From: Candidatus Zixiibacteriota bacterium
GTDB taxonomy: Bacteria; Zixibacteria; MSB-5A5; UM-FILTER-46-8
Assembly (NCBI GenBank): GCA_014730345.1
Contig: WJIJ01000019.1
Coordinates: 10,809 to 74,808 of the forward strand
Direction: 5' to 3'
Length of the DNA stretch: 64,000 nucleotides
Shown here: piece by piece, positions 1-64,000 of the stretch
Layout: every line of letters begins with the position of its first letter
Numbering within the stretch: the first letter of the stretch is position 1
Program-made: the position numbers and the translations under genes
Notes under the pieces: generated by a model
Databases searched by the model: none
The model's input: only the letters and a program-made list of their open reading frames with translations
What the model was told of the DNA's origin: nothing

Positions 1-477
1 ATTATGTTCGCGCCGACGACGCTGACTTCGTTTTTCCCTGATTCGGACTTTATGCAGACTGTTGCCGGGCTCATGGCTCCGACCAGCCTCGTTTATAATA
101 TAATTTTCGGGTTGATGATTGTGTTCTTCGCCTATTTCTATACGGCTATCGTATTCAATCCGGTTGATCTTGCTGATAACATGAAAAAGCAGGGCGGTTT
201 TATTCCGGGTATAAGACCGGGTAAGAAGACCGCCGAGTACATAGACAGGGTATTAACCAGAATAACTCTTCCGGGTGCGATATTCTTCGCGTTGATCGCG
301 ATTTTGCCGAATATAATGTCCAGCGCTTTCAATGTAACTTTCTACTTCGGCGGTACGGGTATGCTGATCGTAGTTGGTGTTGCTTTGGATACCCTTCAGC
401 AAATTGAATCGCACCTGATAATGCGTCATTATGACGGGTTCATAAAGAAGGGACGCATGAGGGGAAGATACGCGTAG
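1..477 (+). CDS. secY: Preprotein translocase SecY, C-terminal fragment (N-terminus lies upstream of the window)
   Basis: Multi-TM C-terminal SecY-like sequence ([14 protein letters not shown]...[23 protein letters not shown]). Position immediately upstream of adk-map-infA matches the conserved spc operon order. The ORF is open to the window edge. Confidence 0.88.
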
Positions 478-495
478 TAAACTGGAGATAAAGTA

Positions 496-1140
496 ATGAG
501 ATTGATTTTCTTAGGGCCTCCGGGATCCGGAAAAGGCACCCAGGCTAAAATTATAGCGTCGAAATCGTCCGCGAAGCATATTTCCACGGGCGATATCCTC
601 CGTGAAGCGGTCGCCGCCGGAACAGACCTGGGTATGAAAGCCAAAAAGTTTATGGATGCCGGGGAACTTGTACCGGACGAAGTATTGTTAGGTCTGGTGC
701 AGGACGTGCTTTCGGATAAACAAACGGCTGAAGCTTTTATCCTTGATGGTTTCCCGAGAACTATTCCCCAGGCGGAGGGTCTGGAGGAAATTTTCAGTAA
801 GCTGGGTTTAAAGCTCGATTGGGCGGTTTTACTCGATGTTCCCGACCAGGCGATTGTCGACAGGCTTACGGCCAGGATTTTCTGCGCCGATTGCAAAGCC
901 GACTATAATTTGAAGACCAAACCGCCGAAAGTTGAAGGCGTATGCGATGTTTGCGGGAGCACAAGGCTTATTCAGCGGGATGACGATAAAAAAGAAGTTA
1001 TCGAAAACCGTTTGAAAGTTTATCACGAAACTACGGAACCTATTGTAGAGTTTTACGATAAGAATAGTGTGCTAAAAAGAATTCCCGGTGACCGGGGATT
1101 TGATGAGATAACTGAAGATATTTTGAAAGCCGTTTCCTGA
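496..1140 (+). CDS. adk: Adenylate kinase, long form with Cys4 zinc LID (CADCK...CDVCGS)
   Basis: P-loop GPPGSGKGTQA at the N-terminus. NMP-binding and LID regions are present. Four cysteines in CxxC...CxxC arrangement sit in the LID. Genomic context is secY-adk-map. Confidence 0.95.
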   Translation: MRLIFLGPPGSGKGTQAKIIASKSSAKHISTGDILREAVAAGTDLGMKAKKFMDAGELVPDEVLLGLVQDVLSDKQTAEAFILDGFPRTIPQAEGLEEIFSKLGLKLDWAVLLDVPDQAIVDRLTARIFCADCKADYNLKTKPPKVEGVCDVCGSTRLIQRDDDKKEVIENRLKVYHETTEPIVEFYDKNSVLKRIPGDRGFDEITEDILKAVS

Positions 1141-1147
1141 TGAACGG

Positions 1148-1897
1148 ATGATTACTATTAAGAACGCCGAGGAAATTGAGTTGATGTCGGCGGCAGGCAA
1201 AATTGTCGCCGGTTGTTTTAGAGAAATTGAAAAGGTAATAGCACCCGGAATAAAAACCAAGCAACTCGATAAACTTTGCGATGAATACATCAGGGATAAC
1301 AAAGCGGTTCCGGCTTTCAAAGGATACAACGGGTATCCGGCTAATGTTTGTATTTCCATAAATGAAGTGGTAGTACACGGGATACCTGGAGAACGGGAAA
1401 TACAGGAATCGGACCTGGTTTCCATTGACATAGGCGCGTACAAGGATAAATATTACGGAGATTCTTCCGTAAGTTTCCTGGTGCCGCCTGAGGATAAAGA
1501 GAAGAAAAAACTTCTGGATACGACCCGAAAGGCTCTTGAGCTGGGAATCGACCAGGCGAGAGAGGGTAATCATTTGACCGATATCTCTTTTGCCATTCAG
1601 GATTACGCGGAGTCTTACGGTTATTCAGTGGTTAGAGACCTTGTGGGTCATGGCATAGGCACGAAATTGCACGAAGAGCCCCAGATCCCGAATTTCGGCA
1701 AGCCCGGTCGGGGTCCGGTTCTGAAGGCGGGCATGACCTTCGCGATTGAGCCTATGGTAAATATTGGGACCTGGAAGGTGGAAACGCTCAAAGACGAATG
1801 GACGATAGTTACCCAGGACAGGAAAGCATCGGCGCATTTTGAGCATACGATAGCGATAACCAATAATGGTCCGAGAATTTTAACGAAATTAGATTGA
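1148..1897 (+). CDS. map: Methionine aminopeptidase type I
   Basis: 249 aa. MAP-1 pita-bread fold motifs are present ([36 protein letters not shown]). Conserved position after adk. Confidence 0.95.
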
Positions 1898-1901
1898 ATC
1901 C

Positions 1902-2120
1902 ATGGCTAAAGAAGAAGCGATAACAGTAGACGGCAAAGTGCTTGAACCATTGCCAAACGCGATGTTCAAAGTCGAACTCGATAATGGACATCAGGTATTG
2001 GCTCATATCTCCGGTAAGATGCGTATGAATTTCATCAAGATTCTGCCTGGAGACCGGGTAACTCTCGAGTTGTCGCCGTATGATTTAAGCCGGGGACGTA
2101 TCGTTTATAGATATAAATAA
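1902..2120 (+). CDS. infA: Translation initiation factor IF-1
   Basis: 72 aa S1-like protein ([31 protein letters not shown]). Conserved position between map and rpmJ. Confidence 0.95.
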
Positions 2121-2141
2121 TTAAGACGCTGAGGTTATATA

Positions 2142-2255
2142 ATGAAAGTTCGGTCATCTGTAAAAAAACGCTGTGACAAATGCAAAATAATCCGGCGTAG
2201 AGGTGTAGTCAGGATTATCTGTGTTAATCCGAAGCACAAACAGAAACAAGGTTAA
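2142..2255 (+). CDS. rpmJ: 50S ribosomal protein L36
   Basis: 37-aa [40 protein letters not shown] with a CxxC...C...H zinc-ribbon pattern. It lies between infA and rpsM and is absent from the ORF track because of its size. Confidence 0.88.
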
Positions 2256-2278
2256 AGAATCGGATTTAGGAGGATAAT

Positions 2279-2647
2279 TTGGCACGTATAGCTGGCGTTG
2301 ACCTGCCCAAAAATAAAAGAATTGAAGTCGGTTTGACCTATATCTATGGTATCGGTGATCATTACGCCCGGAAGATATTGAAGGAAACCGGAGTGGATCC
2401 CGATACCCGTGTGCATAGCTTGACAGAGGACGATGTTGCCAAGATTAGAAACGCCATCGATAATGATTACAAGGTCGAGGGCGAGCTTCGCACCGAGATA
2501 GCTATGAATATCAAAAGATTGATTGATATAGGTTCTTACCGCGGATTAAGACACCGCAGAGGACTTCCCGTGCGCGGCCAGAATACGAAGAACAATGCCC
2601 GTACGAGAAAAGGCCCCGGTAAAGCGGTAGGTAAAAGCAAGAAATAA
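2279..2647 (+). CDS. rpsM: 30S ribosomal protein S13
   Basis: [10 protein letters not shown]... N-terminus, 122 aa, basic C-terminal tail. Conserved operon position. RBS AGGAGG upstream. Confidence 0.95.
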
Positions 2648-2671
2648 TATCTTTCTTAGATAGGAGGAAAG

Positions 2672-3064
2672 TTGGCTGACCCCAAGAGGAAAAGGACCAG
2701 GAAAAAAGCTAAAAGAGTAGACGAGATGGGAATCGCCCATATCAAAGCTACTTTTAATAACACTATTGTATCCCTCTCGGATTCGAAGGGAAACGTAATT
2801 TCATGGGCGTCGGCAGGCAGGTCCGGTTACAAGGGATCGAAGAAGTCGACACCGTTTGCCGCTCAGCTTGCTGCTGAATCAGCGGCCAAGGAAGCGTTGG
2901 AAATGGGACTGCGCAAGATTGAAGTACAGGTCAAGGGCCCCGGTTCGGGGCGTGAAGCGGCCATCCGCTCACTCCAGGCCGCTGGACTGGAGATAGTTTC
3001 AATCCGTGATGTAACCCCGATTCCTCACAATGGTTGTCGCCCTCCTAAACGCAGAAGGATTTAG
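2672..3064 (+). CDS. rpsK: 30S ribosomal protein S11 (probable TTG start)
   Basis: [18 protein letters not shown] matches the S11 signature. AGGAGG sits just upstream of the TTG at 2672. Conserved position. Confidence 0.93.
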
Positions 3065-3093
3065 TTCGAAATGCATTTTAACGGAGTTAATTA

Positions 3094-3723
3094 ATGGCCA
3101 GATATGTAGATGCTAATTGTAAATTATGTCGGAGAGAGGGACAGAAGCTGTTCTTGAAGGGCTCTCGATGCTATACTGATAAATGCGCTTTTGAAAAGAG
3201 ACCTTATCCTCCCGGACAGCACGGCCAGCGCATGCGCCGTAAAGTTTCCGAGTATGGTTTGCAGTTGAGGGAAAAGCAGAAAGTGCGCCGTATGTATGGG
3301 ATTCTCGAAAAACAGTTCCGTAATTATTTCACCAAGGCCGCGAAGGCAAAGGGCATAACCGGTGAAAACCTGCTGGCTATGCTTGAGTGCCGCCTGGATA
3401 ATTTCGTATACCGGCTGGGATTCGCCCCCTCAAGAAAGTCTGCTCGCCAGCTTGTTCTGCACAGGCATTTTATGGTGAATGGAAGAACTGTTAATATCCC
3501 TTCCTACCAGGTAAAACCGAAAGACATAGTCAAGGTTCGTGAAAAAAGCAGTAACCTTGATATTATACATGAAGCTTTAAAATCCTCGGGAAGAGGTACC
3601 GATTTAGCATGGTTGAGACTTGACAAGGCTAAATTGGAAGGCGAGCTTCTGGAGATACCGCGCAGGGATGACATTCCTGTCAATGTTCAGGAGCAGTTGA
3701 TAGTGGAGCTATATTCTAAGTAA
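3094..3723 (+). CDS. rpsD: 30S ribosomal protein S4
   Basis: MARY...KLCRREG... N-terminal zinc-ribbon-like region, S4 domain, 209 aa. Conserved position before rpoA. Confidence 0.95.
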
Positions 3724-3747
3724 TTTTATCCGGAGGGTTGTTAGGCA

Positions 3748-4743
3748 ATGAAGTGGAAAAGCCTGCAAATGCCACAAGAATTAGAGTATGATCAGGACAC
3801 GGCAACTGATTATTTTACCAGGTTTCATATCCAACCCCTCGAAAGAGGTTTTGGTTTAACGCTGGGTAATTCACTGCGTCGTGTTTTACTTTCATCGATT
3901 CAAGGAGCGGCAGTAACCGCCGTTAAAGTAGACGGCGCCAAACATGAATTCTCTACAATCCCCGGCGTTTTAGAAGACGTTACCCAGATTGTACTGAACA
4001 TTAAGCAGATCAGGTTGAAACTGCATGGTGATCCCCCCAAGAAAATGACCCTTGATGTTTCAGGGGCCGGTGATTACACCGCCGGAGACCTTCAACTTGA
4101 TACCGAGATGGAACTGCTCAACCCGGACCTTCATATCGTGAAGCTTACCGAGGACGTTGATTTCAGGATAGAGATGTTCGTAGGTTCGGGAAGAGGTTAT
4201 GAGCCAGCTGAGGCGCATAACAAAAACTCCGAGATTCAGGTCATGGATGTGATACCTGTGGATTCCTTATTCTCCCCGGTTACCAAGGTCAACTATCGGG
4301 TCGAAAACACACGTGTCGGTCAAAAGACCGACTATGATCATTTGATTATGGATGTATGGACTGATGGGAGCATAAAACCTGAAGAAGCGCTCGCGTTTTC
4401 GGCGAAACTTCTCCAGGATCACCTGAAGGTCTTTATGCATAAAGATGAAGAACTGCCGATGGCCGAAGAGGAAGTAGTCGACGAAGAAACTATCCGTATC
4501 CGCAACCTGCTCAAGATGCGCGTTGACGAGTTGGAACTTTCGGTCCGCTCTTCAAACTGCCTGCGGGCGGCTAATATCGTAACTATCGGGGAATTGGTTC
4601 AAAAAACCGAGAGTGATATGCTTAAGTACCGGAATTTCGGAAGAAAATCACTTACCGAATTGAACGCCATCTTATCTGAGATGGGATTATCATTCGGTAT
4701 GGATGTCAGCAAATATCTTGAGGAACCGGCCAATGCCGAGTAA
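3748..4743 (+). CDS. rpoA: DNA-directed RNA polymerase alpha subunit
   Basis: 331 aa. The N-terminal dimerisation domain and C-terminal alpha-CTD (RSSNCLRAANIVTIGELV) are recognisable. Lies between rpsD and rplQ. Confidence 0.95.
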   Translation: MKWKSLQMPQELEYDQDTATDYFTRFHIQPLERGFGLTLGNSLRRVLLSSIQGAAVTAVKVDGAKHEFSTIPGVLEDVTQIVLNIKQIRLKLHGDPPKKMTLDVSGAGDYTAGDLQLDTEMELLNPDLHIVKLTEDVDFRIEMFVGSGRGYEPAEAHNKNSEIQVMDVIPVDSLFSPVTKVNYRVENTRVGQKTDYDHLIMDVWTDGSIKPEEALAFSAKLLQDHLKVFMHKDEELPMAEEEVVDEETIRIRNLLKMRVDELELSVRSSNCLRAANIVTIGELVQKTESDMLKYRNFGRKSLTELNAILSEMGLSFGMDVSKYLEEPANAE

Positions 4744-4773
4744 TTTATATTGAATCTATGAAGGCGATTACTG

Positions 4774-5178
4774 ATGAGACACGCAAAAACTACACATAAA
4801 CTGGGAGTTAAAACCAACCATCGGGTCGCGATGTTGCGCAATATGGTAACTTCCCTGTTTCAGCATGGCAGGATTACCACGACCCATGCTCGCGCGCAGG
4901 CGTTGAAACCGCTTGCTGAGAAATTGGTAACCCTGGCCAAAACAGATACTGTGCATTCCCGGAGAATAGCCGCGGAGACAATTCAAAACCGTGAAGTTCT
5001 CCAGAAGCTGTTCAACACTATCGCTCCGGAGATGAGCGATCGTAATGGCGGTTATACCCGTGTAATGAAAAAGGGCTTTCGCAAAGGAGACAACGCTGAA
5101 CTTTCGATAGTTGAGCTGGTGAATTATAAGCCGGAAGAGCGCGAAGCCAAAGATGAGGATAAAAAGAAGAAGAAATAA
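4774..5178 (+). CDS. rplQ: 50S ribosomal protein L17
   Basis: MRHAKTTHKLGVKTNHR... L17 N-terminus. Last gene of the alpha operon. Lys/Glu-rich tail. Confidence 0.95.
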   Translation: MRHAKTTHKLGVKTNHRVAMLRNMVTSLFQHGRITTTHARAQALKPLAEKLVTLAKTDTVHSRRIAAETIQNREVLQKLFNTIAPEMSDRNGGYTRVMKKGFRKGDNAELSIVELVNYKPEEREAKDEDKKKKK

Positions 5179-5224
5179 CCGGACGTTAACGGACCGGTTT
5201 TATCTTTAAATATTTTTCTGCGCC

Positions 5225-5247
5225 GCCGCCAAAGGCGGCTTTCTTTC
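5225..5247 (+). terminator. Putative intrinsic terminator closing the ribosomal alpha operon
   Basis: GC stem GCCGCC-aaa-GGCGGC followed by TTTCTTTC. Lies directly after the rplQ stop and before deoB. Confidence 0.45.
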
Positions 5248-5250
5248 TAA

Positions 5251-6426
5251 ATGTTTAAACGTACTTTTTTAATAGTTTTAGATGCCTGCGGAGTGGGCGA
5301 GCTTCCCGATGCCGATTTATATGGCGATGAAGGAAGCGACACTCTTGGCAATACCGCTCTTCTTGTTGGGGGATTAAATTTGCCGAATTTGGCCAGACTT
5401 GGGCTGGGGAAGATTCATGATATTAAGGGAGTTTCAGCTGATGTAAATCCTATCGGGTGTTTTGGAAAAATGGCCGAACTATCCCCCGGCAAAGATTCCA
5501 CTACCGGGCACTGGGAGCTTATGGGATTGGTGCTGGAAAAACCCTTTCCGGTTTATCCCGATGGTTTTCCCCCTGATATTATTCAGAAATTTACAGCTTT
5601 AACCGGTTATGGCGTCCTTGGCAATAAACCCGCCTCCGGCACTGATATTATCAAGGAGCTTGGCGAGGAGCATATCCGTACGGGAAAATTGATAGTATAT
5701 ACCTCCGCCGATTCGGTTTTCCAGATAGCCGCCCATGAGGAAGTGGTCCCGGTTGATAAGCTTTACCAAGTTTGCCAGGCCGCCCGGGATATGTTAAGGG
5801 GGGAACATGGAGTTGGCAGGGTTATTGCCCGTCCGTTTATCGGCTCCGAGGGATCCTTTATCAGAACTTCCAACCGCCATGACTTTTCACTAAAACCGCC
5901 TTCCCGGACAGTTCTTGATTACCTTTATGAACGGGATCTGCCGGTTATCGCTATCGGCAAGATTAAAGACCTGTTCGCCGGAGAGGGAATCAGCGAACAT
6001 ATAAAGGCCGCCAATAACGATGAGGTTATGGAAGCTATCGCTAAGTCCATGGACACATACGACAATGGCTTTATCTTTTCCAATTTGGTTGATTTCGATA
6101 TGCTCTGGGGTCATCGCAACAATTATGAAGCATTCGCTGAAGGATTGGAAGAATTCGATAAGTTCCTGCCCAAGGTACTCGGAAAATTGCGCGACGAAGA
6201 TTTGTTGATCATTACCGCCGATCATGGTTGCGACCCCACCACGACCTCTACCGATCATTCCCGGGAATATGTGCCCCTTATCGTATACGGCAAATCCATA
6301 AGGCAGGGATGTAAACTGGGTGTCAGGAAAACGTTTTCCGATGTAGGGGCAACTATCTCCGATATCTTTTCCGCCGAACGCCCGACATGGGGGAGAAGCT
6401 TTTTCGATGATATCAAACGAACATAG
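5251..6426 (+). CDS. deoB: Phosphopentomutase
   Basis: 391 aa. N-terminal LDACGVGELPDA...GSDT metal-binding motif and overall alkaline-phosphatase-superfamily pattern typical of DeoB. Confidence 0.9.
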   Translation: MFKRTFLIVLDACGVGELPDADLYGDEGSDTLGNTALLVGGLNLPNLARLGLGKIHDIKGVSADVNPIGCFGKMAELSPGKDSTTGHWELMGLVLEKPFPVYPDGFPPDIIQKFTALTGYGVLGNKPASGTDIIKELGEEHIRTGKLIVYTSADSVFQIAAHEEVVPVDKLYQVCQAARDMLRGEHGVGRVIARPFIGSEGSFIRTSNRHDFSLKPPSRTVLDYLYERDLPVIAIGKIKDLFAGEGISEHIKAANNDEVMEAIAKSMDTYDNGFIFSNLVDFDMLWGHRNNYEAFAEGLEEFDKFLPKVLGKLRDEDLLIITADHGCDPTTTSTDHSREYVPLIVYGKSIRQGCKLGVRKTFSDVGATISDIFSAERPTWGRSFFDDIKRT

Positions 6427-6808
6427 AGAACTTATTTCTGCGGCGAGGGAAGCGCTGGAAAATGCCTACGCCCCATACTCTAACTTTCGTGTCGGGGCGG
6501 CGCTGCTCGGCGGCAATGGGCTAATCTACTCCGGGTGCAATGTTGAAAACGCGTCCTATGGATTAACGATTTGTGCCGAAAGAAACGCCATATTCAAAAT
6601 GATATCCGATGGGGAAAGAGAGATAAAAGCGATCGCGGTTGTTGTAGAAGGGAATCGCGTGGTTACCCCGTGTGGGGCATGCAGACAGGTTATTCGCGAA
6701 TTCGCCAGGGATGACTGCCCGGTTATCTGCTTATCTTCTGGTGCGAGAGAGGATTATCAATTTATTGAGCTTTTACCGCGGAGCTTCTCCGAAGTTGATT
6801 TGAAATAG
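6407..6808 (+). CDS. cdd: Cytidine deaminase (homotetrameric type)
   Basis: 133 aa. Zinc-binding CAERNA ... PCGACRQ motifs. Overlaps deoB by 20 nt. Confidence 0.87.
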   Translation: MISNEHRELISAAREALENAYAPYSNFRVGAALLGGNGLIYSGCNVENASYGLTICAERNAIFKMISDGEREIKAIAVVVEGNRVVTPCGACRQVIREFARDDCPVICLSSGAREDYQFIELLPRSFSEVDLK

Positions 6809-6814
6809 GATATT

Positions 6815-8119
6815 ATGTCTTTTCAAAGAATGATAGCGAAAAAGAGGGATGGTCATTCATTATCCCGGGATGAAATCGAGAGTTTTATTAAGGATTATAC
6901 GAACGGGCGCATTCCCGATTACCAGGTCTCCGCGCTGTTGATGGCTGTTTACTTCCGGGGTATGAATATTGGGGAAACTCGGGCATTGACCGGCGCGATG
7001 ATGAACTCCGGAGATGTCCTCGACCTGTCCGCCATCGAGGGGATGAAAATAGATAAACACTCCACTGGCGGAGTAGGCGATAAATTGTCGCTTATGATAG
7101 CTCCAATGGCGGCGGCATGTGGATTGAAAGTACCCATGGTATCGGGCCGGGGATTGGGGCATACCGGCGGAACGCTCGATAAGCTGGAATCTATACCCGG
7201 TTATAAAACCGACCTTAGTGAAAAAAAATTTATAGATATCATTAATTCATGCGGAGCTTCCATTATAGGACAAACAGCCCAAATCGCTCCGGCGGATAAA
7301 AAAATTTATGCCTTGCGGGATGTTACCGCTACTGTTGAATCAATCCCCTTGATTACCGCGTCCATCCTTTCCAAGAAGCTCGCTTCCGGAACCGATGGGA
7401 TTGTATTCGATATAAAGTGCGGAAATGGGGCTTTCATGAAAACTATCTCCGATGCCCAGGAGCTGGCGCGGTCATTGGTGGAGACCGCCAGGGAATTCGG
7501 TAAACAATGCCGGGCGGTGATTACATCCATGGATCAACCGCTGGGTTTCGCGGCAGGTAATTCTCTCGAAGTTATCGAAGCTATTAAATATTTAAAGGGC
7601 AAAAGACCTGCCGATGCTGATGATGTGATTATAGCCCTCGGGTCGAATATGTTGATTATCGGGGGAGCGGCTGGCGATGATAAAGAGGCTCGAGGTAAAC
7701 TCGAGGAAAGTATTTCATCCGGCAGGGCTCTGGAAATTTTCGCGAAGATGGTTGAACTGCACGGCGGCGACGCCCATGTTATCGATGATTATTCCCTTTT
7801 ACCAATGGCTGATTCGGCTGGCGAGTTCAAAGCATCGTCTGATGGTTTCCTCGCTGAATTCGACACTATGGAAATCGGATTGTCCGCCAATATGTTAGGA
7901 GCGGGACGCAGTAAGGTCGAGGACAGCGTCGATCACGGAGTGGGATTTATATTCCGCAAGAAACTCGGGGATTATTTGAAAGAAGGCGATGTAATTGCCG
8001 AAGTTTACGCACGGAGCGAAGAATCGGCCAATAACGCCATTAGCGCTTTATCTAAAGCTATCACAATACAGCCCGAGGAATCTATTTTGGCCCCGCGCGT
8101 TATAAAAGTTATCTCCTGA
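6815..8119 (+). CDS. pdp: Pyrimidine-nucleoside (thymidine) phosphorylase
   Basis: 434 aa. Glycosyltransferase family 3 N-terminal helical domain (DYQVSALLMAVYFRGM) and HSTGGVGDK phosphate-binding motif. Clusters with deoB/cdd. Confidence 0.9.
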   Translation: MSFQRMIAKKRDGHSLSRDEIESFIKDYTNGRIPDYQVSALLMAVYFRGMNIGETRALTGAMMNSGDVLDLSAIEGMKIDKHSTGGVGDKLSLMIAPMAAACGLKVPMVSGRGLGHTGGTLDKLESIPGYKTDLSEKKFIDIINSCGASIIGQTAQIAPADKKIYALRDVTATVESIPLITASILSKKLASGTDGIVFDIKCGNGAFMKTISDAQELARSLVETAREFGKQCRAVITSMDQPLGFAAGNSLEVIEAIKYLKGKRPADADDVIIALGSNMLIIGGAAGDDKEARGKLEESISSGRALEIFAKMVELHGGDAHVIDDYSLLPMADSAGEFKASSDGFLAEFDTMEIGLSANMLGAGRSKVEDSVDHGVGFIFRKKLGDYLKEGDVIAEVYARSEESANNAISALSKAITIQPEESILAPRVIKVIS

Positions 8120-8124
8120 ATTTA

Positions 8125-10290
8125 TTAAAACCTTATCGGCCGGGAAGACTCTCTTTTCTCTTTTTCCTTTAAATCCCGTTGGCGTTTGGGGATATATTCA
8201 CCCTTGTGGTCGAGGGGACACTGGAGCTTGGGTTCCTCGCCAAACCGGAAAACTTCTTCGATAACTTTCGGACAGCGTTCATTGGGAATCAGGCCGCTTT
8301 CATGACAAACATCGACTTTGACGATTCCGGCTGGCATGCGGAAATTCTGGACCGGGACGGAATCAAGAACTGTTTTCATAAATTCGGTCCATACCGGTAG
8401 AGCCGTAGTCGAACCTGTTTCTCCCCGCTCTCCGATTTTGGTTTTATCATCGAAACCTACCCAACAACCTGTTGTAACCTGGGGCACAAACCCAATAAAC
8501 CAGTTATCGGTCCACATGTCGGTGGTGCCGGTTTTCCCTCCCGCCGGGCGCCTGAAACCCCTGATACGGGCGCCGATTCCGGTTCCATGGTCGACTACAG
8601 TTTGAAGCATGTGGGTCATTATATAAGCGGTCTGCGATGATAGCACTTCCTCCTGGTAACCTCTTTCACGTTCCTCCACTATATTGCCATAGCGGTCAAT
8701 TATTTTGGTAATGAAAAATGGTTTGGTGCGTATCCCCCCGTTGGGAAACGTGGAGTAGGCCGCCGTCAGCTCAAGAAGATTAACTTCCGAGGTCCCGATT
8801 GCCAGCGAGGGCACCGGATTTAGCGGGGATTCAATGCCCATCTGATGCGCATAGAAAACCGTCTGTTGGGGGGTAACCCGGGGCTCCATTATCAACTTAA
8901 TCGCGATTAGGTTTCGTGATGCCCTGAGGCCCTCGCGAAGAGTCATTGCTCCCCTGAATGTATGGTCAATATTGTGCGGCCGCCATTCCTCATCCTGGCC
9001 GATCGGTATGACTACCGGTGAATCATTTAGTTTGTATGTTGGGCTGAAACCGTTGTCAATAGCGGTAGTAAATACAAATGGCTTGAAAGCCGATCCCGGT
9101 TGGCGCTGAGCTTGTATTGCCCGGTTGAATTTGCTTTCGGAGAAATCCCTTCCTCCGACCATGGTCAAAATGCCGCCGGTTTTATTATCAATGCAAACCA
9201 ACGCGCCCTGTATTTGTTTATACTCCCGCAGGGTGTCGCCTTCTTCGGTTATCTCTACAGGTATCGTATAATCCTCATCGTCGGGAGGATGGTTAGCTTC
9301 AACATTCATTTGCAAAGTATCCAGCAGATCATGTAAAATTGCTTCTCCCGCTATCTGCTTATCGTAGTCGAGGGTGGTGTATACAGTATAACCAGAGTTA
9401 TACAGGGCATCAGCGCCGTACCTTTCCTCTATATAACGCCTGATCATTTCGGTAAAATACGCCCCTACATACGCGTTTTCCTCTTTTTCAACCACTCCGA
9501 TAAGTTCATGTTTTATGCTGTCAGCGGCCTCCGGCGCGAGAACCCCGTAATCTACCATAGAACTAAGGACAATGTTCCTGCGCATCAGCGCCCGTTCCTC
9601 ATTCCGGAACGGATTGTACCTGTTGGGAGCTTTAAGCAAGCCGACGAGGGTGGCCGCTTCCTTGATATCTAACTCATCAGTATCTTTATCAAAATAAAAC
9701 CTCGAAGCCGATTGGATACCGTAGGTGTAACTTCCAAAGGGGCTTTGGTTTAGATACATGGCGATTATTTCGTCCTTGGAATAGTTCCGCTCGAGTTTTA
9801 TAGCGGTCAACGCCTCTTTTATTTTCCTTGATAGTGTTTGTTCCGGGGTAAGAAATAGCCTGCGGGCCAATTGCTGGGTAATTGTAGAACCGCCCTGAAT
9901 ATGGTCACTGGTAAACATAATTACGTATAAAGCGCGCAGGACGCCGGTAATATCGACTCCCCAATGGTCATAAAAACGTCGGTCTTCTACTGCTAAAAGG
10001 GCGTTTTTTAAATGGGGCGGGATATCATCATACGATATTAAAATCCGGTGCTCCCGGTAGAATTTTTTCAATAAAGTGCTGTCTTTAGCGTAAACTCTTG
10101 TGATTAAGCTGGGTTCGATATTGTGAAGTTGTTCAAATGATGGCAAATCTTTGCTGTAGGTATTAAAAATTAGTAAAAATACCAAAAGCGCGCTAAGGGC
10201 CATCGCGGCGAAAACAATACCTATTTTAACTATATGCCGCTTAAAAAAGGCCCAGTAACCGTTAAAAAGAGAGAAAAAATTGCTACTCAT
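8125..10290 (-). CDS. mrcA: Class A penicillin-binding protein (bifunctional transglycosylase/transpeptidase, PBP1A-like)
   Basis: 721 aa. N-terminal TM anchor. GT51 motifs (EDRRFYDHWGVD, GGSTITQQLAR). Transpeptidase SxxK (SAFKPF), SxN and KTGTT motifs. Convergent with pdp with only a 5-nt gap. Confidence 0.9.
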   Translation of the reverse strand: MSSNFFSLFNGYWAFFKRHIVKIGIVFAAMALSALLVFLLIFNTYSKDLPSFEQLHNIEPSLITRVYAKDSTLLKKFYREHRILISYDDIPPHLKNALLAVEDRRFYDHWGVDITGVLRALYVIMFTSDHIQGGSTITQQLARRLFLTPEQTLSRKIKEALTAIKLERNYSKDEIIAMYLNQSPFGSYTYGIQSASRFYFDKDTDELDIKEAATLVGLLKAPNRYNPFRNEERALMRRNIVLSSMVDYGVLAPEAADSIKHELIGVVEKEENAYVGAYFTEMIRRYIEERYGADALYNSGYTVYTTLDYDKQIAGEAILHDLLDTLQMNVEANHPPDDEDYTIPVEITEEGDTLREYKQIQGALVCIDNKTGGILTMVGGRDFSESKFNRAIQAQRQPGSAFKPFVFTTAIDNGFSPTYKLNDSPVVIPIGQDEEWRPHNIDHTFRGAMTLREGLRASRNLIAIKLIMEPRVTPQQTVFYAHQMGIESPLNPVPSLAIGTSEVNLLELTAAYSTFPNGGIRTKPFFITKIIDRYGNIVEERERGYQEEVLSSQTAYIMTHMLQTVVDHGTGIGARIRGFRRPAGGKTGTTDMWTDNWFIGFVPQVTTGCWVGFDDKTKIGERGETGSTTALPVWTEFMKTVLDSVPVQNFRMPAGIVKVDVCHESGLIPNERCPKVIEEVFRFGEEPKLQCPLDHKGEYIPKRQRDLKEKEKRESSRPIRF

Positions 10291-10490
10291 ACTACAAATA
10301 TCGACCTAAATTCAAAAGCTGTCAAGGAGAATAAAAAAAACATCGAACCCTATAAATTGATATTATTTTAACAATGATATGTTCCATGCCGATATACTTC
10401 AGTGTATGCAAAATTATATTCCGGGATAAGACGGCTTAACAGATTTATCTTATTGGCTAATTATTTATTATCATTAATCGAAGGGAGCTA

Positions 10491-12824
10491 ATGGCTGCTG
10501 TAGGCAAGAAACATGGCTATAAAACTGGAAACCGAATCAGGGGAAAAGTAGCTAAAAACAGGCTATCAACTTTTTCCACGGGAAATCGAGATATAGTTAA
10601 TGAATTATTGAACATCCTCGACAAGCCGGCTGTTATTTTATCAACCGATAATATAATTCTGAAAGCGAACGGGATGTTTTATGAACACCTCATCCCTGCT
10701 GATTATGAAATCGAGGGCAAAAATATAGAGACATGTGTGGAGGTATATCCTGAATTCAAAAAAATATTTAAATCGATTATCAATGTTAAAGAGAATGCTT
10801 CCAGGGAAAGGATTAAGAGCGTCAATGATATTTCGATTACCAGCTTTAATAACACCGCCTCCTATAATATCAGATTGAAGAGATCAAACTTAGGTATTTC
10901 AGAGCTTCCTTTCAGTGTTTTCACATTTGATAAAATAGAATCGAAAGAGCAGGAATTCGATATTTCAGAAATTTGGGCTAAGTACCTTGACAGCGTTTTA
11001 AAGAGTTCCATTGAGTATTCGATCATCACATTAGATAAGCAATTGAAGATAACATATCTGAATCCGGCGGCGGAAAAGGTTTTTGGTCTTTCCAGGTTCG
11101 ATGTTCTGGGCAAGCCTATTAGTGAAGTTGTACCCCAGGGTTACTGCCCGGATTCAGGATGGAATTCTTTGGTTAAGGCGCTTGAAACAGGTGATGAGTA
11201 CAGCTACACAGTAGCTCCCAAAGACAAAATGTATATGTTTTACGAGATAGTAATATCCAATATCCGGGATCAGAATGGAAACAGGGTTGGGTATTCCATA
11301 TTTATAAAAGATGTCTCCCGGCATAAAAAGAATATGCAGGTTCTCCAGCAGTCATACAGTTTTATTCAGAACGTGCTGGATTCGGTACCCGCGCGAATAG
11401 CGGTTGTAAACACGGATATGAAAGTGATGATGGTCAACAAAACCTGGAGAAAATTCGCGTCCGACACCGGTTATAAAGCCACAACATTTGGAGTGGGAGA
11501 GATATATGAAGATTTCTGCGCTGGTATAGACCTTACCGACGAAAACGAATTGAAGCAGGTCGCCGATGGGATACGAAACGTGATAGCGGACGATTACAGC
11601 GAGTTCAATCATGAATATTCCTGGAGAGGCCCTGAAGGACTAAACTGGTTCGAAGTTAAGGTATGCCCATTACTTTATGAAAACCGTCAATGGGCGATTG
11701 TCATGCATACCGATATTACCGAAAGACGCATAATACAGGATAAGCTCCTGCAGTATGGTGTTTTTGTCGAAAGTATAATCGAATCACTGTCACATCCCTT
11801 TTTCGTCGTGGATATCAATGATTATAAGATCGAGATGGCTAATTCAGCTACCTGGGAGAATTTCGAGAATCAAGGTAAACGGTGTTATTCATTAATGGGT
11901 GAAAATTGGCAGCCATGTAAGAACAAAACAGATCAGTGCCCTTTAGCGTTGGTAACAAAAACGAAAAAACCGGTCAGGATTGAATATCTTCATATCGAAA
12001 GAAACGGGAAAAAAGCGTACTATGAAATAAACGGGTTCCCGGTTTTTGACAACGACGGTGAGGTTATCAGGGCCATAGTATATATTCATGATATTACCAG
12101 GCGTAAAACCTACGATGAGGAACTCAAAAGGATTTTAAAAGACCTCGAAAGATCCAACGCGGAGTTACAGCAGTTCGCGTATGTCGCGTCCCACGATTTA
12201 CAGGAACCACTGCGTATGGTGTCGAGCTATTGCCAGCTTTTATCACAGCGATATAGTGAGTTGCTGGATGAAGACGGCAGGGAATTTATAAATTACGCTA
12301 TAGATGGGGCGGCGCGGATGAAAACGTTGGTTAACGACCTCCTCCAGTATTCGAGGGTGGGGACCCATGGCGAAGAGTTCAACAAATTCGATAGTCAAAA
12401 TACGTTGAAAAAGGCGATAAAAAATCTCGAGAATTATATAAAGGAAAAGAACGCGGAAATTTACTGTGATGAGCTTCCGGAGGTAATCGGCGATGAAATA
12501 CAGATAATGCGAGTTTTCCAGAACCTCTTGAATAATGCTTTGAAGTTTCATGGGCGGGAACGGCCCAAAATACACATTAACGCTGTACTTGAAGAGAATG
12601 ATTGTATATTCCGGGTAAAAGATAACGGCATAGGAATCGCCGAACATAACAGGGAGAGAGTATTTCAAATATTCCAAAGGTTGAACGCTCAATCGGAATA
12701 CTCCGGCACGGGTATAGGGTTGGCGGTCTGTAAAAAAATTGTTGAAAGACACGGTGGAAAAATCGGCGTGGAATCGGAGTTAGGTAAGGGAAGTACCTTT
12801 TATTTCTCTCTACCATTAAATTAG
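10491..12824 (+). CDS. Cytoplasmic multi-PAS sensor histidine kinase
   Basis: 777 aa with no obvious TM segments. Several PAS-like blocks. HisKA H-box [12 protein letters not shown]. HATPase_c N/G boxes ([33 protein letters not shown]). The start codon is uncertain. Confidence 0.85.
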
Positions 12825-12833
12825 GAGGTAATT

Positions 12834-13301
12834 ATGATAACAGATGCGGAAACTCGCCCAATAGAGATATTATTGGTTGAAGATAATCCCGGCGACGTGC
12901 GTCTGACCCAGGAGGCTCTCAAGGACAGTAAAATTTTCAACAATCTTAATATCGTAAACGATGGCGACCAGGCGATGGACTTTTTATTAAAAAAAGACAA
13001 ATACCATCAAAGCCCAACACCGGATATAATCCTGTTGGATTTGAATCTTCCAAAGAAAGACGGAAGGCAGGTGCTCGAGGAAATCAAGGCAAATCATGAT
13101 TTGATGAAAATTCCAGTGGTGATTTTAACGACATCTCACGCGGAGGAGGACATTATCAATACCTATAACCTCCATGCCAATTGCTATGTAACTAAACCCG
13201 TGGATCTAAACCAGTTCATCAAGGTTGTTAAATCGATTGAGGATTTTTGGTTCACTATAGTAAGGCTCCCGGTGGGTCATTCGACCGCCGTAGGAAGCTG
13301 A
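12834..13301 (+). CDS. Single-domain response regulator (REC only)
   Basis: 155 aa. ILLVEDNPGD ... ILLDLNLPKKDG ... K receiver motifs and no output domain. 9 nt after the kinase stop. Confidence 0.85.
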   Translation: MITDAETRPIEILLVEDNPGDVRLTQEALKDSKIFNNLNIVNDGDQAMDFLLKKDKYHQSPTPDIILLDLNLPKKDGRQVLEEIKANHDLMKIPVVILTTSHAEEDIINTYNLHANCYVTKPVDLNQFIKVVKSIEDFWFTIVRLPVGHSTAVGS

Positions 13302-13352
13302 TAGTATACAACATTTATTATAGGAACCGTTGTAAATTGGGGAGTAAGGACA

Positions 13353-15113
13353 ATGCCCGAAGCGATTGTTGATATTTTATTGATTGAAGATAATCCCGGT
13401 GATACCAGATTAATTGAAGAAATGCTCGCCGAATCCCCTGAGGTTAATTCGGGCACTTTTACCTACGAATTAACCTTCGCTGAGACGCTTGAGGAAGGAC
13501 TTCGGTTGTTGGAAAAAAATCCTATTGACATTGTACTTCTGGATCTATCTTTGCCCGATTCCCGGGGTTTAGCTACAATTATCAAGGTGAAAGAAAAGGC
13601 TCCGGATGTTCCCATTGTTGCCCTTACCGGTCTGGATGATCATATTCTCGCGGTAAAAGCACTGCAAAAAGGAGCCCAGGATTATCTCGTTAAGGGACAG
13701 GTAGACTCGGCCCTCTTAATAAGGAGCATGCGTTATGCTATCGAGCGGGAACTTATGACCAAAGACCTTGAGAGGGCGCGTAAACTGGAAAGGCATCTTG
13801 CGTATCATGATACTCTCACCAACCTTCCTAATCGTTCCCTATTCTATGACCGGCTCAACCAGGCTATCTCCTTCGCGAAAAGGTCCAATAATCGTGTCGC
13901 CGTTTTGTTCCTGGACCTGGATGGTTTTAAACGTATTAATGATTCCCTCGGGCACAGTAAAGGCGATATCCTTCTTCAGATATTCGCACAGCGGTTAAAA
14001 AGCACTATTCGCGAAAGCGATACTATCGCCCGGCTCGGCGGGGACGAATTTACCATCATTTTGGAAAACGTCCACAGTGGAAAGGACGCGGCAATGGTCG
14101 CCGAGAAAATCCTGAAGGTGCTTGCAGACCCTATCTCCGTCAGTGGATTTGAGGTCCATGTTTCGGCGAGTATAGGTATAAGCCTCTATCCCAATGACGC
14201 CCGGGATATTGAATCCCTGGTGAAAAACGCCGACCTGGCTATGTACCGGGCTAAAAACAGGGGAAAAAATAATTACCAGCTGTACAATCTTTCTATGGAC
14301 GCCCGGGCATCCGAACGGCTGGAGATTGAGAACTCATTGCGCAGGGGAATCGAGAATAATGAATTCCATATCCACTATCAACCGCAGGTGCACCTCCTTA
14401 CCGGGGAGTTAACCGGAGCTGAAGCGCTTGTTCGCTGGCGTCATCCAAAGTTAGGATTGGTTTATCCCGATTCTTTTATCCATATCGCGGAGGAGACGGG
14501 TTTGATAATACCATTGGGGCAGTGGGTTATTAACGAGGTATGCAGGCAAAATGTGCAGTGGCAGGAAAGCGGCATACCACCATTGAGGGTTTCTGTAAAC
14601 CTTTCGCCAAGGCAATTCGCGGATAAAGGTCTGGTTGAAACAATTTATGGCATACTCAATAAAACCGGTTTAAATCCTCTAACCCTTGAACTTGAGATAA
14701 CCGAAGGAAGCGCTATGGAGGATGTCGATTATACCGCGCTAACCCTGCAGGCTCTTAAGAAAATGGGGGTACGTATTTCGGTCGATGATTTTGGAACCGG
14801 ATATTCATCGATGGGTTATTTAAAAAAGTTTCCCATAGACAAACTTAAAATCGACCAGTCCTTCCTGCGTAATGTCCCCGATGACCAGGAAAACGTTGCC
14901 ATTACTACCGCTATCGTGGCATTGGCTCATAGTATGGGATTAAAAGTTGTCGCGGAAGGCGTGGAAAATGTTCACCAGGAGCGTTTTTTAAAAAACATTA
15001 AATGCGACGAAATGCAGGGTTTTCATTATTGCCGTCCGCTTGCTTTAGGCAGATTCAAAGATGTAATCAAAAACCGAAATAGAACCAGGATTTCTAACTC
15101 ACTGCAACTGTAA
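13353..15113 (+). CDS. Response regulator with GGDEF and EAL domains (c-di-GMP cyclase/phosphodiesterase)
   Basis: 586 aa. REC domain (ILLIEDNPGD...LLDLSLPD). Intact GGDEF motif (RLGGDEF) with an upstream RESD I-site-like motif. EAL domain (EALVRWRHP, ELEITE, DDFGTGYSS, QGFHYCRP). Confidence 0.9.
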   Translation: MPEAIVDILLIEDNPGDTRLIEEMLAESPEVNSGTFTYELTFAETLEEGLRLLEKNPIDIVLLDLSLPDSRGLATIIKVKEKAPDVPIVALTGLDDHILAVKALQKGAQDYLVKGQVDSALLIRSMRYAIERELMTKDLERARKLERHLAYHDTLTNLPNRSLFYDRLNQAISFAKRSNNRVAVLFLDLDGFKRINDSLGHSKGDILLQIFAQRLKSTIRESDTIARLGGDEFTIILENVHSGKDAAMVAEKILKVLADPISVSGFEVHVSASIGISLYPNDARDIESLVKNADLAMYRAKNRGKNNYQLYNLSMDARASERLEIENSLRRGIENNEFHIHYQPQVHLLTGELTGAEALVRWRHPKLGLVYPDSFIHIAEETGLIIPLGQWVINEVCRQNVQWQESGIPPLRVSVNLSPRQFADKGLVETIYGILNKTGLNPLTLELEITEGSAMEDVDYTALTLQALKKMGVRISVDDFGTGYSSMGYLKKFPIDKLKIDQSFLRNVPDDQENVAITTAIVALAHSMGLKVVAEGVENVHQERFLKNIKCDEMQGFHYCRPLALGRFKDVIKNRNRTRISNSLQL

Positions 15114-15566
15114 TTTATTATCCTGGAAATTTTTGTATCTCTCGATACATAATGATTCAACCCTGCGTGTAATCAATTGTAAATTATTATAGTACATCCG
15201 CTAACGGCGCAATAACCCTTATCATCTTTAGTTACCCTTTTTACAAAATTAATGGAATTTTGGCTCCGAATCGGCAAATTTAAGATTGACAATTATTATA
15301 AATATATTTAATTTAGTATATTCTCACCGGCGCTTATTAAGGATGATATCGTTGGTTTTGATCTTTTCAACAGGCCAGAACTTGTATTGATTCCGGGTTT
15401 AAAAATGGGGATGTTACCGGTGATGAGTTTACTGGAGTTTTGGTATACTCTAATATAAAGTTGATTTTTTGATTTTAAATCCTATTTGAGGGATTTTCTT
15501 CGACCTTTTTCTGATGTTTGGCAGTTTACTAATTATCGGCACCTTTTCGGAAAGCACGGAGGATTT

Positions 15567-18500
15567 ATGCGTAAGAGCATTCACCGCCTTCTAAAATACA
15601 CTAATTTCCTGATTACAATTATAACAATAGTTGTTGGTGGCTTCAGCGTAGATGTTGCCTCTGGCCGGCTGGCTGAAAACTTCTATTCCGGTGTACCTCT
15701 ACCGGGTGAATGCCTCGTGCAGTTTAGCGGCGATATTAATAAAACCGAGGCTATAAGCGCGTTGAATCGAAATAGTATACGGTTTAGATCCATGATTTTT
15801 GACCGCTACGCCAACCGTGCCCTTGTCAGCTATGATCCTGAAAGCGCTTCCGTGATTGAGGGAATTACTGATGGAAAAGCGAAAATATCCGGAATAAAGT
15901 ATGTTAGTCCAGCTTATGGCGATGAGAAATGCCGTGAATTTCTTATCGATGAGATCGCGGTCGTGTTGGAATCACCCGCGGGCATCGACAGGATTGAAAG
16001 CTGGTGTTCATTGAATGGTTGTTCAGTTATAAGAATTCGCCAGTGGTACGATTACACGGGCGTTTTGATCCGGGTGGATAATTTTTCAGAGGAGCGCTTA
16101 AGCACGGCATGCTCCGAATTAGCAGGTTTTGAAGAAAGTTATCTGGTTCAGCCCAATGTTTTAAAATTCTCCGATCCTGCATCGGTGAACCCTGATGATA
16201 CTTATTTCGATGACCAATGGGCGCTGAAAAATACCGGAATGAACGGATGGCTCGAGGATGCTGATATTGACGCGCCTGAAGGGTGGGAGTTGGCCCGGGG
16301 CAGTTCGGAAATAATTATCGCGGTGCTGGATATGGGAGTTGATGTCGAACACGAGGAATTTATCGATAAGATAGTTGCTCCGTACAACGCGGTTGACGGT
16401 ACGGATGAGCAAACCCCAAATGATTGGGACGCTCACGGCACATGCTGTGCCGGTATTGCCGCGGCCCGGACCGATAACAATAAAGGGATAGCCGGCGTAA
16501 ACTGGAACGCGCAAATTATGCCGATTAAGATCGGCTATACGCCTGAACCCGGGGGGCAGAGGATGGTTACTGATTACTGGGCATCCGATGGAATCCTGAC
16601 CGCCGCACAGAGGGGAGCGGATGTATTGAGTAATAGCTGGTATACAACGCCGTCGGACCTGATCGATCTGGCGTTCTATACAGTTTACCAGACCGGCCGC
16701 GATGGCAGGGGTTGCATTTCGGTTGCCGCCGCGGGGAATTTTAATTCCGATTTAGTCTATCCGGCAAGCTTGCCTGAAACTTTCGCCGTGGGCGCTACCA
16801 GCCCCTGCGATGAACGCAAGAGCCCTACTTCCTGCGATGGTGAAACATGGTGGGGAAGCAATTATGGCCAGGGACTCGACGTTATGGCCCCGGGATGTTA
16901 TATATGGACAACTGACATAACCGGAGGCGGCGGTTCCAATCCGGGAAATCCGGCTTATGGAGATCCGCTGGGGGATTACGTATCACGCTTCAGGGGCACA
17001 TCGTCGGCCACTCCCCAGGTTGCCGGTTTGGCGGCTATTATTTTATCTATCGATCCGGAGATGACCGCTTTTGAAGTACAGCAACTAATAATCGACAATA
17101 CCGATGATCTTGGGCCGCAGGGTTGGGATGAAGAATTTGGGTATGGAAGAATCAATATTTTCAAAACCATTTCAGCAATGGACAGGGTTATACGGGTAGA
17201 TGGAAATATACGCGAGGATCAAGTTTGGAAGCATGGAAATGTATACCTTGTTGAAAATTCTGTAAATATTGAGTCGGATGTTACCATTACTATAGAGGGG
17301 GGAACAGTTGTCAAGTTCAATCCCGAAGAGAGCATGGAGGTTAATGGGATTCTCAGGCTCGAGGGCACAGCCGGATACCCGGTTGTATTTACATCCTATC
17401 GCGACGATGAATATGGGGGGGACACGAATGGCGACGGTCCATCGAACGGGCAGATGTGCGATTGGGGCAAGATAACCATTAATAATCCGGCGAGTGAATT
17501 TCATGATGTAATTATGAGATATGCTGGTCATGACTGGGTTCCACTTCCTTATGACCGTTCACTGGAAACCGTGGCGCTCTATGATGGAATCCAGGATTGT
17601 ACATTTCAATATTGCGGAGGCAACAGCAGGGGAGTAATAGATATAAATGAGAGCGAAGATTTTCAATTTATTATTTCTGATTTGACATTCGAGAATTGTG
17701 ATTATTGGGCGATAAATTATAATGCCAGCCCCACGATTCCGCCCCATTTAGTAAATGTGGATGTTTCGGGGGCGCAGGGGATTTATATGCGCTATGAACA
17801 AAACGGTTCCCCGGTTATAGCCTATTGCGTTGTTTCCGATTTTAATTCTGGCGATGGAATCTATTATTACGGCGGCTACAGCTATGTTTCCCATCCGCAG
17901 ATATTTAACAACCGCGTAGACGGCGGTTCATACTCAACAGGGATTACTGTTTGGTCCGGCGGAGATCAGTCATCCATTAGATTCAATGAGATTATCAATA
18001 ACCAGGATGGGATAAGGCTGGAGAATTATTCGGGAGAAGTATACTCCAACAACATAGAAGGAAATAGCGGTTATGGCCTGATAAATAATTCAGGGATTAT
18101 AACCATAGACGCGGACAGCAACTGGTGGGGCGCGCCCGACGGACCCTCGGGAGGAGGCAGTGGATCGGGGGATGCTATCTCTGGAAATATAGCTTATCAG
18201 CCATACCTTACTGAACCTGCTTCATTTTACGGCCCCCCGGATATTGTCGTCAACCACGACGCTTTCCATGTTGACATGCATCCGGCCGAAATTATCGCTA
18301 AACAGTTCCGGATTACAAATCGCGGGCAAAGTGAACTCGTATACGATGTATACGAAATAGACAGTATTCCTGGTATGAACATGAATGATATCGATATACA
18401 AACTTTAAACAACCCCCTTTCGGATGATTATAAGAGGATTGCCGGTTATATAGTCGACCATGATAACCGTGATGATGTAAGTTGGCTGGAGCCCGTGCCC

Positions 18501-19367
18501 GTCTCCGGAGCGTTGGATACTGGTCAAACAAAGGACATTATGGTGAATTTCTATAGCGGTGAAATGGTTCCTGACAGGTATTCATGCCTGCTTTCTGTTG
18601 TCTCCAATGATCCGGCGAGGCCGGTTTACAATCTCCCCGTATATCTCAATGTGGAACAGCCAGTGGAGTTTTCGGTTATAATGCTCCCGGACGATCCACC
18701 GGCACATGTACCCCACACAGGCGGTGAGTTCGGTTACACGGGCACCTTGAGAAATAATACCGGCCAGTATCAAACCCTTGATTTGTGGTTAACGGTGCAG
18801 ACTCCAGTGGGCGAGGTCCTGGGGCCATTTTATAAAGTTGATAACATACGGATGGCTCCTTATGAAACAATGGTTGCCGCTAATTTATCCAAATATGTGC
18901 CGGGAGATATGATGGCTGGCGACTACATCTTCAGCGCTATCGGCGGTGATTACCCTGACAAAACCGACTCTTGCAGCTTCATCGTTACCAAGGATAATTT
19001 CCGGGGCAATAAAGACGATGGCAATGAGAAAATCTCGTATAGCGGTGAAGCAGTTTTCATTGGCGAGCCGTGGTTTAGAAACAGCGGCGATGAAAACCTG
19101 CCCCTTGTTTTATCACTCGGTAATAATTATCCAAATCCTTTTAACGCGGCCACTTCGATTTCCTACGAACTGCCGTACCCGGCAGATGTCCGCCTTGAGG
19201 TCTATAACCTGATGGGGCAAAGGGTTACGAGGTTGGCTGGCGGTTACCATAAAGCCGGGCGTTATAGTGTTAACTGGGACGCGTCCGATTATTCCAGCGG
19301 GGTCTATTTCTACAGGCTGACCGCGGGCGATGCGACTATAGTTAAGCGGATGACGCTATTGAAGTAA
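15567..19367 (+). CDS. Secreted subtilisin-like serine protease (S8) with I9-like propeptide, parallel beta-helix region and T9SS type-A C-terminal sorting domain
   Basis: The ATG at 15567 gives a signal/anchor peptide MRKSIHRLLKYTNFLITIITIVVGG; the track ORF begins at an upstream TTG at 15486. S8 triad blocks are present (AVLDMGVD, HGTCCAGIAAA, GTSSATPQVAGLAAI). The central region carries repetitive beta-helix-like segments. The C-terminus NYPNPFNAATSISYELP...GVYFYRL...KRMTLLK matches the Por_Secre_tail family. Confidence 0.88.
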   Translation: MRKSIHRLLKYTNFLITIITIVVGGFSVDVASGRLAENFYSGVPLPGECLVQFSGDINKTEAISALNRNSIRFRSMIFDRYANRALVSYDPESASVIEGITDGKAKISGIKYVSPAYGDEKCREFLIDEIAVVLESPAGIDRIESWCSLNGCSVIRIRQWYDYTGVLIRVDNFSEERLSTACSELAGFEESYLVQPNVLKFSDPASVNPDDTYFDDQWALKNTGMNGWLEDADIDAPEGWELARGSSEIIIAVLDMGVDVEHEEFIDKIVAPYNAVDGTDEQTPNDWDAHGTCCAGIAAARTDNNKGIAGVNWNAQIMPIKIGYTPEPGGQRMVTDYWASDGILTAAQRGADVLSNSWYTTPSDLIDLAFYTVYQTGRDGRGCISVAAAGNFNSDLVYPASLPETFAVGATSPCDERKSPTSCDGETWWGSNYGQGLDVMAPGCYIWTTDITGGGGSNPGNPAYGDPLGDYVSRFRGTSSATPQVAGLAAIILSIDPEMTAFEVQQLIIDNTDDLGPQGWDEEFGYGRINIFKTISAMDRVIRVDGNIREDQVWKHGNVYLVENSVNIESDVTITIEGGTVVKFNPEESMEVNGILRLEGTAGYPVVFTSYRDDEYGGDTNGDGPSNGQMCDWGKITINNPASEFHDVIMRYAGHDWVPLPYDRSLETVALYDGIQDCTFQYCGGNSRGVIDINESEDFQFIISDLTFENCDYWAINYNASPTIPPHLVNVDVSGAQGIYMRYEQNGSPVIAYCVVSDFNSGDGIYYYGGYSYVSHPQIFNNRVDGGSYSTGITVWSGGDQSSIRFNEIINNQDGIRLENYSGEVYSNNIEGNSGYGLINNSGIITIDADSNWWGAPDGPSGGGSGSGDAISGNIAYQPYLTEPASFYGPPDIVVNHDAFHVDMHPAEIIAKQFRITNRGQSELVYDVYEIDSIPGMNMNDIDIQTLNNPLSDDYKRIAGYIVDHDNRDDVSWLEPVPVSGALDTGQTKDIMVNFYSGEMVPDRYSCLLSVVSNDPARPVYNLPVYLNVEQPVEFSVIMLPDDPPAHVPHTGGEFGYTGTLRNNTGQYQTLDLWLTVQTPVGEVLGPFYKVDNIRMAPYETMVAANLSKYVPGDMMAGDYIFSAIGGDYPDKTDSCSFIVTKDNFRGNKDDGNEKISYSGEAVFIGEPWFRNSGDENLPLVLSLGNNYPNPFNAATSISYELPYPADVRLEVYNLMGQRVTRLAGGYHKAGRYSVNWDASDYSSGVYFYRLTAGDATIVKRMTLLK

Positions 19368-19772
19368 TCCGAATTCAGAATCCGTTGTTCGGGGATTAAT
19401 GGGGCGAAATATAGTTTCATGTCTACTAAAATTAGGCTTGACATCGAGCATGTAATTTGTAATTTATTTAGATTGTTTTAATGCCGCTGTAGAAAAGGTT
19501 TTGCCGCGATATTCGGATTTCGCCGCAGGGCTTATGCCGTTTAACTGTATATAATATAATCCGCGTTTCGATATCGGAATTTTGATAGTAATTAACAGAT
19601 CCAAACAAAGGGAAAACGGCTGATACGGCGGTTAAGCAGGTGGTGGTTTACCCGATATTAATCTGGCCACTGTTTTCTCTGACGCTTATGGAGAAGCGCA
19701 TACTCAGGGCTGTTGGCAAGGATGAAGAATAAGTAATTGCGCCGAATTAATCTAAGCCCTGCTGATCTAACC

Positions 19773-20861
19773 ATGAAGAATTGGAAACTACTTAAAACCA
19801 TCCCGGTTTTTATACTTGCCTTCTTATCAATACTTGTTTCTATCCAATTCGGGGGTTGCGGCAATCAAAGCATCAGTACTATTAAAAAGTACATAAAACA
19901 GGATAATTTCCAGGGAGCGAAATCTGAGTTAACCGAGCTTCTAAAGCGCGACCCGGTGAATAACGAAGCGCTGTTTCTCATGGGCAAGACCTGCGCCCAA
20001 TTGAAGGAATTCCGGTGTATGAATGAAAATTTCTCGCGGTCGTTGGAAATAGGCGACAGGTTCAGCAGGAAGATAGAGTACATAAAACTGGATAATTGGG
20101 CTTATTATTTTAATATGGCGATGGCATCGTATAGAATTCATGATTATGACAAGGCAATCACATTCGGTGAGTACGCGCTGGCTATAGCCGACACGGCGTA
20201 TGCTCATTTTTATTATCCTGATTTTGAAAATGTTACGCGAATGCAACTGGTTATGGGAGAATCATTCCGGGAGCTGGGGAGAATCGAGGATGCCAACAGG
20301 TATTACCGGTTGTGCCTGGGAAATAATCCGGACCAATTGCTCTGTTTAAACAGGCTGGCGGATTATTATTATTACAAAACGGCTTATGACAGCGCGTTGA
20401 TATTTTACCAGCGCATCGGCAGGATACGTCCTTATGATGAAAACGCTGCGGTACGGGCGGTTAAGTGTGTTGAAAATATTGATGGAGTGGAGGCCGCGAT
20501 CGAGATGGCTAACAGCAAGCTTTCCTCATCATCGAGAAGCGCGATATTAACGCGTTATATAGTTAATCTATACCTCCGGGAAGGAAATTTCAACGGTGCG
20601 GAATTCTGGCTGGAGAATGGTTATGTCGGAGAAAAGGATTATGATTATTACTTCATGCTGGGTCAGTGTAAATACAACCTTATGGATTTTGATAGCGCGA
20701 AGCAGTTGTTTGAAAAAGCTGTGGGTTTATCGCCCACTGGAAAAGAGGCGTGGGAATACCTCCAGATAATCTATGGCAATATTGGAGATATCGAAAAATA
20801 TGAATATGCACGGAGCCGGGTTAATTCTCTTCCGGGAAATGAGGATCAGTTAAAGGACTAA
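19773..20861 (+). CDS. TPR-repeat lipoprotein
   Basis: Start chosen at MKNWKLLKTIPVFILAFLSILVSIQFGGCG (lipobox-like FGGC). Multiple TPR-like helical repeats. Its stop overlaps the start of the next gene (TAATG). Confidence 0.6.
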   Translation: MKNWKLLKTIPVFILAFLSILVSIQFGGCGNQSISTIKKYIKQDNFQGAKSELTELLKRDPVNNEALFLMGKTCAQLKEFRCMNENFSRSLEIGDRFSRKIEYIKLDNWAYYFNMAMASYRIHDYDKAITFGEYALAIADTAYAHFYYPDFENVTRMQLVMGESFRELGRIEDANRYYRLCLGNNPDQLLCLNRLADYYYYKTAYDSALIFYQRIGRIRPYDENAAVRAVKCVENIDGVEAAIEMANSKLSSSSRSAILTRYIVNLYLREGNFNGAEFWLENGYVGEKDYDYYFMLGQCKYNLMDFDSAKQLFEKAVGLSPTGKEAWEYLQIIYGNIGDIEKYEYARSRVNSLPGNEDQLKD

Positions 20862-23800
20862 TGGACTATAACAAACAGACATCCCTTCTATTGAGGGCTT
20901 TGCGGATCCTGGTTTTCTCTATGCTTGTTATACCGCTCTGGGTTAACAACGCCGCGGCGTTGGATATTATCTCGTTTTACCCCGCTAATTTCTCGCTTGG
21001 TTTCGAGGCTACTGATTCCATAAGAGTGGTTTTCGATGCTATTATCGATGACGGGTCAGTTGATAGTACATCATTTTTGGTAAGGGGCAAAACGAGCGGA
21101 GTCTATCGGGGGACATACCGGGTATCGGCGGATACCGCGTGGTTTATTCCCCGCTGGCCATCGACTTTTATCTGGGGCGACATGATAACGGTTACAGTTA
21201 CCGAGGATGTCAGGACACCGATCAATGATTTCCTGGACCGGTCGGTGACATGGCAATTCTGGGTACGTCCTTCCGGCGGCGCAAGGGGCGCTACGGAGAG
21301 GTGGTTTGACCTTAATTCTTTCGACCCGGGCAAACTTATCGAGGTCGTCGATTTAGGTCCGGATGCCGACAGCATTCTTCATCAGCCGGACCTTGTCTCT
21401 ATCGGTCCCAAGCTTGGCGGCGACAGGGTTTCGTACTGGTTGAATGAATTTTCGAGCGACCCTGATATACCTTACCGTAATCCCCGGGCTGGTTTTTTTG
21501 ACCTCGATAACCAGCACAGCACGGATATAGAACCCGGCGATTTCAATAATGACGGCAGGATGGATCTTATTGTGGCCAATGAAGAAAGCGACTATTTCTA
21601 TTTTATTAAAAACACCGGCGGTTCTATCCCTCAGTTCGATTCTGTTTATTATGATATAGGAGGTATCCATTTCAACAGGTTTACCACTCTCGATTATGAC
21701 GGTGACGGATACCTTGATCTCGCGGGGATCAGCCCCGGGCAGAATATACTCGCGGTATTTCACAACGTCCCTTCAGGAAGCGAACGCGATTTCATAGTCG
21801 ACTGGGCTGACTCAACATCTGAATTCTGGCCCAGCGACTTGATCAGCGCTGATTTTAATAATGACCGGTTGATGGATATCGCGGTTTGCGCGAGAAATGA
21901 CGATGGGGAAAGCATTTATATTTACATTAACACCGGAGGTTTGCCGGGGAACCCATTCATTAGCGCCGTAATCCAGACCGGTCCCAATTCCATAACCGGG
22001 GTGGAAGCGGTAAACGCCGATGGCAATCAATCGCCTGACCTGCTTTTGTATTCCAGCCTTACCACTAACTGGCGGGCGGCTGTTATCAATAATCCCATGG
22101 GTCCTTCGACAAGCATAGATACCCTGCAGGGAATAGAACCGGGTATTCATGGTTACCCGGTAGATGCCAAAGCCGCGGATATTGAATTTAGCGGAGGCAT
22201 TAATCTCGAATACGCGGTGATTACCGAACAGAACTATCTTTTTCAGTATATCAGCGGATACGATAATCCCATCATAATAGGACCCGTCGTTGGGATGACC
22301 CTCGAAGAATCACCGCCCAAATTATCCCTCGCCGACCTCGACTACGACGGTGATATAGATATCCTCGTATCCTACGAAAGCGGCAATACAATTGTTGGCT
22401 GGCGCAATCCGGACACCCTCGAGAACCTGGTTGTGGTTCCCGATACAGTGAATTTCGGTATCGTGGAAATAAATACTGTTGATACATTGACCTATTCCAT
22501 AATAAACGCCGGCAATGAGATCGCCACCCTCGATGATATATACGGTGATGATCTTCCATTTAACGTGATTGATTTCCAGGCTGGAGATACGCTGGCACCC
22601 GGCGAGAGCAGTGATATAACGGCGGTATTCCAACCGCCAGCCTACGCTATATTCGAGGATACGGTTGTTCATGTTATAGGTTTAAGGTCTTTATACAGGT
22701 TCGAGGAAAATGTTATTTACTATGGAATTGGCGGCAAAAGGAGTTTTGGCCTTGATTCTGACACCATTGATTTCGGAGTTCAGTGCCGGGATACAGTCTT
22801 CCAGCAATTGCGGATAGAAAACTCATCTCCCGAAAACAATATGGAATTGGTTATCGATTCCTACCGGTGGAACCCGGCCGGTCAAGACCGTTTCCGGGTC
22901 AGGGGCGTGAGCTTGCCGGACACCATCCAGGCCGGGGAAGCTATAACATATTTTGTCGATTTCTTCGCCGACTCGATTTTTGCATCCTATTCGGCGTGGC
23001 TTGTTTTCGAACATAATGCCACCGGGACCGCGGGCATTGATTCGGTGTATATGACCGGCACCGTATTCTGCAATATTCCTCCCGAGGCCGACACGGTGCT
23101 TTTCACGATAAGCGAATGTTCCGATACCGCCTTGTACATTTCTTCTGAAAACTACCGCGATCCGGATAATCTCCCGCAGAACCTGAGTATTATTTCCGTG
23201 GTGGGATATCCATCCTGGGTAAGTTGGGACGGAGACACTACTTTGATTGCCAACCCCGGTCCCGAGGTGCAGGTTGATGAGGATACCGAATACTGGTTTC
23301 CGTACGTTATTACCGATGGGGCGGATACCGCTTCGTCCTGGATTGGTTTAACGCTTCTTGATGTTGAGAACGAACCTCCCGAAGTTGGTCCCCAGCTTTT
23401 CTCGATATTAGGGGATAGTACCCAGAATTTATCGCTGGAGATAAGCGACAACGATGGGGGCTGTTTAGGCTTTCCGGATATTGCTACAACATATACCAAC
23501 AGGTCGCTTCAACTACTTGGTGTGCTCCAAAATTATGATACATTGATTATTGTTCATCCTGATCAGGTACCGGAAGGCGATGTGCTGGTTTGCTCGCTTA
23601 TGGTTTCCGCTTTTGACGGTTTCGATTCATCCTATACAGTAATACCGGTTAATATTCTCCATAATCCTAATATCAAACCCGACCTGCGATTAATTGGACT
23701 GTCAGCGGCATCACAGCGCGTACCGGTGCGGGACTCGGTGGCGCTTACAGTTATTACCGATGTTATCCAAAACAGCTTCCCTGAAGAATATGTGATAGAA

Positions 23801-24283
23801 CTCCGCGACAATGACACCCTGTTCGCAGAGATAAGCATGCCTCCGCTGGGAAAGGACGAAGCTGACACTGTAACGGTTAGGCGATTGATTAGTTCGCTTG
23901 GCAACCATACTATAAACGCGCGGGCGGTTATTCCCCAGGGAGCGGCAGACAGGGATACCACTAACAATGAAAGGTCAATTATCGTGGTGGGAACCGAAGG
24001 GGACGTTATCGTCAAACCAAAGCCGTTTACTCCCAACGGCGATGGTTTTAATGACCGTTTGATTTTTGATTTAACCGCGTTGTACATAGATGAACCGCAG
24101 GTATTGATTTACTCGCTCGCGGGCGTAAAATTGAAGAAACTGGATGATGTATCCGCTGATAAGTTAATCTACTGGGATGGGAAGGATGATTCGGGACTGG
24201 ATCTCCCGCCCGGCGCGTATATGTTTATAGTAACGGACGGTTCTCGCAAACTGCATTCAGGTGTGATTTCCCTTGCAAGATAG
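20861..24283 (+). CDS. Large FG-GAP/VCBS-repeat adhesin-like protein with T9SS type-B (CHU_C, gliding-motility-associated) C-terminal domain
   Basis: 1140 aa. Signal peptide. Repeated FG-GAP-like Ca-binding loops (FNNDGRMDLIVAN, DYDGDGYLDLAG, DLDYDGDIDILVS, DFNNDRLMDIAV). The last about 90 aa contain PKPFTPNGDGFNDRLIF ... GAYMFIV, the hallmark of the type-B T9SS CTD. Confidence 0.72.
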   Translation: MDYNKQTSLLLRALRILVFSMLVIPLWVNNAAALDIISFYPANFSLGFEATDSIRVVFDAIIDDGSVDSTSFLVRGKTSGVYRGTYRVSADTAWFIPRWPSTFIWGDMITVTVTEDVRTPINDFLDRSVTWQFWVRPSGGARGATERWFDLNSFDPGKLIEVVDLGPDADSILHQPDLVSIGPKLGGDRVSYWLNEFSSDPDIPYRNPRAGFFDLDNQHSTDIEPGDFNNDGRMDLIVANEESDYFYFIKNTGGSIPQFDSVYYDIGGIHFNRFTTLDYDGDGYLDLAGISPGQNILAVFHNVPSGSERDFIVDWADSTSEFWPSDLISADFNNDRLMDIAVCARNDDGESIYIYINTGGLPGNPFISAVIQTGPNSITGVEAVNADGNQSPDLLLYSSLTTNWRAAVINNPMGPSTSIDTLQGIEPGIHGYPVDAKAADIEFSGGINLEYAVITEQNYLFQYISGYDNPIIIGPVVGMTLEESPPKLSLADLDYDGDIDILVSYESGNTIVGWRNPDTLENLVVVPDTVNFGIVEINTVDTLTYSIINAGNEIATLDDIYGDDLPFNVIDFQAGDTLAPGESSDITAVFQPPAYAIFEDTVVHVIGLRSLYRFEENVIYYGIGGKRSFGLDSDTIDFGVQCRDTVFQQLRIENSSPENNMELVIDSYRWNPAGQDRFRVRGVSLPDTIQAGEAITYFVDFFADSIFASYSAWLVFEHNATGTAGIDSVYMTGTVFCNIPPEADTVLFTISECSDTALYISSENYRDPDNLPQNLSIISVVGYPSWVSWDGDTTLIANPGPEVQVDEDTEYWFPYVITDGADTASSWIGLTLLDVENEPPEVGPQLFSILGDSTQNLSLEISDNDGGCLGFPDIATTYTNRSLQLLGVLQNYDTLIIVHPDQVPEGDVLVCSLMVSAFDGFDSSYTVIPVNILHNPNIKPDLRLIGLSAASQRVPVRDSVALTVITDVIQNSFPEEYVIELRDNDTLFAEISMPPLGKDEADTVTVRRLISSLGNHTINARAVIPQGAADRDTTNNERSIIVVGTEGDVIVKPKPFTPNGDGFNDRLIFDLTALYIDEPQVLIYSLAGVKLKKLDDVSADKLIYWDGKDDSGLDLPPGAYMFIVTDGSRKLHSGVISLAR

Positions 24284-24291
24284 ACAGGTAA

Positions 24292-26106
24292 ATGGTTTTT
24301 AAGATATTAAAATACGCAATGCTTATCTCTTCGTTCCTGCTGTTATTCACTCCGATCGTATATAGCCAGAATATGTTTGATGACAATCCGGCTGATATCG
24401 ATGGCGCCGTTGCCATCTACTCCAATCCGGCTCTTGGATACTTCGTGGAAAACAGGCTGGTACTGGGTATGGATGCCAGGTATCTGGGTCTTTTGGATAA
24501 CCAGCTTGGTTTAAGAAATCTCTATATTAACTATATCCCTTCATGGAGATTCCGGGGTTTCTCTTTTGGAGCGCAAACATTCAGCGCGGATATTTATAAT
24601 CAAACCACCTTTGGCGTTTCTTATTCCCGTAGTTTGCTGATAAAAAATCTGTCCGTTGGCGCTTCTGTTAACATATTCAACCGGGGTTTCGACAAGGATG
24701 ATTTCGATTTGATAGACAGCAATGACCCGGTTCTTGGTACCAGCCTGTCCAAAACCAATCTTGATATCACCATGGGAATAGCGTTCTTCCCGGTATCCAA
24801 TGTATGCGTTGGTTTTTCTGCTGAGCATATTAATCAACCTAATATAGCAATCGATGGCGACTATTCTCATCCTGCAATGATTTCGCTGGGCGCTAAAGCG
24901 TACTTCGGTAGATTGCATCCGTCTTTGTTTCTATCGAATCTCGAATGGTACGATAATTTAACCCTGTGGGACGCTGTAAAGCGCAACAAGTACCTGCTTA
25001 CATTCGGACTTGACTATGAATTATCAAACAGGTTTATAGTAGGTTCACAAATCAACCGCTCAGGTGCAGGCGTGGGAACAATGTTTAAGATTACTGATCT
25101 ACTCGGCGTGGATTACAGGTATGAATATCCGGTGACCGACATTAATAAATTCGCGTGGGGTTCACACCGGTTGAGCATGGTCTTCGAATTCGATTATGTA
25201 CCCGCTTACCGCCCGTCGGCCGGGATTGTTGAACCACCGGTACCCGTTTATTCTCCGCCCGAAATTGCGGTCAGCAACAGTTCCGACCTGTTTGCATTTT
25301 CGGATGTGGATAGCGTAACTATTCTGGAGCGGGAGATAAACCGCAGGCTCGATAAAGAAATCGACATGAACGAATTCGCGAAACTGAAACCTGCGGAATT
25401 GAACATAACCAGCGGAATCCTCCAGCTCGAAGACAGGTATTTCGCGGCCGATACCGTAGCGGTGAAAGATCCGCTTTCGGAGTTGAAGGGCGCTTATTCA
25501 ACATCTTACCGGGGCGCCTTGAATTCGATCGTTTACGGTATCAAGGAGAAAAGGACCTTGAAAGCCAGTCTTGTAGCGGGGCCCGATAACCTCCAACGGG
25601 CGAATTCCATGTATAACCTGATATCGGGATACGGCCAGCTATTCCCGGAGAACCTTGCAGTCGTAGTGCCGTACTACAGTATAACAGATACGACCGCGGG
25701 GGATATTAATATAATGGCTATGGAACCGGTCGAAAACAGGATTGATATTATTCCCGAGGAGATGAATTTTAAAATCCTGCGGCAGAACCATAGCGGCCAG
25801 GTTTCTGAATGGGCTTTGATGATAAATACTTACGAAGATATTACCGTGAAACTGTGGAATGGAGCCGGGAATCTCCCGGAAGAGATAAAATGGGATTTGC
25901 GTGATGATAGAGGGGAACTGATTAAAGAGGGACAGTATTATTATTATCTTGAATGGCTCGAACCGGACGGGAGTACGCGTCGGTCTTTCAGACAGCAACT
26001 TACAGTCTTGCGTATCCAGAAGAGATTGTTTATAGATGTAACTACGCAACCTTCGTATGACAGATTAAAAGAGGCAGATAAGATAGATTTAATTTTGGGT
26101 CGGTAA
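24292..26106 (+). CDS. PorP/SprF-family T9SS outer-membrane protein homologue with a long C-terminal extension
   Basis: 604 aa. Signal peptide then the IYSNPALGY motif typical of the PorP/SprF N-terminus. Predicted beta-strand-rich first half of about 300 aa. Located 8 nt downstream of a type-B CTD cargo gene, the canonical arrangement. The C-terminal 300 aa have no recognisable family. Confidence 0.5.
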   Translation: MVFKILKYAMLISSFLLLFTPIVYSQNMFDDNPADIDGAVAIYSNPALGYFVENRLVLGMDARYLGLLDNQLGLRNLYINYIPSWRFRGFSFGAQTFSADIYNQTTFGVSYSRSLLIKNLSVGASVNIFNRGFDKDDFDLIDSNDPVLGTSLSKTNLDITMGIAFFPVSNVCVGFSAEHINQPNIAIDGDYSHPAMISLGAKAYFGRLHPSLFLSNLEWYDNLTLWDAVKRNKYLLTFGLDYELSNRFIVGSQINRSGAGVGTMFKITDLLGVDYRYEYPVTDINKFAWGSHRLSMVFEFDYVPAYRPSAGIVEPPVPVYSPPEIAVSNSSDLFAFSDVDSVTILEREINRRLDKEIDMNEFAKLKPAELNITSGILQLEDRYFAADTVAVKDPLSELKGAYSTSYRGALNSIVYGIKEKRTLKASLVAGPDNLQRANSMYNLISGYGQLFPENLAVVVPYYSITDTTAGDINIMAMEPVENRIDIIPEEMNFKILRQNHSGQVSEWALMINTYEDITVKLWNGAGNLPEEIKWDLRDDRGELIKEGQYYYYLEWLEPDGSTRRSFRQQLTVLRIQKRLFIDVTTQPSYDRLKEADKIDLILGR

Positions 26107-26163
26107 CATCGATCCGATAAATAAAATAAGGGAAATACCGGATTACGGATAAGGAGCAGGTGA

Positions 26164-26940
26164 ATGAAAATCGGGATACTAACTATATTGATGACAGCGC
26201 TTTTATTTATGCCATTTTGCGTTTTGTTCGCGCAAACCGGTGATCAGACCGCGGATGAAAGCGCGTCAGCCATTGAGAATACAACTGTGCAGGATACTGT
26301 AGCGCAGGACTACAGCATCGGCGGAATCCTGGCAAGGGCCGGCAAGACAAGATATTTTATTTATGGAGTTCTTGCCCTGGGAGTATTTTTCATAATTTTT
26401 CAGTTTATATTGCTGACCCTCGACAGGAAAAGGTCGGCAGGATTGCGCAAATCGGATCTGGAAAAGATGCCTGTAGAGTCTATACGGAAACGCCTCGAGA
26501 CCGAACCGGATTCATCGGTCAACAGCGCGCTCCTGATGCTTTACCGGGTTTATTCCTCGTCCCGGGATATCAGTGCGTTGAATGAGGAAATAAATTCGTT
26601 TCTCGGGGGCATGAAATCGAGGTTTTCAACATTTACGAATTGGATGAATTTCCTGTCCGATGCCGCTGGAGCTCTGGGTTTATTGGGTACCGTTATTGGT
26701 ATGTTTACCACATTTTTCGGCGCGGATACCGGGTTTGATAACCGCAAAATACTTGACGGTATGGGTATCGCCCTTATCACCACCTTACTCGGCATTATCG
26801 TAAGTTTGATACTAAACCTGCTTACAGTACTGGTAACCAACTACCATAACCGGAATCTCGAATACGTTATGGAAAAATCGGATGAATTCCGCATTATCGC
26901 CGCCCGCAGCCAGAGAAGGGATGAAGCTCCCCGGGCGTAG
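26164..26940 (+). CDS. exbB: MotA/TolQ/ExbB-family proton channel
   Basis: 258 aa. Signal peptide plus three TM helices. Diagnostic LGLLGTVIGMFTTF and GIALITTLLGIIVSLILN motifs. Strong RBS AAGGAG. Confidence 0.8.
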   Translation: MKIGILTILMTALLFMPFCVLFAQTGDQTADESASAIENTTVQDTVAQDYSIGGILARAGKTRYFIYGVLALGVFFIIFQFILLTLDRKRSAGLRKSDLEKMPVESIRKRLETEPDSSVNSALLMLYRVYSSSRDISALNEEINSFLGGMKSRFSTFTNWMNFLSDAAGALGLLGTVIGMFTTFFGADTGFDNRKILDGMGIALITTLLGIIVSLILNLLTVLVTNYHNRNLEYVMEKSDEFRIIAARSQRRDEAPRA

Positions 26941-26958
26941 AATGGAGATTAAAGCAAA

Positions 26959-27339
26959 ATGTTGCTGAGATTGGTAGACATAACCCTTATCCTGCTTTTC
27001 GGATTTATATCCATTAGTTCTATAGAACCACGCACCAATATACGCCTGCCCGAAGCGGAATATGCCGAATTCGACTCCCAAAAACGGAGAGCGGTTGAAA
27101 TTATCGGGATAGATAACCAGGGACGTATCCTTATCAGCGAAGAGAGATACCGGGTGGATAGAGAACTCCTGCTCCCCTACCTTATTCAAAAACGAGAACA
27201 ATTCGATTCGCTGAGAGTAAAAATCAGGGCAGAACGCGACGCGGAGATCATAGATGTCAAAAAGGTCGCATTGCTCTGTGATTCCCTGAGAATACCCAAG
27301 AGCATCGAGGTGCGTATGCCGGAGGGAAGCAGGCGATGA
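26959..27339 (+). CDS. exbD: ExbD/TolR-family protein
   Basis: 126 aa. N-terminal RLVDITLILLFGFI TM typical of ExbD. ATGA overlap with the next gene. Confidence 0.6.
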   Translation: MLLRLVDITLILLFGFISISSIEPRTNIRLPEAEYAEFDSQKRRAVEIIGIDNQGRILISEERYRVDRELLLPYLIQKREQFDSLRVKIRAERDAEIIDVKKVALLCDSLRIPKSIEVRMPEGSRR

Positions 27340-27731
27340 AACGCAAAGGGATAATAATCCGATTAATTGACGTTGTTTTGATAATCCTCCTCGGATTTTT
27401 AGCCATTTCCGATTTCCAGGCTAAAACGCCCATCGACCTTCCCGATTTAACTCCGGATGAGGAGATTGTCAAGGAACCGGAACTCGAGGAAATTCCGATA
27501 GCGGAAGTGGTAATTGACAACGAAAACAAGTTTATTTTTTCCGTCAACCAGGCTGACACAATTATCCTCGACAACAAGGAAGACCTTGAATATACCATAT
27601 ATGATTTTTATTCGCGGGATACATCTATGGTAGTGCTAATCCTGCCCCGGGACAGCTCCGAGGTGCAGGCCACCGTGGATGTAATCGATATATGCGAAAA
27701 ATATGAAATTCCCAGAAATCTGACATTTTAA
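27336..27731 (+). CDS. exbD: ExbD/TolR-family protein (second copy)
   Basis: 131 aa. N-terminal RLIDVVLIILLGFL TM. Directly follows the first ExbD-like gene. Confidence 0.6.
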   Translation: MKRKGIIIRLIDVVLIILLGFLAISDFQAKTPIDLPDLTPDEEIVKEPELEEIPIAEVVIDNENKFIFSVNQADTIILDNKEDLEYTIYDFYSRDTSMVVLILPRDSSEVQATVDVIDICEKYEIPRNLTF

Positions 27732-28673
27732 ATGTACTACGCAAAAAACGAAAATAAGATAAAGCTAATATCGGCGATAATCACGGTGATTATACTGCCG
27801 CTTGTTTACTTCGCCGTAAAAAACCAGACCCCATTCGTGTTTTTACGGCAGATGGCCGAAGAATCCTCCAGGTGGATAACAATTATGAGGCCCGAACCGC
27901 CGCCTGAACCGCCTGATGTGCGCGATGAGCTTTTACGCAGGCTGGAGAGTTTAAAGCAGAGAACCCAGCAAGCGCTCCTTGAGCGAATGGAACGATTGAC
28001 AGAGGAGTTTCAGAAAAATCCGGAACGTATCCAGATTGATAATCGCCCGCAATTCGCACTTCAGCAGGACAGGCTTCGGGACGCAATCGACCGCGTAGGT
28101 TCCGGAAAGCGCGCCAACAGCAAGATACGATCCGGGGGTATAGATTTCACTCCCGGGGGAAATTATAATTTCGGAAACAGCAGTCAGGGCGGCAGTTTTT
28201 CCGGCAAGCGGGAGGGTGTTGCCCGCAAAGATGTCAATGCCGTTACCCCGGGCGATATGAACTGGGCGGAATTCGGTGATGTTAATCTCGACGATGATAT
28301 CTCCAGCGACTATGATAGATTATTGCAGTGGGTTAAAAACCATCCGAAATCTCTTCCAAATGTTTTCATTAACTTGATGGAAGGCGAACGGACTGATCCC
28401 CAGACGATAATTAGGCATAAACACGCCGATATATATCTGTTAATTAATGACCGGGCCAAGCTGGTTAATATCGCTGTTGTAAACAGCGACAGCGTGGCTG
28501 TTATGATCGACCATGGCCTGGCATTGGAAATACGCAAACTTGACCTTGGCGAGGTTTTCCGGAGGAACGAGGACTCGATCATCGGTCTCGATGTCAATCC
28601 CGCTCAAACCCGCAGGAGTTTATACGAGCCGTGGTATACGGCGTTTCGATCATGGTGGGAAGGAATAAGATGA
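27732..28673 (+). CDS. TonB-like protein: N-terminal TM anchor, proline-rich spacer (RPEPPPEPPD), non-canonical C-terminal domain
   Basis: 313 aa. TM at residues about 12-32 and a Pro/Glu-rich segment as in TonB. The C-terminal 120 aa do not resemble the TonB_C fold by eye. Positioned after exbB-exbD-exbD. Confidence 0.45.
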   Translation: MYYAKNENKIKLISAIITVIILPLVYFAVKNQTPFVFLRQMAEESSRWITIMRPEPPPEPPDVRDELLRRLESLKQRTQQALLERMERLTEEFQKNPERIQIDNRPQFALQQDRLRDAIDRVGSGKRANSKIRSGGIDFTPGGNYNFGNSSQGGSFSGKREGVARKDVNAVTPGDMNWAEFGDVNLDDDISSDYDRLLQWVKNHPKSLPNVFINLMEGERTDPQTIIRHKHADIYLLINDRAKLVNIAVVNSDSVAVMIDHGLALEIRKLDLGEVFRRNEDSIIGLDVNPAQTRRSLYEPWYTAFRSWWEGIR

Positions 28674-30256
28674 AAAGGAAGCGTATCGAATTCTATATAT
28701 TGTTGGCAGGTCTAATCATCATGGTTGCCTGTTCAGGGTCTCCAAAAGAGGATACATTAAAACCGGTCGGCGCGCCTGTTACGATTGACACCGTTACTGT
28801 TTATGTCCCGATTCCCCCCGGTATCGATACTACAACAGCGATAGAAGCATACAAACTTGCCGATAAAAGCTTCGTTTCATTAAGCGAGGACTCACTCGCG
28901 GATGCGCTTTATGATGAAGGACATCAGTTGAAAATTGAGGTCGACTCGATCTGGAGCGAATATGAAAAAGCGCTTAACGAGAAAGATTCAGTTGACAATG
29001 ATACAACTGGAATGGGAATGACTATGCGCGCGCTTGAACTTCATGACCAGTATGACAGGTATTATCCCTCGCAAGAAGCATCTCCGGAAGCTATTGCCAA
29101 TATACCAGAGGCCAGATTTCGGCGGCTGGTAACCAATTACGAACGCGCGCGGGATATCATGGAACAGGTTATCCTTATAAATCCATATAATGACCTGTAT
29201 CGAGGATTCCTGGCCACCCTGTATTCCCGGCTTGCCCAGCTCCACCGGTCCCGCGATGACCTTGAAAAATCTATAGAGTTGTATGAAAACCTTATACGTC
29301 TCAACAAGGGATACTTCCGCAACTATTACAACGTTGCCCAGGTTTATGAAGACGCCGGCGATTATCGAAAGGCCTATGAAAACTACAGGAAGGCTGAGGA
29401 GATACTGTTGGAGACCTGGCATTTTGAAACCACGGACACAAACGCGTTCAGGGTCAAGGCATGCCGTCTCGATGATTTTCCGCTTATTGAATATGCCACT
29501 TACATTTTCAGCCAGGCGCTTATGCAGGAGAGAATGTGGCGGGTCGAGAACGCGATTGTCGATTACCGCAGGCTCCGTGAAGTTTCCCGTATGGCCGGTG
29601 ACCGGGAGTATGAACAGTACGCAATAGATGGTATCGCTGAACTTCAATGGGATTACGGCGATATAGCCGCCAGGCAAAAATGGCTCGAATTCTGGGATGT
29701 ACGGCAGAATGATGAAGACCGGGCGGCTTTGCTTTTAAGGGATTTACTGCCGCGTTTGGATGATCCCGATGTTAGAATAATGGCCCAATTCGAGATGGGA
29801 GTTCTTGAATGGACTTCTCTAAACCAGCGTGAGCAGGCTATAACAAGGATAGGGATACTTGTCGATGAGATTGAGCTCGATGAAAATGGCGCTGTTGTCG
29901 ACACGTCATATTACCGGATTATAAACAGCTATGGGTCGATGTGTTTCACCCTCGGAAAGGAATACGAAGATACGGATAAAGTAAAATCTCTCCAATACTA
30001 CCTTGAATCGACAAAATACGAATGGGACCATCGCGGTTCAGGTTTGATTAACTGCATGATTAAACTTCAAAACAGACCGGAGGAAGTTGTTAGACTCGGG
30101 CAGATGGCGGTTGATTATACCGGACAGTTGAACGAGCAGGAATTGAAATTGCTTTTCCAGTTAATGATTGATTCGTACAAAAAAATTGGCGATTTCAGGA
30201 GCGCGCGTATGTATTATTCGAGATGGCGGGACTTGCAAAACATGAGTGGAGGTTAA
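28670..30256 (+). CDS. TPR-repeat lipoprotein
   Basis: Start MKRKRIEFYILLAGLIIMVACSGS (lipobox VAC) overlaps the TonB-like stop (ATGA). Long array of TPR-like helices. Confidence 0.6.
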   Translation: MKRKRIEFYILLAGLIIMVACSGSPKEDTLKPVGAPVTIDTVTVYVPIPPGIDTTTAIEAYKLADKSFVSLSEDSLADALYDEGHQLKIEVDSIWSEYEKALNEKDSVDNDTTGMGMTMRALELHDQYDRYYPSQEASPEAIANIPEARFRRLVTNYERARDIMEQVILINPYNDLYRGFLATLYSRLAQLHRSRDDLEKSIELYENLIRLNKGYFRNYYNVAQVYEDAGDYRKAYENYRKAEEILLETWHFETTDTNAFRVKACRLDDFPLIEYATYIFSQALMQERMWRVENAIVDYRRLREVSRMAGDREYEQYAIDGIAELQWDYGDIAARQKWLEFWDVRQNDEDRAALLLRDLLPRLDDPDVRIMAQFEMGVLEWTSLNQREQAITRIGILVDEIELDENGAVVDTSYYRIINSYGSMCFTLGKEYEDTDKVKSLQYYLESTKYEWDHRGSGLINCMIKLQNRPEEVVRLGQMAVDYTGQLNEQELKLLFQLMIDSYKKIGDFRSARMYYSRWRDLQNMSGG

Positions 30257-30268
30257 AGAGAAGCGCTT

Positions 30269-30994
30269 ATGCCGGGTTATAATAAAGTAATGATTGCCAT
30301 ACTGGGAATAATCATGTTCCCGATGGCTATATTTGCCCAACCGTCGGTTGTTCCCCATAAAGTTGATAAAGCGGTGATAACTGATAAGGTACTTATACGG
30401 GAAATTGCCGCCGAGATGTATATCACCGTTGATATTGAAACCGTGGAGAAGATGGAGATTATTGATATCACCGGGGATGGTTTCGGTAAAAATGATATCG
30501 CTAAAGTTTTTCCTTCAGAGCGATTCTTCCAGCTAAGCGAAATATCCGATGAACTCGAAGAGGAGATGGGCAGTTGGAAAAGGGAGGCCGCCGGTGGTGT
30601 TGTATTTGAGAACCTGCCCGCCGATGAATTCCGTGAGATTTACAACGGGCGGAAACTACCCCAATATCTTTTGCTGGCCAATATCGGCTATGCCCTGGAA
30701 CAGATTTACGGCGACAGTTTGCCCATTGAGCTCTACTACAGCAAGGACACAACAGGAATCATATTCCATTACTGGGGTTACGTGGAAGACTCGCTGGTTT
30801 ATCGTCCCGGGAAAAGGGGAGATGTAGCCAGGACTACGGCTTATGATTTGATGTATGTGTTGAAGAATGATACCACGGTTGTGGTGGATACGACGATGTA
30901 CGATATAATGTTCATTTATAAAACACTGACGGACACGGTCTACCTGCCCGGTCCTGGAAAATTACCACAGGGGAGAGGGCCAATAAATGAATAA
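30269..30994 (+). CDS. Hypothetical secreted protein
   Basis: 241 aa. N-terminal signal peptide. No recognisable domain. Tightly packed in the array and overlaps the next gene by 8 nt. Confidence 0.35.
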   Translation: MPGYNKVMIAILGIIMFPMAIFAQPSVVPHKVDKAVITDKVLIREIAAEMYITVDIETVEKMEIIDITGDGFGKNDIAKVFPSERFFQLSEISDELEEEMGSWKREAAGGVVFENLPADEFREIYNGRKLPQYLLLANIGYALEQIYGDSLPIELYYSKDTTGIIFHYWGYVEDSLVYRPGKRGDVARTTAYDLMYVLKNDTTVVVDTTMYDIMFIYKTLTDTVYLPGPGKLPQGRGPINE

Positions 30995-32033
30995 GAGCTT
31001 TTCATTTAATAGCCCTTTGGCTCTGTTATTGGCAGGTATTTGTTTTATCTTCTACGCCGCGTCTATAAAGATCGCTGTTGCGGGAGAGGTGCATGTTCAA
31101 ATCGCTGAAATCAGTGGAAATGAGTTGATGGTAACCTGGAGCAAAGAGCAGTACAGCGGCGGGAAGGTGTCCATTTTAGTATCTGATATAGGATCCGGTC
31201 AATCCTTTAAATATAATGAAGGCGGTGATAAAGGATTTTTTATAGTTAATAACCTTAAATACGGTTTTGATTATAAGGTGACTGTCGAAATCGATATTAA
31301 TGATGATAACTTCGGCAAAACATTCAATTTAATTAAATCAAAACCATTTGAGGAAACTGTGTTTGTGGCTCAGATGAAATTATTGGTTTATAGATATGAA
31401 GTTACCAACAAGCAATATAAAGAATTTTGCGACTCAACCGGCAGAAACTATCCCCCGCCGGTTCCCTTTACCGGATTGGGGGACTATTTCACTACCCAGG
31501 GCGAATATCCGGTGGTCAAAGTTAGCTGGTACGATGCTGTAGATTTCTGCAACTGGAGAAGTAAACAACTGGGACTGACAGAATGCTATGATGATGATTA
31601 TCAATTGATACCCGGTTCTGATGGATTCCGCCTGCCGCGTATGGACGAATGGATGGATTTAGCATTTCCGGACATGGGAACACCTGGCAGAGTTTCGATC
31701 TATTCGGGAGCTTTTAATAAGGGTAGCGTTAAATCCACTTCAAGGTTCACCGAAAAAGTCGGTACCTCATCGGAGCCGAACGCGTACGGTATTTATGATA
31801 TATTCGGAAATGTGTGGGAATGGTGCCAGGATGATTATATTCCCAAAATTGAGCAGGATTTCGATGTGTCCGCCGCGGAAATGAAAAAGAATCTAAAACC
31901 GGTTTGTGGAGGAAGCTGGGCCGACAATCCCGCCAGTCTCGATTTTAAAATTAGAACCTTTAATTATCCCGATAACAGGTATTCCACGGTCGGTTTCCGT
32001 CCGGTGAGGAACACTGGTTTCGAAGTTAACTAA
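30987..32033 (+). CDS. FGE-sulfatase (SUMF1/formylglycine-generating-enzyme-like) domain protein
   Basis: 348 aa. Signal peptide and N-terminal beta-rich region of about 120 aa. FGE-sulfatase blocks EVTNKQYKEF, YPVVKVSWYDAVDFCNWRS, GFRLPRMDEWMD, GNVWEWCQDDY, GGSW...STVGFRPV. Same family as GldJ/GldK/PorK. Confidence 0.75.
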   Translation: MNKSFSFNSPLALLLAGICFIFYAASIKIAVAGEVHVQIAEISGNELMVTWSKEQYSGGKVSILVSDIGSGQSFKYNEGGDKGFFIVNNLKYGFDYKVTVEIDINDDNFGKTFNLIKSKPFEETVFVAQMKLLVYRYEVTNKQYKEFCDSTGRNYPPPVPFTGLGDYFTTQGEYPVVKVSWYDAVDFCNWRSKQLGLTECYDDDYQLIPGSDGFRLPRMDEWMDLAFPDMGTPGRVSIYSGAFNKGSVKSTSRFTEKVGTSSEPNAYGIYDIFGNVWEWCQDDYIPKIEQDFDVSAAEMKKNLKPVCGGSWADNPASLDFKIRTFNYPDNRYSTVGFRPVRNTGFEVN

Positions 32034-32052
32034 AAAGGGAGTTGAGTGCAGC

Positions 32053-32901
32053 TTGAATAAAATATTCTACGTTATTCTAATCTTAGTGTTAAGCCCTTTA
32101 ACAACTTTTGGACAGCCGCCGGTAATGCCAACCGAAGTTCCAGACGGTATGGTACTCGTGCCCGGGGGACCATTTTACTTCCTTAATACTCCCGACGGAT
32201 ACGGTTTAACGAAATATCCCGGCAATCCGGCGCGTTTGGACAGCTTTTACATAGATATTACCGAGGTGACCAATTCCCAGTATGCTGAATTTTTAAACTC
32301 CGGCAATGAAGAGTTTTACCATGATGATATGAATATCAGCAGGGATTCAATGGGCATTTTCAAATCTGATTTTGGAATGGAAGAGCACCCGGTGGTATCG
32401 GTCAGCTACAATGGAGCGAACGCCTTTGCCCGATGGGCGGGCAAAAGGCTTCCCACCGAGATGGAATGGGAAAAGGCGGCAAGAGGAAGCGCCGGCGGGG
32501 AAGATGAAAACGCTATTGGTTTCGGATATATGTTCCCCTGGGGAAATTCAGAACCGGATTCTTTGATAGCCAATTTTATCAATGGAGCGCCCTACGGATA
32601 CCCGGAGACGACCCCGGTCGGTTACTACGATGGCGAAATACATGATGGTTTTCCAACAGAGGATAATTCCTCTATATATGGCGCTTATGACATGGCCGGC
32701 AATGTATGGGAATGGACCAGCGGAAAACTGATACCATTCGCCGGGGAAACTGTCCCGGACGACGTTATTGAATTGAGGGTAGTACGCGGGGGAAGCTTCA
32801 AGGATGCCGCCATGTCTTTAAGAACCACGACTCGCTCGGGTTACAGTGATTCCACCCACATGCATAATATCGGTTTCCGGTGCGTGAAAGATTTAAGATA
32901 A
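32053..32901 (+). CDS. FGE-sulfatase domain protein (second paralogue; TTG start)
   Basis: 282 aa. Signal peptide. Complete domain: MVLVPGGPF, EVTNSQYAEF, HPVVSVSYNGANAFARWAGKRLPTEMEWEKAARG, FPWGN, GNVWEWTSG, VVRGGSF...RTTTRSGY...NIGFRCV. Confidence 0.85.
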   Translation: MNKIFYVILILVLSPLTTFGQPPVMPTEVPDGMVLVPGGPFYFLNTPDGYGLTKYPGNPARLDSFYIDITEVTNSQYAEFLNSGNEEFYHDDMNISRDSMGIFKSDFGMEEHPVVSVSYNGANAFARWAGKRLPTEMEWEKAARGSAGGEDENAIGFGYMFPWGNSEPDSLIANFINGAPYGYPETTPVGYYDGEIHDGFPTEDNSSIYGAYDMAGNVWEWTSGKLIPFAGETVPDDVIELRVVRGGSFKDAAMSLRTTTRSGYSDSTHMHNIGFRCVKDLR

Positions 32902-32909
32902 TCCTGCTT

Positions 32910-34841
32910 ATGTTTAGCAAAAGTCCTGCCGGGCATGTTATATCCCTGTTTATATTTCTCTCATCGTTGGTTCTAATAGGTTGCGGCGGTAAACCAAAAG
33001 ATAATTATACCGCTGGGGCTGACAAAATTCGTAAGCATATTACACTGACCGGGAAACAGATCAGCGACCATTCCGTCCGGCTTGATTGGGAGTTTAAAAG
33101 GGATTTTGATTCATCATCTATCTCAATTGAGATGAGGACCGGGGATGAGCTGTATTATAAAACTATTGCCGAATCCCTGAATATGTCCATATCGACATAT
33201 ACTTATGATGAAATAAAGCCCGGAGAGATATATTATTTCAGGATCAGGGAGAGTTCCAGAACGGATTTCGGGAGTATGAGCGATCCATGGATTCTGCAGT
33301 CGCTATTCTCTGCTCCAATATTGAAAGAGCCGGAAGTTTTAACTGACCATGAGGTGCGACTTGGATGGGAAGTAAATAATCCGATGGCTATTTCGGTCGA
33401 GATCGAAAGGCAGGATATTGGACTTTTTAAGCGGGTGGCAACAGTGAACGCTTCCGAGAGTAGCTGGATGGATACAACCCTCGCGTCAAATCGTGATTAT
33501 AAATATCGCGTAAGGTGTAAAGGCGAGAGGTACTATTCCTCTTACTCTGATATCGTCAACGTAAACACCCAACTGCCTCCGCCATCCGACCTGTCAATTG
33601 AAATTATTGACGGAGATAAAGTAGTGTTAAGCTGGATAGATAAAAGCGGTTGGGCTGACACCTTTTATGTTTATCGGAGGAAGATAAACGAAGACTTTCG
33701 ACATATCCAAACCCTTCCCAGTAATATGAACCGCTTTTCAGACTTCGGTCTCGAATATAACACTTCTTATCTTTACAAGCTAAAAGCCAGGTCAGCCGGA
33801 AATTTCTCGGGTTTCTCCGAGCCCGAGGACATAACCATTAAAATTAAGAAACTGGAAAAACCTGAAGCGAAACTTGTAGGCAAAAATGCTCTCGAGCTTA
33901 AGTGGAAAAAGCCAGAGTCCTTTGTAAAGGGTTACAGGATAATCAGGAAAGAAAAGGGAATAGTAGAGGATAAAATCATTGCGCAATTACCCCCGGACAG
34001 CATTTCATTTGTTGATACAACTATCGCCGCCGGGACCCGATATATCTATATCGTCAATCCGCTTTATTCTGGCGATTTGCCGGATTTATCCAACCGGGTG
34101 GAGTATTACATCCCGGATATTTCCTCGGAAATGGTGTTTATTGGCTCCGGTTCGGTTAACCGCCGTATCGATAGTCTCGGCAGTTGGTACGGCGATAAGT
34201 ATAAAAAGGTTGAAGTAAACGCGTTTTACATATCCCGGCACGAGATAACCAACCGCGAATACCAATTGTTTATCGATGAAACCGGGCATAAACCCCCTCC
34301 ATCAGCTATGTTCGAGAACATGGACAATTATTTTTACGATTATCCCGATTATCCTGTCGTAATGGTGAACTGGTATGACGCCGTGGAATATTGCAATTGG
34401 CTGAGTAAACGCATGGGTTTAGAACCGGCTTATGGAAAAAACTACAAATTTATTCAAAGCGCCAATGGATATCGTCTACCCCGCGAGAACCAATTTATTA
34501 AAATATATCAGGATATGTATGGGTTAAACGGCGTCAGCGAGGAAAACGGAAATTTTTTTGGAAACAGGGATGGTTATCCGACAACTTCGCCGGCGGGAAA
34601 ATTAACCGGCGGCGGGAAAGCGTATCCGGTCTGGGATATTGTCGGCAATGTTGCTGAATGGCTCAACGACAAAGTTATGGGAAGGGGACAGGAAATGCTG
34701 GAACTCCGCAAGATAATTGGAGGCGACTGGTCGACTTCGCAGGATGACTTTGACATCGAATTCACACTGACCCTTCTGCCATCGAACAGGTTCAATCATG
34801 TCGGGTTCCGGGTGATTCTGCCCGGTGATTATGATAAATAG
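32910..34841 (+). CDS. Lipoprotein with FN3-like repeats fused to a C-terminal FGE-sulfatase domain (third paralogue)
   Basis: Start at MFSKSPAG...LVLIGCGG (lipobox LIGC). Three to four about 90-aa repeats with a VRLxWE pattern (FN3-like). C-terminal EITNREYQLF, YPVVMVNWYDAVEYCNWLSKRMG, GYRLPRENQF, GNVAEWLND, IIGGDWS...HVGFRVI. Confidence 0.75.
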   Translation: MFSKSPAGHVISLFIFLSSLVLIGCGGKPKDNYTAGADKIRKHITLTGKQISDHSVRLDWEFKRDFDSSSISIEMRTGDELYYKTIAESLNMSISTYTYDEIKPGEIYYFRIRESSRTDFGSMSDPWILQSLFSAPILKEPEVLTDHEVRLGWEVNNPMAISVEIERQDIGLFKRVATVNASESSWMDTTLASNRDYKYRVRCKGERYYSSYSDIVNVNTQLPPPSDLSIEIIDGDKVVLSWIDKSGWADTFYVYRRKINEDFRHIQTLPSNMNRFSDFGLEYNTSYLYKLKARSAGNFSGFSEPEDITIKIKKLEKPEAKLVGKNALELKWKKPESFVKGYRIIRKEKGIVEDKIIAQLPPDSISFVDTTIAAGTRYIYIVNPLYSGDLPDLSNRVEYYIPDISSEMVFIGSGSVNRRIDSLGSWYGDKYKKVEVNAFYISRHEITNREYQLFIDETGHKPPPSAMFENMDNYFYDYPDYPVVMVNWYDAVEYCNWLSKRMGLEPAYGKNYKFIQSANGYRLPRENQFIKIYQDMYGLNGVSEENGNFFGNRDGYPTTSPAGKLTGGGKAYPVWDIVGNVAEWLNDKVMGRGQEMLELRKIIGGDWSTSQDDFDIEFTLTLLPSNRFNHVGFRVILPGDYDK

Positions 34842-34992
34842 AACCTTATAAAAAACTTGTAAATGGAGGAATAAATTAGTATGATTTTGCTGGATAAAAT
34901 ATTGAAAAATGGCCGATATTATTAATAGCTATTGAATCAAAATGCTCAATTTTTGAGTATTTGCCGGTTATTATGAAACCACGGAGCAGGTT

Positions 34993-37608
34993 ATGCCGAA
35001 ATCATTCGAGATATTCCGCGTTAAAGCAACTTTACCCGAAGAGCTTTCCAAGCTTTCTGAAATAGCATACAATCTATACTGGTCATGGAACCACGAGGCG
35101 ATTGACCTTTACCGGCGCCTTGACAGGGATCTATGGGATGACTGCGAACATAATCCTGTGCGCATGTTGGGTATGGTCAAGCAGGATGTCCTTGCCCAGG
35201 TAGCCGGCGATGAGGGTTTTATGGCCCAAATGCGCAGGGTTTACCAGGATCTGCAGGAGCACCTGACCCGGAAAACTTGGTTTGAAATTAATTACGGAAA
35301 ATTCGACACCCCGAAAATTGGCTATTTCTCCATGGAATATGGTTTGACCGAATGCCTGCATATCTATTCCGGCGGCCTCGGAATCCTCGCCGGGGATCAT
35401 TTAAAATCCGCAAGCGAACTCGGAATTCCCCTTGTGGGGGTGGGTCTGCTCTATCAACAGGGTTATTTCAGGCAATATCTCAATGCCGATGGTTGGCAAC
35501 AGGAGACATATCCGGACAATGATTTCTATAACCTGCCCCTGACACCCGAACTCGACGACGATGGTTCCCCTTTGCTTGTTGGTGTTCCATTTCCCGGGCG
35601 CACGGTTTACTGCCGTATCTGGCGAATCCAGGTGGGGCGGATACCTCTTTATTTATTGGATACCAATACTCCGGAAAACCAGTACCGCGACCGGAAGATA
35701 ACTTATCAGCTTTACGGCGGCGATGATGAAACCCGGATTCAGCAGGAGCTGGTGCTCGGTGTTGGCGGTATGCGGGCATTGCGGGAGTTGGATATTCACG
35801 TTCATGTCTGTCACATGAACGAGGGCCATGCGGCGTTTCTGGGATTCGAGCGCATGCGGCACAGGAAAGAAGTTGATAGATTAACCACCGAAGCGGCGTA
35901 CGAAGTAGTGAAGGCGGGAACTGTTTTCACTACACACACTCCGGTCCCCGCCGGAATCGATATTTTTAAACCCGCGTTAGTGGAAAAATATATTAACCGC
36001 ATGCTTGATGGGGCTAAAATAGACTTCAGCGATTTCATGTCACTGGGGCGTAAGAATCCAAAAAGCCAGGATGAACCTTTAAACATGGCTTTAATGGCAT
36101 TGCGGACAACATCTTTTGCCAACGGCGTAAGCAAACTCCATGGCGAAGTCTCACGTAAGATGTGGCAGTCCATCTGGCCTAATATCCCTTTACATGAGGT
36201 GCCAATCGGTCATGTAACCAACGGCGTCCATACTCACTCATGGATATCCAAGGAGATGTCGGAGTTGTTCACCCGGTACCTGGGGCCTAACTGGATAAAA
36301 AACCCTCACGACACCGGTATATGGAAATCGGTGGAACGTATTCCCGATGTCGAGTTATGGCGGATACATGAGAGAAGGCGCGAGAGGTTGGTGGCTTTTA
36401 CCCGCAGGCAGTTGATAGACCAGCTCAAGCGCAGGGGCGCCAGCGCGAGAGAAATCGACAGCGCTTACGAATCACTCAATCCCGAAGCCCTCACCATCGG
36501 TTTTGCCAGGAGGTTTGCCACTTATAAGAGAGCAACCCTGCTGTTAAAAGACCCCGCGAGGCTAAAAAGCATCCTCACCAATCCGGAAAGACCGGTGCAG
36601 ATAATCATTGCGGGCAAAGCGCACCCGCGGGACAACGAGGGCAAGGAATTGATACGCCAATTAATTCATTTTGCCAGGCAGGAGAATGTCCGCAAACATT
36701 TTGTTTTTATTGAGAATTACGATATGAATGTAGCCCGTTATCTCGTGGAGGGCGTTGATATATGGCTTAATAATCCGCGGCGTCCTATGGAAGCGAGCGG
36801 CACCAGCGGCATGAAAGTACTCGCCAACGGCGGATTGAACTTCAGTATTCTCGATGGCTGGTGGGTGGAAGGTTATTCAATCGATACCGGCTGGGCCATA
36901 GGCGCCGGTGAAGAATATGACGACCCCAGTTACCAGGATGAAGTCGAAAGCAAGAGCCTTTATCATGTTCTCGAAAGCGATATCGTTCCTCTTTTCTATG
37001 ATATAGGAAGCGACAGCATCCCCCGCAGGTGGATATCAAAAGTGAAAACCTCAATGGCTACCTTGTCGCAGGTCTTTGGCGCGAACCGGATGGTCAAAGA
37101 ATATACCGATAGATTCTATATGCCTGCTTATACCAATTGGAAAAATCTCTCAGCGAATAAATACGAACGCGCCCGCAAACTGATGGAATGGAAGGAATAT
37201 ATCCAGGGGCAATGGCCGATGGTGCATATTATTAAATCCAAGATGGCAAAGAAAGAAACCGAGGTCGGAACAGCCCTCAAAGTTACAGCCGTAGTCTACC
37301 TGGGTTCCCTTAAAGATGAAGATGTTAAAGTACAGATATACAGCGGACATCTCGATTCGGATTACAATGTCATCGACAGTTCGGTAGCTGACATGAAAAG
37401 CGTAGATAATCCCCAGGAAGGTCTGTATATTTTCGAGGGCTATATTCCCTGCGATGAAAGCGGTTTATTCGGTTATTCCGTCCGGGTTATGCCCCACCAT
37501 CCCGATATGACCGACCATTTTGATCTGGAAATGACCCGCTGGATCGACGAGTCGGTTAAAAAACCATTCGCTAAGGAAGCGGAAGCGATCTTAAACGCCG
37601 TTTATTAA
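34993..37608 (+). CDS. glgP: Alpha-glucan phosphorylase (GT35; maltodextrin/glycogen phosphorylase family, archaeal/bacterial short type)
   Basis: 871 aa. N-terminal WSWNHEAIDLYRRLD and YFSMEYGLTE...GGLGILAGDHLKSASE blocks. PLP-lysine region (GTSGMKVLANGG). Confidence 0.85.
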   Translation: MPKSFEIFRVKATLPEELSKLSEIAYNLYWSWNHEAIDLYRRLDRDLWDDCEHNPVRMLGMVKQDVLAQVAGDEGFMAQMRRVYQDLQEHLTRKTWFEINYGKFDTPKIGYFSMEYGLTECLHIYSGGLGILAGDHLKSASELGIPLVGVGLLYQQGYFRQYLNADGWQQETYPDNDFYNLPLTPELDDDGSPLLVGVPFPGRTVYCRIWRIQVGRIPLYLLDTNTPENQYRDRKITYQLYGGDDETRIQQELVLGVGGMRALRELDIHVHVCHMNEGHAAFLGFERMRHRKEVDRLTTEAAYEVVKAGTVFTTHTPVPAGIDIFKPALVEKYINRMLDGAKIDFSDFMSLGRKNPKSQDEPLNMALMALRTTSFANGVSKLHGEVSRKMWQSIWPNIPLHEVPIGHVTNGVHTHSWISKEMSELFTRYLGPNWIKNPHDTGIWKSVERIPDVELWRIHERRRERLVAFTRRQLIDQLKRRGASAREIDSAYESLNPEALTIGFARRFATYKRATLLLKDPARLKSILTNPERPVQIIIAGKAHPRDNEGKELIRQLIHFARQENVRKHFVFIENYDMNVARYLVEGVDIWLNNPRRPMEASGTSGMKVLANGGLNFSILDGWWVEGYSIDTGWAIGAGEEYDDPSYQDEVESKSLYHVLESDIVPLFYDIGSDSIPRRWISKVKTSMATLSQVFGANRMVKEYTDRFYMPAYTNWKNLSANKYERARKLMEWKEYIQGQWPMVHIIKSKMAKKETEVGTALKVTAVVYLGSLKDEDVKVQIYSGHLDSDYNVIDSSVADMKSVDNPQEGLYIFEGYIPCDESGLFGYSVRVMPHHPDMTDHFDLEMTRWIDESVKKPFAKEAEAILNAVY

Positions 37609-37626
37609 ATCCAATATCGCGATTGT

Positions 37627-38616
37627 CTAATCTTTTGATTCTAAATCCTCTACGCATTCTGGGCAGAGGCAATAGGAGAAATCGGCTTCGGAATGTTCCT
37701 GAATATACTCTTCCAGATTACTCCATTCCCCCTGTTTATTGCGGATTTTCTTGCATGTGGAACATATAGGTATAAGCCCGCTCAATGCCCTTATCTTTGA
37801 TAGAGCTTCCTGGAGATGTTTGATTAATTTCTCACGCTGTTCTTCGATTAACTTTGTGGAAGTGGTGTCGTAAATTACCCATATCTGACCCAGTATACTG
37901 CCTTCTTCACCCCTGATCAACGACGCGTGGTAGTCGATCAGTGTATGGTCTCCATTCCGGGAAAGAAGAGTTGTGTTCGAGATCATGTGGGGTATATACC
38001 TTTCGGCGAAAGACTTCTGTGCTGGTATTTCGATTATTTTGCGCGAGACACTGTCGATTATTTTTAAAACATCCTTTAGTTTTTTTCCAAATGCTTCGGA
38101 TGCCTTCCAACCGGTCATGACCTCCGCGGTTTGATTAATAAAATTTATATTGCCGTCGGTATCGGTTACAATAACGCCATTACCGATATTGGACAATACA
38201 TTGACCAACCAGTCATTCCTCTGGGTTAGAGCTTTGCTTTTTTTGTGCTTTCTCAAGGATATTTCTATTGTAGTATAAAGCTCTTTGGTCTCGAAGGGCT
38301 TTACCAGGTAACCGTATGGTTCTGCATCCTTGGCTTTTTCCAATGTATCATCGTCAGCATAAGCGGTTAAAAATATTACCGGGATATCATTCTCCAGGTA
38401 TATTTTTTTCGCGGCATCGATACCATTCATCCGGTCATGCAGTCTTATATCCATCAGCACCAGGTCGGGTTTCAACAGCGCCGCCTGTTTGATCGCGTCC
38501 TCAGCCGTGCTGACTATGCCCATTATTTTATATCCGAGATCTTTCAATCGCTCTTCAATATTACGGGCTACTATGATTTCATCTTCGACTATAATTATGC
38601 TTGCGTTGCCTCCCAA
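37627..38616 (-). CDS. Response regulator: REC + PAS + conserved C-terminal Cys4 (IPICSTCKKIR...CLCPEC) module
   Basis: 329 aa. REC motifs (IIIVEDE..., LVLMDIRL, K). A PAS block (VIVTDTDGNINFINQTAEVMTGW). The C-terminal CxxC...CxC/CxxC looks like a zinc-ribbon output domain. No HTH is present. Confidence 0.8.
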   Translation of the reverse strand: MGGNASIIIVEDEIIVARNIEERLKDLGYKIMGIVSTAEDAIKQAALLKPDLVLMDIRLHDRMNGIDAAKKIYLENDIPVIFLTAYADDDTLEKAKDAEPYGYLVKPFETKELYTTIEISLRKHKKSKALTQRNDWLVNVLSNIGNGVIVTDTDGNINFINQTAEVMTGWKASEAFGKKLKDVLKIIDSVSRKIIEIPAQKSFAERYIPHMISNTTLLSRNGDHTLIDYHASLIRGEEGSILGQIWVIYDTTSTKLIEEQREKLIKHLQEALSKIRALSGLIPICSTCKKIRNKQGEWSNLEEYIQEHSEADFSYCLCPECVEDLESKD

Positions 38617-38835
38617 AATTCTACTCCCTATAAGAAAAAGCGTTAGATATCCCTGTAAATACCTTCATGGTACAATTTGAAGTATTGGTATTTTCTGAAT
38701 ATCGCATATATTGTAGTATTTTTCCTCTTGTAATGAGATTATAGTATTTGTCTAACACCGTATTAATTTAATATATCCTTGCCCCTTGTGCAAGCTAAAT
38801 TATTGGCATATAACGAGTAATACTGAATTTATAAA

Positions 38836-39012
38836 GTATTTTTGCCGATTTCGGTAAAAAATTTTTGTGTAATTTAATATTTATTGAAATTCCAATTATA
38901 TAATAGCCATAATTTGGTAACATCGCGTAAGATGTCCTATTCCACAGATAAAGCATAAATCAATCCCATCTATTTATCATATTTTTATCAAAAGGTATTT
39001 GCGCCGATTTTG
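38836..39012. repeat. Direct repeat pair GTATTT(T)TGCCGATTT(C/T)G (38836-38854 and 38994-39012) inside a 481-bp AT-rich divergent intergenic region
   Basis: Two similar 18-19-nt motifs about 158 bp apart. They lie upstream of the glycosyltransferase gene and of the divergent response-regulator gene. Confidence 0.3.
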
Positions 39013-39097
39013 AATAAGTTTACCGGAGACAGTTATCAAAGTCAATGGCCGGAATTCCGATAAAAGTATTGATAAACCTCATTAGCGGGAATCTTAG

Positions 39098-40342
39098 ATG
39101 AGTTCAAAACGTACTCTTTTACTCACTCATGGCTATCCGCCGGAGAAAGGCGGATCATATAATTACTTACATCGTATCCATAAAAACCTCGCTGAAAAGT
39201 GGACTGTATTAACGGCTCGTTTTCCGGGCGACAGGGCATTTGACAGAAAGCAGTTGTTTAAAATCAAGAGGAGTTTTATTTACACGCTGTTGCTCCTATT
39301 TGATGGACGCGGCGGGGCTTTATTTCCGCTTTTAAAACCGTTGATTTGTCCTTACGTATATATTTATCAGCGGACACGATATCTTCGTTTAATAGGGCAT
39401 TTTTTAATCTTGATACGTTCTCTGCTTGAGATTATTATAGGCAGGTATGACCTGGTTATCTGCGGACATGCTTGTATGCCCATCGGGCTTGTCGGATATC
39501 TATCCAGGAAAATTCTGCGAATCCCATACATCGCGTTCGTATATGGAGAAGAGTTAACCGAGATAGAATATAAGGGACACCGGATCACCAAAAAGCTAAT
39601 GCGGAATGTGGTTATAAGCGCCGAGCGGGTCGTTGTTTGCAGTAGCGCTACCGGTGGCAGATTATTGAAGCTGGGCGTGCCCCAGAATAGGATAAAGCTG
39701 GTTTACCCTGGTGTCGATATTGAACGTTTCAAGCCTTTTAAACCCGGTTCGGAGTTCCTCGATAAACTGGGAATTAATGGCGATAAACTGATGCTATCAG
39801 TCGGCAGGCTTATCGAGAGAAAAGGTTTTGATACGGTTTTAGATTCGCTTCCGGACATAATGCGGTCTGTTGGTCCGGTAAAATATATTATTGCCGGAAA
39901 CGGACCGGACCGAAAGCGGCTGGAATTAAAAGTGAAAGAAAACGGTGTCGAAAGTTCGGTTATTTTTCTCGACGGAGTAACCGATGAAGAATTGCCCGCT
40001 CTCTACAATGCATGCGACTTATTCGTTATGCCCAACAGGATTGGCAAACAGGCCGGCGACGTTGAGGGATTCGGCATGGTATTCCTGGAAGCTTCGGCAT
40101 GCGGGAAACCGGTTATTGGCGGACGTTCGGGAGGCGCGGTGGAAGCAATCGAACACTCAAGTTCCGGTTACCTGGTTCATCCGGAATCTAAAGATGAGTT
40201 TATAACCGCCGCGGTGGATATCCTGAAAAACGGCAAGGGAACAGCCTATGGCGCTAATGGCCTTAAAAGGTGCAGAAGCCAGTTCACATGGAAACAATCT
40301 GCTGAGACCATGCGATCGGTTTTGGATAGTATTTCGATATAA
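39098..40342 (+). CDS. Glycosyltransferase family 4 (GT-B, retaining)
   Basis: 414 aa. C-terminal EGFGMVFLEASACGKPVIGG ... motif typical of GT1/GT4 sugar-nucleotide-binding domains. Confidence 0.85.
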   Translation: MSSKRTLLLTHGYPPEKGGSYNYLHRIHKNLAEKWTVLTARFPGDRAFDRKQLFKIKRSFIYTLLLLFDGRGGALFPLLKPLICPYVYIYQRTRYLRLIGHFLILIRSLLEIIIGRYDLVICGHACMPIGLVGYLSRKILRIPYIAFVYGEELTEIEYKGHRITKKLMRNVVISAERVVVCSSATGGRLLKLGVPQNRIKLVYPGVDIERFKPFKPGSEFLDKLGINGDKLMLSVGRLIERKGFDTVLDSLPDIMRSVGPVKYIIAGNGPDRKRLELKVKENGVESSVIFLDGVTDEELPALYNACDLFVMPNRIGKQAGDVEGFGMVFLEASACGKPVIGGRSGGAVEAIEHSSSGYLVHPESKDEFITAAVDILKNGKGTAYGANGLKRCRSQFTWKQSAETMRSVLDSISI

Positions 40343-40384
40343 CTGATTACCCATACTGCAATCCTTATACTGACTTCCGCGATT

Positions 40385-40423
40385 CCGGTATTATTGTCCC
40401 GCGTCATTCCGGCGAAATACCGG
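40385..40423. other. Inverted repeat CCGGTATT...AATACCGG (8-bp arms, 23-nt spacer) between convergent genes
   Basis: Perfect 8-bp arms located between the GT gene stop and the MATE gene stop. Possible bidirectional terminator or stem-loop, though there is no clear U-tract. Confidence 0.3.
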
Positions 40424-40527
40424 AGGGAGTGAAAGTTGGAATCTAATGGCCGGGGAGAGCAAATCCGTGAAAAACGGTTGGAAAGTAGTCCAGATTTATA
40501 AAGATCCATGGTTGTCCCCATAGAGTT

Positions 40528-41937
40528 TTATATCAATTTCTCAAGCCATTTCTCGCGTTTAAAATACATGAAAAATAGCACCGTCCCCGCGTATCCGGAA
40601 AAGACCATTGACCACCATACCGCCGTGTGATCGAAATCCAATAACTTCGTGGTAATTAGAATTGCGGGGATTAGCAGTATCCATGAATAAATCAGCGAGA
40701 ACACCATCGACGGTTTATTATCTCCCGCGCCGGCATATATCATTTCAATTACCTTGGCTATGCCAATCGCGGGCAATGTCATAGCAAGTATCCGTATGAC
40801 CTCTTTTCCCAACGACACGAGAGGCTCGGTGTCGAAGAAGAATTTTACTATAAAATCCGCGCCCAGTATAAAAAACAAAGAAAACCCGGTCATTACCGCG
40901 GCTGTAAATAAAATCGATTTGTATGCTGTTTCTTTAGCCCGGTCGAATTTTTTAGCGCCGAGATTCTGCCCGGTTAATGCCGATACCCCGAGCCCCATTC
41001 CCACAACTATCATAATAGCCATCGCCGTTACCCTCATTCCGACTCCATAAGCCGCTACAACGTTGGTCCCGAACACGGTTACCATGGGCATAATCACCAA
41101 ACGCGAAAGAGAAAAGCTGATTGAATTAATCCCTGAAGGAAAACCGATTTTTATCATTTGCCAGATTCGAAGCATGGAGACGCGCATCTGCCCCTTAAGA
41201 TGCAACCTTACAGAAGTAAAACCTCCGTAAAATATAACTAATCCGACAATGAACGCGAAGCTCCTCGATATCACCGATGCGAGGGCGGCGCCCCGGATAC
41301 CCATCTCCGGGAAAATCCACCACCCGAAGATAAGGAAGGGGTCCAGGGCCATATTCAGGACCACGCCGGCTATCATCAAGCCCATCGCCTTGTTAGGATC
41401 GCCAACACCGCGGAGGGCTGTATAAATCGTAAATACAGCGAATGAGACTCCTAATCCATACAATTGGATTATTCCATACTCGATACTCAGTTGAAGAACA
41501 TTCGTCTCCGCCCCCAGCAATGCCAATATCTGCCTGATGAATATATATCCGAGTATACCGAAAAATATCGCCAGCATCCATTTCAGGAGAATAGCTTCCT
41601 TAATGGCGGCCTCGGTCGCCGGAAAATCCTTCTCCCCGTATCGCCTGGATATTAACGCGACTGAACCAGTTCCGGCTATCTGGTTGGCGGAGGAAATTAC
41701 CCAGTAGAATGAAAAGAAAATTGTAATCGCGGCTACATTCTCCGGCCCCAGTTTCGCCACCCAGAACATATCCACAACATCATACAGATTTACTGCCGCG
41801 AAACCTATCATCGACGGCAGGCCCATCTTGAATATTGAACCGAAGATACTTCCTTCGGTGAGATCGTATTTGGGGGGAGTTTTGGCAGGGGATAAGTGCC
41901 CGAATTCGTCGGTAAACCTATCTCTGTCGCTTCTCAA
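40528..41937 (-). CDS. MATE-family efflux transporter
   Basis: 469 aa with about 12 predicted TM helices. N-terminal LTEGSIFGSIFKMGLPSMIGFAAVNLYDVVDMFWV matches the MATE (NorM/DinF) consensus. Confidence 0.8.
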   Translation of the reverse strand: MRSDRDRFTDEFGHLSPAKTPPKYDLTEGSIFGSIFKMGLPSMIGFAAVNLYDVVDMFWVAKLGPENVAAITIFFSFYWVISSANQIAGTGSVALISRRYGEKDFPATEAAIKEAILLKWMLAIFFGILGYIFIRQILALLGAETNVLQLSIEYGIIQLYGLGVSFAVFTIYTALRGVGDPNKAMGLMIAGVVLNMALDPFLIFGWWIFPEMGIRGAALASVISRSFAFIVGLVIFYGGFTSVRLHLKGQMRVSMLRIWQMIKIGFPSGINSISFSLSRLVIMPMVTVFGTNVVAAYGVGMRVTAMAIMIVVGMGLGVSALTGQNLGAKKFDRAKETAYKSILFTAAVMTGFSLFFILGADFIVKFFFDTEPLVSLGKEVIRILAMTLPAIGIAKVIEMIYAGAGDNKPSMVFSLIYSWILLIPAILITTKLLDFDHTAVWWSMVFSGYAGTVLFFMYFKREKWLEKLI

Positions 41938-42946
41938 TTTTGTCCAATAACTCTTTAGATTTCTTTAAGTATTCCGGGGCATCGTGATAGTCAACTATTT
42001 TCTCCTCGAGCTTAATACCTTCCTCGAGGTTAGATACGGCGGCTTCGAGATTATTCTGGTTAAATTGCGCGAGGGCGATAAGATAGCGCAGTTCCACTTC
42101 AGCGTTTGGATGATAATAGTGAGAATCTTTAATTGCCTGCAAAAGCCTGCGATAAATATCCTCGGAATTGCCCCATTGCCCGAGCTGGGCGTAACCGTCG
42201 CCGAGCCACCAGAAAGCATAAGGGTCATTTGGGTTTATGGATTCGAGGTACTTGTACCATACATCGAACATTTTCTCGAAATCCTTTTCATTATGATAAA
42301 CCCGGACAAGCGCGTAGAGGCATTCATTTGGAGAGTATTTCCCCTTTTCGACTGCCTTCCACATATACTCAATACCCTGTTCACGCCGGTCAGAGAAGAA
42401 CGGTAGCCACCAGAGAACCTTGGTTTTCGCCGAACGCCAGTAATCATAGGAGCCTAATCCGTAATATACATCGTAATTGGTGGAATCGATTTCAAGCGCT
42501 TTTTCCAGTTTGCCCCTGGCGCGGGCGCCGTCTTTGAATGCTCCCCACCAATCCCCCTGGTCGGATTTATATATCCCGCGGTAACCGAGCGCGGCGCCAT
42601 AATAAAAATAATCCTCGTCAGTTCCAACTTTGTCCTCCGCTCTTTTCTCCCCAAGGGTAACTGCCGAATCGATATATGCCTCAAAATCATCCCGGTATTC
42701 AGGATTTCTGTATTCGTTTATTAAACAAAGATATGTAGCCGCGATATAAAAATAGGGCATGGGAGTCCCCGGACTAATTTCAATCAGTTCTTTAAAAGTC
42801 TCTATTCCTTCAAGAAAATCCTCATTATGAACCTGTCTGATTGCCCCTATAACTATGCTGTCGACTTCGGGATTGCCGATTGCGAACGCTTCGGCGTGAA
42901 CGAAAATTGCGCTTAAAATTATGAATAAACTAATTAATTTTTTCAT
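41918..42946 (-). CDS. Secreted TPR-repeat protein
   Basis: Start at MKKLISLFIILSAIFVHAEA (signal peptide). Multiple TPR/Sel1-like helices (W..GDGYAQLGQWG, YYGLGSYDYW). Overlaps the MATE start by 20 nt on the same strand. Confidence 0.6.
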   Translation of the reverse strand: MKKLISLFIILSAIFVHAEAFAIGNPEVDSIVIGAIRQVHNEDFLEGIETFKELIEISPGTPMPYFYIAATYLCLINEYRNPEYRDDFEAYIDSAVTLGEKRAEDKVGTDEDYFYYGAALGYRGIYKSDQGDWWGAFKDGARARGKLEKALEIDSTNYDVYYGLGSYDYWRSAKTKVLWWLPFFSDRREQGIEYMWKAVEKGKYSPNECLYALVRVYHNEKDFEKMFDVWYKYLESINPNDPYAFWWLGDGYAQLGQWGNSEDIYRRLLQAIKDSHYYHPNAEVELRYLIALAQFNQNNLEAAVSNLEEGIKLEEKIVDYHDAPEYLKKSKELLDKIEKRQR

Positions 42947-43402
42947 TTTATCTGGCCTGAATATTCGTGGTTTAAAAATTTTAAAAGTATTCTCATGTTT
43001 GACAAAAAGCAAGAGTTTTATTTTCCATATAATTATACCTGATTGCCATATAACAACTTCGAACTACGAAATATTCAAGCATCATTAGCTGAATGTTATG
43101 GAATTGTTAGATTTTACTTGACACAAAAGGGGTAGATTTTTATATTAGGATAACCTAAAAAGGTTGGTTCTCTCAGAATAGAGGGATGTTCTTCTTACAG
43201 TATTAATACATCAGTAATTATTTTTCTTCTCTAACAGGGCAGGTTAGGATTTTAGAATGCAGTGGCCGTTCGTGATGGCGATTTATATCAATATTATATA
43301 CGGGTTTTATATTTTGCGAGAAGGGAGGTGTTAAACCGAAGTATTCTCGTTTTCGTCATTCTAACTCATTTAATAATTAACCAAATCTTTACGGAGGTTT
43401 AA

Positions 43403-45727
43403 ATGAAACTTTCACGCGTATTTGCTTTATCGATTCTCAGCCTTCTGGTGGTTTCTTCCTTCGCTTTTGGCGGCTTGACCCAGGAAGAACTGGCTAAAAA
43501 GATCGCCGACAATCCCAACATGTACAATGACAAGGGCGATTTGATCACCACCCCGGTAGGCCAGGAAGAGATATTTGGCTCGGGTAACGACTCCTACGGT
43601 AATACCTGGATCGATTCCGATGAACCAGGTGGTCCCGCTTATAACTGGATAGATGTAACCAGCCTTCCGGGAGCGACCCAGCTTTCTCCCGGCGATGACT
43701 GGAACAGCGGTCCTCTTGCCTTGGGCTTTAATGTATTCCAATATGGCAACAGCTACAGCAATCTCTATGTTTGCTCCAATGGCTGGACCAGCTTCACCAG
43801 TACTTTGACCACCTATTTTAACCAGCCTTTACCGTACGCGTCGGGCCCCTTTGATCTGGTTGCTCCCTACTGGGACGACCTTAATCCGAGTGCCGGCGGC
43901 CAGATGTGGTTCTGGACCAATAGCACCGACAGCGCTATCGTAGCCTGGCTGGGCGTACCTCATTATTCCAACGACGGCGCCGTTACCATGGAAATGATCA
44001 TAACCGGTCAGCAGATATTCTTCATGTATGACTCTTTAAACTTCCCGGTTGCTGGTAACGGAAGCGGTACCATTGGTATGCAAAACCAGGATGGTACCGT
44101 GGGAATGCAGATTCGTTATAATACTGTATTCACCTATGACGACTATGCCGTCCAGATTGACCTGGCTCTGCCGGCCGCTGATGACATAGTCGGTGATGAA
44201 ATTCTTGCCGGTATTATGTATGTCGACAGCGCGTACACTCCGCAGGCTGTCTTCACCAACGCCGGTACCAATGACCAGACCGATGTACCTGTATGGTTTG
44301 AAATCTGGTTCGGCGGAAGCATGGTCTACCAGGATGATACTACAATCGACCTTCTTTCCGGTCAGAGCGGAACTGCTACATTCATGGATTATACTCCGAC
44401 CACACCGGGTTATTATGTTCTTGAAGCTTATGCCGCGTTACCGGGCGATGAAAATCCTGGCAACGACTATTGCCCGACTGATTCGACATTCGCTTATAAC
44501 TTCCCGACTCCTCAGCACTTCGAGGACTTCGAAGCTAACAACGGCGCTTTCCTTGGCGACGGCGACTGGGAGTGGGGCGCACCGACCTCTGGTCCTGGAA
44601 GCGCGTACTCCGGTTCCAACGTATGGGCTACCGTACTTGGCGGAGACTATAACATAAGCACTCTTTCCGAGTTGATCACTCCGTACTTCTACCTGAGTGA
44701 TGCCAGCCCGACCCTCGCCTTCTGGCATTGGTTCGACACCGAAGCCAGTTATGACGGCGGTAACATGGAAATCACCACCGACAACGGCGCGACCTGGACA
44801 ATTATACCCAACCTGCCGTACACCGGTACTGCCAACTCCGCCAACCCGATTGGCAATGGCGAACCGATTATTACCGGTCATGACCAGGGATTCTGGGAAT
44901 TCGTTATCGTTGACCTGAGCGCTTATGCCGGCGATACCGTACGCTTCAAATATGTGTTCGGCGCCGATGGTAGTGTAACCTATCCCGGCTGGTATTTCGA
45001 TGATTTCCTCGTAGCCGGCGGTGAGAGAATTGACGTAGCGGCCCTGACCTGTAATGTCAATATCCTTACCCCGACTGTACCGTCTATCAATGGCGATATT
45101 GTGTTCGATCTCGAAATCACCAATACCGGTACTCTCGTATATCCTGAAGTCTACGGTGAGATCTATCCGACCATAGGCGACTGCGCTACTGGTCAGGTCT
45201 TTGACTTCAACCTCGCCAGACAGCTTACCGCTGATCTGCAGATCGGCGAATCCTTCGTCGGCAGATACTTCTATCATGTGGTAGATGTAAGCGGCTTAGG
45301 CTTGAGCCAGGTTGCTCTTACCGCTGATGTCGGTATGGGTGTCGATGACTATCAGGCCCAGTGCTGTGATGAGTTCCACTTCACCAATCCGTGGGGACGC
45401 AGTGGCGGCGAAGTCATTTGGGGTGACAAGTGGCTCGATCGTGAAGACGGAATGGCTCTGCCGACTGTAACCAGCCTCGGCCAGAACTATCCGAATCCGT
45501 TCAACGCTACCACCAGCATTCCGTTCAACCTCGCCGAGGAAGGCAATGTAACCATAAAGGTTTACAACCTTACCGGTCAGCTGGTTGAAACCCTTGTTGA
45601 TGGTAAGTACTCCGCTGGCAACCATGTAGCCACCTGGGATGCTTCTACCGTATCCTCCGGCGTCTACTTCTACAGCCTTGAAGCGGGCGACTACAGCACC
45701 ACCAAGAAGATGAATCTCTTGAAGTAA
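43403..45727 (+). CDS. Hypothetical secreted protein with MAM-like/jelly-roll domain and T9SS type-A C-terminal sorting domain
   Basis: 774 aa. Signal peptide MKLSRVFALSILSLLVVSSFAFG. A central W..G.......W..FW...D...EITTDNGATW block. C-terminus NYPNPFNATTSIPFNLAEEGNVTIKVYNLTGQLV...GVYFYSL...KKMNLLK. Confidence 0.6.
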   Translation: MKLSRVFALSILSLLVVSSFAFGGLTQEELAKKIADNPNMYNDKGDLITTPVGQEEIFGSGNDSYGNTWIDSDEPGGPAYNWIDVTSLPGATQLSPGDDWNSGPLALGFNVFQYGNSYSNLYVCSNGWTSFTSTLTTYFNQPLPYASGPFDLVAPYWDDLNPSAGGQMWFWTNSTDSAIVAWLGVPHYSNDGAVTMEMIITGQQIFFMYDSLNFPVAGNGSGTIGMQNQDGTVGMQIRYNTVFTYDDYAVQIDLALPAADDIVGDEILAGIMYVDSAYTPQAVFTNAGTNDQTDVPVWFEIWFGGSMVYQDDTTIDLLSGQSGTATFMDYTPTTPGYYVLEAYAALPGDENPGNDYCPTDSTFAYNFPTPQHFEDFEANNGAFLGDGDWEWGAPTSGPGSAYSGSNVWATVLGGDYNISTLSELITPYFYLSDASPTLAFWHWFDTEASYDGGNMEITTDNGATWTIIPNLPYTGTANSANPIGNGEPIITGHDQGFWEFVIVDLSAYAGDTVRFKYVFGADGSVTYPGWYFDDFLVAGGERIDVAALTCNVNILTPTVPSINGDIVFDLEITNTGTLVYPEVYGEIYPTIGDCATGQVFDFNLARQLTADLQIGESFVGRYFYHVVDVSGLGLSQVALTADVGMGVDDYQAQCCDEFHFTNPWGRSGGEVIWGDKWLDREDGMALPTVTSLGQNYPNPFNATTSIPFNLAEEGNVTIKVYNLTGQLVETLVDGKYSAGNHVATWDASTVSSGVYFYSLEAGDYSTTKKMNLLK

Positions 45728-45758
45728 TATTATACTTTAAGTAGTTTCAAATACTTGA

Positions 45759-45785
45759 CCCCCCGTTTTCCGGGGGGTTTTTTAT
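45759..45785 (+). terminator. Rho-independent terminator
   Basis: CCCCCCG-ttttc-CGGGGGG stem followed by TTTTTTAT. Lies 31 nt after the stop of the 43403-45727 gene. Confidence 0.7.
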
Positions 45786-45935
45786 TTCAGTTCACCTCCG
45801 CTTCAGCTATAAATCGCGCCATTAAAAACTACTTGATTATTCGGGGGAATTTTGTATATTGAAAAGGCGTAGTAGCGTAGATATTTAGGACATAATGTAT
45901 TGGTAGATATAAAATTAGAAAATTCGGAGGTTGTC

Positions 45936-48884
45936 GTGAAATTAGCGAAAAAAGCGGGATTAATGTTGTTGCTTTCATTGATTCTTTCAATCCCTGCTTC
46001 CTATGGGGCTGAATTGAGTCCCGGTTTGGAGGAAGCTTTAACCAATAATGGGCCTGATGAACCGGTTAAAGCAATAGTGTATCTAAAAAGCCAATTCGAT
46101 ACACGCCAGTTGGACCTGGAATTATCAACCCGGCAGGCAAACCGCCAGGAGCGCCACGAGGAAGTCATTACGGCGTTGAGAGACCACGCTCAATCGACCC
46201 AGGATGATTTGATCAACCTTATGGAGCAGGCCAAACTTGATGGCAGGGTAGTTGGTTACAGGCCATTCTGGATCGTGAATGCTATCGCTGTACAAGCCAA
46301 CAGGGTAGGTATCGATGCCCTAAGGATACATCCTGATGTTGATAAATTAGTCCTTGACCGCGAAGTCGAATTAATCGAACCCGTAGAAAAGGGAAAAGGA
46401 ACACCGCCGGAGATTGCCAGTGTAGAAGCAGGATTAAGGGCTATCAAGGCCGATTCGGCCTGGATGATGGGCTACACCGGGCAAGGCAGGTTAGTATGTA
46501 ATTTCGACACCGGCGTTGACGGTTACCATCCCGCGTTGAATCAAAAATGGCGGGGATGGGACCTGCGTTATATGGGACATCCCGAATGGGCATGGTACGA
46601 TTCGGTATCGCAGAGTTCATTCCCGTTTGACTCAAATGGCCACGGCACTCATACCATGGGGACAATTTGCGGCTTAGGGCAGACAACAGGAGATACAATA
46701 GGCGTAGCTCACGGCGCTCAATGGATTGCCGCCGCATGTATAGACACCGGTGGCGGTACATCGGATATTTTAGCCGCTTACGAATGGTGCGCCGATCCCG
46801 ACCGCAACCCGCAGACGGTATGGGATGTGCCTGACGTTTGTTCCAACTCGTGGGGTTATTCGCCCCTTTATCATGGCGTTGAACCATGCGATGAAACTTT
46901 TTGGGATGCTATCGATAACTGCGAAGCGGCTGGTATCGTGGTAATATTCGCCGCGGGTAATGAAGGGCCCAATCCGAGCACCCTGCGTACACCGGGAGAC
47001 AGGGCGACTACTGATGTGAATATTCTCTCTGTCGGCGCTATCAACGGCAATAATCCCGATTATCCCATAGCGGGATTTTCCAGCAGGGGACCATGCGATT
47101 GCACGCCCACTGCTGATACTACCTTTAAACCGGAAGTTGTCGCACCGGGAGTCCAGGTTCGTTCATCCGTACCGGGAGGCGGTTATGAAGGCAACTGGAG
47201 CGGTACATCGATGGCCTGTCCCCATGTAGCCGGAGCGGCGGCCATTTTAAGGCAGGTCAATCCCGACGCGACGGTCGATGATGTCAAATTCGCCCTGTTA
47301 AGTACCGCCGTTGACCTCGGCGAAACCGGGGAAGATAATAATTATGGGATGGGTATAATCGATATTATGGCCGCTATAGACGCATTGCCTACCGGTCCTT
47401 CGCCATATCTCTATATATCCGATGTTATCACTCCCGATGGCAATGACAGCATACCATATCCTGGTGAAGAAATAAATGGTATCGTTACTCTTACCAACAG
47501 CGGAAGCCTACCGGCGGAGGATGTTTTCGCTTTGTTAAGCACCGAGGACTCATTTGCCACCGTAACCCAGGATTCGGCTTTCTTCGGAGATATCGATTCC
47601 GGCAATGCCGCGAATAACGAGGATTACCCCTATGTAATCTCAATTTCCAATGATACTCCCGAAGGTTACGTTACCACATTCGTGCTGGATATTAACGCGG
47701 TAGACTACCGGGCGTTGAGAACCTTCAGCCTGCGCGTTGGTCCGCCGCCTGAAGGTATGATCGCCGACCACGATATCGGTGATGTTAAATTCACCATGTC
47801 CAACTACGGTCAGTATGGGCTGGCTCCCGCGAGCGTAAATCCGCAGAATGGAAGCGGATTCCGGTATCCCCAGAGCGGACAAAACCATCTATTCGAAGGC
47901 GCATTAATGATTGGTACCGGCGCGGACAGGTTGTCATCGGGAGCAAGGCATATCGATGAAACCCCCGGCGATGATTTTGTGCCGTCATCCGAGCTGGTGG
48001 TAATTGAACCGGGCGTTCGGGCTGATGAAGATATAGTTGGCTCCTATAACGACCTCAATGCCAATAATCCCATGAACGTGGAGATTACCCAGACCTCGAT
48101 GGCATATGCAGTTGATCCGTTCCGGAATTTCGTGATAATCGAATACCTGGTAATCAATAATGGTTCGGAAGAATTGAGCGATATTTACGCCGCCCAGTTC
48201 GCCGATTGGGATTTCCTGGATGCTACCGCCGACCTGGGCAACTTCTCACGCGATTATAGGCTCGGCTACATGTATCAGAACCAGGGCTCTAATTACCGCG
48301 GTATAGCCGTGTTAAACGAAGAGGGCGTAAGTTCTTTCGCCTGCGTCCGCAACGACCCGGATGTTTATTATAATTTCGATGATGCCATGAAGTGGGATTT
48401 AATGACCCGCGGTTTCGATGATACAACGTACTATCCCGCCGAAGACGGTTCCATGTGTATAACAACCGGCCCGTTTAATCTTGGCCCCGGCGAGAGCGAT
48501 ACAATAGCTTTCGCGTATATCGGGGCGAATGATTTAAGCGACCTCGAAATCTCTGCTGATAACGCTTATATGCGTTACTGGGATATAGTCGGCGTTGATG
48601 ACGGTTCTACCAATATCCCTTATGAGTTCGCCTTATCGCAAAACTACCCGAATCCATTCAACCCATCGACGACAATCGGATTTACTATCCCGGAAAATGG
48701 AAATGTTAAGCTCGAGGTTTTGAATGTAATGGGCCAGCGGGTAGCGACGGTAGTAGACGGACGCCTCCTTGCGGGACATCACAGTGTCCAGTTCGATGGA
48801 AGCGAACTTTCATCGGGAGTTTATTTTTACAGGCTTAGAACCGAATCCAATACCGAAGTCCGTAAAATGATATTGCTGAAGTAG
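45936..48884 (+). CDS. Secreted subtilisin-like serine protease (S8) with I9 propeptide and T9SS type-A C-terminal sorting domain
   Basis: The GTG at 45936 is preceded by GGAGG; the track ORF starts at 45900. Signal peptide. I9-like propeptide. Catalytic blocks DTGVD, HGTHTMGT, GTSMACPHVAGAAAIL. C-terminus NYPNPFNPSTTIGFTIPENGNVKLEVLNVMGQRV...GVYFYRL...RKMILLK. Confidence 0.9.
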   Translation: MKLAKKAGLMLLLSLILSIPASYGAELSPGLEEALTNNGPDEPVKAIVYLKSQFDTRQLDLELSTRQANRQERHEEVITALRDHAQSTQDDLINLMEQAKLDGRVVGYRPFWIVNAIAVQANRVGIDALRIHPDVDKLVLDREVELIEPVEKGKGTPPEIASVEAGLRAIKADSAWMMGYTGQGRLVCNFDTGVDGYHPALNQKWRGWDLRYMGHPEWAWYDSVSQSSFPFDSNGHGTHTMGTICGLGQTTGDTIGVAHGAQWIAAACIDTGGGTSDILAAYEWCADPDRNPQTVWDVPDVCSNSWGYSPLYHGVEPCDETFWDAIDNCEAAGIVVIFAAGNEGPNPSTLRTPGDRATTDVNILSVGAINGNNPDYPIAGFSSRGPCDCTPTADTTFKPEVVAPGVQVRSSVPGGGYEGNWSGTSMACPHVAGAAAILRQVNPDATVDDVKFALLSTAVDLGETGEDNNYGMGIIDIMAAIDALPTGPSPYLYISDVITPDGNDSIPYPGEEINGIVTLTNSGSLPAEDVFALLSTEDSFATVTQDSAFFGDIDSGNAANNEDYPYVISISNDTPEGYVTTFVLDINAVDYRALRTFSLRVGPPPEGMIADHDIGDVKFTMSNYGQYGLAPASVNPQNGSGFRYPQSGQNHLFEGALMIGTGADRLSSGARHIDETPGDDFVPSSELVVIEPGVRADEDIVGSYNDLNANNPMNVEITQTSMAYAVDPFRNFVIIEYLVINNGSEELSDIYAAQFADWDFLDATADLGNFSRDYRLGYMYQNQGSNYRGIAVLNEEGVSSFACVRNDPDVYYNFDDAMKWDLMTRGFDDTTYYPAEDGSMCITTGPFNLGPGESDTIAFAYIGANDLSDLEISADNAYMRYWDIVGVDDGSTNIPYEFALSQNYPNPFNPSTTIGFTIPENGNVKLEVLNVMGQRVATVVDGRLLAGHHSVQFDGSELSSGVYFYRLRTESNTEVRKMILLK

Positions 48885-48905
48885 TTTCATAAAGATGACT
48901 GAACA

Positions 48906-48940
48906 AAAACGCCCCCGTTGGACGGGGGCGTTTTGTATTT
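48906..48940. terminator. Bidirectional rho-independent terminator between convergent genes
   Basis: AAAACGCCCCCG-ttgga-CGGGGGCGTTTT. A perfect 12-bp stem with a U-run on both strands. Sits between the S8 protease gene (+) and cydB (-). Confidence 0.7.
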
Positions 48941-48963
48941 TGGGCATTAACAATCAGGCGAAT

Positions 48964-49992
48964 TTAGTAACTCGATTCATCCAATTTTACCTTACCCCGG
49001 AATACCCAGTAGATACTCGATGTATATGCCAGTACTAATGGCATCCCAAGGATTGCGATAACCAGCATTATCCATAGAGTTTTCTGCGATGATGCCGCGT
49101 TGTAAATAGTTAAGCTATTAGCGATGACGGGATTGGACAGGATAAGGTTAGGGTACATCTCGATCCCGAATAAGGCCAGCAATAACAGCACGGAGGCGCA
49201 GGAGGACAGGAATGCCCTGAATTCGCGCCGGTGGTGTATTTCACGGGGTATATTGGCTATAGCAAGCATATTTAACAGCGGTACGACGAACAGCCATGGA
49301 TTGGCCTGTATATTCGCCGACATTTGGGGAACATAAAGCAAAGTAGCCATAGTGGTTATCGCGTAGCTGATGATAAAAAAGATTATCGTGTTATTGATCC
49401 ATCCCCTGACTTTCGATTGCAGTTCACCCTCGGTTTTCAAGACCACATAAATCGCGCCATGCATCATGAACAACGCGACTGTTGTAACTCCGACGATGAG
49501 GGCGTAGGGATGAAGCAATCCCCAGAATGTACCGATAAATTCATGGTTCGAATCCAATGGTATTCCCCAGGCAATATTCCCCAGCGCGACACCGATTAGA
49601 AGGGCAGAGATAATACTGCTTGCGCTGAAGGAAATATCCCAGAACTGCCGCCACGTTTTAGATTCCTGCTTGCTTCGGAATTCGATAGCGACCGCCCTGA
49701 AGATCAATCCCACGAGGAGAAACATCATCGCGACATAAAAACCGGAGAAGGACGTTGCGTAAACCTCGGGAAAAGCGGCGAACAACGCGCCGCCGCCGGT
49801 AACCAGCCAGACTTCGTTGCCGTCCCATACGGGGCCGATTGAATTTATCATCAAACGGCGCTCGGTATCGGATTTAGTGAACAGGTGCAGGGTGCCCACT
49901 CCGAGGTCGAAGCCATCGAGGATGGCATAACCAATGAAAAGTACGCCAACAAGCATGAACCAGATTGTATTCAAATCGAATGTAAAACTCAT
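48964..49992 (-). CDS. cydB: Cytochrome bd ubiquinol oxidase subunit II
   Basis: 342 aa with about 8 TM helices. N-terminal [21 protein letters not shown] is characteristic of CydB. Overlaps cydA by 4 nt. Confidence 0.85.
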
Positions 49993-51335
49993 GACCGCCC
50001 TCCCTCTTTTTTCGCTTTTGTTTCAACGGGTCCATGTTGAATCTTCTCGTTTAAGAGGTAAATAAACAGGATAAACAGAAGAATATAGATAAATGTAAAC
50101 AGCGCCATTGAAAGCCACACATGTCCTTCGCCGATACTTACCGAAAGCGCGTCTTTTGTCCTCAACAGCCCATATACGATCCAGGGCTGCCTGCCGACTT
50201 CGGCTGAGAACCAGCCCAATTGATTGGCAATCTGGGGTAGAAGCACAGAGAATACAAATATCCACAGCAGTTTCCTGTTGGTGAATAATATTCCGGTGCG
50301 CCAACCGATTATGCCTATAACCGACAGCGCGATCAATAACATCCCGATGGATACCATTATATGATAACTCTGGAATACTAAATTTACGGGCGGTCGGTCT
50401 TCTTTGGAAAATGCCTGCAAACCGGTTACAGGTTCATCGGTGTCCCAATGAACAAGGAAGCTTAACAATCCCGGGATTTCCAAACCTGTAACGTCCTCAT
50501 TCTCCTCATCCACCCAACCGAAAAGATATGCGCCCGCCGGAGCTTCGGCGGGGTAATGTCCTTCGAAAGCGGCAAGTTTGGCAGGCTGGGTTTCAGCTAC
50601 TGTATCCGCGCTCCAATGGCCCGTGATAAGCTGGAAAACGGAGGAGAAGAGCGCGATAACGATGGCGATTTTCATTGATGCTTTCGCGAAATCGATGTGC
50701 TTCTTCCTCAATAGATAAAAGGCGCTTACGCTTAGAACAAAAAATGCGCCCGCTTGCCACGCGCCCATGTAAACGTGGCTTATCCGGTCAAGGAAGGAAG
50801 GATTGAAAACAACCTGCCAGAAATCGACGATTTCCGCCCGGACACCATTAGCCGTTTCTACGATATGATGACCCGCCGGGGTCTGTTGCCATGAGTTAGC
50901 CACTACTATCCATATCGCTGAGAAATGCGCCCCGAAAGCGACCATGATAGTTGCGAAAAAGTGGGTTCTCGGTTTTACCTTGTCCCAGCCGAACAGCAAA
51001 ATAGCCAGAAATCCCGATTCGAGGAAAAAGGCGAAAATTCCTTCAGCGGCAAGCGCGCTTCCGAAAACATCGCCGACGAAACGGGAGTAAGTCGCCCAGT
51101 TGGTGCCGAATTGGAATTCCATAACAATTCCGGACGCGACCCCCAGGGCGAAAATCAATCCGAAAATTTTAACCCAGAAGCGAGTCATTTGATGATACAA
51201 TTCGTTCTTGGTTTTTAAGTAAGTTCCTTCCATGATGACCAGGAACAGCCCTAATCCGATACTTAATGGAGGGAAGATGTAATGGAATCCAACCGTATAA
51301 CCGAATTGTATCCGGGAGAGAAGTTCGTAATCCAT
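49989..51335 (-). CDS. cydA: Cytochrome bd ubiquinol oxidase subunit I (short Q-loop type)
   Basis: 448 aa. N-terminal [27 protein letters not shown] and the heme-ligand regions are typical of CydA. Confidence 0.9.
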
Positions 51336-51583
51336 TTTACTATACCCCGTAACTGAAAATAGTATGTATTATTCAAAAGGTAACATGTGTAAGATTTACA
51401 TATTTTTGTCTTATTCGTCAAGAATTATTGTAGTAATTTATCAGGGTTTTAATTTTAAAGCCTTATGATTGATTACTAAAAAGTCAAGATTAGTTTAAAA
51501 ACTTTGAACAACAAGATTAAATCATGGTTTTATATAGGATATATTAATCTGTTGAACTCTGTAGAAAATTGGAAGGGAATACT

Positions 51584-54262
51584 ATGACTGATAAGGAAAA
51601 ACAGGAAATAAAAAAGGCGATAGAAGTTGAAGACCAGGAATGGTTGGAAGCTCTTGATTATATAGTCGATAAGGACGGGCCGGAACGCGCCCAGAGCCTT
51701 ATGGCCAAACTAATGGCCAGGGTGCAGATTTTCGGAATTCACTCCCTTTGTCCGGGTAATACGCCTTATATAAACACGATTTCTAAAGAGCATCAACCGG
51801 AGTTTCCCGGAAACCGTGAACTCGAAAGGCGGATTAAAAGCATCAACCGATGGAATGCCATGGCTATGGTGGTTCGCGCTAATCGGGTGGAAGACGGGAT
51901 CGGCGGACATATTTCTACTTACGCGTCTTCAGCTACCCTTTACGAGGTGGGATTCAATCACTTTTTCCGGGGAAGAGATAACAATAAGCCGGGGGATATA
52001 ATCTATTTCCAGGGTCACGCCGCTCCCGGTATTTACGCCCGCGCTTTTCTTGAAGGAAGGCTAAGTGAGAAGGACTTGGAAAACTTCCGCAGGGAATTAA
52101 ATCCAGATGGAGGATTGTCATCGTACCCGCATCCATGGCTGATGCCTGATTTCTGGGAGTTTCCCACGGTTTCCATGGGACTCGCTCCCATAATGGCGAT
52201 CTACCAGGCGCGTTTCAATCATTATCTTAATGACAGGGGGCTTCTGGATACCTCAGGTCAAAAGATTTGGGCATTCCTCGGCGACGGGGAAATGGATGAA
52301 CCGGAGTCTATGGGTGCGATAACATTACCGGCGAGAGAAAAGCTCGATAATTTGATTTTTGTCATTAACTGTAATTTACAGCGTCTTGACGGTCCCGTGC
52401 GCGGCAACGGTAAAATCATCCAGGAGTTGGAAGCCGCTTTCCGTGGAGCGGGATGGAACGTAATCAAGGTTATCTGGGGTGATGACTGGGATCCCCTTCT
52501 TGAGCGGGATAAGAACGGCCTTTTAGTCAAGCGAATGGGCGAGATAGTAGATGGACAATCCCAAAAATACGCCGTTTCCAAGGGCGATTTCATCCGTGAA
52601 GATTTCTTTGGCAAGTACCCGGAGTTAAAGGAAATTGTCAAGGATTACAGCGATGAGCAGTTGCGGACTCTCCGCCGCGGCGGTCATGATCCCGAAAAAG
52701 TATACGCGGCTTATAAAGCGGCAGTCGGGCACGAAGGCTCTCCCACCGTGATTCTCGCCCAGACAATTAAAGGCTACGGTCTCGGCGAAGCGGGAGAAGG
52801 GAAGAATATTACTCACCAGCAAAAGAAGCTGAATGAGGATGAGCTTAAGTCTTTCCGTAAAAGGTTTGATATTCCCATACCTGAAGATAAGGTTGCCCAA
52901 GCCCCGTTCTATCGTCCCGATGAAAACAGCGAGGAGATGAAATACCTGAAGGAAACCCGGAATAAACTCGGTGGCAGTATACCGCAAAGAAAATTAACTG
53001 TCAGGCCCATTGAAATGCCCCCGGAGGAATTATTCAAGGAATTTTACGAGGGCTCAGGCAACCTTGAAGTTTCGACAACCATGGCGTTTGTAAGCATTCT
53101 TTCGAAATTGCTGAAGGATAAGGGCATTGGTAAAAACGTAGTGCCTATCGTTCCCGATGAAGCACGCACCTTCGGAATGGAATCGTTATTCCGGCAGGTG
53201 GGGATTTATTCGCACTACGGCCAACTCTACGAACCGGTCGATAAAGAGAATCTGCTATATTACCGTGAAGATAAACAGGGCGCGATATTAGAAGAAGGAA
53301 TAACCGAGGCGGGTTCGATGTCCTCGTTCATAGCCGCCGGCACAGCCTATGCCACACACGGAATCAATATAATACCATTCTTCATTTATTATTCCATGTT
53401 TGGTTTTCAGCGGATAGGAGATTTAATATGGGCCGCCGGAGATATGCAGGCGAAGGGTTTCCTGCTCGGAGGAACTTCGGGGAGGACGACTCTTGCCGGG
53501 GAAGGGCTCCAGCACCAGGATGGCCAGAGCCACCTTTACGCGCTCTCGGTGCCCAACCTTCTTGCTTATGATCCAGCCTACGCCTACGAAATCGCGGTTA
53601 TAATCCAGGATGGTATCAAACGGATGTACGCGGATCAGGAGAATATTTTTTATTACCTTACCCTTGGCAACGAGCCCTACCAGATGCCGAAGATGACGGA
53701 TGGTTTAAAAGATGGGATACTCAAGGGTATATATAAGCTGAATAAGGGAGAAGGCTCCGGGAAAAATATGAAAGTTAATCTACTGGGAAGCGGCGCCATT
53801 CTAAATGAAACACTGAAAGCCCAGAAACTTCTCGCTGACAACTACGATGTTGATTCCGATGTTTGGAGCGTTACCGGTTACAAGCAACTTTACCGCGATG
53901 CCATCGAAACCGAGCGGTGGAACAGGCTCAATCCGCAAAAGGAGCCCAGGGTTCCATATATTAGGCAAGTATTGAACGGCAACGGCAATCTTTGTGTAGC
54001 CTCGACGGACTATGTTCATGTCCTGCCGCTTACGATATCCAAATGGCTGCCGAACAGGATTGCCACGCTGGGCACCGACGGTTATGGCCGGAGCGACGGG
54101 CGCAAACAACTCCGCGATTTCTTTGAAGTAGATCATCGTTATATAGCCTTGACAACCCTTCTTGAGTTAGTCAAGGAAGATAAACTTGACAGGACCGTTA
54201 TTGATAAAGCTATGAAAGAGTTGGAGATTAATCCGGAGAAGCTGAATCCGCTTGTTGATTGA
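51584..54262 (+). CDS. aceE: Pyruvate dehydrogenase E1 component, homodimeric type
   Basis: About 892 aa from the ATG at 51584; the track ORF begins at an upstream TTG. GGHISTYASSATLYEVGFNHFFRG and ThDP-binding GDGEMDEPES...N motifs match AceE. No E2/E3 genes are adjacent. Confidence 0.88.
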   Translation: MTDKEKQEIKKAIEVEDQEWLEALDYIVDKDGPERAQSLMAKLMARVQIFGIHSLCPGNTPYINTISKEHQPEFPGNRELERRIKSINRWNAMAMVVRANRVEDGIGGHISTYASSATLYEVGFNHFFRGRDNNKPGDIIYFQGHAAPGIYARAFLEGRLSEKDLENFRRELNPDGGLSSYPHPWLMPDFWEFPTVSMGLAPIMAIYQARFNHYLNDRGLLDTSGQKIWAFLGDGEMDEPESMGAITLPAREKLDNLIFVINCNLQRLDGPVRGNGKIIQELEAAFRGAGWNVIKVIWGDDWDPLLERDKNGLLVKRMGEIVDGQSQKYAVSKGDFIREDFFGKYPELKEIVKDYSDEQLRTLRRGGHDPEKVYAAYKAAVGHEGSPTVILAQTIKGYGLGEAGEGKNITHQQKKLNEDELKSFRKRFDIPIPEDKVAQAPFYRPDENSEEMKYLKETRNKLGGSIPQRKLTVRPIEMPPEELFKEFYEGSGNLEVSTTMAFVSILSKLLKDKGIGKNVVPIVPDEARTFGMESLFRQVGIYSHYGQLYEPVDKENLLYYREDKQGAILEEGITEAGSMSSFIAAGTAYATHGINIIPFFIYYSMFGFQRIGDLIWAAGDMQAKGFLLGGTSGRTTLAGEGLQHQDGQSHLYALSVPNLLAYDPAYAYEIAVIIQDGIKRMYADQENIFYYLTLGNEPYQMPKMTDGLKDGILKGIYKLNKGEGSGKNMKVNLLGSGAILNETLKAQKLLADNYDVDSDVWSVTGYKQLYRDAIETERWNRLNPQKEPRVPYIRQVLNGNGNLCVASTDYVHVLPLTISKWLPNRIATLGTDGYGRSDGRKQLRDFFEVDHRYIALTTLLELVKEDKLDRTVIDKAMKELEINPEKLNPLVD

Positions 54263-54282
54263 TACTTGCGATTACTTATAAT

Positions 54283-54305
54283 CGGCCGGATTTATCACCC
54301 GGCCG
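54283..54305 (+). terminator. Possible terminator hairpin after aceE
   Basis: CGGCCGG-atttatcac-CCGGCCG, a 7-bp GC stem. The downstream T-tract (CTTTACG) is weak. Confidence 0.35.
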
Positions 54306-54380
54306 CTTTACGCTGAGGTAGAATCTGGTTCGAAGAATAATGGAAGCAAAATGTAATATCTTAAAAAAACGGTAAAAGGA

Positions 54381-54409
54381 CTTGACATGTTTTAAGTAAT
54401 GATTTATAA
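54381..54409 (+). promoter_or_regulatory. Consensus sigma70-type promoter (TTGACA-17 nt-TATAAT) upstream of the tetR-led operon
   Basis: Exact TTGACA at 54381-54386 and exact TATAAT at 54404-54409, with a 17-nt spacer. It sits 70 nt upstream of the TetR start codon. Confidence 0.6.
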
Positions 54410-54410
54410 T

Positions 54411-54424
54411 GACCGACCAGTCGG
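54411..54424 (+). promoter_or_regulatory. Perfect palindrome ACCGACcaGTCGGT, candidate TetR operator overlapping the predicted transcription start
   Basis: A 6-2-6 inverted repeat that begins 2 nt after the -10 hexamer. This is the classic repressor-operator geometry for an autoregulated TetR. Confidence 0.5.
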
Positions 54425-54478
54425 TTATATAAGGCGATCATAGCAGGATTTAGGATTAAAATATTAAGAGAAATAAAT

Positions 54479-55087
54479 ATGTCACCTCGCATAGTTAACA
54501 AGCAGGCTAAAAAGGAAGCGATTATACAGAAAGCAACGGAAGTTATCTCCGCAAAGGGGATTTACAGTTTTAAAATGAGCGATGTCGCCGATGCCGCTGA
54601 TGTGGGCAAGGGAACCCTTTATGAATATTTCAAAGACAAGGAGGAGTTGGTTACGGCTTGCTATGTCTACTTTTTGGATTCCTTTATTGATATTGCTGAT
54701 AGCGTTGATTTGAAAAATTCGGCGAGAGCCAATTTGAGGTCTTACATTTCAGTTCTATTCAAACATTTCTCGAAAAATATCGATAGCGTGCACATAGCGT
54801 TTGATTTCTGGTCGCAAGCGCTTCAATCAAGTGATAACAGGCAGTATGTTAAATTAATGACCAAGGCATACAACGATTTCGTAGCAGTGCTTATCCGAAT
54901 TATAAAAGACGGAATCAAGAAGGGTGAATTCCGCGCGATAGATGTGGAAAAATACGCCGCCGCGATAGTAGGCATGCTTGATGGAATTCTATTCCAGGGC
55001 GTTATGGGGATTAATGATATAACTGATGCAAAATGGCCGAGAGTAATTAGCAACATGATTTTGAATGGTCTCAGCAAAACCGGGTGA
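54479..55087 (+). CDS. TetR/AcrR-family transcriptional regulator
   Basis: 202 aa. N-terminal HTH with KGTLYEYFKDKEEL, then an all-helical ligand-binding domain. Confidence 0.8.
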   Translation: MSPRIVNKQAKKEAIIQKATEVISAKGIYSFKMSDVADAADVGKGTLYEYFKDKEELVTACYVYFLDSFIDIADSVDLKNSARANLRSYISVLFKHFSKNIDSVHIAFDFWSQALQSSDNRQYVKLMTKAYNDFVAVLIRIIKDGIKKGEFRAIDVEKYAAAIVGMLDGILFQGVMGINDITDAKWPRVISNMILNGLSKTG

Positions 55088-55094
55088 TAGATAA

Positions 55095-55877
55095 GTGAAC
55101 AGGAGGAGCAGATTGAAGAAGAATATTGTCATAGCTGTAATATTTATATCTCTAATCATAGGGAAAGGCTATAGTTACGCCGAGGACGCGAAAGAGATAG
55201 TGGACAAAGCCGACAAGCATTTTCGGGGTAATACAAGTTATAGCGAGATGAGTATGAAGATAGCGCGTCCAGACTGGAGCCGTGAACTCGGAATGAAAAG
55301 TTGGTCTAAGGGACGAGAGCTGTCATTGATTATTATAACCGAACCAGCCAGAGATAAAGGAACCGCTTTTTTGAAAAGGGGAAATGAAGTATGGAACTGG
55401 GTGCCGCGGGTTGAGAAAGTTATTAAGATTCCTCCTTCGATGATGCAACAGTCATGGATGGGCAGTGATTTCACTAATGACGACCTTGTGAAGGAATCAT
55501 CGATTGTTGAAGATTATTCCCATGAAATAGTCGGCGATTCGGTTATACAGGGGCGGGAATGTTATAAAATTAAAATGACTCCTAAGCCGGAAGCGCCCGT
55601 AGTTTGGGATAAGGTTTTGTTGTGGGTAAGTAAAAAGCACTACCTGCAAATGCGTGGTGAGTACTACAATGAGGATGGTGAACTTGAAAATACCATGATA
55701 ATGACCGATGTAAAAACCCTCGGAGGAAGGCTCATTCCGGCGATCATGACCATGATCCCCGCCGATGAACCGGGGAATAAAACGGTTATAACTATCCATG
55801 AAATGCAGTTCAATCAACCGATCAATGATTCCTTTTTCTCCGAGCGTAATATGAAAAAGATGAGTAGCAGGATTTAG
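55095..55877 (+). CDS. LolA-like outer-membrane lipoprotein-sorting family protein (periplasmic; alternative TTG start at 55113 preceded by AGGAGG)
   Basis: About 255 aa. Signal peptide. Blocks MSMKIARPDWSRELGMKSW, GTAFLKRGNEVWNWVP, KIPPSMMQQSWMGSDFTNDDL are as I recall for the LolA-like family that travels with FtsX/MacB-type ABC exporters. Confidence 0.5.
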   Translation: MNRRSRLKKNIVIAVIFISLIIGKGYSYAEDAKEIVDKADKHFRGNTSYSEMSMKIARPDWSRELGMKSWSKGRELSLIIITEPARDKGTAFLKRGNEVWNWVPRVEKVIKIPPSMMQQSWMGSDFTNDDLVKESSIVEDYSHEIVGDSVIQGRECYKIKMTPKPEAPVVWDKVLLWVSKKHYLQMRGEYYNEDGELENTMIMTDVKTLGGRLIPAIMTMIPADEPGNKTVITIHEMQFNQPINDSFFSERNMKKMSSRI

Positions 55878-55888
55878 CGGTCAGTATT

Positions 55889-57112
55889 ATGAATATGTAC
55901 TTAAGATTAGCATGGCGGAACATCTGGCGAAATAAAAGGCGGAGCATAATATCGATCGCGTCGGTGTTGCTGGCGGTATTAATTGCGCTTTTTATGCGTT
56001 CTATGCAGAAGGGAACCTACGCCCGGGCTATTGATAACGTTGTGTCATTTTATACCGGATATATCCAGATTCATAATCCGGGTTACTGGGATAAAAAATC
56101 ACTTAATAAAACATTCGCGGTTCAGGAATCGTTAATAGAAAACGTTTCCTCGACAGAGTATGTAACCCATGTAACTCCCCGCCTTGAAGGTTATGGATTA
56201 ATATCGGGCGGCGAACGTACTGACGTCGGATTGGTGATAGGCATTAATCCCGAAGTTGAAAACGATATGACCGGTTTAGAAGGCAAACTTATAGAAGGCG
56301 AATATCTTCAACAGGGAGATATGGGAATTATGCTCGCCAAGGGATTAAGCGACCATCTCGACCTCGGGATTGGCGACACGGTGGTGATACTCGGGCAGGG
56401 TTACCATGATATTATGGCCGCCGGTAAGTATGAGATTCAAGGTTTGATTGAATTTCCTATAAAGCAATTAAACAATACTATGTCATACCTTACGCTTGAA
56501 GAAGCCCAGTATCTATTTGGAGCGTACAACAGATTAACATCGCTCTCAATAATGATCGAAGGGGAGGATAAACTCGATGAAGTGATGAATAATCTCGGTA
56601 AAAAATACAGCGAAGACTACGAGATTATGAGCTGGAAGGAAATGAGTCCGGAACTGGAGCAGGGGATAGAAGCAGATAACGCTTCCGGCTTGATTATGTT
56701 GTTTATACTTTACATGGTGGTAGGTTTCGGGATATTAGGAACAATATTGATGATGACCATGGAGCGCACCAGGGAATTCGGGGTTTTGATCGCGGTAGGA
56801 ATGAAGCGCGGTTACCTGAGGCTGATAACATTAATAGAGAGCATCTTCCTGTCTTTTGTGGGAGTAGTGCTGGGAACTATTCTCTCGGTGCCGATTCTCG
56901 CATATTTCCGAAGCAATCCCATTTATTTCACCGGGGAGCTTGCCAAATCGATGACCGAGTTCGGTTACGAACCGATACTGGCGTTTACCCTCGCGCCAGG
57001 TATATTTCTATGGCAGGCGGTCGTTGTTTTTATAATAGCTTTCATAGCGGCATTATATCCATTATGGAAAATTACCCGGTTGGATGCTGTCGACGCGATG
57101 AGGTCGGTATGA
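55889..57112 (+). CDS. ABC transporter permease, FtsX/MacB/LolCE family
   Basis: 407 aa. N-terminal LAWRNIWRNKRRS and TM1, a large periplasmic domain, and three C-terminal TMs. This is the MacB/LolC topology. Confidence 0.75.
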   Translation: MNMYLRLAWRNIWRNKRRSIISIASVLLAVLIALFMRSMQKGTYARAIDNVVSFYTGYIQIHNPGYWDKKSLNKTFAVQESLIENVSSTEYVTHVTPRLEGYGLISGGERTDVGLVIGINPEVENDMTGLEGKLIEGEYLQQGDMGIMLAKGLSDHLDLGIGDTVVILGQGYHDIMAAGKYEIQGLIEFPIKQLNNTMSYLTLEEAQYLFGAYNRLTSLSIMIEGEDKLDEVMNNLGKKYSEDYEIMSWKEMSPELEQGIEADNASGLIMLFILYMVVGFGILGTILMMTMERTREFGVLIAVGMKRGYLRLITLIESIFLSFVGVVLGTILSVPILAYFRSNPIYFTGELAKSMTEFGYEPILAFTLAPGIFLWQAVVVFIIAFIAALYPLWKITRLDAVDAMRSV

Positions 57113-57140
57113 TTATGAATTATAACAGGGGAATGATAAT

Positions 57141-58355
57141 ATGATTTGGTCGATTGCCTGGCGTAATGTCTGGAGGAATAAAAAGCGGTCAGCGATTATA
57201 CTAACCGCAGTTGCTTTTGGTATTTGGGCTGGATTGATGAGCAACGCTATTATGCTGGGAGCGTCAAGGCAGATGGTTAAATCAGCGATAGAAACCAGGA
57301 CCTCGCATATACAGGTCCACCGTGAAGGATTCCGTGACCACCACGAAATTGATTTGATGATTCAGGAACCGGATAGCGTGACAAGTGTAATTAAATCCAT
57401 TGAAGGCGTTAAGGCGATTTCGGTCAGGTCAGTTTTAACCGGGATGTGCCGTTCGCCGGAGTCCGGTACCGGGGTTACTTTATTCGGAATCAAGCCCGAG
57501 GATGAAGCGCGGGTTTCGGCAATAGAAGATAAACTTGTTGACGGTTCATTCTTCAAGGATGAATATCGCAACCCGATTATTGTTGGCGATGACCTTGCTA
57601 AAAAACTCGATGTCGGCGTAGGAAATAAAATAGTAGTTAACGCGCAGGACCTCGAAGGTTCGATCGCGGGGGGCGCTTTTCGTGTGGTTGGCATCTTTAA
57701 TACAGTCTCTTCTGAATTCGACAAATCGAATGTGTTCGCTCTCAGGAATGATATTGACGAGATTTATGAACTTGGCGGTGGAGTCCATGAGATAGCTGTT
57801 ATCCTGAATAGCAACGACATGTTGAAGACGGTTGATGAAAAACTGAAAAATAGTTTATCAAATCTCGATGTGGCGACGTGGGAAGAGATTGAACCGCAGA
57901 TGTCGATCTTAACCGGCACCCAAAAGCAGATGTCATACATTTTCATAGGGATAATTCTACTTGCTCTTGTCTTCGGTATCACTAATACGATGTTGATGGG
58001 CGTGCTGGAACGAATAAGAGAGCTTGGCGTCGTACTTTCGCTGGGCATGAACCATTTCCGGATATTCTACATGATTCTCCTCGAAACGATATTCCTGTCG
58101 ATTATAGGCGCGGGAGGAGGGATGCTGGCGACCGTAGGTACCATCGCTGTCGCGGGGAAAACCGGTATCGATCTATCTATAGTCTCAGCCGGCCTTGAGG
58201 CTTTCGGGATGAGTACCATGCTTTATCCCTATCTGCCCGCGGGGGAATATCCTGTAGTCGCTCTGATGGTCGTAGTTACCGCGGTTGTAGCGTCAATATA
58301 TCCGGGCATAAAAGCAATCAGACTCAACCCGGTGGAAGCGATTAGAACTTATTAA
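57141..58355 (+). CDS. ABC transporter permease, FtsX/MacB/LolCE family (second copy)
   Basis: 404 aa. IAWRNVWRNKKRS N-terminus and the same topology as the preceding gene. Confidence 0.75.
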   Translation: MIWSIAWRNVWRNKKRSAIILTAVAFGIWAGLMSNAIMLGASRQMVKSAIETRTSHIQVHREGFRDHHEIDLMIQEPDSVTSVIKSIEGVKAISVRSVLTGMCRSPESGTGVTLFGIKPEDEARVSAIEDKLVDGSFFKDEYRNPIIVGDDLAKKLDVGVGNKIVVNAQDLEGSIAGGAFRVVGIFNTVSSEFDKSNVFALRNDIDEIYELGGGVHEIAVILNSNDMLKTVDEKLKNSLSNLDVATWEEIEPQMSILTGTQKQMSYIFIGIILLALVFGITNTMLMGVLERIRELGVVLSLGMNHFRIFYMILLETIFLSIIGAGGGMLATVGTIAVAGKTGIDLSIVSAGLEAFGMSTMLYPYLPAGEYPVVALMVVVTAVVASIYPGIKAIRLNPVEAIRTY

Positions 58356-58372
58356 TTATAAAGGAGCTTGTC

Positions 58373-59068
58373 GTGGCGGTAATAATGAGTGAAAAGATAT
58401 GTAAAACGTACAACGACGGCGGCGTGCCGGTGAAAGCGTTGAAGGATGTCGATATGGAAATAGAGGATGGTGAATTTACCGCTATCGTTGGTCCATCAGG
58501 TTCAGGTAAAACTACATTGCTGAATGTGATTGGAGGTTTAGATACTCTGACCTCAGGGAAACTACGGGTAGGGGATAAGGAAATCTCGGAGATGACCCCT
58601 AACGACCTTATTGAATTCAGGTTGAACAATATCGGATTCGTTTTCCAGGCCTATAATCTTATCCCGGTGCTGACCGCTATAGAAAACGTTGAGTTCATAA
58701 TGTTACTTCAAAAAGTATCAAAAGAGGAAAGGCGCGGGAGGGCGCGGGAATTGCTTAAATCGGTTGGATTGGAAGATATGATTAACAGAAAACCGATAGA
58801 GCTTTCCGGGGGACAGCAACAGAGGGTAGCCGTCGCCCGCGCGCTGGCATCCCGCCCCCGTTTCGTGCTAGCTGATGAACCGACCGCCAACCTCGATACC
58901 GCGTCCGCCGAAAACCTGCTCGATATCATGGAGCGCATGAACGATGAACACAAGATGACCTTCATTTTTTCCACCCATGACCAGCGGGTGGTCAGGCGCG
59001 CCCGCCGGGTTATCACTTTAAAAGACGGGCAGGTCGATACCGATGAACGCAAGGGGGAAAATGGGTGA
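58373..59068 (+). CDS. ABC transporter ATP-binding protein (LolD/MacB-ATPase-like)
   Basis: 231 aa. Walker A GPSGSGKTT, signature LSGGQQQRVAVARAL, Walker B FVLADEPT, H-loop. GTG start with AAGGAG RBS. Confidence 0.9.
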   Translation: MAVIMSEKICKTYNDGGVPVKALKDVDMEIEDGEFTAIVGPSGSGKTTLLNVIGGLDTLTSGKLRVGDKEISEMTPNDLIEFRLNNIGFVFQAYNLIPVLTAIENVEFIMLLQKVSKEERRGRARELLKSVGLEDMINRKPIELSGGQQQRVAVARALASRPRFVLADEPTANLDTASAENLLDIMERMNDEHKMTFIFSTHDQRVVRRARRVITLKDGQVDTDERKGENG

Positions 59069-60228
59069 TACGTTTACTCCTCTCCATTTTAATATCAGTA
59101 TTCGCCGCCTTACCTGTCTATGCTCAATGGGGAGACCCCTACAGCTTCGGCGGGTATCTAAGGATTACGCCCATGGTCTGGAAACCGGCTTCCTATTTCA
59201 CCAGCGATGAGAATTACGAGGTAATGAATATCATTCTCACCCGGCAGAATTTCAGATGGTACCCTACAACTAACTTCACATTCGGTTTAGAGCTTAAAAG
59301 CAGGATTTACCAGGGCGGTTCAATTTACCTGCTAAAACAAACCGCCAATGTTTCATCGTTGGGCGCGTCATATTTCGATTGGGATAAAAACTGGCTCGAA
59401 GAAGATGAAGTATTAATCAACAGTACCATCGACAGGGCATGGCTGAAAGTATATTTCGGTGATTTACAGATAGACCTCGGACGGCAGAGGATTGCCTGGG
59501 GAACGAATCTCGTATGGAACCCTGTTGACCTTTTCAATCCCTCCAACCCGATGGATTTTACCAATGACGAGATGCCTGGTACCGATGCCGTTCGCGCGCA
59601 ATACTACCTCGGTCCCAACTCTAAGATTGAAACCGCTGTTGCTCCTCAAAAAGAAGAGGATGAAACGATCGCCGCCGGTTTACTCCAGATTAATTTGTGG
59701 GATTATGATTGGATATTTCTTGGAGGAAGGCGTTATCAGGAAACCGTATTCGGATTCGCCTGGGCCGGCAGTATTCTTGACGGCGGTTTCCGCGGGGAGT
59801 TTTTGTATTCCAAACCGCGGAGATACCTGAATGATTCCGGTGGTTATCTCGTCGCCAGTGTCTCCGGCGACTACACAATGAAAAACTCCCAGTATTTTCA
59901 CGGGGCTTTGCTCTACAACGAGAGGGGTACAACCGATGATGCCGGCGGATTCCGTCAACTGCTGGCATATATGCGTGGCGAATTGACTCCTGCGCGCATT
60001 TCATTATGGGGAGAGATAGCACGTGATTTGACACCGCTGTTACGGGGAGATATCGCTATGATATTCAACCCCTATGATAACTCGTGGTACCTGAGCCCCA
60101 ATTTTACCTACTCTTTGATTACCGATCTGGATGTTACCGCGATGGCTTTGATTTTCGGCGGTGATGATGGCACCGAGTTCGGCGACACCGGCAATATCTA
60201 CATGATGCGCTTCAAGTACTCATTTTAA
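59065..60228 (+). CDS. Putative outer-membrane beta-barrel protein, last gene of the TetR/ABC operon
   Basis: 387 aa. GTG start overlapping the upstream stop (GTGA). Signal peptide ...ALPVYAQ. Alternating amphipathic beta-strand pattern and a C-terminal ...RFKYSF ending in Phe. Confidence 0.35.
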   Translation: MIRLLLSILISVFAALPVYAQWGDPYSFGGYLRITPMVWKPASYFTSDENYEVMNIILTRQNFRWYPTTNFTFGLELKSRIYQGGSIYLLKQTANVSSLGASYFDWDKNWLEEDEVLINSTIDRAWLKVYFGDLQIDLGRQRIAWGTNLVWNPVDLFNPSNPMDFTNDEMPGTDAVRAQYYLGPNSKIETAVAPQKEEDETIAAGLLQINLWDYDWIFLGGRRYQETVFGFAWAGSILDGGFRGEFLYSKPRRYLNDSGGYLVASVSGDYTMKNSQYFHGALLYNERGTTDDAGGFRQLLAYMRGELTPARISLWGEIARDLTPLLRGDIAMIFNPYDNSWYLSPNFTYSLITDLDVTAMALIFGGDDGTEFGDTGNIYMMRFKYSF

Positions 60229-60482
60229 TCTCGTCGAGTTTTCGCTTTTTTCCTATGTAAATATAGAAATAATTTCTCTTGACAGATTCTATAATCCGGG
60301 TTATGGTTGTTTAGCCAAAAGGTGGGGGCTGGAACCATGAAAAACGTGAAAGCCAAAATTCAGCTAATATCCTGTATTCGGGGGGGGAGTTTTTCAATTC
60401 TTGAGCGCCGCCTCCTTTTTACCCTGTAATATGTATTATCTTACTATTTGACAATTAATTAACCATATTCGATGGAGGCGCT

Positions 60483-60935
60483 ATGCGCTGTAAGACTATA
60501 TTAATAGTAATCTTTGGTTTAATGATATTTAATTTAATATCATTTGGATCTGCCTTGGCGCAACCCCAATCTCAGATGGAGGTTTTTGCATCAACCGATT
60601 ATTCATTGCCTGTAGAAAGCGAAGAGTTTACTTCCGCCGCACGATATGCCACTATAACTCTTGATTTTGATCGTACCGATAAAATCGCTATCCCTGGAAC
60701 ATATGACACTGAAATAAAGCCATACAATTACGACTGTAATTCATGGAGCGAAATGGTTTTTGCTTCGAACTGGGCTACAAACGGCGAATACCACATAGCC
60801 TATCCTACGGAAGATTGTGGGAGTGCCGGTGATCAAACCATGGGAATTGATATTACTATTAGTAGTGAAAAAGGGCATTTTGTTAATATGGAGCCTGGAT
60901 TCACTTATTCAAGTTCAATGCCGGAAAAAGAGTAA
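60483..60935 (+). CDS. Hypothetical small secreted protein
   Basis: 150 aa. Signal peptide MRCKTILIVIFGLMIFNLISFGSALAQ. RBS GGAGG. No recognisable domain. Confidence 0.35.
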   Translation: MRCKTILIVIFGLMIFNLISFGSALAQPQSQMEVFASTDYSLPVESEEFTSAARYATITLDFDRTDKIAIPGTYDTEIKPYNYDCNSWSEMVFASNWATNGEYHIAYPTEDCGSAGDQTMGIDITISSEKGHFVNMEPGFTYSSSMPEKE

Positions 60936-60946
60936 CCTATATCCAA

Positions 60947-60973
60947 TTGCCCTCCGGGTTTCCCGGAGGGCAA
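60947..60973 (+). other. Strong intergenic hairpin TTGCCCTCCGGG-ttt-CCCGGAGGGCAA (12-bp perfect stem)
   Basis: Perfect inverted repeat 12 nt after the stop of the 60483 gene and 20 nt before the BNR gene start. There is no U-tract on either strand. Confidence 0.45.
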
Positions 60974-60992
60974 ACTTTAGAAGGTAAGAATA

Positions 60993-63260
60993 ATGTTATT
61001 AATACGAACAATTACATTTTCCTTTATAATTCTTTTATCGGGAATTGCGTCGGCCGGTGAAAATGTTTGGACATCCAATGGTCCCTATGGGGCATCATCG
61101 AAAGCGATCGCCTTTCATCCTGAATATCCACAGGTAGTATTCACCGGGACGATATCTATGTCCGTTTTTAAAACGATAAATGGCGGTAGAGATTGGGAGA
61201 GAATTAGCGATGATTCTTTAAATAGTTCAGTTTGGGATTTAGAAATCCATCCCGTTGCTCCCGATACAATGTATCTTTGCGGGACAAGGGGTATCTATAA
61301 AAGTGTTAACGGGGGATATGATTGGTTTGGAATTAGAACTGATAATGTGTACAATACTATAGCGCTCCACCCGATTCAACCAAGCATACTTTTCGCAGGA
61401 GGCCCCTATTCATATATTTCAAAAGACGGAGGAAATACATGGAACAGGTTGATGGAGGAGAACGTTTTAATTAAAGATATCGAAGTGAGCCCCCATAGTT
61501 CAAATACAATTTTCGCGGTAACCAGTAAATTTTATTTGGGTAAAGGAGTTTTTAGAAGCGATGACAGCGGGGACACGTGGCGTAATATCCACAACAACTT
61601 AGACTACAGCCACTCGCCAGGTTACTCAATCGATTTCGATCCGCATGATTCGCTTACTATCTATATTTCCCGTTTATCCCTCCCCTATGAGGGTGAGTGG
61701 ATTGGTCTGAATAAAACTACTGACGGAGGGGAAACCTGGATGGATATAACTCCTTCTGGTCTCACCGAACCATGGATTCGCGATGTGGAGGTCCACCCCC
61801 TTATTGAAAACATGGTTTTTGCCGCGACAAGCCATGACGGTGTATGGATGAGTTCTAACGGCGGAAGCAATTGGGAAATCAGAAATGAACCATCTGCAGG
61901 GTCGCCAAGCACACTTGAGTTTAGTGGTAGCGGCTTGGATTTGTTGCTGGGAAAATATCATTCCGGGATTTTTAAGACTACCGATAACGGAAGAACTTGG
62001 GTTTCCTCAAGTAATGGTTTGAGCGAAGGCCCGATAAGTAGTATGATATTTCATCCCCATGAAGATGATAAGCTTTATGCCTTAGGTGGGGCCGGATTGT
62101 TTTCCAGTAATAATGGTGGCTCGAATTGGAGTCGAGTTGAAATAGGAATTGAGGTGAGTCATCTTTTTAAGCCAGGTGTTATCCTGTCGGATACTATCGG
62201 TAGCGGTAGAATCTTTTTGTGTCTTAACGCCTGTGGTTTGAATGGATGGTATAAAGATGGTTTGTTTCTTTACAGCGAGAACTGGGGAGAGAGTTGGACG
62301 GAGTATAACCTTGGTTTGCCGGATTCGATATTCTACACCTGTATGGATATAGCCTACTGCCCGGGCAATCAATACAAAATCTACCTCACAGCAGCCGACT
62401 CCGGAGTATATTATTGCGATGATTTGGTCAGCGGTTGGCATAAATGCGACGATGGCCTTCCGCAAGCGCCTAATTTCGGATGGTACAAGATAAGGGTTAA
62501 TCCGGGAAATCCGGATGATATATATGTTAGTTCCGGATTCGGCGATGTATTCCGTTCGATAGATGGAGCGCAGAGCTGGCAATTTGTTACGGAGATGCCG
62601 GATATGGTTACCGAGATCGCTTTTAACCCTATCAATCCATTGACTCAGTATATATCTTCCTGCGCCGGTTTATATAAGACTACCGATAATGGCGAAACCT
62701 GGGTAAACCTCTCCGAGGATTGGATCGAAAAAGAAGTTTACGGAATTGTTTTCAACCCCCGAAATCCCTCCGAATTGATCATCTCCTCATTTGCGCATCG
62801 CGTCGCCAAAAGTACGGATGGCGGCGATACGTGGCATACGATGAATGATGGTTTATTATATAGAAGTTATTTCGTTCCGAGAAATATATTCGTGTCACCC
62901 CACGAAGATGAAAAGTATTACCTGACTTCTGACATGGGAATCTGGGAATATAATAGAGTGCAAACCCCTGTTGACGATAGTTATATTGATTCAATTCAAG
63001 ATCCACTAATACTGACCAGCTTCCCCAATCCATCTAACAACCAAATATTAATAGAGTACCGAATAGAAACGGGCGGTGATGTGAAACTTGAGGTATTCAA
63101 TGTAAAAGGGCAACTTATTACTAAATTAGTCGAGGAGAAACAAACGCCGGGTACGTATACAGTGAGTTGGGACGGCATTGGTTTTTCATCCGGAGTTTAT
63201 TTCGCTAAACTGAAAACAGGGGAGAGGACTTATACGCGTAAAATGGTGATGACTAAATAA
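60993..63260 (+). CDS. BNR/Asp-box repeat (beta-propeller) protein with T9SS type-A C-terminal sorting domain
   Basis: 755 aa. Signal peptide. At least 10 S-x-D-x-G-x-T-W type repeats (SKDGGNTW, SDDSGDTW, TTDGGETW, SSNGGSNW, TTDNGRTW, STDGGDTW ...). C-terminus FPNPSNNQILIEYRIETGGDVKLEVFNVKGQLI...GVYFAKL...RKMVMTK. Confidence 0.75.
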   Translation: MLLIRTITFSFIILLSGIASAGENVWTSNGPYGASSKAIAFHPEYPQVVFTGTISMSVFKTINGGRDWERISDDSLNSSVWDLEIHPVAPDTMYLCGTRGIYKSVNGGYDWFGIRTDNVYNTIALHPIQPSILFAGGPYSYISKDGGNTWNRLMEENVLIKDIEVSPHSSNTIFAVTSKFYLGKGVFRSDDSGDTWRNIHNNLDYSHSPGYSIDFDPHDSLTIYISRLSLPYEGEWIGLNKTTDGGETWMDITPSGLTEPWIRDVEVHPLIENMVFAATSHDGVWMSSNGGSNWEIRNEPSAGSPSTLEFSGSGLDLLLGKYHSGIFKTTDNGRTWVSSSNGLSEGPISSMIFHPHEDDKLYALGGAGLFSSNNGGSNWSRVEIGIEVSHLFKPGVILSDTIGSGRIFLCLNACGLNGWYKDGLFLYSENWGESWTEYNLGLPDSIFYTCMDIAYCPGNQYKIYLTAADSGVYYCDDLVSGWHKCDDGLPQAPNFGWYKIRVNPGNPDDIYVSSGFGDVFRSIDGAQSWQFVTEMPDMVTEIAFNPINPLTQYISSCAGLYKTTDNGETWVNLSEDWIEKEVYGIVFNPRNPSELIISSFAHRVAKSTDGGDTWHTMNDGLLYRSYFVPRNIFVSPHEDEKYYLTSDMGIWEYNRVQTPVDDSYIDSIQDPLILTSFPNPSNNQILIEYRIETGGDVKLEVFNVKGQLITKLVEEKQTPGTYTVSWDGIGFSSGVYFAKLKTGERTYTRKMVMTK

Positions 63261-63271
63261 GGATTTGGATA

Positions 63272-64000
63272 TCAATTATCTAAATGCGCGAATTTGCCCT
63301 CCAGGTCCACCTTGCTGGTAAGATACGTTTTCAATTCCTCGAGGTACTTGTCGCGGGCTTCCAGATGGGTAACCTTCGTTTCCAATAATTCCCGCTTGGA
63401 TATCTGCCCGTCGCTAAAACGCCCCTCAGCTATTCTTACCCTCTGGTAGGCGAGTTCTATCTGCTGGCGCATTATATCCAGCCGTCGATAACTGACATCG
63501 AGATTATTAAGCAGGTCAACGATTTCCGCCCGCGCCTGCTGTTTGGCCCGGTTGTATTCTAATTTCGCCTGCTCCGCCTGGATGCGCGCCGCTTTCAACG
63601 CCGCCGAGGATGAACCGCCGTCCCAAATAGGATATGAAAGATTCAACGAGATTCCCCATCCGCGGGTGTTGATATCCTCCACCACGCCGTCGGTTTTAAC
63701 TTCGCCCTGACCGGTGGAGTAGTCGGCGGTCAAATCGCCGGTGAGGCCATGCCCGGATGCCTGGTAATCCGCCTGGCGTTTGGCGCGTTTGTATTCCAGG
63801 TCCGCCTTCTTTATCGGCAATGATTCGTTCCACGAGTTGGAGTACGCGCCTTTTTGTTGTTCGGTGAGATGTTCTTCTACCGTCGGTTCTATCAAATGCA
63901 GTTCTTCATCGACATCCCGGTCCAGCAGTATCGCCAGCGCGCGTTTCTTCTCGCTTAAATCAGTTTGAATGTCGAACAGGCTCAACTCGGCGTCCAATCT
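63272..64000 (-). CDS. TolC-family outer-membrane efflux protein, C-terminal part (gene continues beyond the window end)
   Basis: Coiled-coil heptad-rich sequence typical of TolC/OprM (LEYNRAKQQARAEIVDLLNNLDVSYRRLDIMRQQIELAYQRVRIAEGRFSDGQISKRELLE). The ORF is open to the window edge. Convergent with the BNR gene with an 11-nt gap. Confidence 0.7.
   Translation of the reverse strand, partial: RLDAELSLFDIQTDLSEKKRALAILLDRDVDEELHLIEPTVEEHLTEQQKGAYSNSWNESLPIKKADLEYKRAKRQADYQASGHGLTGDLTADYSTGQGEVKTDGVVEDINTRGWGISLNLSYPIWDGGSSSAALKAARIQAEQAKLEYNRAKQQARAEIVDLLNNLDVSYRRLDIMRQQIELAYQRVRIAEGRFSDGQISKRELLETKVTHLEARDKYLEELKTYLTSKVDLEGKFAHLDN

Follow-up and report, generated by a model that had tools for sequence, protein, structure and literature searches.

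The window analyzed here, a 64-kb stretch of DNA that is part of a 91-kb contig from uncultured Zixibacteria, very probably (we estimate about 80%) codes for five proteins predicted to be exported by a type IX-like secretion (T9SS) pathway, with a probable adhesin-carrier pair lying within a gene module that has an ExbB/ExbD-type energizer. Among roughly 50 window genes, the cargo candidates comprise four type-A proteins and one divergent type-B protein.

Host lineage and predicted type-A cargo proteins

The window proteins are exact matches to MBD3168269-MBD3168308, from a MAG filed as 'candidate division Zixibacteria bacterium', and the nearest relatives of its RpoA are all Zixibacteria. This lineage belongs to the FCB group in the NCBI taxonomy, which bears out the anchor that the earlier note had drawn from the sorting domains.

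Four open reading frames carry a type-A T9SS sorting domain at their extreme C-terminus:

15567..19367, + strand: large S8 subtilase, 1266 aa from the ATG at 15567 (the ORF opens with a TTG at 15486); type-A tail at about 19128-19364
43403..45727, + strand: InhA-like MAM and NIDO protein; type-A tail at about 45488-45724
45900..48884, + strand: S8 subtilase, start codon uncertain; type-A tail at about 48645-48881
60993..63260, + strand: BNR/Sortilin-Vps10 propeller protein; type-A tail at about 63021-63257

Each of them exceeds both curated thresholds, 23 bits for TIGR04183 (43.8, 49.4, 42.9, and 48.3 bits, in the order above) and 27 bits for PF18962 (34.3, 46.4, 39.7, and 41.6 bits). E-values of 1e-11 to 1e-13 exclude chance for these tails. 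The model matches end 3-4 residues short of the stop codon, and the NYPNPFN...GVYFY...KM.LLK motifs are kept in each protein. A six-frame search of the window with an HMM built from the four tails recovered the same four at 140-146 bits and no fifth one, the next match scoring 4.7 bits. The earlier note had counted six T9SS cargo proteins, five of them type A. Our results showed that its type-A tails are real but that the count is four plus one, because the giant protease at 15.6 kb is one of the two S8 enzymes and had been counted twice.

A degradative or adhesive role for the cargo set is plausible. Both subtilases look active: they match PF00082 (160 bits for the large one and 168 bits for the other) and keep the Asp, His, and Ser motifs, which read VLDMG, HGT, and GTSSATP in the former and DTG, HGT, and GTSMACP, all canonical, in the latter. 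The InhA-like protein matches PF20773 (40.5 bits) and PF06119 (28.5 bits). The propeller protein matches PF15902 (138.8 bits), contains seven Asp-box-like motifs and reaches 174 bits against the NF045728 glycosylhydrolase family, whose cut-off is 175. NCBI already lists these last two proteins (MBD3168296.1 and MBD3168308.1) under the name "T9SS type A sorting domain-containing protein". All five cargo candidates, the large subtilase included, start with a hydrophobic, signal-peptide-like N-terminus, as judged by inspection and hydropathy.

The suggestion that the tails could seed recombination did not hold at the DNA level. The tail-coding segments are 48-58% identical, and their longest exact runs (8-11 nt) do not exceed chance, since random window segments share runs that average 8 nt and reach 13 nt at most. 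No DNA repeat linking the tails was found in the window.

We considered whether the tails are instead generic Ig-like or FlgD-like beta-sandwiches, serving for example in cell-surface or substrate binding, in an organism without a working T9SS. The tails do give weak FlgD_ig matches, the sequence examined shows neither a T9SS translocon gene nor a sortase gene, and the literature searched contained no paper naming both Zixibacteria and T9SS. However, the FlgD_ig scores lie below the 43-49 bits obtained, well above cut-off, on the T9SS-specific model. Without exception the tails also close proteins that have signal peptides and otherwise unrelated functional domains, and they retain the type-A motifs. 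The window moreover holds a PorP/SprF-family gene, and the taxon falls within the FCB superphylum, where T9SS occurs (PMC11205867). We regard this alternative as highly improbable.

With the tails read as sorting signals, the four predicted cargo proteins resemble the type-A cargo of Bacteroidota, such as the P. gingivalis gingipains and F. johnsoniae hydrolases, in their layout (signal peptide, functional region, and C-terminal tail of about 75-80 aa), in HMM scores above the curated cut-offs and in the cargo types, namely proteases and a BNR propeller. They differ in that their host belongs to Zixibacteria and that PorV and PorU are not seen in the window. If the Bacteroidota pathway is taken as a guide, Sec would carry them through the inner membrane, and an SprA/Sov translocon with the general carrier PorV would take them over the outer membrane. 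PorU would then cut off the tail, and the proteins would be released or lipid-anchored.

A candidate type-B cargo protein next to a candidate carrier

The fifth candidate is followed closely by a gene of the PorP/SprF family:

20861..24283, + strand: adhesin-like protein, 1140 aa, with Big_5, FG-GAP, and HYDIN/VesB Ig-like domains; divergent type-B (CHU_C) tail, containing PNGDGFND, at 24017-24280
24292..26106, + strand: PorP/SprF-family outer-membrane barrel, about 600 aa, extended at its C-terminus by about 300 aa that form an alpha/beta domain and an Ig-like sandwich

The adhesin-like protein is entered at NCBI as hypothetical protein GF307_02275. When the C-termini were run on the HMMs that the earlier note had named, the four type-A tails passed TIGR04183, but the type-B tail fell just under TIGR04131, with 27.4 bits for the whole protein and 31.1 bits for the isolated tail (cut-off 35). 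It also falls just short on PF13585 (26.5 bits, cut-off 27). These near misses have E-values of about 1e-6 to 1e-7, and positions 4-85 of the 85 in TIGR04131 align with residues 1053-1140 of 1140. TIGR04131 is the best match of all seven orthologous tails (lowest E-value 7.9e-9), and F-T-P-N-x-D-x-x-N-D is invariant in the type-B tails.

The barrel gene matches PF11751 at 61.6 bits (cut-off 22.3) and TIGR03519 at 65.7 bits (cut-off 90.55). Its scores on the latter model and those of the type-B tail on TIGR04131, both below NCBIfam cut-offs, count against our reading. Among homologues with a name, the nearest is annotated as 'T9SS membrane protein PorP/SprF [Zixibacteria]'. An AF2 model built from a 36-sequence alignment (pLDDT 81.9) places the barrel at residues 55-299, and in Foldseek it matches best TodX/FadL and the PorV component of the SprA translocon (8gl6_F and 6h3i_F). 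A Cys-X-Cys in the periplasmic C-tail links SprF to GldK and is a trait of close SprF homologues (PMC12635249). It is absent from the window protein, which has a single cysteine (Cys172) and a folded extension as its C-terminus.

The barrel gene starts 8 nt past the stop codon of the type-B cargo gene, and the pairing is kept in six of the seven related loci. Dedicated PorP-like carriers are described as binding type-B substrates (PMC9143113; PMC12635249). The arrangement is that of SprB-SprF in F. johnsoniae and PG1035-PorP in P. gingivalis, where a repeat-rich, adhesin-like protein with a CHU_C tail is followed by a PorP/SprF-family gene (PMC9143113; PMC12635249). Unlike these pairs, the window has a type-B tail below the curated cut-offs and a carrier of about 600 aa with extra alpha/beta and Ig-like domains and without the C-tail Cys-X-Cys; it also lacks sprC/sprD-like genes, and its pair is embedded in a module with ExbB/ExbD and FGE-fold genes. 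On this analogy, the barrel is probably the dedicated carrier of the type-B cargo, and would also serve as the surface anchor of the FG-GAP/Ig protein.

A conserved, probably energizing module around the candidate adhesin-carrier pair

The pair, which is translationally packed, sits in a tightly packed, operon-like envelope module of 12 genes. The other ten are:

19737..20861, + strand: TPR lipoprotein, first module gene, likely ATG at 19773; TPR Pfam matches
26164-26940, + strand: ExbB/MotA-family channel (PF01618, 49.8 bits)
26959-27339, + strand: first ExbD/TolR-like protein (TolR, 27.1 bits)
27336-27731, + strand: second ExbD/TolR-like protein
27732..28673, + strand: protein X, membrane-anchored and Pro-rich
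28631..30256, + strand: TPR lipoprotein, likely ATG at 28670 overlapping the preceding stop; TPR matches and MVAC lipobox
30269..30994, + strand: protein Y, secreted, 241 aa
30987-32033, + strand: FGE-sulfatase-fold protein 1 (PF03781, 105 bits)
32053-32901, + strand: FGE-sulfatase-fold protein 2 (PF03781, 165 bits)
32880/32910-34841, + strand: FGE-sulfatase-fold protein 3, lipoprotein with fn3 (PF03781, 89 bits)

The gene order is kept in seven other loci (L001, L083, L084, L085/L086, L087, L088, and L089), Zixibacteria and KSB1 among them, at 25-64% protein identity. A conserved module of this kind neighboring cargo genes has not been described before. Further Por_Secre_tail genes flank the module in L087 and L088.

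The first TPR protein has an FGGC lipobox-like site, with Cys41 after a hydrophobic stretch, and a TPR gene takes the same position in L083, L084, L085, L087, L088, and L089. The second gives a faint match to PorW/SprE (20.4 bits, cut-off 250). PF02472 is found in the L001 orthologues of the ExbD/TolR-like pair. Protein X keeps its position in all related loci and has no match in Pfam, NCBIfam or PDB sequences, nor a detectable TonB_C or TolA domain. Protein Y is strongly conserved within the module (24-56% identity over 8 loci, 20 invariant columns) and likewise has no family or PDB match.

In all three non-catalytic FGE-fold proteins, no Cys pair follows the GGS motif. Their best NCBIfam match is GldK (86.2, 101.2, and 51.5 bits), far from the TIGR03525 equivalog cut-off of 350. 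The reactive cysteine of GldK and PorK (GldK Cys343, PorK Cys356; PMC12635249) is invariant and lies within the motif Arg-Gly-Cys-Phe. A motif search, as distinct from a structural alignment, found neither RGC nor GCF in any of 17 module FGE-fold proteins (3 from the window and 14 orthologues). The protein at 32053-32901, the one of the three that was searched in PDB sequences, is nearer FGE/SUMF2 than PorK. Every test specific for GldK/PorK failed for these proteins, which counts against our reading.

These observations bear on whether the module at 19737-34841 is the lineage's own T9SS energy chain or hub, a counterpart of porP-porK-porL-porM-porN, with an ExbB/ExbD 5:2-type motor for PorL/PorM, FGE-fold proteins for PorK, and proteins X and Y for the PorM arm and PorN. 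If so, part of the T9SS core would lie within the window. The composition does parallel porPKLMN/gldKLMN, with a PorP barrel, FGE-fold (lipo)proteins that also lack the Cys pair after GGS, a proton-channel motor, and membrane-anchored and small secreted periplasmic proteins in one operon-like unit whose order is kept across lineages. GldK is the top match for all three FGE-fold proteins, canonical GldKLMN are not seen nearby, and a physical coupling of SprF to GldK is known (PMC12635249). However, the motor is of the ExbB/ExbD rather than the PorL/PorM type, and TPR lipoproteins are added. The GldK scores of 51-101 bits, the missing Arg-Gly-Cys-Phe motif, and the affinity of FGE-fold protein 2 to true FGE/SUMF2 speak against a PorK role. 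The profiles of proteins X and Y match no PDB entry, PorM and PorN included, and two variants of the module (L085/L086 and L089) lack ExbB/ExbD. In addition, ExbB-ExbD-ExbD clusters are frequent in FCB genomes, where they have TonB-type functions. We consider such a role of the module quite unlikely.

In ExbB-ExbD-TonB and TolQRA-type energizers, as in the module, an ExbB-like gene and a pair of ExbD-like genes precede those for a Pro-rich protein anchored in the membrane and for a TPR protein. The module differs from them in having no TonB-dependent receptor, TolB or Pal, no TonB_C/TolA signature in protein X, and a link to a T9SS-type cargo/carrier pair and FGE-fold proteins. A looser likeness is to the Myxococcus AglRQS-Glt gliding machinery, which combines one TolQ-like and two TolR-like subunits with TPR and TonB-like proteins.

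Our preferred reading is that the module, with its proton-driven energizer of ExbB/ExbD type, probably powers the complex of carrier and adhesin or keeps it in position. SprA/Sov, PorV, PorU, PorZ/Q, and GldL/M/N were found neither in the 64-kb window nor within 10 kb on either side of the module in the seven related loci, and this absence counts against it, as does the lack of a paper on both Zixibacteria and T9SS in the literature searched. The T9SS core would then be encoded elsewhere in the genome. The earlier note had proposed as much, and the lack of SprA, PorV, PorU, and GldLMN in the window agrees with it, but it had overlooked the PorP/SprF gene and the energizer/FGE-fold module.

A wider reading is that in Zixibacteria, KSB1, and their uncultured relatives within the FCB group this module of 10-12 genes forms an undescribed energized surface-adhesin (gliding-like) or secretion apparatus. 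Its four kinds of component would be an adhesin with a type-B tail, a PorP/SprF carrier with an extension, a proton motor of ExbB/ExbD type, and FGE-fold proteins that are non-catalytic. We regard this as doubtful. If true, the module could be an evolutionary cousin of the PorPKLMN/GldJK track system of Bacteroidota, or could replace it, with a different 5:2 motor at its center.

Proteins with T9SS sorting domains

The window carries about 50 genes, with the + strand predominating. In NCBIfam and Pfam scans, four ORFs proved to end, at their extreme C-terminus, in a type-A T9SS sorting domain:

15486–19367, + strand: S8 subtilase (the giant protease), type-A tail; start probably at ATG 15567
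43403–45727, + strand: InhA-like protein with MAM and NIDO domains, type-A tail
45900–48884, + strand: S8 subtilase, type-A tail; start uncertain
60993–63260, + strand: BNR/Sortilin-Vps10 propeller, type-A tail

All four tails scored above the curated cut-offs, with 42.9–49.4 bits on TIGR04183 (cut-off 23) and 34.3–46.4 bits on PF18962 (cut-off 27). An HMM built from these tails and run on all stop-to-stop segments of the six-frame translation of the window recovered those four alone, at 140–146 bits, the runner-up scoring 4.7 bits. Neither this search nor a motif regex revealed a fifth type-A tail. The earlier note had listed five, counting the giant protease twice: once by itself and once among the two S8 enzymes. 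Both S8 domains retain their Asp, His, and Ser motifs, and the propeller comes within one bit of the cut-off for a glycosylhydrolase family (174 bits, cut-off 175). Hydrophobic, signal peptide-like N-termini were present in all five candidate cargos, that is, these four and the type-B candidate described below. GenBank already gives two of the cargos (MBD3168296.1 and MBD3168308.1) the name “T9SS type A sorting domain-containing protein”.

From the tails, the earlier note had placed this DNA in the FCB superphylum, to which the T9SS is generally assigned (PMC11205867). This inference was correct, since window proteins exactly match MBD3168269.1 (RpoA), MBD3168280.1, MBD3168296.1, and MBD3168308.1 from a 91,133-bp contig of a Zixibacteria MAG, and NCBI taxonomy lists Zixibacteria within the FCB group. 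The next-best source-named RpoA relatives (63–77% identity) are also from Zixibacteria, save one from WOR-1 at 65%. The closest named PorP homologue is likewise from Zixibacteria. No relevant paper on T9SS or gliding in Zixibacteria was found in the literature searched.

The tails had also been described as dispersed repeats that could seed recombination. They are indeed repeats, at the protein level only. Pairwise, the four tail-coding segments are 48–58% identical in DNA, their longest shared exact runs measure 8–11 nt (random window segments: mean 8, maximum 13), and a repeat finder showed no repeat family linking them. As all of this lies within chance, we rejected the tails as recombination seeds. 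Promoter and terminator scans of the window gave counts at chance level, and no Rfam or tRNA features were found.

Two gene groups adjoin cargo genes:

10491–15113, just upstream of the giant protease gene: PAS histidine kinase, single-domain response regulator, and response regulator with GGDEF and EAL domains
54479–60228, just before the BNR cargo gene: TetR regulator, LolA-like protein, two FtsX/MacB permeases, ABC ATPase, and a 387-aa protein

The first group could place surface proteins under c-di-GMP control. In the second, the 387-aa protein, which lacks a family match, has Phe as its last residue and probably forms an outer-membrane barrel. A 150-aa ORF at 60483–60935 likewise has no family match.

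A type-B candidate and its PorP/SprF-family neighbor

The sixth cargo of the earlier note was assigned a type-B (CHU_C) tail:

20861–24283, + strand: 1140-aa protein with Big_5, FG-GAP, and Ig-like domains and a divergent type-B tail

Its C-terminus (PFTPNGDGFND...SGVISLAR) aligns over nearly the entire family models (positions 4–85 of 85 in TIGR04131 and 5–84 of 86 in PF13585) but stays below both cut-offs, with 27.4 bits for the whole protein and 31.1 bits for the isolated tail on TIGR04131 (cut-off 35), and 26.5 bits on PF13585, just under the cut-off of 27. Two independent lines support the type-B call. TIGR04131 is the best family for all seven orthologue tails, the window's own included (best E 7.9e-9), and none of them departs from the motif F-T-P-N-x-D-x-x-N-D. 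In addition, a PorP/SprF-family gene lies 8 nt downstream. In Bacteroidota, each type-B substrate stays bound to its own PorP-like carrier, the studied pairs being SprB-SprF and PG1035-PorP (PMC9143113; PMC12635249). GenBank names the candidate “hypothetical protein GF307_02275”.

The PorP-like protein (24292–26106) has 604 aa, about twice the usual PorP/SprF size, and scores 61.6 bits on PF11751 (cut-off 22.3) and 65.7 bits on TIGR03519, where it stays under the cut-off of 90.55. An AlphaFold2 model from 36 sequences (mean pLDDT 81.9) predicts a barrel (55–299), an alpha/beta domain (about 332–462), and an Ig-like sandwich (480–601). In Foldseek, the barrel falls with FadL/TodX and with the PorV chains of two SprA translocon structures, 8gl6 and 6h3i; the Ig-like part matches a repeat of another protein, which is FlgD_ig/CHU_C-like according to Pfam. 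This 600-aa architecture is well represented: of 1.84 billion cluster representatives, 554 match at E ≤1e-3 and 35 at ≤1e-30. A profile search for named homologues returned three proteins only, a profile search of the PorP alignment against genome contigs gave no match, and neither did a metagenome scan.

The earlier note also held that the core secretion machinery is encoded elsewhere. We scanned the window proteins other than obvious housekeeping genes and found no SprA/Sov, PorV, PorU, PorZ/Q, PorT, or GldL/M/N. The statement is only partly right, however, as the window contains a putative PorP/SprF carrier together with a conserved energiser/FGE-fold module.

A conserved module around the putative carrier gene

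The PorP-like gene belongs to a tightly packed run at 19737–34841, with intergenic gaps of −8 to +57 nt:

19737–26106, + strand: TPR lipoprotein, type-B cargo, and PorP-like protein (604 aa), in this order
between the PorP-like gene and X: ExbB and two ExbD/TolR-like proteins
27732–28673: protein X, with a membrane helix, a Pro-rich stretch, plus a C-terminal domain that is conserved
between X and Y: second TPR lipoprotein
30269–30994: protein Y, secreted, 241 aa
after Y, to 34841: three FGE-sulfatase-fold proteins

Several mechanical ORF calls, here and elsewhere in the window, open at an upstream TTG or GTG (28631/28670, 32880/32910, 19737/19773, and 45900). An internal ATG is the better fit: it yields suitable spacing for a signal peptide or lipobox, and the start then overlaps the stop codon before it by 4 nt (ATGA).

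The module order recurs in seven other loci from Zixibacteria, KSB1, and other lineages, with 10–12 genes and two or three FGE-fold proteins. In a Zixibacteria MAG (L001), the module genes are 39–64% identical, gene by gene, and L087 is a second Zixibacteria contig with the module. In a KSB1 MAG (L084), the cargo gene is missing and ExbB is fused to Ig domains. Further contigs carry it as L083, L085/L086, L088, and L089, and ExbB and ExbD are missing from two of these variants (L085/L086 and L089). In L087 and L088, the module is flanked by other Por_Secre_tail genes. Every copy of the module preserves X and Y in both place and sequence; they have no Pfam or NCBIfam match, and an AF2 model of Y from its sequence alone had a pLDDT of 34, too low for use.

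A gene for a very large S8 protease immediately precedes the module in the window (15567–19367) and likewise in the distant relative L089 (2–4402), which hints at a recurrent association. After the FGE-fold genes, one module variant encodes a Peptidase_C25 protein of 1676 aa that includes an FlgD_ig-like domain (L085 18392–21860; L086 17021–20489). It was rejected as PorU, since the part covered by the locus (residues 1–1156) gave no NF033707 match, and looks gingipain-like. A FadL-like protein in L084 was rejected as PorV, its PorV_fam score being weak (37 bits, cut-off 90).

We found no description of a module of this composition in the literature searched and treat it as a conserved, undescribed envelope unit, which probably energises or organises the carrier-adhesin pair.

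Possible relation to the T9SS energy chain

A minority hypothesis is that the module is a disguised PorKLMN, substituting for the T9SS energy chain. Its composition is suggestive, with a PorP-family barrel, FGE-fold proteins, a proton motor, and small periplasmic proteins. In Bacteroidota, work from 2025 showed PorP-like SprF to be disulfide-coupled to GldK, a track protein of the FGE fold that a proton motor drives (PMC12635249). The module shares these three elements, all in one operon-like run, but its motor is of a different kind and its host lies outside Bacteroidota. The more specific tests of membership came out negative. The FGE-fold proteins score 51–101 bits on GldK (cut-off 350), the invariant Arg-Gly-Cys-Phe motif of GldK/PorK is absent from all 17 FGE-fold proteins of the modules, and 32053–32901, the one of the three searched against PDB sequences, ranks PorK behind genuine FGE/SUMF2. 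On these three grounds (score, motif, and PDB ranking), an identity as GldK, PorK, or GldJ was rejected. The PorP-like protein contains only one cysteine and lacks a C-tail Cys-X-Cys, and the profiles of X and Y, considered as PorM- or PorN-like, matched no PDB sequence.

FGE has two catalytic cysteines in the stretch after its GGS motif. As none of the three FGE-fold proteins has a cysteine there, they are probably structural rather than enzymatic. Their alignment matched only distant FGE-domain proteins (≤41% identity) in genome contigs, from Chloroflexota, Nitrospinota, Leptospira, and others, which shows that the FGE domain is not T9SS-specific.

The finding of sorting-domain cargos is real but largely ordinary and partly already annotated: CTD-tailed proteins marking a T9SS-type lifestyle in an FCB bacterium are routine. 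They lend modest support to a surface biology of proteolysis and polymer degradation in Zixibacteria. Of more use is the conserved module, which, if its parts work together, would bear on the evolution of the T9SS/gliding energy chain.

Follow-up and report, generated by a model that had tools for sequence, protein, structure and literature searches.

In the Agl-Glt machinery of Myxococcus xanthus, by which a surface adhesin is moved, a single TolQ-like subunit (AglR) is combined with a pair of TolR-like ones (AglQ and AglS); TonB-like proteins, TPR proteins and beta-barrels of the outer membrane also belong to it. Two ExbD paralogues are also encoded by the Ton operons of Bacteroidota. TonB and TolA bind their motors via a His/SHLS motif of the TM helix, and genes lying beside tolQ/tolR-like ones have been proposed to encode force transducers other than TonB, with such systems also reported in Rhodothermota (PMC12204202). 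The gliding/T9SS chain of Bacteroidota comprises the SprB-SprF carrier pair, a GldJ/GldK/GldN track and the GldLM motor (PMC12635249). In Flavobacterium, the PorP-type carrier SprF passes motor force to a type-B adhesin via its periplasmic C-terminal tail, in which a Cys-X-Cys motif forms a disulfide with the invariant Cys343 of GldK, linking carrier to track (PMC12635249).

Here we describe an unbroken, co-directional array of 12 genes on the forward strand of a Zixibacteria MAG, located at positions 19773-34841 of the 64,000-nucleotide stretch of DNA analysed (the window). Genes 1-9 of this array form a conserved cassette and may represent one system that spans the envelope in FCB-group phyla outside the Bacteroidia, with a cargo module (genes 1-3) and a motor module (genes 4-9). 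No published description of the cassette was found in the literature, and the nine-gene core has apparently not been described before.

Organisation of the array

The array is compact throughout. Genes 1 and 2 overlap at TAATG (20861), genes 5 and 6 at ATGA (27336), genes 7 and 8 at ATGA (28670) and genes 9 and 10 by 8 nt (30987-30994), with genes 6 and 7 joined through adjacent codons (27731/27732). The remaining junctions are spacers of 8 nt (genes 2/3), 57 nt (genes 3/4, 26107-26163, the widest gap within the array), 18 nt (genes 4/5), 12 nt (genes 8/9), 19 nt (genes 10/11) and 8 nt (genes 11/12, with the ATG at 32910 as the start of gene 12). The flanks are wider, at 405 nt on the upstream side and 151 nt on the downstream side. 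A first-pass annotation had described a co-directional array with overlapping or short junctions, and every overlap it listed is present; its count of fifteen genes is corrected to 12, the gaps of at most 57 nt being too small for extra genes. The domain content it had proposed was likewise recovered, namely TPR, type-B CTD, PorP_SprF, MotA_ExbB, two ExbD, three FGE-sulfatase and, in gene 12, fn3 domains. Consensus scans for promoters (36 versus 31.4 expected) and terminators (12 versus 17 expected) are at chance level, and thus silent on whether the genes are transcribed as one unit; evidence against a chance arrangement comes from synteny in other loci rather than from the window itself.

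Conservation of a nine-gene core

Comparison of approximately 90 related loci delimits the cassette to genes 1-9, which occur in Zixibacteria, KSB1, Calditrichota, Rhodothermota/Balneolales, Zhuqueibacterota and some Gemmatimonadota, with the gene order repeated in dozens of loci at a protein identity of just 20-40%. In the gene 4-seeded set, gene 3 adjoins gene 4 in 42 of the 52 loci with at least 6.5 kb of upstream sequence, while among the 51 loci with at least 5.5 kb downstream, genes 5, 6, 7 and 9 are present in 43 and all of genes 5-9 in 39. A rearranged subtype carries an unchanged gene set in the order gene 3, gene 4, gene 2-like genes and genes 5-9. Furthermore, seven MAGs contain two cassettes each, with both modules retained by the copy in most of these loci; the exceptions, L042 and L068, show motor-module genes only, and two further loci from such MAGs (L059 and L079) are cut by contig ends.

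This pattern bears on one alternative, in which the array places two functionally independent neighbours side by side, co-located or co-regulated and no more: a T9SS type-B cargo/carrier pair of the ordinary kind (genes 1-3) and a Ton/Tol-like energy system (genes 4-9) serving another outer-membrane process such as uptake via an unlinked receptor or envelope maintenance. Genes 1-3 were undetected upstream of genes 4-9 in most Gemmatimonadota loci and in L042, L068 and L072, so the motor module can occur with no cargo module next to it, and could have a partner other than the carrier. The cargo-motor interaction is moreover putative, and TPR proteins are found beside tolQ/tolR-like genes in other systems (PMC12204202). 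Against this, the adjacency of genes 3 and 4 is kept at such low identity over at least five phyla, outlives the insertion of gene 2-like genes between genes 4 and 5, and is kept through duplication in most two-cassette genomes; it also appears in the reciprocal gene 3-seeded search, where motor-module genes lie directly 3' of gene 3 in 5/5 metagenome loci whose sequence continues past that gene. The cassette and its immediate surroundings contain no gene for a TonB-dependent receptor, TolB or a Pal-like protein. We regard independent neighbours as unlikely, and give roughly even odds to the reading developed below, of a dedicated PMF-driven, envelope-spanning module that would act on a T9SS type-B cargo-carrier pair.

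The cargo module

Gene 1 (19773-20861, + strand, ATG at 19773) encodes a TPR protein of 362 aa (TPR_2 56 bits, with matches to other TPR families) and is the first gene of the cassette; an orthologue precedes gene 2 in at least 20 loci. Its N-terminal signal sequence ends in FGGC, so the product is probably a lipoprotein.

Gene 2 (20861-24283, + strand) encodes a secreted surface protein of 1140 aa with a signal peptide, a Big_5 domain, FG-GAP/VCBS repeats, Ig-like domains (choice-of-anchor D/HYDIN and CARDB) and a C-terminal T9SS type-B CTD. Against CHU_C (PF13585, GA 27) the whole protein scores 26.5 bits and the C-terminal 169 aa alone 30.0 bits, with 27.4 bits for TIGR04131 (cut-off 35). 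Among orthologues, 22/22 gene 2 C-termini match CHU_C (best E 2.9e-11) and share the conserved motif PNPFTPNGDGxND...WDGRD..G...PGVYLY. Its adjacency to a cognate PorP/SprF-like gene 3 is kept in related loci.

Gene 3 (24292-26106, + strand) encodes a probable PorP/SprF-family outer-membrane beta-barrel (residues ~25-300) followed by a C-terminal extension of ~300 aa, which is presumably periplasmic. The match to PorP_SprF (PF11751) reaches 61.6 bits (GA 22.3) and covers profile positions 76-273 only, while that to TIGR03519 (65.7 bits) falls under the 90.55 cut-off. The final ~90 residues resemble a T9SS CTD/FlgD-Ig domain, although the matches are weak (FlgD_ig in the extension of 2/8 orthologues; E 0.08 for the extension against the PorU CTD 6za2). 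The SprF-type Cys-X-Cys tail is absent from gene 3, whose one Cys lies in the barrel (NVCVG), and no conserved Cys column was found in a 15-member alignment.

The earlier assignment of genes 2 and 3 as a T9SS type-B cargo and PorP/SprF-like pair is thus upheld by the CHU_C and PorP_SprF matches. Four proteins with a type-A CTD are encoded within the window; with several T9SS type-A cargoes encoded by the organism, the presence of a T9SS is very probable, and gene 2 is a candidate for an exported, carrier-anchored cargo of that system.

The motor module

Gene 4 (26164-26940, + strand) encodes a MotA/ExbB/TolQ-family proton-channel subunit of 258 aa (MotA_ExbB 49.8 bits), which carries a signal peptide and three TM helices. 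Its clade is a divergent one, with family-profile scores of 27.9, 27.6 and 20.6 bits against solved structures of MotA, TolQ and ExbB, respectively, and the protein falls far under all NCBIfam equivalog cut-offs (best exbB2, 26.9 bits versus 135). The motifs G-L-L-G-T-V and T-T are invariant, as are T176, T206 and T207. Genes 5 (26959-27339, + strand, 126 aa, ExbD 35.6 bits) and 6 (27336-27731, + strand, 131 aa, ExbD 42.6 bits) encode two ExbD/TolR-like stator subunits, in which the TM Asp is kept in 100% of orthologues examined, namely D7 of the R-L-V-D motif in gene 5 (80 orthologues) and D12 in gene 6 (76 orthologues). A stator of one ExbB and two ExbD subunits, as proposed at first pass, is accordingly borne out with intact proton-path residues. 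Among PADLOC models, gene 4 matches ZorA alone, at 18-21 bits and on the MotA core, and the other genes have no match; Zorya and other known anti-phage systems were set aside, the matches not extending beyond this generic core.

Gene 7 (27732-28673, + strand) encodes a bitopic inner-membrane protein of 313 aa, consisting of a TM helix, a helical/disordered linker and a C-terminal domain of ~130 aa. The AF2 model places the helix at residues 6-31 and the linker at 36-166, with the conserved C-terminal domain (pLDDT >90) forming a six-stranded sheet with helices. This domain is not of the TonB fold: gene 7 has no Pfam or NCBIfam match at all, and a TonB_C domain is absent by every method used. 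The protein had initially been called TonB-like, a label that does not hold beyond topology, with only a short PEPPPEPP stretch in the window copy, while the linkers of orthologues are P/E/K-rich. Its TM helix in the window lacks His, and the consensus shows T..L...Y in place of SHLS, so that coupling to the stator is deduced from synteny and topology. Gene 7 is a candidate force transducer, TonB-like in topology and no TonB homologue.

Gene 8 (28670-30256, + strand) encodes a TPR lipoprotein of 528 aa (lipobox MVAC; TPR_2, TPR_8 and TPR_12), conserved in 39/51 loci with enough downstream DNA and only weakly matching the TPR region of PorW/SprE (20.6 bits versus a cut-off of 250). With gene 1, it makes up the two TPR proteins of the array, in line with the TPR lipoproteins of the first reading. 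Gene 9 (30269-30994, + strand), the last of the conserved core, encodes a secreted, periplasmic protein of 241 aa with a signal peptide and of no recognised family.

Two further readings of the motor module need to be weighed here. The first, a housekeeping or nutrient-uptake TonB system, draws on the family-level MotA_ExbB and ExbD matches, but is met by the lack of TonB_C in gene 7, by ExbB, TolQ and ExbD equivalog scores that are all far under cut-off, and by the array itself, which contains no receptor gene and no receptor or Plug domain. The first-pass annotation had argued against such a system and had found no TonB-dependent receptor; both points stand, with gene 4 equidistant from MotA, TolQ and ExbB and two cassette copies in several MAGs, and we consider this reading highly improbable. 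In the second, the genes would serve envelope integrity or outer-membrane tethering in a Tol-Pal-like manner, in FCB phyla without canonical Tol-Pal, and the stator would equate to TolQR, gene 7 to a TolA analogue, gene 8 to a CpoB-like TPR lipoprotein and the gene 3 extension to a Pal-like anchor. The stator-anchor-TPR order does resemble tolQRA...cpoB, a weak RA..V..YL motif occurs within the gene 3 extension, and CpoB outside Proteobacteria is commonly a TPR lipoprotein (PMC12204202). An OmpA-like fold for the extension found no support, however, a comparison by hhalign between the gene 3 profile and the OmpA C-domain giving a probability of 0.7%, and the array has neither a TolB-like propeller nor any TolB or OmpA Pfam match. 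The cassettes are also multi-copy and patchy rather than single and universal, and each carries a large dedicated secreted surface protein, all of which makes a Tol-Pal-like role improbable.

FGE-fold accessory proteins

The array of the window continues with three FGE-sulfatase-fold proteins. Gene 10 (30987-32033, + strand, 348 aa, FGE-sulfatase 105 bits) has its best PDB matches in T. denticola TvpA (2y3c) and pFGE. Gene 11 (32053-32901, + strand, 282 aa, TTG start, FGE-sulfatase 164.6 bits) has a signal peptide and best matches pFGE/SUMF2 (1y4j), while gene 12 (32910-34841, + strand) encodes a lipoprotein (lipobox LIGC) with fn3/Ig-like repeats (fn3 63.3 bits) and a C-terminal FGE-fold domain (FGE-sulfatase 88.7 bits), with an orthologue in the Zixibacteria locus L002. 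Catalysis was judged by the cysteine pair C-x4-C after GGS[YW]. Genes 10 (GGSWADNPASL) and 12 (GGDWSTSQDDF) have no Cys pair, and gene 11, aligned to FGE 2q17/6muj, has K-D-A-A-M-S in place of the catalytic C-H-D-S-Y-C; since the pair is missing in 3/3, the proteins are non-catalytic. That the FGE genes encode real sulfatase-maturating enzymes, as their FGE-sulfatase Pfam matches might suggest, is as remote a prospect as the housekeeping TonB system, and no sulfatase gene occurs among the scanned window ORFs.

FGE-fold genes directly follow gene 9 in the window and in L002 (Zixibacteria), in the lineage of L001, L003, L004, L033 and L065, and in L052, and are missing from most cassettes. Genes 10-12 are hence a lineage-specific accessory outside the core. 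This is relevant to a Bacteroidota-style gliding/T9SS track, in which the FGE-fold proteins would form a GldJ/GldK/PorK-like track or ring on which the PorP-like carrier rides, with ExbB/ExbD replacing GldL/GldM. The parts list of the window parallels SprB, SprF, GldJ/K and a motor, the FGE proteins lack the catalytic pair, and their position 3' of gene 9 in several lineages indicates that the association recurred. Nevertheless, no GldK/PorK or GldJ model (TIGR03525, TIGR03524, TIGR03530) is matched above cut-off by genes 10-12, which score 86, 101 and 51.5 bits with the GldK model (cut-off 350) and 35, 43 and 26 bits with the GldJ model (cut-off 458). The initial view of these proteins as non-catalytic and GldJ/GldK/PorK-like therefore survives in its first half, whereas scores of 26-101 bits versus 350-458 and a place outside the conserved system speak against the second. 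We consider a track of this kind improbable.

A possible mechanism

In the proposed scheme, the cargo module would consist of a TPR lipoprotein, the surface protein (type-B CTD, FG-GAP propeller and Ig-like domains) and a dedicated PorP/SprF-type carrier with an unusual periplasmic extension of 300 residues. The motor module would comprise the MotA/ExbB/TolQ-family subunit, both ExbD/TolR-like subunits, the gene 7 connector, the second TPR lipoprotein and gene 9. For the stator proteins, a proton-driven 5:2 assembly of all three is presumed, in which proton flow would move or rotate the ExbD-like dimer together with the anchor helix of gene 7. The gene 7 linker would cross the periplasm, allowing the new-fold C-terminal domain to engage an assembly at the outer membrane, where the carrier's periplasmic extension is the most plausible contact point, with the TPR lipoproteins and gene 9 acting as a scaffold for this contact. 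As the functional output, we infer that the PMF might be spent on moving or pulling the carrier-held surface protein, on switching its conformation or on extracting it from the T9SS translocon. In Zixibacteria, three non-catalytic FGE-fold proteins may have been added as a periplasmic or outer-membrane-proximal accessory layer. The stoichiometric co-assembly and the motility-like role advanced at first pass are conjectural, and the cassette-bearing taxa are, to our knowledge, not known to glide, a point that counts against the scheme.

More tentatively still, the cassette could define an unrecognised class of PMF trans-envelope machine, in which a MotA/ExbB-type stator with a non-TonB, new-fold transducer drives a PorP-type carrier and a surface propeller/Ig protein, a reading we consider less likely than not. 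If true, Zixibacteria, KSB1, Calditrichota, Rhodothermota and Gemmatimonadota would possess a second, GldLM-independent “energy chain” for surface-protein movement, with adhesin translocation, gliding-like motility or force-dependent adhesion as potential outputs.

Comparison with known systems

Both the cassette and the Bacteroidota gliding/T9SS chain (Liu et al. 2025, PMC12635249) pair a type-B-CTD surface protein with an adjacent PorP/SprF-like carrier of its own. A periplasmic C-terminal part of that carrier and a PMF-driven inner-membrane motor, both predicted for the cassette, are also shared, as are, in this window, non-catalytic FGE-fold proteins, one of them a lipoprotein. The differences lie in the motor, which is of the MotA/ExbB/TolQ and ExbD families instead of GldL/GldM; in the connector, a bitopic protein of its own whose C-terminal fold is new; and in the carrier extension, ~300 aa long and cysteine-free in contrast to the short twin-Cys tail. 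The FGE-fold proteins, in addition, do not count as GldK/GldJ orthologues and most cassettes lack them, and all components are housed in one cassette, often with two per genome.

With ExbB-ExbD-TonB and TolQ-TolR-TolA, the cassette has in common a MotA/ExbB/TolQ-family subunit, ExbD/TolR-like subunits with a conserved TM Asp, and a third bitopic protein whose N-terminal anchor is joined by an extended linker to a globular C-terminal domain. In the cassette, by contrast, the gene 4 family lies at equal distance from the solved MotA, TolQ and ExbB, the C-terminal domain of gene 7 is not of the TonB/TolA fold and its TM helix is without His/SHLS; the partners are a T9SS carrier and cargo instead of a TonB-dependent receptor, TolB or Pal. 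The vWA transducer systems (PMC12204202) differ as well, since the gene 7 C-terminal domain is not vWA, the SHLS/His motif is absent and the cassette is linked to a T9SS cargo/carrier pair. As for Agl-Glt, which was compared by description, no homology was found outside the stator superfamily; on that description it is set apart by the lack of TonB_C domains and of identified Glt-type proteins in the cassette, whose outer-membrane part probably belongs to the T9SS PorP family.

Gene organisation of the array

The array comprises twelve consecutive plus-strand genes (g1 to g12), located from 19773 to 34841 by ORF listing and translation of the window, with a maximal internal intergenic gap of 57 nt. 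The first-pass annotation had counted fifteen genes, a number that proved too high because twelve ORFs were found and the gaps leave no space for others. The overlaps that it reported at 20861, 27336, 28670 and 30987, and the adjacent codons at 27731/27732, were all recovered, and domain search bore out its parts list of TPR proteins, type-B cargo, a PorP-like protein, a MotA_ExbB protein, two ExbD proteins and three FGE-fold proteins. On its 5' side the array is separated by a 405-nt gap from a gene for an S8 peptidase bearing a T9SS type-A CTD, and on its 3' side by a 151-nt gap from an alpha-glucan phosphorylase gene. Promoter and terminator consensus scans of the window returned counts at chance level, uninformative either way. 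By eye, the sole obvious promoter candidate is a TTGACA hexamer with an A/T-rich stretch after it (19439–19466) within the 405-nt gap 5' of g1, lying under the scan threshold.

Signalling genes flank the array, with a PAS histidine kinase and a GGDEF-EAL protein (13353–15113) encoded within 10491–15113 and a response-regulator-PAS protein at 37627–38616 on the minus strand, opposite to the array; these could act as its regulators, possibly via c-di-GMP. T9SS sorting domains of type A occur in four large secreted proteins, encoded at 15486–19367, 43403–45727, 45900–48884 and 60993–63260. This set of two S8 peptidases, a MAM/NIDO protein and a sortilin/BNR protein, together with the GGDEF-EAL protein, fits a non-Bacteroidia FCB-group organism having a T9SS. 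Type-A CTD genes also lie just 5' of the cassette in two of the compared loci (L005 and L006). The cluster at 54479–60228, containing TetR, LolA_like and FtsX/MacB-type permease genes and three more co-directional ORFs (57141–60228), resembles an ABC system of the lipoprotein-release or efflux type, unrelated to the cassette.

Conservation and variants of the cassette

The family of g4, the MotA/ExbB/TolQ-type member of the array, is uncommon, with approximately 22 clusters at E below 1e-20 among 5.8 billion proteins and at least 310 loci confirmed in GTDB data (one genome per species); an exact look-up of the window g4 sequence found no record. The contexts of six g4 homologues contained the same neighbour genes as the window. 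HMMs of g1–g12 were built from g4-homologue loci and run on six-frame ORFs of 87 loci. The order g1-g2-g3-g4-g5-g6-g7-g8-g9 was seen in Zixibacteria, KSB1, Calditrichota/Caldithrix, Rhodothermales/Balneolales and Zhuqueibacterota, as well as in one Gemmatimonadota MAG, with the Balneolales carriers including a strain in culture, Rhodohalobacter sp. 8-1 (locus L040, NZ_JBBVMF010000021.1), and the closest relative of the window locus being another Zixibacteria locus (L002). The window g7 itself is 100% identical to an NCBI protein from a "candidate division Zixibacteria" MAG. At a 50-bit HMM threshold, g3 adjoins g4 in 42 of the 52 loci having at least 6.5 kb upstream, while g5, g6, g7 and g9 are present in 43, and the complete g5–g9 set in 39, of the 51 loci having at least 5.5 kb downstream. 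Furthermore, a reciprocal scan of metagenome contigs seeded with a narrow g3 alignment gave seven loci, and motor-module genes stood directly 3' of g3 in all five that had downstream DNA. Outside Zixibacteria the proteins share 20–42% pairwise identity with those of the window, therefore the synteny does not reflect recent common ancestry of a genomic region. We conclude that the conserved unit is g1–g9, composed of a cargo module (g1–g3) and a motor module (g4–g9).

Several variants depart from this order. A second subtype (L078, L081–L087) carries g3-g4, then g2-like genes with a 3–5 kb insert, then g5–g9, and two paralogous cassettes occur in seven MAGs (L034/L085, L022/L042, L026/L068, L032/L070, L023/L087, L039/L063 and L059/L079), those of L034 and L085 lying side by side on contig CAZCJL010000008.1. 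Linkage of the two modules has thus been kept through deep divergence, rearrangement and duplication, supporting their functional coupling. The main caution on this coupling is the cargo-less variant, as most Gemmatimonadota loci contain g4–g9 alone, with a g9 approximately 350 aa longer. A reading of g1–g3 and g4–g9 as independent neighbours could draw on this variant, and against the retained linkage it keeps a low, though appreciable, probability.

In seven Gemmatimonadota/Longimicrobiales loci (L037, L046, L049, L052, L053, L057 and L061), g4–g9 is present and g1–g3 was undetected upstream; the g9 of this type ends in a C-terminal fusion of approximately 350 aa with repeated D-x-D-x-S-G segments and weak EF-hand matches. 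Three g8-like TPR genes stand in tandem in L079 and L085. A g7-like protein of approximately 600 aa directly follows g3 at L073:7858-9729 and L094:8789-10585, and in L094 it is succeeded by g8 and g9, with no g4–g6 in the available DNA of the locus. A divergent lineage on ENA long-read contigs of up to 3.7 Mb (L001/L003/L004) has the cassette immediately 3' of two selenocysteine genes, selA and selB, and of a DjlA-like gene, and its last cassette gene encodes a single FGE-fold protein of approximately 710 aa, whose start overlaps g9.

The motor module

The g4 protein (26164–26940) matches MotA_ExbB in domain search. It has three TM helices besides a signal peptide, and its GLLGTV and TT motifs are invariant. 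Its family profile is equidistant from solved structures of MotA (27.9 bits), TolQ (27.6) and ExbB (20.6), and g4 scores far under all NCBIfam equivalog cut-offs; together these set it apart as a separate clade, distinct from the housekeeping Ton or Tol stator. A Tol-Pal-like tethering system is an unlikely explanation of the array. The proposal that the array is not a nutrient TonB system holds up, g4 being placed outside the Ton clade and a TonB-dependent receptor being absent among the window genes in domain search. An anti-phage, Zorya-like reading was also considered and rejected, PADLOC giving generic ZorA-core matches only.

Approximately 65 of 88 g4 orthologues are 400–660 aa long, with a C-terminal extension that, beyond TM3, carries one or two Ig repeats of the Big_1/invasin-like kind (for example L010:9758-11332, L040:9848-11443 and L046:9602-11326); the window g4, of 258 aa, is without it. 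By ExbB topology this extension would be cytoplasmic, an unusual site for such domains.

Both g5 (26959–27339) and g6 (27336–27731) match ExbD. A TM aspartate is essential in ExbD, TolR and MotB, and that of both ExbD-like proteins is kept in 100% of 76–80 orthologues. The module also includes g8 (28670–30256), a TPR protein with a clear lipobox, and the periplasmic g9 (30269–30994), which had no domain match in the Pfam/NCBIfam-type search of the window genes.

The connector g7 (27732–28673) has, across orthologues, an N-terminal TM helix with the consensus T..L...Y and without His, a variable linker that is P/E/K-rich in most lineages, and a C-terminal domain of approximately 130 aa that is conserved (LxxWMKxHPxxLP ... 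LTSxVxF ... RIxLVEG..T.LID.GF ... FYQIFLSWWE). Since the low-complexity linker swamps word-indexed search, which gave one and three proteins, relatives were sought by exhaustive representative search, yielding 40 representatives. No Pfam family or PDB sequence was matched by a 25-member profile or by individual members, and the sole match to TonB was in the linker (E 2.6). The earlier description of g7 as TonB-like is thus retained for its TM-linker-domain topology only and dropped as a statement of homology.

The cargo module

The first gene, g1 (19773–20861), encodes a TPR protein with a probable lipobox by domain search. The g2 protein (20861–24283) contains modules of the Big_5, FG-GAP/VCBS, Ig-like and CARDB types, with CHU_C (type-B CTD) at its C-terminus. 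Among g2 orthologues, the last 170 residues have in common the motif PNPFTPNGDGxND...WDGRD..G...PGVYLY...LAR; CHU_C was found in all 22 orthologue C-termini tested, with CARDB just upstream in 18, and the window C-terminal fragment alone scored 30.0 against a gathering threshold of 27.

The carrier g3 (24292–26106) matches PorP_SprF (61.6 bits) across its first approximately 300 residues, and approximately 300 more follow as a C-terminal extension conserved throughout the g3 family. Within this extension FlgD_ig was weakly matched in two of eight orthologues, and the last approximately 90 residues gave a weak match to the PorU CTD (E 0.08). An OmpA/Pal-like peptidoglycan-binding domain was unsupported there, with one weak Pfam match (E 0.11) and an hhalign probability of 0.7%. 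As the SprF C-tail is periplasmic (PMC12635249), the g3 extension would by analogy be periplasmic too.

The FGE-fold proteins

All three proteins, g10 (30987–32033), g11 (32053–32901) and g12 (32910–34841), have the FGE-sulfatase fold, with an additional fn3 in g12. The best matches of g10 are T. denticola TvpA, which is non-enzymatic, and pFGE, and the Cys pair is absent from g10; g11 aligns best with pFGE/SUMF2 and bacterial FGEs, with the catalytic CHDSYC replaced by K-DA-AMS; and g12 has no Cys pair in its sequence, its alignment stopping short of the catalytic region. Their scores on the equivalog models for GldK/PorK and GldJ are 26–101 bits, with cut-offs of 350–458. By their missing Cys pairs and low scores, they are non-catalytic FGE-fold proteins and neither GldK/PorK/GldJ orthologues nor sulfatase maturases. 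A housekeeping Ton system or true FGE function, as the ExbD matches or the fold might suggest, is very improbable beside these substitutions and the position of g4.

FGE-fold genes after g9 occur only in the window, L002, L001/L003/L004, L033, L065 and L052, and we conclude that they are recurrent, lineage-specific accessories outside the conserved unit. In L045 an FGE-fold gene lies just past g9 on the opposite strand. A Bacteroidota-like FGE track machine has little probability in view of the model scores and accessory distribution; the weight first placed on the GldJ/GldK analogy was excessive. Overall, the first-pass reading stands in its parts list and non-nutrient verdict, and falls in its gene count, TonB homology and FGE emphasis.

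Proposed function and comparison with known systems

On the best-supported reading, the cassette encodes a dedicated, proton-driven module that spans the envelope and is attached to a cargo-carrier pair of the T9SS type-B kind, with a presumed 5:2-type stator and a periplasmic transducer joined to T9SS carrier and cargo. In Flavobacterium, the PorP-type carrier is the element passing motor force to a type-B adhesin (PMC12635249), making the large periplasmic extension of g3 the most plausible receiver of force that g7 would pass from the motor. We infer the contact between the modules, their stoichiometry and the output, which may be to move, tension or release the g2 surface protein or to extract it from the translocon.

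The cassette is undescribed in the literature found by full-text search, and its core proteins are without a curated family name; g7, g9 and the g3 extension belong to no recognised family, lacking Pfam or PDB matches apart from the weak ones given above for the g3 extension, and offer material for structural work. The g4–g9 order provides a practical genomic marker for annotating genes mostly named "hypothetical protein". If the reading is true, Ton/Tol force transduction would be joined with the T9SS/gliding field, a link made timely by the 2025 result that PorP-type carriers receive force in Bacteroidota (PMC12635249). The hypothesis is testable, since among the carriers of the cassette, otherwise from poorly studied FCB phyla, at least one Balneolales strain is in culture.

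Type-B substrates with dedicated PorP/SprF-type carriers have been described (PMC9143113; PMC12635249), an arrangement matched by the CHU_C of g2 and the adjacent PorP/SprF-family g3. SprF forms a disulfide to GldK, whereas the g3 extension has zero cysteines, thus this mechanism cannot apply. Stators of the MotA/ExbB/TolQ superfamily are the proton-driven motors behind flagella, TonB-dependent import, Tol-Pal, gliding of Myxococcus and Zorya defence, while the T9SS and Bacteroidota gliding run on the separate GldLM motor. The ExbB/ExbD-type stator of the cassette, if wired to a T9SS carrier and cargo via a non-TonB connector, would represent a new output of this motor family.

Follow-up and report, generated by a model that had tools for sequence, protein, structure and literature searches.

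A PorP/SprF-type protein with a conserved, folded C-terminal extension, encoded between an adhesin-like cargo and an ExbB/ExbD set

The 604-aa protein described here is, in its N-terminal half, a PorP/SprF-type barrel and a putative T9SS carrier, and its extension of about 300 residues is, judging from its conservation, a genuine, selected module. It is encoded in a stretch of 64,000 nt (the window) from Candidatus Zixiibacteriota bacterium (GCA_014730345.1, contig WJIJ01000019.1, positions 10,809-74,808, forward; GTDB lineage Bacteria; Zixibacteria; MSB-5A5; UM-FILTER-46-8). This "long PorP" is almost always co-encoded with a proton-driven ExbB/ExbD motor set, across several poorly studied phyla, which suggests an undescribed wiring of a surface adhesin to an energy source. 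We propose that it would be a type-B T9SS carrier whose periplasmic tail docks it to the co-encoded motor apparatus; the coupling is drawn from synteny and topology only. We give this reading an even chance of being right. We found no description of such a cassette in the literature.

The relevant unit is wider than the 5.2-kb interval first flagged: 12 co-directional genes occupy positions 19737-34841 (+), in the order TPR lipoprotein, adhesin, long PorP, ExbB, ExbD, ExbD, X, Y, Z, often followed by PorK/GldK-fold genes. Their features, in window coordinates, are the following.

19737..20861, +, upstream TPR lipoprotein, 374-aa ORF (TPR Pfam matches; conserved lipobox ...FGGC)
20861..24283, +, cargo, FG-GAP / Big_5 / Ig-rich and adhesin-like, with signal peptide, 1140 aa (Pfam matches)
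24017..24283, +, type-B (CHU_C / TIGR04131-like) sorting domain, cargo residues 1053-1140 (CHU_C match)
24292..24366, +, signal peptide of the long PorP, residues 1-25, mature N-terminus Gln26 (sequence MVFKILKYAMLISSFLLLFTPIVYS, then QN)
24367..25191, +, PorP/SprF-type 14-strand beta-barrel, residues about 26-300 (PF11751, AF2 model)
25192..25281, +, Pro-rich linker, residues about 301-330 (sequence PSAGIVEPPVPVYSPPEIAV; pLDDT about 50 for 300-330)
25282..25701, +, beta-hairpin and alpha/beta unit ("domain X"), residues about 331-470 (AF2 elements)
25729..26040, +, Ig-like beta-sandwich, FlgD_ig / T9SS-CTD superfamily, residues about 480-583
26041..26106, +, C-terminal tail (helix and strand, ...DKIDLILGR) and stop codon (family consensus)
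26164..26940, +, ExbB/TolQ/MotA-family proton-channel protein, 258 aa (PF01618, 49.8 bits)
26959..27339, +, ExbD/TolR-family protein 1, 126 aa (PF02472, 35.6 bits; RLVDI motif)
27336..27731, +, ExbD/TolR-family protein 2, 131 aa (PF02472, 42.6 bits; RLIDV motif; ATGA overlap with ExbD1)
27732..28673, +, protein X, 313 aa (N-terminal TM anchor, low-complexity linker, conserved C-terminal domain of about 120 aa)
28670..30256, +, protein Y, TPR-containing lipoprotein (TPR matches; lipobox)
30269..30994, +, protein Z, 241 aa, secreted (no known family)
30987..34841, +, three FGE-sulfatase-fold proteins of 348, 282 and 653 aa (PF03781, 105, 164.6 and 88.7 bits)

Cassette layout and cargo adhesin

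The genes are tightly packed or overlap (ATGA overlaps at ExbD1/ExbD2 and X/Y). The adhesin ORF (20861-24283 (+), 1140 aa) and the long-PorP ORF (24292-26106 (+), 604 aa) are separated by 8 nt, as read at the junction ...gca aga TAG acaggtaa ATG...; an earlier note on this DNA had given the interval of the two genes and the gap exactly. An orthologue of the TPR lipoprotein stands immediately 5' of the cargo or of the long PorP in every locus having upstream flank, and its lipobox Cys is kept in 7/8 sequences.

The earlier note had also described the cargo as an FG-GAP adhesin-like protein with DxDxDG-type loops, and this is what we find: it matches FG-GAP_3 (58.8 bits), FG-GAP (40.3) and Big_5 (29.5) and carries three D-x-[DN]-x-[DN]-G loops, at residues 227, 278 and 492. 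On the full cargo, CHU_C scores 26.5 bits over residues 1054-1136 (cut-off 27), and 30.5 bits when the last 140 residues are scanned alone; TIGR04131, the check suggested previously, does match the tail, at 27.4-30.1 bits, but stays under the NCBI cut-off of 35. The orthologous cargo tails (7/7) match both TIGR04131 and CHU_C, the type-A matches being weaker (4/7). No part of the cargo is better conserved than the sorting domain (33-40% identity), whose motif is PFTPNGDGFND...WDG.D..G...PG.Y.Y...LAR. Since four type-A CTD proteins are encoded in the window, we consider that a T9SS is in use. As a side observation, the CHU_C model cross-matches internal FlgD_ig repeats in OmpA-terminated proteins, which is an annotation problem.

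The barrel and its C-terminal extension

On the 604-aa protein, PF11751 (PorP_SprF) gives 61.6 bits (cut-off 22.3) over residues 99-298 only, and about 34 bits on the other members tested; TIGR03519 gives 65.7 bits, below its cut-off of 90.55. The PorP/SprF identity proposed for the N-terminal half is thus upheld by the Pfam model but does not reach the TIGR03519 threshold. Together with the adjacency of the two genes, the family scores bear out the pairing of a type-B CTD cargo with a PorP/SprF partner, and this partner is indeed about twice the usual size (604 aa against a model length of 273-292 positions). In the AF2 model of the long PorP, which rests on a 26-sequence alignment, 14 strands lie within residues 55-299 (pLDDT mostly 85-95). 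The best PDB match of the barrel is chain F of the substrate-bound T9SS complex 8gl6, FadL-family barrels (FadL, TodX, TbuX) coming next. Across the family, Q26 is almost invariant and N45-P46 (NPA motif) is invariant.

The extension has 439 relatives; among the best 150, the whole-length matches are all proteins of about 580-626 aa or fragments. Long PorPs of this size occur in Zixibacteria, KSB1, Calditrichota and Balneolales. The C-terminal half is conserved at full length among orthologues which share 22-48% identity; on this ground we rejected its origin by frameshift or misassembly. The idea of an assembly or annotation artefact joining two genes has the unusual length as its sole support, while the same architecture of 593-626 aa recurs, at 22-94% identity, in independent NCBI, JGI, ENA and Logan assemblies whose sequences align over the whole extension; we regard it as extremely improbable. 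The extension reported earlier is therefore real, as the N-terminal half passes the Pfam PorP/SprF model and the C-terminal half is conserved.

This second half had been said to have no obvious family. The statement holds for library HMMs: residues 308-604 match no Pfam family (only TssR_M, E = 0.06) and nothing among PDB sequences. It does not hold for the last 100 residues or so, which form an Ig domain, nor quite for the middle, which is weakly OmpA-like. Structure prediction, which had been recommended for the C-terminal 300 aa, returned a confident fold (pLDDT 86.7, pTM 0.75) with three parts: first a beta-hairpin with an alpha/beta unit, then an Ig sandwich, and last a conserved tail, which is short.

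The elements of the first part in the AF2 model are E332-337, E341-353, E385-389, H404-419, E424-428, H431-445 and E455-461. It has no Pfam or PDB sequence match in any of 24 members; the OmpA model (PF00691) in particular finds nothing in the 24 members at E <= 10, nor does OmpA appear in the PDB profile search. Compared by HHalign with OmpA-like tails, the unit scores 23.8 (P = 5.5e-4, probability only 30%), about 9 sd above a shuffle null of 9.0 +/- 1.6 (max 14.2). The peptidoglycan-binding loop GHTD...N..LS is deleted in this alignment and only the R/K-A helix remains. The comparison weakly suggests an OmpA-like unit devoid of the peptidoglycan-binding loop.

Both its fold and its profile relationship place the sandwich of residues about 480-583 among the FlgD_ig / T9SS-CTD-like Ig domains. 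Its nearest solved folds are the T9SS CTD-bearing PorU, PorZ, mirolase CTD and PPAD, and also FlgD. HHalign against the cargo CTD family gives 95.4%, in a match which spans only the central 47 columns, and the extension lacks the type-B CTD motif PNGDG.ND. As far as these profiles tell, the Ig sandwich is homologous to the cargo's own sorting domain. A conserved tail of about 20 residues follows, so that the Ig domain is not terminal; this tail is modelled as H589-594 and E597-601 (pLDDT 80-88) and has the family consensus D-x-x-x-L-I-L.

Since the modelled barrel has 14 strands, the C-terminus should be periplasmic. The extension is thus probably located in the periplasm, and the surface location which had been offered as an alternative appears unlikely. 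Residues 300-604 contain no Cys (the sole Cys of the protein, C172, is in the barrel), and the SprF-type Cys-X-Cys of the periplasmic C-tail is absent from the protein. Hence, a disulfide to GldK, the one coupling chemistry shown experimentally, cannot apply here.

Motor genes and proposed docking

The Pfam scores of ExbB, ExbD1 and ExbD2 all exceed the cut-offs, while those of the NCBIfam equivalogs (ExbB, TolR, ExbD) are far below theirs, the best for ExbD1 being TolR. The ExbD paralogues are distinct, each being orthologous across loci; RLVDI (ExbD1) is conserved in all orthologues, RLIDV (ExbD2) is conserved as well, and the TM Asp is kept in both paralogues at all loci. The link to an Exb-type motor put forward by the earlier note stands as far as gene order is concerned: ExbB-ExbD-ExbD lies immediately 3' of the long PorP in 8/9 loci, a cargo orthologue immediately 5' of it in 9/10, and X, Y and Z are found in every locus with enough flank, over Zixibacteria, KSB1, Calditrichota and Balneolales and at only 22-48% identity. 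The physical coupling, on the other hand, is something that we infer. In a KSB1 locus the long PorP and the motor set are kept with no adjacent cargo gene, a Toluene_X gene being nearby, and in one lineage (P0040, loci L006/L007) ExbB/ExbD are absent at the position after the long PorP. The synteny among orthologous cassettes partly reflects shared descent.

Protein X has a TonB/TolA-like topology and, in its alignment (A4), invariant W200, F305, W308 and W309. It has no Pfam or NCBIfam family and no PDB sequence relative; neither a TonB_C or TolA match nor a conserved TM His / SHLS motor-binding motif was detected. The ORF of protein Y runs from GTG 28631, the likely start being ATG 28670, which overlaps the stop codon of X (ATGA); its lipobox is kept in 8/8 and it has orthologues at all loci. 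Protein Z has no match in Pfam, NCBIfam or PDB, and its orthologues are 26-56% identical with 24 invariant positions. FGE-sulfatase-fold genes follow Z in 5/8 loci; the third of ours (653 aa) has fn3 and the only clear lipobox of the three. Their best NCBIfam model is PorK/GldK (TIGR03525), whose cut-off is 350 bits and which gives them 86, 101 and 51. We rejected them as true PorK/GldK/GldJ equivalogs (TIGR03525 <= 101 against 350; GldJ <= 43 against 458).

In the mechanism that we propose, the barrel would be devoted to the upstream FG-GAP adhesin, as the T9SS carrier which receives its type-B sorting domain and anchors it at the surface. The extension would form a periplasmic module borne by the Pro-rich linker (a degenerate OmpA-like unit, the FlgD / T9SS-CTD Ig domain and the conserved terminal strand) and could act as a docking handle, joining the carrier-adhesin complex to an envelope-spanning apparatus made by the downstream genes. 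ExbB and the two ExbDs would be its proton-driven stator, TM-anchored X could span the periplasm, and the two TPR lipoproteins, Z and, in many lineages, the PorK/GldK-fold proteins might be the rest of it. The motor would pull on, move or gate the adhesin carrier, by analogy with TonB on TBDTs, TolA on Pal, and GldLM via GldK on SprF. It counts against such a coupling that X is without a detectable TonB_C and without the TM His used by TonB and TolA for motor binding, and also that the link of the extension to X, Y, Z, the FGE-fold proteins and ExbBD is read from synteny. A wider proposal, in our opinion rather doubtful, is that the cassette would be a self-contained machine of non-Bacteroidia FCB phyla, in which a Ton/Tol-type motor, not GldLM, exerts force on a T9SS carrier via the carrier's own folded tail, to move, tension or switch the adhesin.

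The extension could instead be a built-in static tether, a fused miniature of the C-terminal part of PorE (Ig-like and OmpA-like) fixing the carrier-adhesin complex to peptidoglycan or to a periplasmic scaffold, ExbBD serving another purpose. Non-mobile type-B cargos have been proposed to be anchored via PorP-PorE complexes, and porE-like genes adjoin porP-like genes in F. johnsoniae (PMC9143113, PMC12618676); in PorE, an OmpA-like domain accompanies an Ig-like CP domain (PMC12204202). Our cassette has no separate porE-like gene, the alignment of the alpha/beta unit with OmpA-like domains scores far beyond the null, and FlgD_ig repeats are often joined to OmpA domains. However, the loop which binds peptidoglycan is deleted, OmpA Pfam matches 0/24 members with the low HHalign probability given above, and a tether leaves unexplained the linkage of ExbB-ExbD-ExbD-X-Y-Z to the long PorP across phyla, even without a cargo gene; we consider it unlikely.

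It is quite improbable, in our view, that the barrel is no secretion carrier at all but a FadL/PorV-like outer-membrane channel opened or driven by ExbBD-X, for Ton/Tol-like uptake or envelope maintenance, with the adhesin as a mere frequent neighbor. FadL, TodX and TbuX are close structural matches, the KSB1 locus has a Toluene_X gene nearby and no cargo gene adjoining the long PorP, and the components are similar to those of Tol-Pal (TolQ-like, TolR-like, TM-anchored spanning protein, TPR lipoproteins, OmpA-like remnant). Yet the barrel scores as PorP_SprF and not as Toluene_X, its best PDB match is a T9SS complex chain, and a type-B CTD protein, with the CTD as its most conserved part, is encoded immediately upstream in 9/10 loci. 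We give equally little credit to the Ig domain being an internal CTD-like element which, acting from the periplasm, docks a carrier without cargo to the translocon or the energy chain of the T9SS, or competes with the cargo CTD. This would agree with the HHalign match to the cargo CTD family and with the CTD-bearing nearest folds; it agrees poorly with the narrowness of that match, the missing PNGDG.ND motif, the non-terminal position of the domain, and the fact that FlgD_ig-type domains are widespread in periplasmic and surface modules without a secretion role.

Returning to the docking of the tail to the motor, the periplasmic side of a PorP/SprF carrier decides the fate of the cargo, the Cys tail of SprF leading to the moving GldK track and PorE partners to the wall (PMC12635249, PMC9143113, PMC12618676). 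The long PorP family would be a natural third carrier design, having a folded two-domain tail and, in place of GldLM, an ExbB/ExbD/ExbD set. If the coupling is true, energised outer-membrane carriers reach beyond Bacteroidia into Zixibacteria, KSB1, Calditrichota and Balneolales, Ton/Tol-type motors have a new kind of outer-membrane client, and about nine proteins make a tractable set for force transfer from the inner membrane to a surface adhesin. If the cassette is moreover a self-contained machine, it would be a way of propelling adhesins or energising adhesion that arose independently, and would link Tol/Ton systems in evolution with the gliding that depends on the T9SS. Provisional roles can also be given to three unannotated families (X, Z and the alpha/beta unit).

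Comparison with known systems

As in the SprB/SprF system of Flavobacterium johnsoniae, a type-B adhesin gene immediately precedes a PorP/SprF-family barrel gene, and the carrier would have a periplasmic C-terminal element; that of SprF connects to a motor-driven internal structure made of an FGE-sulfatase-fold lipoprotein, and genes of this fold are present in our cassette too. The tail of SprF is short, its Cys-X-Cys being disulfide-bonded to GldK (PMC12635249), whereas here it is a folded tail of 300 residues without Cys. Furthermore, ExbB/ExbD-type motor genes adjoin instead of GldL/GldM, the FGE-fold proteins are far below the GldK/GldJ cut-offs, and the host is outside Bacteroidia.

The carrier sets whether its cargo is mobile or PorE-anchored (PMC9143113, PMC12618676). 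In P. gingivalis PorP-PorE and in the porP-like/porE-like operons of F. johnsoniae, a PorP-like carrier is combined with periplasmic Ig-like, OmpA-like and TPR elements, and this combination has been proposed to hold type-B cargo in position (PMC9143113, PMC12618676, PMC12204202). Our cassette combines the carrier with similar elements, which are probably periplasmic, the OmpA-like one being a weak likeness. Here, in contrast, the carrier itself bears the Ig and OmpA-like parts, in reverse order, and the latter has lost the loop for peptidoglycan binding. No beta-propeller is present, the TPR parts occur as lipoproteins of their own, and the cassette includes a motor set.

Clusters of TPR, tolQ-like, two tolR-like and TM-tethered transducer genes have been described (PMC12204202). 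With these and with Ton (ExbB-ExbD-TonB) and Tol-Pal (TolQ-TolR-TolA-TolB-Pal-CpoB), our cassette shares an ExbB/TolQ channel and ExbD/TolR proteins which keep the TM Asp. Also common to them are a TM-anchored protein whose long linker leads to a globular domain at the C-terminus, TPR lipoproteins, and, at the outer membrane, a partner bearing a putative OmpA-like remnant and an Ig-like, presumably periplasmic domain. Our cassette differs in having no TonB_C or TolA C-domain, no SHLS/His in X and no TolB, in its two distinct ExbD paralogues, and in an outer-membrane partner which is a T9SS-type carrier with an adhesin cargo.

Finally, the gliding machinery Agl-Glt of Myxococcus contains one TolQ/ExbB-like and two TolR/ExbD-like proteins, TonB-like spanning proteins, several TPR proteins, outer-membrane barrels and an integrin-like surface adhesin. 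The likeness to our cassette is one of parts list; the adhesin differs, being here an FG-GAP propeller with a T9SS signal and not a VWA lipoprotein, as does the barrel, which is here of the PorP/SprF type.

The cargo and its probable carrier

Two adjacent genes are at the centre of this analysis:

20861-24283, + strand, cargo, an FG-GAP adhesin-like protein of 1140 aa
24292-26106, + strand, long PorP, the 604-aa protein directly 3' of the cargo

The positions of both reading frames in the earlier note proved exact, and the 8-nt gap it had reported between them reads TAG-acaggtaa-ATG. The cargo matches FG-GAP_3, FG-GAP, Big_5 and an Ig-like domain, and three DxDxDG-type loops, announced as Ca-binding, are indeed present. 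Against CHU_C (cut-off 27), its extreme C-terminus scores 26.5 bits within the whole protein, whereas the isolated tail reaches 30.5 bits; the proposed search with TIGR04131 gave 27-30 bits, under the cut-off of 35. By far the best conserved part of the cargo is its last 130-160 residues, with 33-40% identity across loci (BLASTP). CHU_C and TIGR04131 also give high scores to FlgD_ig repeats inside large proteins that end in OmpA (P0004, P0012, P0025). Hence a CHU_C match alone is not evidence of a T9SS signal: an extreme C-terminal position and a PorP-like neighbour are needed as well.

The N-terminal half of the long PorP scores as PorP/SprF, as had been claimed, in that the Pfam model PorP_SprF gives it 61.6 bits against a cut-off of 22.3, over residues 99-298 only; against TIGR03519, the other model named for this check, it scores 65.7 bits, under the cut-off of 90.55. 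The AF2 model built on a 26-member family alignment has a barrel of 14 beta-strands within residues 55-299, followed by a low-confidence Pro-rich linker (residues 300-330) and then by a folded module, the extension. Among solved structures, chain F of the substrate-bound T9SS complex 8gl6 matches the barrel best, with FadL, TodX and TbuX next. A PorP/SprF-type barrel adjoins a type-B-like cargo. In the general topology of outer-membrane proteins, an even number of strands leaves the C-terminus in the periplasm. Since the modelled strand number is even, the extension should be periplasmic, and a surface location was judged unlikely.

The mature long PorPs are predicted to begin with a nearly invariant Gln (Q26; window positions 24292-24372, family alignment A2), and so does the secreted protein Z, encoded in the same cluster (…IFA|QP). 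N-terminal pyroglutamate is reported as a habit of Bacteroidota proteins that are secreted or lie in the outer membrane, and the Gln-first pattern would fit it.

Four window proteins carry type-A T9SS sorting domains (Por_Secre_tail; 15486-19367, 43403-45727, 45900-48884 and 60993-63260): two large S8 subtilases, an InhA-like/MAM/NIDO protein and a Sortilin/BNR-repeat protein. It follows that, to judge from these domains, a T9SS is evidently in use. Four such proteins in 64 kb is a high density of T9SS cargo. The AceE encoded in the window is 73% similar to that of an 'Ignavibacteria' MAG and 70% to those of several Zixibacteria; this puts the window in the FCB group, at a distance from all representative genomes, without deciding on a lineage.

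Conservation and fold of the extension

A word-indexed homologue search, with the protein and also with the 26-member family alignment, returned the same three relatives only: one protein with 94% identity, a Zixibacteria protein of 604 aa with 48% identity, and a PorP-Ig-caspase fusion. The exhaustive HMMER representative search with residues 308-604 gave 439 relatives of two classes. Class (a), found among the best 150 of the 439, consists of proteins of about 580-626 aa and of fragments, in which the whole extension is matched at residues ~310-600 with 22-33% identity; their sources assign them to KSB1 (a candidate division), Calditrichota, Balneolales and Zixibacteria, and the N-halves of those scanned score as PorP_SprF. 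Class (b) proteins have 1000-4000 aa and share with the extension only 5-15 repeats of the segment that corresponds to residues ~487-587; these repeats are FlgD_ig by Pfam, the CHU_C model matches the same repeats, and many of the proteins end in an OmpA domain. Nothing was found in the genome-collection scan with family alignment A1. The earlier note had considered that the second half might be a separate gene fused by a frameshift. The extension can be aligned over its full length in independent assemblies from four data sources, which rules this out, and a frameshift or gene-fusion artefact was rejected, on conservation, as the source of the 604-aa length.

Modelled alone, as the note had suggested, the extension reaches a pLDDT of 86.7 and a pTM of 0.75; the structure models were built on shallow alignments of 26-36 sequences. 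In the model a beta-hairpin and a beta-alpha-beta-alpha-beta unit precede an Ig sandwich, and a terminal helix and strand carry a family-conserved D-x-x-x-L-I-L tail. There are no cysteines in the extension. Both fold searches with it were dominated by the Ig domain, and PDB sequence searches with the extension and with the profile of the alpha/beta unit (residues ~331-470, hairpin included) gave no significant match. The statement that this half has no obvious family thus stands in part: for residues 308-604 neither a library family nor a PDB-sequence relative turned up, but the Ig part (residues ~480-583) belongs to the FlgD_ig/sorting-domain superfamily. The extension is conserved and folds, with an Ig domain of the sorting-domain/FlgD superfamily beside an alpha/beta unit.

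A Pfam scan of 24 alpha/beta units gave scattered single weak matches only, and identity with TssR_M was rejected (E = 0.016-0.06, in one member only). Against OmpA-like domains, HHalign gives the unit a score of 23.8 (P = 5.5e-4) with a probability of only 30%; 100 column-shuffled templates score 9.0 +/- 1.6 (maximum 14.2) and unrelated control profiles 8-11. The register runs through helix, strand, the deleted GHTD...N..LS loop, R/K-A helix and strand. From this alignment, the unit is tentatively read as a degenerate OmpA-like fold which has lost the peptidoglycan-binding loop.

One other extended PorP, P0003 (L002:356-2878), has 840 aa, combines a PorP_SprF barrel with Ig-like domains and ends in a caspase (Peptidase_C14) domain, and its gene lies outside the ExbBD cassette. 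PorP-family barrels apparently carry various C-terminal periplasmic modules.

The conserved gene cassette

The long PorP lies in a co-directional, tightly packed cluster (19737-34841) with the order TPR lipoprotein, cargo, long PorP, ExbB, ExbD1, ExbD2, X (a 313-aa TM-anchored protein), Y (a TPR lipoprotein), Z (241 aa) and:

30987-34841, + strand, three consecutive FGE-sulfatase-fold genes, with PorK/GldK as best NCBIfam match

The Exb-type genes predicted downstream of the partner do come next, as one ExbB and two ExbD genes. ExbD1 and ExbD2 overlap by ATGA, as do X and Y, and the gap from ExbD2 to X is 0 nt. Ten further loci were recovered, covering nine long-PorP family members, and all cassette genes, the unannotated X, Y and Z included, are orthologous across loci (BLASTP). 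The gene order with the ExbB/ExbD/ExbD-X-Y-Z set is conserved. As all the loci are orthologous and their sample is small, this synteny is not fully independent evidence. Promoter and terminator scans gave results no better than shuffles.

The TM Asp is kept in both ExbD paralogues, and the lipoboxes are conserved in the upstream TPR protein and in Y. In X a low-complexity linker joins a TM anchor to a conserved C-domain of ~120 residues; the topology of X is like that of TonB/TolA, but it has no TonB_C match and no conserved TM His, and was rejected as a bona fide TonB. PDB sequence searches with X and Z profiles gave nothing significant. FGE-fold genes recur after Z in 5/8 loci. They were rejected as GldK/PorK equivalogs (51-101 bits against a cut-off of 350). 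Given the recurrence, a structural (PorK/GldJ-like) role of their products is possible, in place of an enzymatic one. Besides fn3 and Ig-like domains, the third carries a lipobox.

Variants of the cassette were observed. In four lineages ExbB has 426-528 aa instead of ~250 (L004:9103-10689, L090:11823-13394, L091:11804-13321, L009:3683-4963), the extra ~250 residues after the MotA_ExbB region giving faint or weak Ig-like matches (Big_1, MG4, Invasin_D3); an Ig-bearing ExbB is unusual. At the KSB1 locus L090 (8823-11803; GCA_016927835.1) no adhesin gene separates the TPR gene from the long PorP, which directly follows it at a distance of 128 nt; the ExbB-ExbD-ExbD-X-Y-Z set is complete, and downstream there is a Toluene_X (FadL-family) gene. 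Perhaps the cargo gene of this locus lies elsewhere, or the carrier has a role that needs no cargo. In the lineage of P0040 (L006:10001-18283 and L007) the cassette lacks ExbB/ExbD: directly after the long PorP come X-Y-Z and two FGE-fold genes. Upstream of it, two TonB_C proteins and a sigma factor of the ECF type are encoded.

The cluster has signalling genes on both sides. Those on one side encode a histidine kinase with PAS (10491-12824) and a GGDEF and EAL response regulator (13353-15113), and the one on the other side a response regulator with a PAS domain (37627-38616, - strand). They could place surface behaviour under c-di-GMP control.

A proposed carrier with an internal docking module

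The SprF periplasmic C-tail links SprB to the motor-driven GldK track via a Cys-X-Cys disulfide (PMC12635249), and type-B cargo is mobile or PorE-fixed depending on the identity of its carrier (PMC9143113, PMC12618676). These two facts make it natural to read the extension, which would lie in the periplasm, as a handle connecting the carrier-adhesin complex to the co-encoded apparatus. We give an even chance to the combined reading, in which the long PorP would be a carrier with an internalised, degenerate PorE-like pair of Ig and OmpA-like domains, served by a Ton/Tol-type motor. Its carrier part is much more secure than its coupling part.

A purely static PorE-like tether seems unlikely, as the peptidoglycan-binding loop is missing from the alpha/beta unit and the motor synteny is persistent. 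Less probable still is that ExbBD drives a FadL-like channel to which the adhesin is incidental: the barrel scores as PorP_SprF and the cargo is adjacent in 9/10 loci. We hold it just as improbable that the Ig domain of the extension acts as a CTD mimic. An assembly or annotation artefact is refuted and keeps practically no weight.

We found neither long PorPs nor this cassette described in the literature that we searched. The kinds of component in the combined reading are already known: a T9SS carrier, a type-B cargo and ExbBD. Our searches gave no account of a fused, probably periplasmic module of this kind, nor of its constant link with the ExbB/ExbD/ExbD-X-Y-Z set in non-Bacteroidia FCB phyla. 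Whereas PorE has a pair of Ig and OmpA-like domains, the long PorP would have a similar pair, in degenerate form, inside the carrier itself.

Follow-up and report, generated by a model that had tools for sequence, protein, structure and literature searches.

The known functions of ExbB/ExbD-type motors are nutrient import through TonB, envelope maintenance through TolA, and gliding in Myxococcus. The order exbB-exbD-exbD-tonB is a common gene order, and the C-terminal domain of TonB (TonB_C, PF03544/TIGR01352) adopts a small alpha/beta fold and engages TonB boxes through strand addition. The way in which T9SS adhesin carriers are energised has only recently been worked out, in Bacteroidota.

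The defining features of TonB and TolA and the concept of a "motor box" have been set out by Williams-Jones et al. 2025 (PMC12204202), who also describe TonB-like transducers in which the C-terminal domain has been exchanged for a von Willebrand A (vWA) domain, encoded beside tolQ and two tolR-like genes. In the Agl-Glt system of Myxococcus, the AglRQS motor and GltG/GltJ are combined with an outer-membrane platform and the integrin-like adhesin CglB, and exposure of the adhesin is proposed to be motor-driven (PMC9946355). SprF, a PorP-family carrier, is driven via its periplasmic C-tail, which is the entry point of mechanical energy (PMC12635249).

Here we describe a nine-gene locus in a 64-kb window (the whole stretch of DNA that was analysed), in which an ExbB/ExbD motor and a TonB-like protein, hereafter X, adjoin the genes of an adhesin and a T9SS carrier. 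No account of this locus turned up in searches of the literature. The adjacency suggests that the motor works on the adhesin complex and not on nutrient importers, and we lean towards the explanation that the motor and X transduce force in the style of Ton and Tol, with the adhesin-carrier complex as their new target.

The nine-gene locus and its motor

The locus runs from TPRup through the adhesin, the PorP/SprF carrier, ExbB, ExbD1, ExbD2, X and the TPR lipoprotein to Y (Table 1). The start of ExbD2 and the stop of ExbD1 share 4 nt, the ATG of X abuts the ExbD2 stop with no intergenic gap, and the start of the TPR lipoprotein overlaps the X stop as ATGA, the latter two junctions being taken straight from the sequence. 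A promoter and terminator scan over the locus did no better than on shuffled sequence.

Table 1. Features of the locus and their positions in the window
Feature	Position	Strand	Evidence
TPR protein TPRup, first gene of the nine-gene locus	19737..20861	+	many TPR Pfam matches
Surface-adhesin-like protein, 1140 aa: Big_5, FG-GAP propeller, Ig-like, CARDB, C-terminal CHU_C (type-B sorting domain of the T9SS)	20861..24283	+	Pfam
PorP/SprF-family outer-membrane carrier, 604 aa, C-terminal extension of about 300 aa	24292..26106	+	PF11751
ExbB/TolQ/MotA-family proton channel subunit, 258 aa	26164..26940	+	PF01618, LGLLGTVIGM
ExbD paralogue 1 (ExbD1), 126 aa	26959..27339	+	PF02472
ExbD paralogue 2 (ExbD2), 131 aa	27336..27731	+	PF02472
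Protein X, 313 aa, TonB architecture with non-TonB C-terminal domain	27732..28673	+	ORF, no family match
X membrane anchor, residues ~10-30	27759..27821	+	hydropathy scan and alignment
X residues 47-61, RWITIMRPEPPPEPP: beta-prone strand, then short Pro/Glu stretch	27870..27914	+	family alignment
X C-terminal domain, residues 186-313, modelled as a novel alpha2-beta6-alpha fold	28287..28670	+	structure model
TPR lipoprotein, ~528 aa from ATG at 28670	28670..30256	+	TPR Pfam matches, lipobox IMVAC
Protein Y, 241 aa, secreted, signal peptide	30269..30994	+	no Pfam/NCBIfam match
Three FGE-sulfatase-domain proteins, 348/282/653 aa	30987..34841	+	PF03781

An earlier note on this DNA had called ExbB canonical, and both the LGLLGTVIGM motif in its translation and the coordinates of the four genes from ExbB to X are as that note gave them. 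ExbB matches PF01618 at 3.6e-13 (49.8 bits, cut-off 22.9) and has a signal-peptide-like N-terminus. ExbD1 and ExbD2 match PF02472 at 1.1e-8 (35.6 bits) and 7.9e-11 (42.6 bits), respectively (cut-off 25.4), and both keep the transmembrane Asp, as LVDI in ExbD1 and LIDV in ExbD2. The two paralogues do have the lengths previously assigned to them, but they are only slightly below typical ExbD length and should not be called short. With a channel subunit and ExbD proteins carrying the transmembrane Asp, the locus encodes a member of the MotA/TolQ/ExbB-ExbD 5:2 motors; the 5:2 stoichiometry itself and an ExbD1/ExbD2 heterodimer are presumed. ExbD1 forms an orthologous group separate from ExbD2, and the order of ExbD1 followed by ExbD2 is kept in all related loci but one. 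A scan of genome contigs with ExbB gave an unrelated locus of Aeromonadales and nothing else.

Architecture and family of protein X

Hydropathy scan and alignment place a TonB-like anchor at residues ~10-30 of X, as had been proposed for this fourth gene. In sequence, the N-terminal half of X resembles the TonB/TolA layout of an N-in anchor, a beta-prone motif and a Pro-rich stretch, and X shares with the TonB family the feature of being encoded with exbB and exbD. The anchor carries S14-x3-T18 where TonB and TolA have S-x3-H, followed by V25 and V29, and the motor-binding motif S-x3-H-x6-L-x3-S (SHLS) was not found in the window's X, though the helix is present. The anchor His has been called essential to TolA/TonB motor binding in the literature, and Thr18 in its place would count against coupling of the window's X to the motor. 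Residues 48-61 read WITIMRP and then PEPPPEPP, in a region of low confidence in the single-sequence AF2 model of full-length X, which was uninformative as a whole (pLDDT 42.8). Of the spacer proposed earlier, the PEPP-type stretch is present (residues 54-61) and the (EP)n repeat is not. A helical segment is predicted after PEPPPEPP, with low confidence. A motif of this kind (e.g., YDEINWTRF.P.P) is conserved in the X family 15-25 residues after the anchor, and the RWITIMRPEPPPEPP segment appears to lie where TonB and TolA have the "motor box" and the beginning of domain II, whose function it may share.

The earlier note had also held that X lacks a recognisable TonB_C. The C-terminal peptide that it quoted is present in X, and searches of Pfam and NCBIfam at E<=1 gave X no match to TonB_C or TonB_2. 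In fact, X has no Pfam, NCBIfam or PDB sequence match, and PDB sequence and profile searches with X gave nothing relevant. An exhaustive HMMER search of 1.84 billion proteins yielded an X family of 40 representatives at E<1e-3, none of which (0/40) matches TonB_C or TonB_2 at E<=0.1, and hhalign of the X family profile against E. coli TonB gave a probability of 0.25%. The C-terminal domain was modelled with confidence as a six-stranded sheet with three helices, of about 125 residues. A TonB-like fold, named beforehand together with a significant TonB_C match as an observation that would contradict the claim, is not seen in this model, and fold searches with the domain returned no TonB or TolA match. 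There is likewise no Pfam match to vWA in X, and the modelled domain is not Rossmann-like. As modelled, the C-terminal fold of X is distinct from TonB_C and, on these searches, new among characterised folds.

The X family is rare and without a Pfam model, and its carriers are only metagenome-assembled genomes of Zixibacteria, KSB1 and Balneolales. A word-index homolog search with X returned X alone, and one with the 40-sequence profile returned six matches. The window's X is the most divergent member of the family, with 20-27% identity in the C-terminal domain.

The locus resembles the Ton system in its ExbB channel, in ExbD with the transmembrane Asp, and in a third partner that is N-in anchored, has a Pro-rich periplasmic segment and is encoded directly after exbD; the S-x3-H anchor is kept in some X family members. 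It differs from the Ton system in that the C-terminal domain of X is not TonB_C by sequence or fold, in the Thr that replaces the anchor His in the window, and in its constant neighbours, the TPR lipoprotein and Y together with a PorP/SprF carrier and a type-B-CTD adhesin. The vWA transducers (PMC12204202) are similar to X in having a TonB/TolA-like anchor, a linker and a C-terminal domain that is globular and replaces TonB_C. However, the domain of X is a ~125-aa alpha2-beta6-alpha domain, and X is found in other phyla (Zixibacteria, KSB1 and Balneolales). For the vWA family, moreover, no constant link with PorP of the T9SS and type-B cargo has been reported. Similarly, TolQ-TolR-TolA-Pal combines a motor with a transducer that spans the periplasm and has a partly helical domain II, and the gene of an outer-membrane lipoprotein with TPRs (CpoB-like) comes next, but X is without the TolA_C fold, and neither TolB nor a Pal/OmpA-like gene is found in the window locus or the Pfam-annotated relatives.

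Conserved neighbours of X

Using a 10-sequence subset of the X family alignment, we have identified related loci, and some 55 loci make up the synteny set, drawn from Zixibacteria, KSB1 and Balneolales as well as from unbinned metagenomes. In 43 of 43 loci, the gene directly downstream of X encodes the TPR lipoprotein, and a Y ortholog follows the lipoprotein in 33 of 35. The gene directly upstream of X is ExbD in 30 of 38 loci and PorP in the other 8. Among the related loci with enough flanking DNA, a PorP/SprF-like gene is found in 25 of 25 and CHU_C type-B cargo in 17 of 18, and this association persists in rearranged loci (L010 and L011) and in motor-less ones (L019-L027). A TPRup ortholog is found upstream of the adhesin in 14 of the 18 loci with >=8 kb upstream, including L059 and the Balneolales locus L058, in both of which unrelated housekeeping genes set the locus borders. 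The screen for TonB-dependent transporters covered the Pfam-scanned ORFs of the window and eight related loci whose genes have Pfam annotation, and none was seen there; the 45 metagenome loci were screened with twelve custom models only. A TolB propeller and an OmpA-like Pal were also not seen in the window locus and the eight annotated loci.

The adhesin matches FG-GAP_3 at 8e-16 (Pfam). Its CHU_C match (7e-6, 26.5 bits) is just under the 27-bit cut-off and its TIGR04131 match (2.8e-6) is below the cut-off of that model, and CHU_C matches are recorded in the adhesin orthologs of four related loci (L007, L010, L011 and L059). The carrier matches PF11751 at 1.2e-16 (61.6 bits, cut-off 22.3) over residues 99-298. 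By these matches the locus pairs a T9SS PorP/SprF carrier with type-B CTD cargo, CHU_C being marginal in the window. The extension of the carrier (about residues 290-604) is conserved, has a FlgD_ig-like part and is presumably periplasmic; in L012 it is a stand-alone gene beside exbB. The window's PorP has a single Cys and no Cys-x-Cys tail.

Behind its lipobox (IMVAC), the TPR lipoprotein has a conserved N-terminal box, VYVPIPPGIDT. Of the 44 distinct family members, 43 have the form [PA]xG[VI]D[ST] in their N-terminal region, and in the 20 members whose lipobox Cys was located by script the box lies 12-27 residues past this Cys. The lipoprotein also has a weak NCBIfam match to PorW/SprE (1.6e-4; 20 bits, the cut-off being 250 bits), which we ascribe to its TPR repeats. 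The three FGE-sulfatase proteins match PF03781 at 7e-30, 4e-48 and 6.5e-25, and the third also has fn3 domains and a lipobox. They were rejected as GldK/GldJ, with scores far below the model cut-offs, and they are found only in two Zixibacteria loci (the window and L002), outside the conserved core.

The pairing of a PorP-family carrier gene with that of a type-B-CTD adhesin is shared with SprB-SprF of Bacteroidota, which is driven by the GldLM motor along the GldJ/K/N track (PMC12635249; PMC9143113). In contrast, the motor here is of ExbB/ExbD type, the carrier has a 300-aa extension and no Cys-x-Cys tail, and the FGE-sulfatase genes (GldK/J-like) adjoin the locus in Zixibacteria alone, their scores falling far short of the GldK/GldJ cut-offs. 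The likeness to Agl-Glt is in architecture only: one TolQ/ExbB-like and two TolR/ExbD-like subunits, TolA/TonB-like connectors in the inner membrane, TPR proteins, a beta-barrel in the outer membrane and, on the surface, an integrin-like adhesin. TolA-like folds are predicted for GltG/J, whereas the C-terminal domain of X is not TolA-like, and the adhesin here is an FG-GAP/CHU_C T9SS cargo, whereas that of Agl-Glt is a vWA lipoprotein.

Nine related loci have X after PorP and no motor genes nearby (L019-L027 and L059). In the eight metagenome loci of this kind, the anchor of X has the TonB-type S-x3-H in seven, and the X of the ninth (P0034 in L059) has it too. Among the 36 loci with a dedicated motor, by contrast, the anchor His is found in none and Thr in 33. 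Retention of S-x3-H in motor-less copies suggests docking on a motor encoded elsewhere, and the His/Thr pattern is what docking of X on an ExbB-type motor, whether shared or private, would lead one to expect, although the correlation rests largely on one clade in one metagenome and may reflect a single evolutionary event.

What the motor may drive

The locus could be an ordinary Ton system, with X as a TonB so divergent that its C-terminal domain is unrecognisable and with TonB-dependent transporters from elsewhere in the genome as its clients; the N-terminal half of X is TonB-like, and the gene order is that of the common exbB-exbD-exbD-tonB arrangement. We consider this very improbable in view of the confident six-strand, three-helix model without a TonB/TolA match, the hhalign probability of 0.25%, the nearly invariant neighbours (PorP, CHU_C, TPR and Y), and the window and eight Pfam-annotated loci, in which no TonB-dependent transporter was seen. 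PF03544, moreover, readily detects typical TonBs, yet it matches none of the 40 X family members. These results, from the TonB_C search, the structure model and the gene context, support the earlier proposal that the motor energises a client other than TonB-dependent transporters. Such a client could be the TPR lipoprotein alone, positioned or tensioned by the motor and X in a CpoB-/Pal-like role that stabilises the outer membrane, with the adhesin and PorP merely co-located. The order of motor, transducer and TPR outer-membrane lipoprotein resembles tolQRA...cpoB, the link between X and the TPR lipoprotein is the tightest in the locus (43/43, ATGA overlap), and CpoB has been proposed to be ancestrally a lipoprotein, with Bacteroidota being without recognisable tol-pal (PMC12204202). 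However, no TolB propeller or OmpA-like Pal was seen in the window locus or the eight annotated related loci, and the association with PorP (25/25) and CHU_C (17/18) survives rearrangement and the absence of motor genes, so that chance co-location is hard to argue. Envelope maintenance of the Tol-Pal kind is, in our judgement, improbable.

Alternatively, X would not be coupled to the motor and would be an inner-membrane-anchored scaffold or assembly factor for a PorP-adhesin-TPR complex, with ExbB/ExbD serving another partner or acting directly via ExbD. An uncoupled X would fit the nine loci that have X after PorP without nearby motor genes, the missing key His in the window, and a linker that is short and has a helical segment predicted only at low confidence. 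On the other hand, the motor-less copies keep the TonB-type S-x3-H (7/8), ExbD2 abuts X in the window and X lies directly after exbD in 30 of 38 loci, and the beta-prone motif past the anchor is conserved. A scaffold role thus seems rather unlikely to us.

In the explanation that we favour, a proton-driven ExbB pentamer with an ExbD1/ExbD2 heterodimer would be the motor, and X would be its inner-membrane-anchored, periplasm-spanning transducer, built like TonB/TolA at the N-terminal end and with TonB_C replaced by an unrelated ~125-residue alpha2-beta6-alpha domain. The motor module would serve the products of the nine-gene locus, namely the outer-membrane TPR lipoprotein, periplasmic Y, the PorP carrier, the adhesin and the second TPR protein. 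The PorP/SprF carrier would hold the FG-GAP type-B-CTD adhesin on the cell surface, and X would pass motor force to this outer-membrane complex and not to the plugs of TonB-dependent transporters. Contact may be made via the N-terminal box of the TPR lipoprotein, via the PorP extension or via both, and the output may be an adhesin that is moved, exposed, tensioned or released. A further-reaching version, which we put forward as possible but doubtful, is that the locus encodes a self-contained, GldLM-independent machine of Zixibacteria, KSB1 and Balneolales, in which a Ton-type 5:2 motor pulls the PorP/SprF carrier via X and thereby propels or actuates a T9SS type-B integrin-like adhesin. If true, surface-adhesin movement or gliding would be powered in a third way, of independent evolutionary origin, beside GldLM/GldJKN in Bacteroidota and Agl-Glt in Myxococcus.

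Several families without a Pfam model have been defined here: Y, the C-terminal domain of X, the extension of PorP and the N-terminal box of the lipoprotein. A Ton-type motor joined to a PorP/SprF carrier would widen the client list of the 5:2 motors. In X, the TonB/TolA lineage would also have a concrete example of a swapped C-terminal domain, with the His-bearing motor-less copies as an apparent intermediate. Furthermore, the locus would hint at how T9SS-bearing phyla beyond Bacteroidota might move or deploy their surface adhesins.

The motor genes and the C-terminal domain of X

The window derives from a candidate division Zixibacteria MAG, and its ORF listing places ExbB, ExbD1, ExbD2 and X as four tightly packed genes, at the positions that the earlier note had reported (see the table). 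The motif LGLLGTVIGM, also described there, is found in the window ExbB, and the transmembrane Asp is present in each ExbD (LVDI and LIDV). X, the TonB-shaped transducer encoded by the fourth gene, is identical to NCBI GF307_02300; as read from the sequence, it starts at the base right after the ExbD2 stop, and at its 3′ end the sequence ATGA holds both its stop and the overlapping start of the gene that follows. ExbB and the ExbDs form a bona fide motor gene set with two distinct ExbD orthogroups. ExbB in most relatives is ~500 aa long, with an extra N-terminal region showing faint Big_1/Ig-like matches that is absent from the ExbB of the window and of the related locus L002.

Features of the window and of related loci (L numbers)
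Feature	Location	Positions	Strand	Remarks
ExbB	window	26164-26940	+	258 aa; MotA/TolQ/ExbB PF01618, 3.6e-13, above curated cut-off
ExbD1	window	26959-27339	+	126 aa; PF02472, 1.1e-8, above curated cut-off
ExbD2	window	27336-27731	+	131 aa; PF02472, 7.9e-11, above curated cut-off
X	window	27732-28673	+	313 aa; ORF listing
Long ExbB	L007; L010; L011; L058	7595-9154; 6378-7946; 7617-9197; 7661-9154
X of motor-less loci	most of these loci	about 9170-10414		directly after PorP; longer copies, ~400-415 aa
PorP extension, stand-alone	L012	7068-8033		directly upstream of exbB
TPR lipoprotein paralogues	L003 (KSB1)	735-5800		three in tandem, after X, before Y and adhesin gene
Second ExbD and 373-aa protein	L007	1-920	-	just upstream of nine-gene locus, on the opposite strand
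FGE-sulfatase-domain genes	window; L002	30987-34841; 8583-12739		three consecutive, after locus
Type-A T9SS proteins (Por_Secre_tail)	window	15486-19367; 43403-45727; 45900-48884; 60993-63260		large, secreted
PAS-rich histidine kinase, GGDEF/EAL response regulator	window	10491-15113		just upstream of secretion/adhesin region

It is evident that X lacks TonB_C, as the earlier note had proposed: there is no significant Pfam or NCBIfam match even at E<=1, and a PDB sequence search with X returned nothing relevant. Exhaustive HMMER searching of 1.84 billion representatives yielded a family of 40 proteins at E<1e-3, none of which has a convincing Pfam match. The profile of their C-terminal domain found no match in the PDB, and hhalign aligned it with E. 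coli TonB at a probability of 0.25%. The AlphaFold2 model of residues 186-313, built from a 40-sequence alignment (pLDDT 93.7, pTM 0.88), consists of two N-terminal helices, a six-stranded antiparallel sheet and a long C-terminal helix, and so the predicted structure also differs from the small TonB/TolA C-terminal fold. W200, D260, G273, I283, F305 and W308 are invariant in this domain across the family. The window X is the most divergent member (20-27% identity in the C-terminal domain), but its place in the family is supported by its synteny with L002 and its confident model.

The N-terminal half is TonB-like. In members of the family, an N-in membrane anchor is followed shortly by a Pro and, after another 15-25 residues, by a conserved beta-prone motif (YDEINWTRF in most, RWITIMR in the window); the linker that comes next is Pro/Glu/Lys-rich and then Gly/Ser-rich, and the conserved C-terminal domain is last. 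At the place equivalent to the beta-prone motif, E. coli TonB has ISVTMVTPADLEPP. The same succession of anchor, 'motor box', domain II and globular domain defines TolA and TonB (PMC12204202). Unlike in these proteins, the S-x3-H position in the window X is S14-x3-T18. The Pro/Glu spacer noted earlier is present, but as PEPPPEPP (residues 54-61) rather than an (EP)n repeat, and the segment after it is predicted to be helical with low confidence. X thus combines TonB/TolA topology with a different, well-folded C-terminal domain.

Synteny of the nine-gene locus

About 55 loci were collected from exact-sequence look-ups and a metagenome scan and annotated with HMMs built on the window proteins; the 45 metagenome loci among them were annotated with twelve custom models alone. 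The usual order is a TPR protein, an FG-GAP/Ig/CHU_C protein (~1100 aa), PorP/SprF (~600 aa), ExbB, ExbD1, ExbD2, X, a TPR lipoprotein (~500 aa) and Y, a secreted protein of no known family (~200-330 aa). Counting only loci with enough flank, the TPR lipoprotein lies directly 3′ of X in 43/43 and is followed by Y in 33/35, whereas the gene directly 5′ of X is ExbD in 30/38 and PorP in 8/38. A PorP-like gene occurs somewhere in 25 of 25 loci and a CHU_C cargo in 17 of 18; for the window adhesin, the CHU_C score of 26.5 bits falls marginally short of the 27-bit cut-off. In L010 and L011 the adhesin and PorP genes have changed sides relative to the motor module but are still next to each other, and unrelated housekeeping genes flank the cluster on both sides in L058 (a Balneolales MAG) and L059. 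A Pfam scan of window ORFs revealed no TonB-dependent transporter, nor was one seen in the eight related loci with Pfam-annotated genes. The near-invariant genomic neighbours of the X/motor set are an outer-membrane lipoprotein, a protein of the periplasm, and a PorP/SprF carrier whose periplasmic extension is large, together with the adhesin-like type-B-CTD cargo of this carrier. The named carriers are uncultured Zixibacteria, KSB1 and Balneolales MAGs only, all of the FCB group, in which T9SS occurs.

The PorP extension comprises one helical and one FlgD_ig-like part. In L012 this ~300-aa C-terminal extension is a separate secreted protein directly upstream of exbB, which suggests that the motor module goes with the extension rather than with the barrel; neither a barrel nor a CHU_C gene was detected in that 16-kb locus. 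The TPR lipoproteins have a Cys near the N-terminus in a lipobox-like context. The box (V/I)P(A/P)G(V/I)D(S/T), which is short and highly conserved, occurs in the N-terminal region of 43 of the 44 distinct members and lies 12-27 residues past the lipobox Cys in the 20 members whose Cys was located by script. A strand-addition docking site would look like this, an extended, conserved peptide that is flexibly tethered, and the box is a putative one. Two of the three L003 paralogues retain it.

Other genes nearby also merit description. The FGE-sulfatase trio is confined to the two Zixibacteria loci; its members are weakly GldK/GldJ-like, with scores far below the family cut-offs, and fn3 domains and a lipobox are present in the third. 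By analogy with Bacteroidota, where GldK/GldJ are SprF track components, this adjacency might be meaningful. The N-terminal part of the L007 373-aa protein matches the X model, and this protein may be a canonical TonB or else a paralogous transducer. The four type-A T9SS proteins (two S8 subtilases, one MAM/NIDO protein and one sortilin/BNR protein) indicate that the genome relies heavily on T9SS. Surface behaviour may be under c-di-GMP control through the histidine kinase and the GGDEF/EAL regulator.

Anchor residues, alternatives and a possible mechanism

PorP-X-TPR-Y without nearby exbB/exbD was found in eight metagenome loci (L019-L021, L023-L027), all from one metagenome, and in L059, whose X copy is identical to that of L024. 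The anchor of X has S-x3-H, as in TonB and TolA, in 7 of these eight, whereas the 36 loci with their own exbB-exbD-exbD have no His, 33 Thr, 2 Ser and 1 residue unresolved by script; the His group is probably one clade, and the split therefore counts as roughly one evolutionary observation. The split fits docking of X on an ExbB-type motor, in which His-type X would use a shared housekeeping motor and Thr-type X a co-evolved private one.

The C-terminal fold of X and its gene context make it unlikely that this is an ordinary Ton system that has diverged. A Tol-Pal-like envelope system is possible, the tightest link being that of X with the lipoprotein, but neither TolB nor Pal was seen in the window locus or the eight Pfam-annotated related loci, and this reading would leave unexplained why PorP and CHU_C are so persistently associated. 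It is also possible that X is a motor-independent scaffold, as motor-less loci exist and the key His is missing from the window X; however, the TonB-type His is retained precisely in the motor-less copies.

The swap principle is known, as a vWA domain takes the place of the usual C-terminal domain in TonB-like transducers described in 2025 (PMC12204202). What is new is the C-terminal fold of X, for which there is neither a Pfam family nor a close PDB match, along with the phyla, the constant coupling with the T9SS PorP/type-B-cargo pair, and the tracking of a private motor by the His/Thr split; a literature search found no paper on the nine-gene locus.

Fold and gene context support the earlier suggestion that the motor serves something other than TonB-dependent transporters, and its client would be the adhesin-carrier complex. 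Two precedents make this plausible by analogy: the periplasmic C-tail of the PorP-family carrier SprF takes in mechanical energy in Flavobacterium (PMC12635249), and it is proposed for Myxococcus that a motor of one TolQ-like and two TolR-like proteins, which has TolA-like connectors, actuates an integrin-like adhesin by way of a platform in the outer membrane (PMC9946355). Proton flow through ExbB5 and an ExbD1/ExbD2 heterodimer would move X, which would span the periplasm and engage the outer-membrane module by its C-terminal domain, the contact being made with Y, the PorP extension or the box of the lipoprotein. Acting on the adhesin-carrier complex, the motor might propel the adhesin laterally, expose it, put it under tension or release it from the T9SS translocon.
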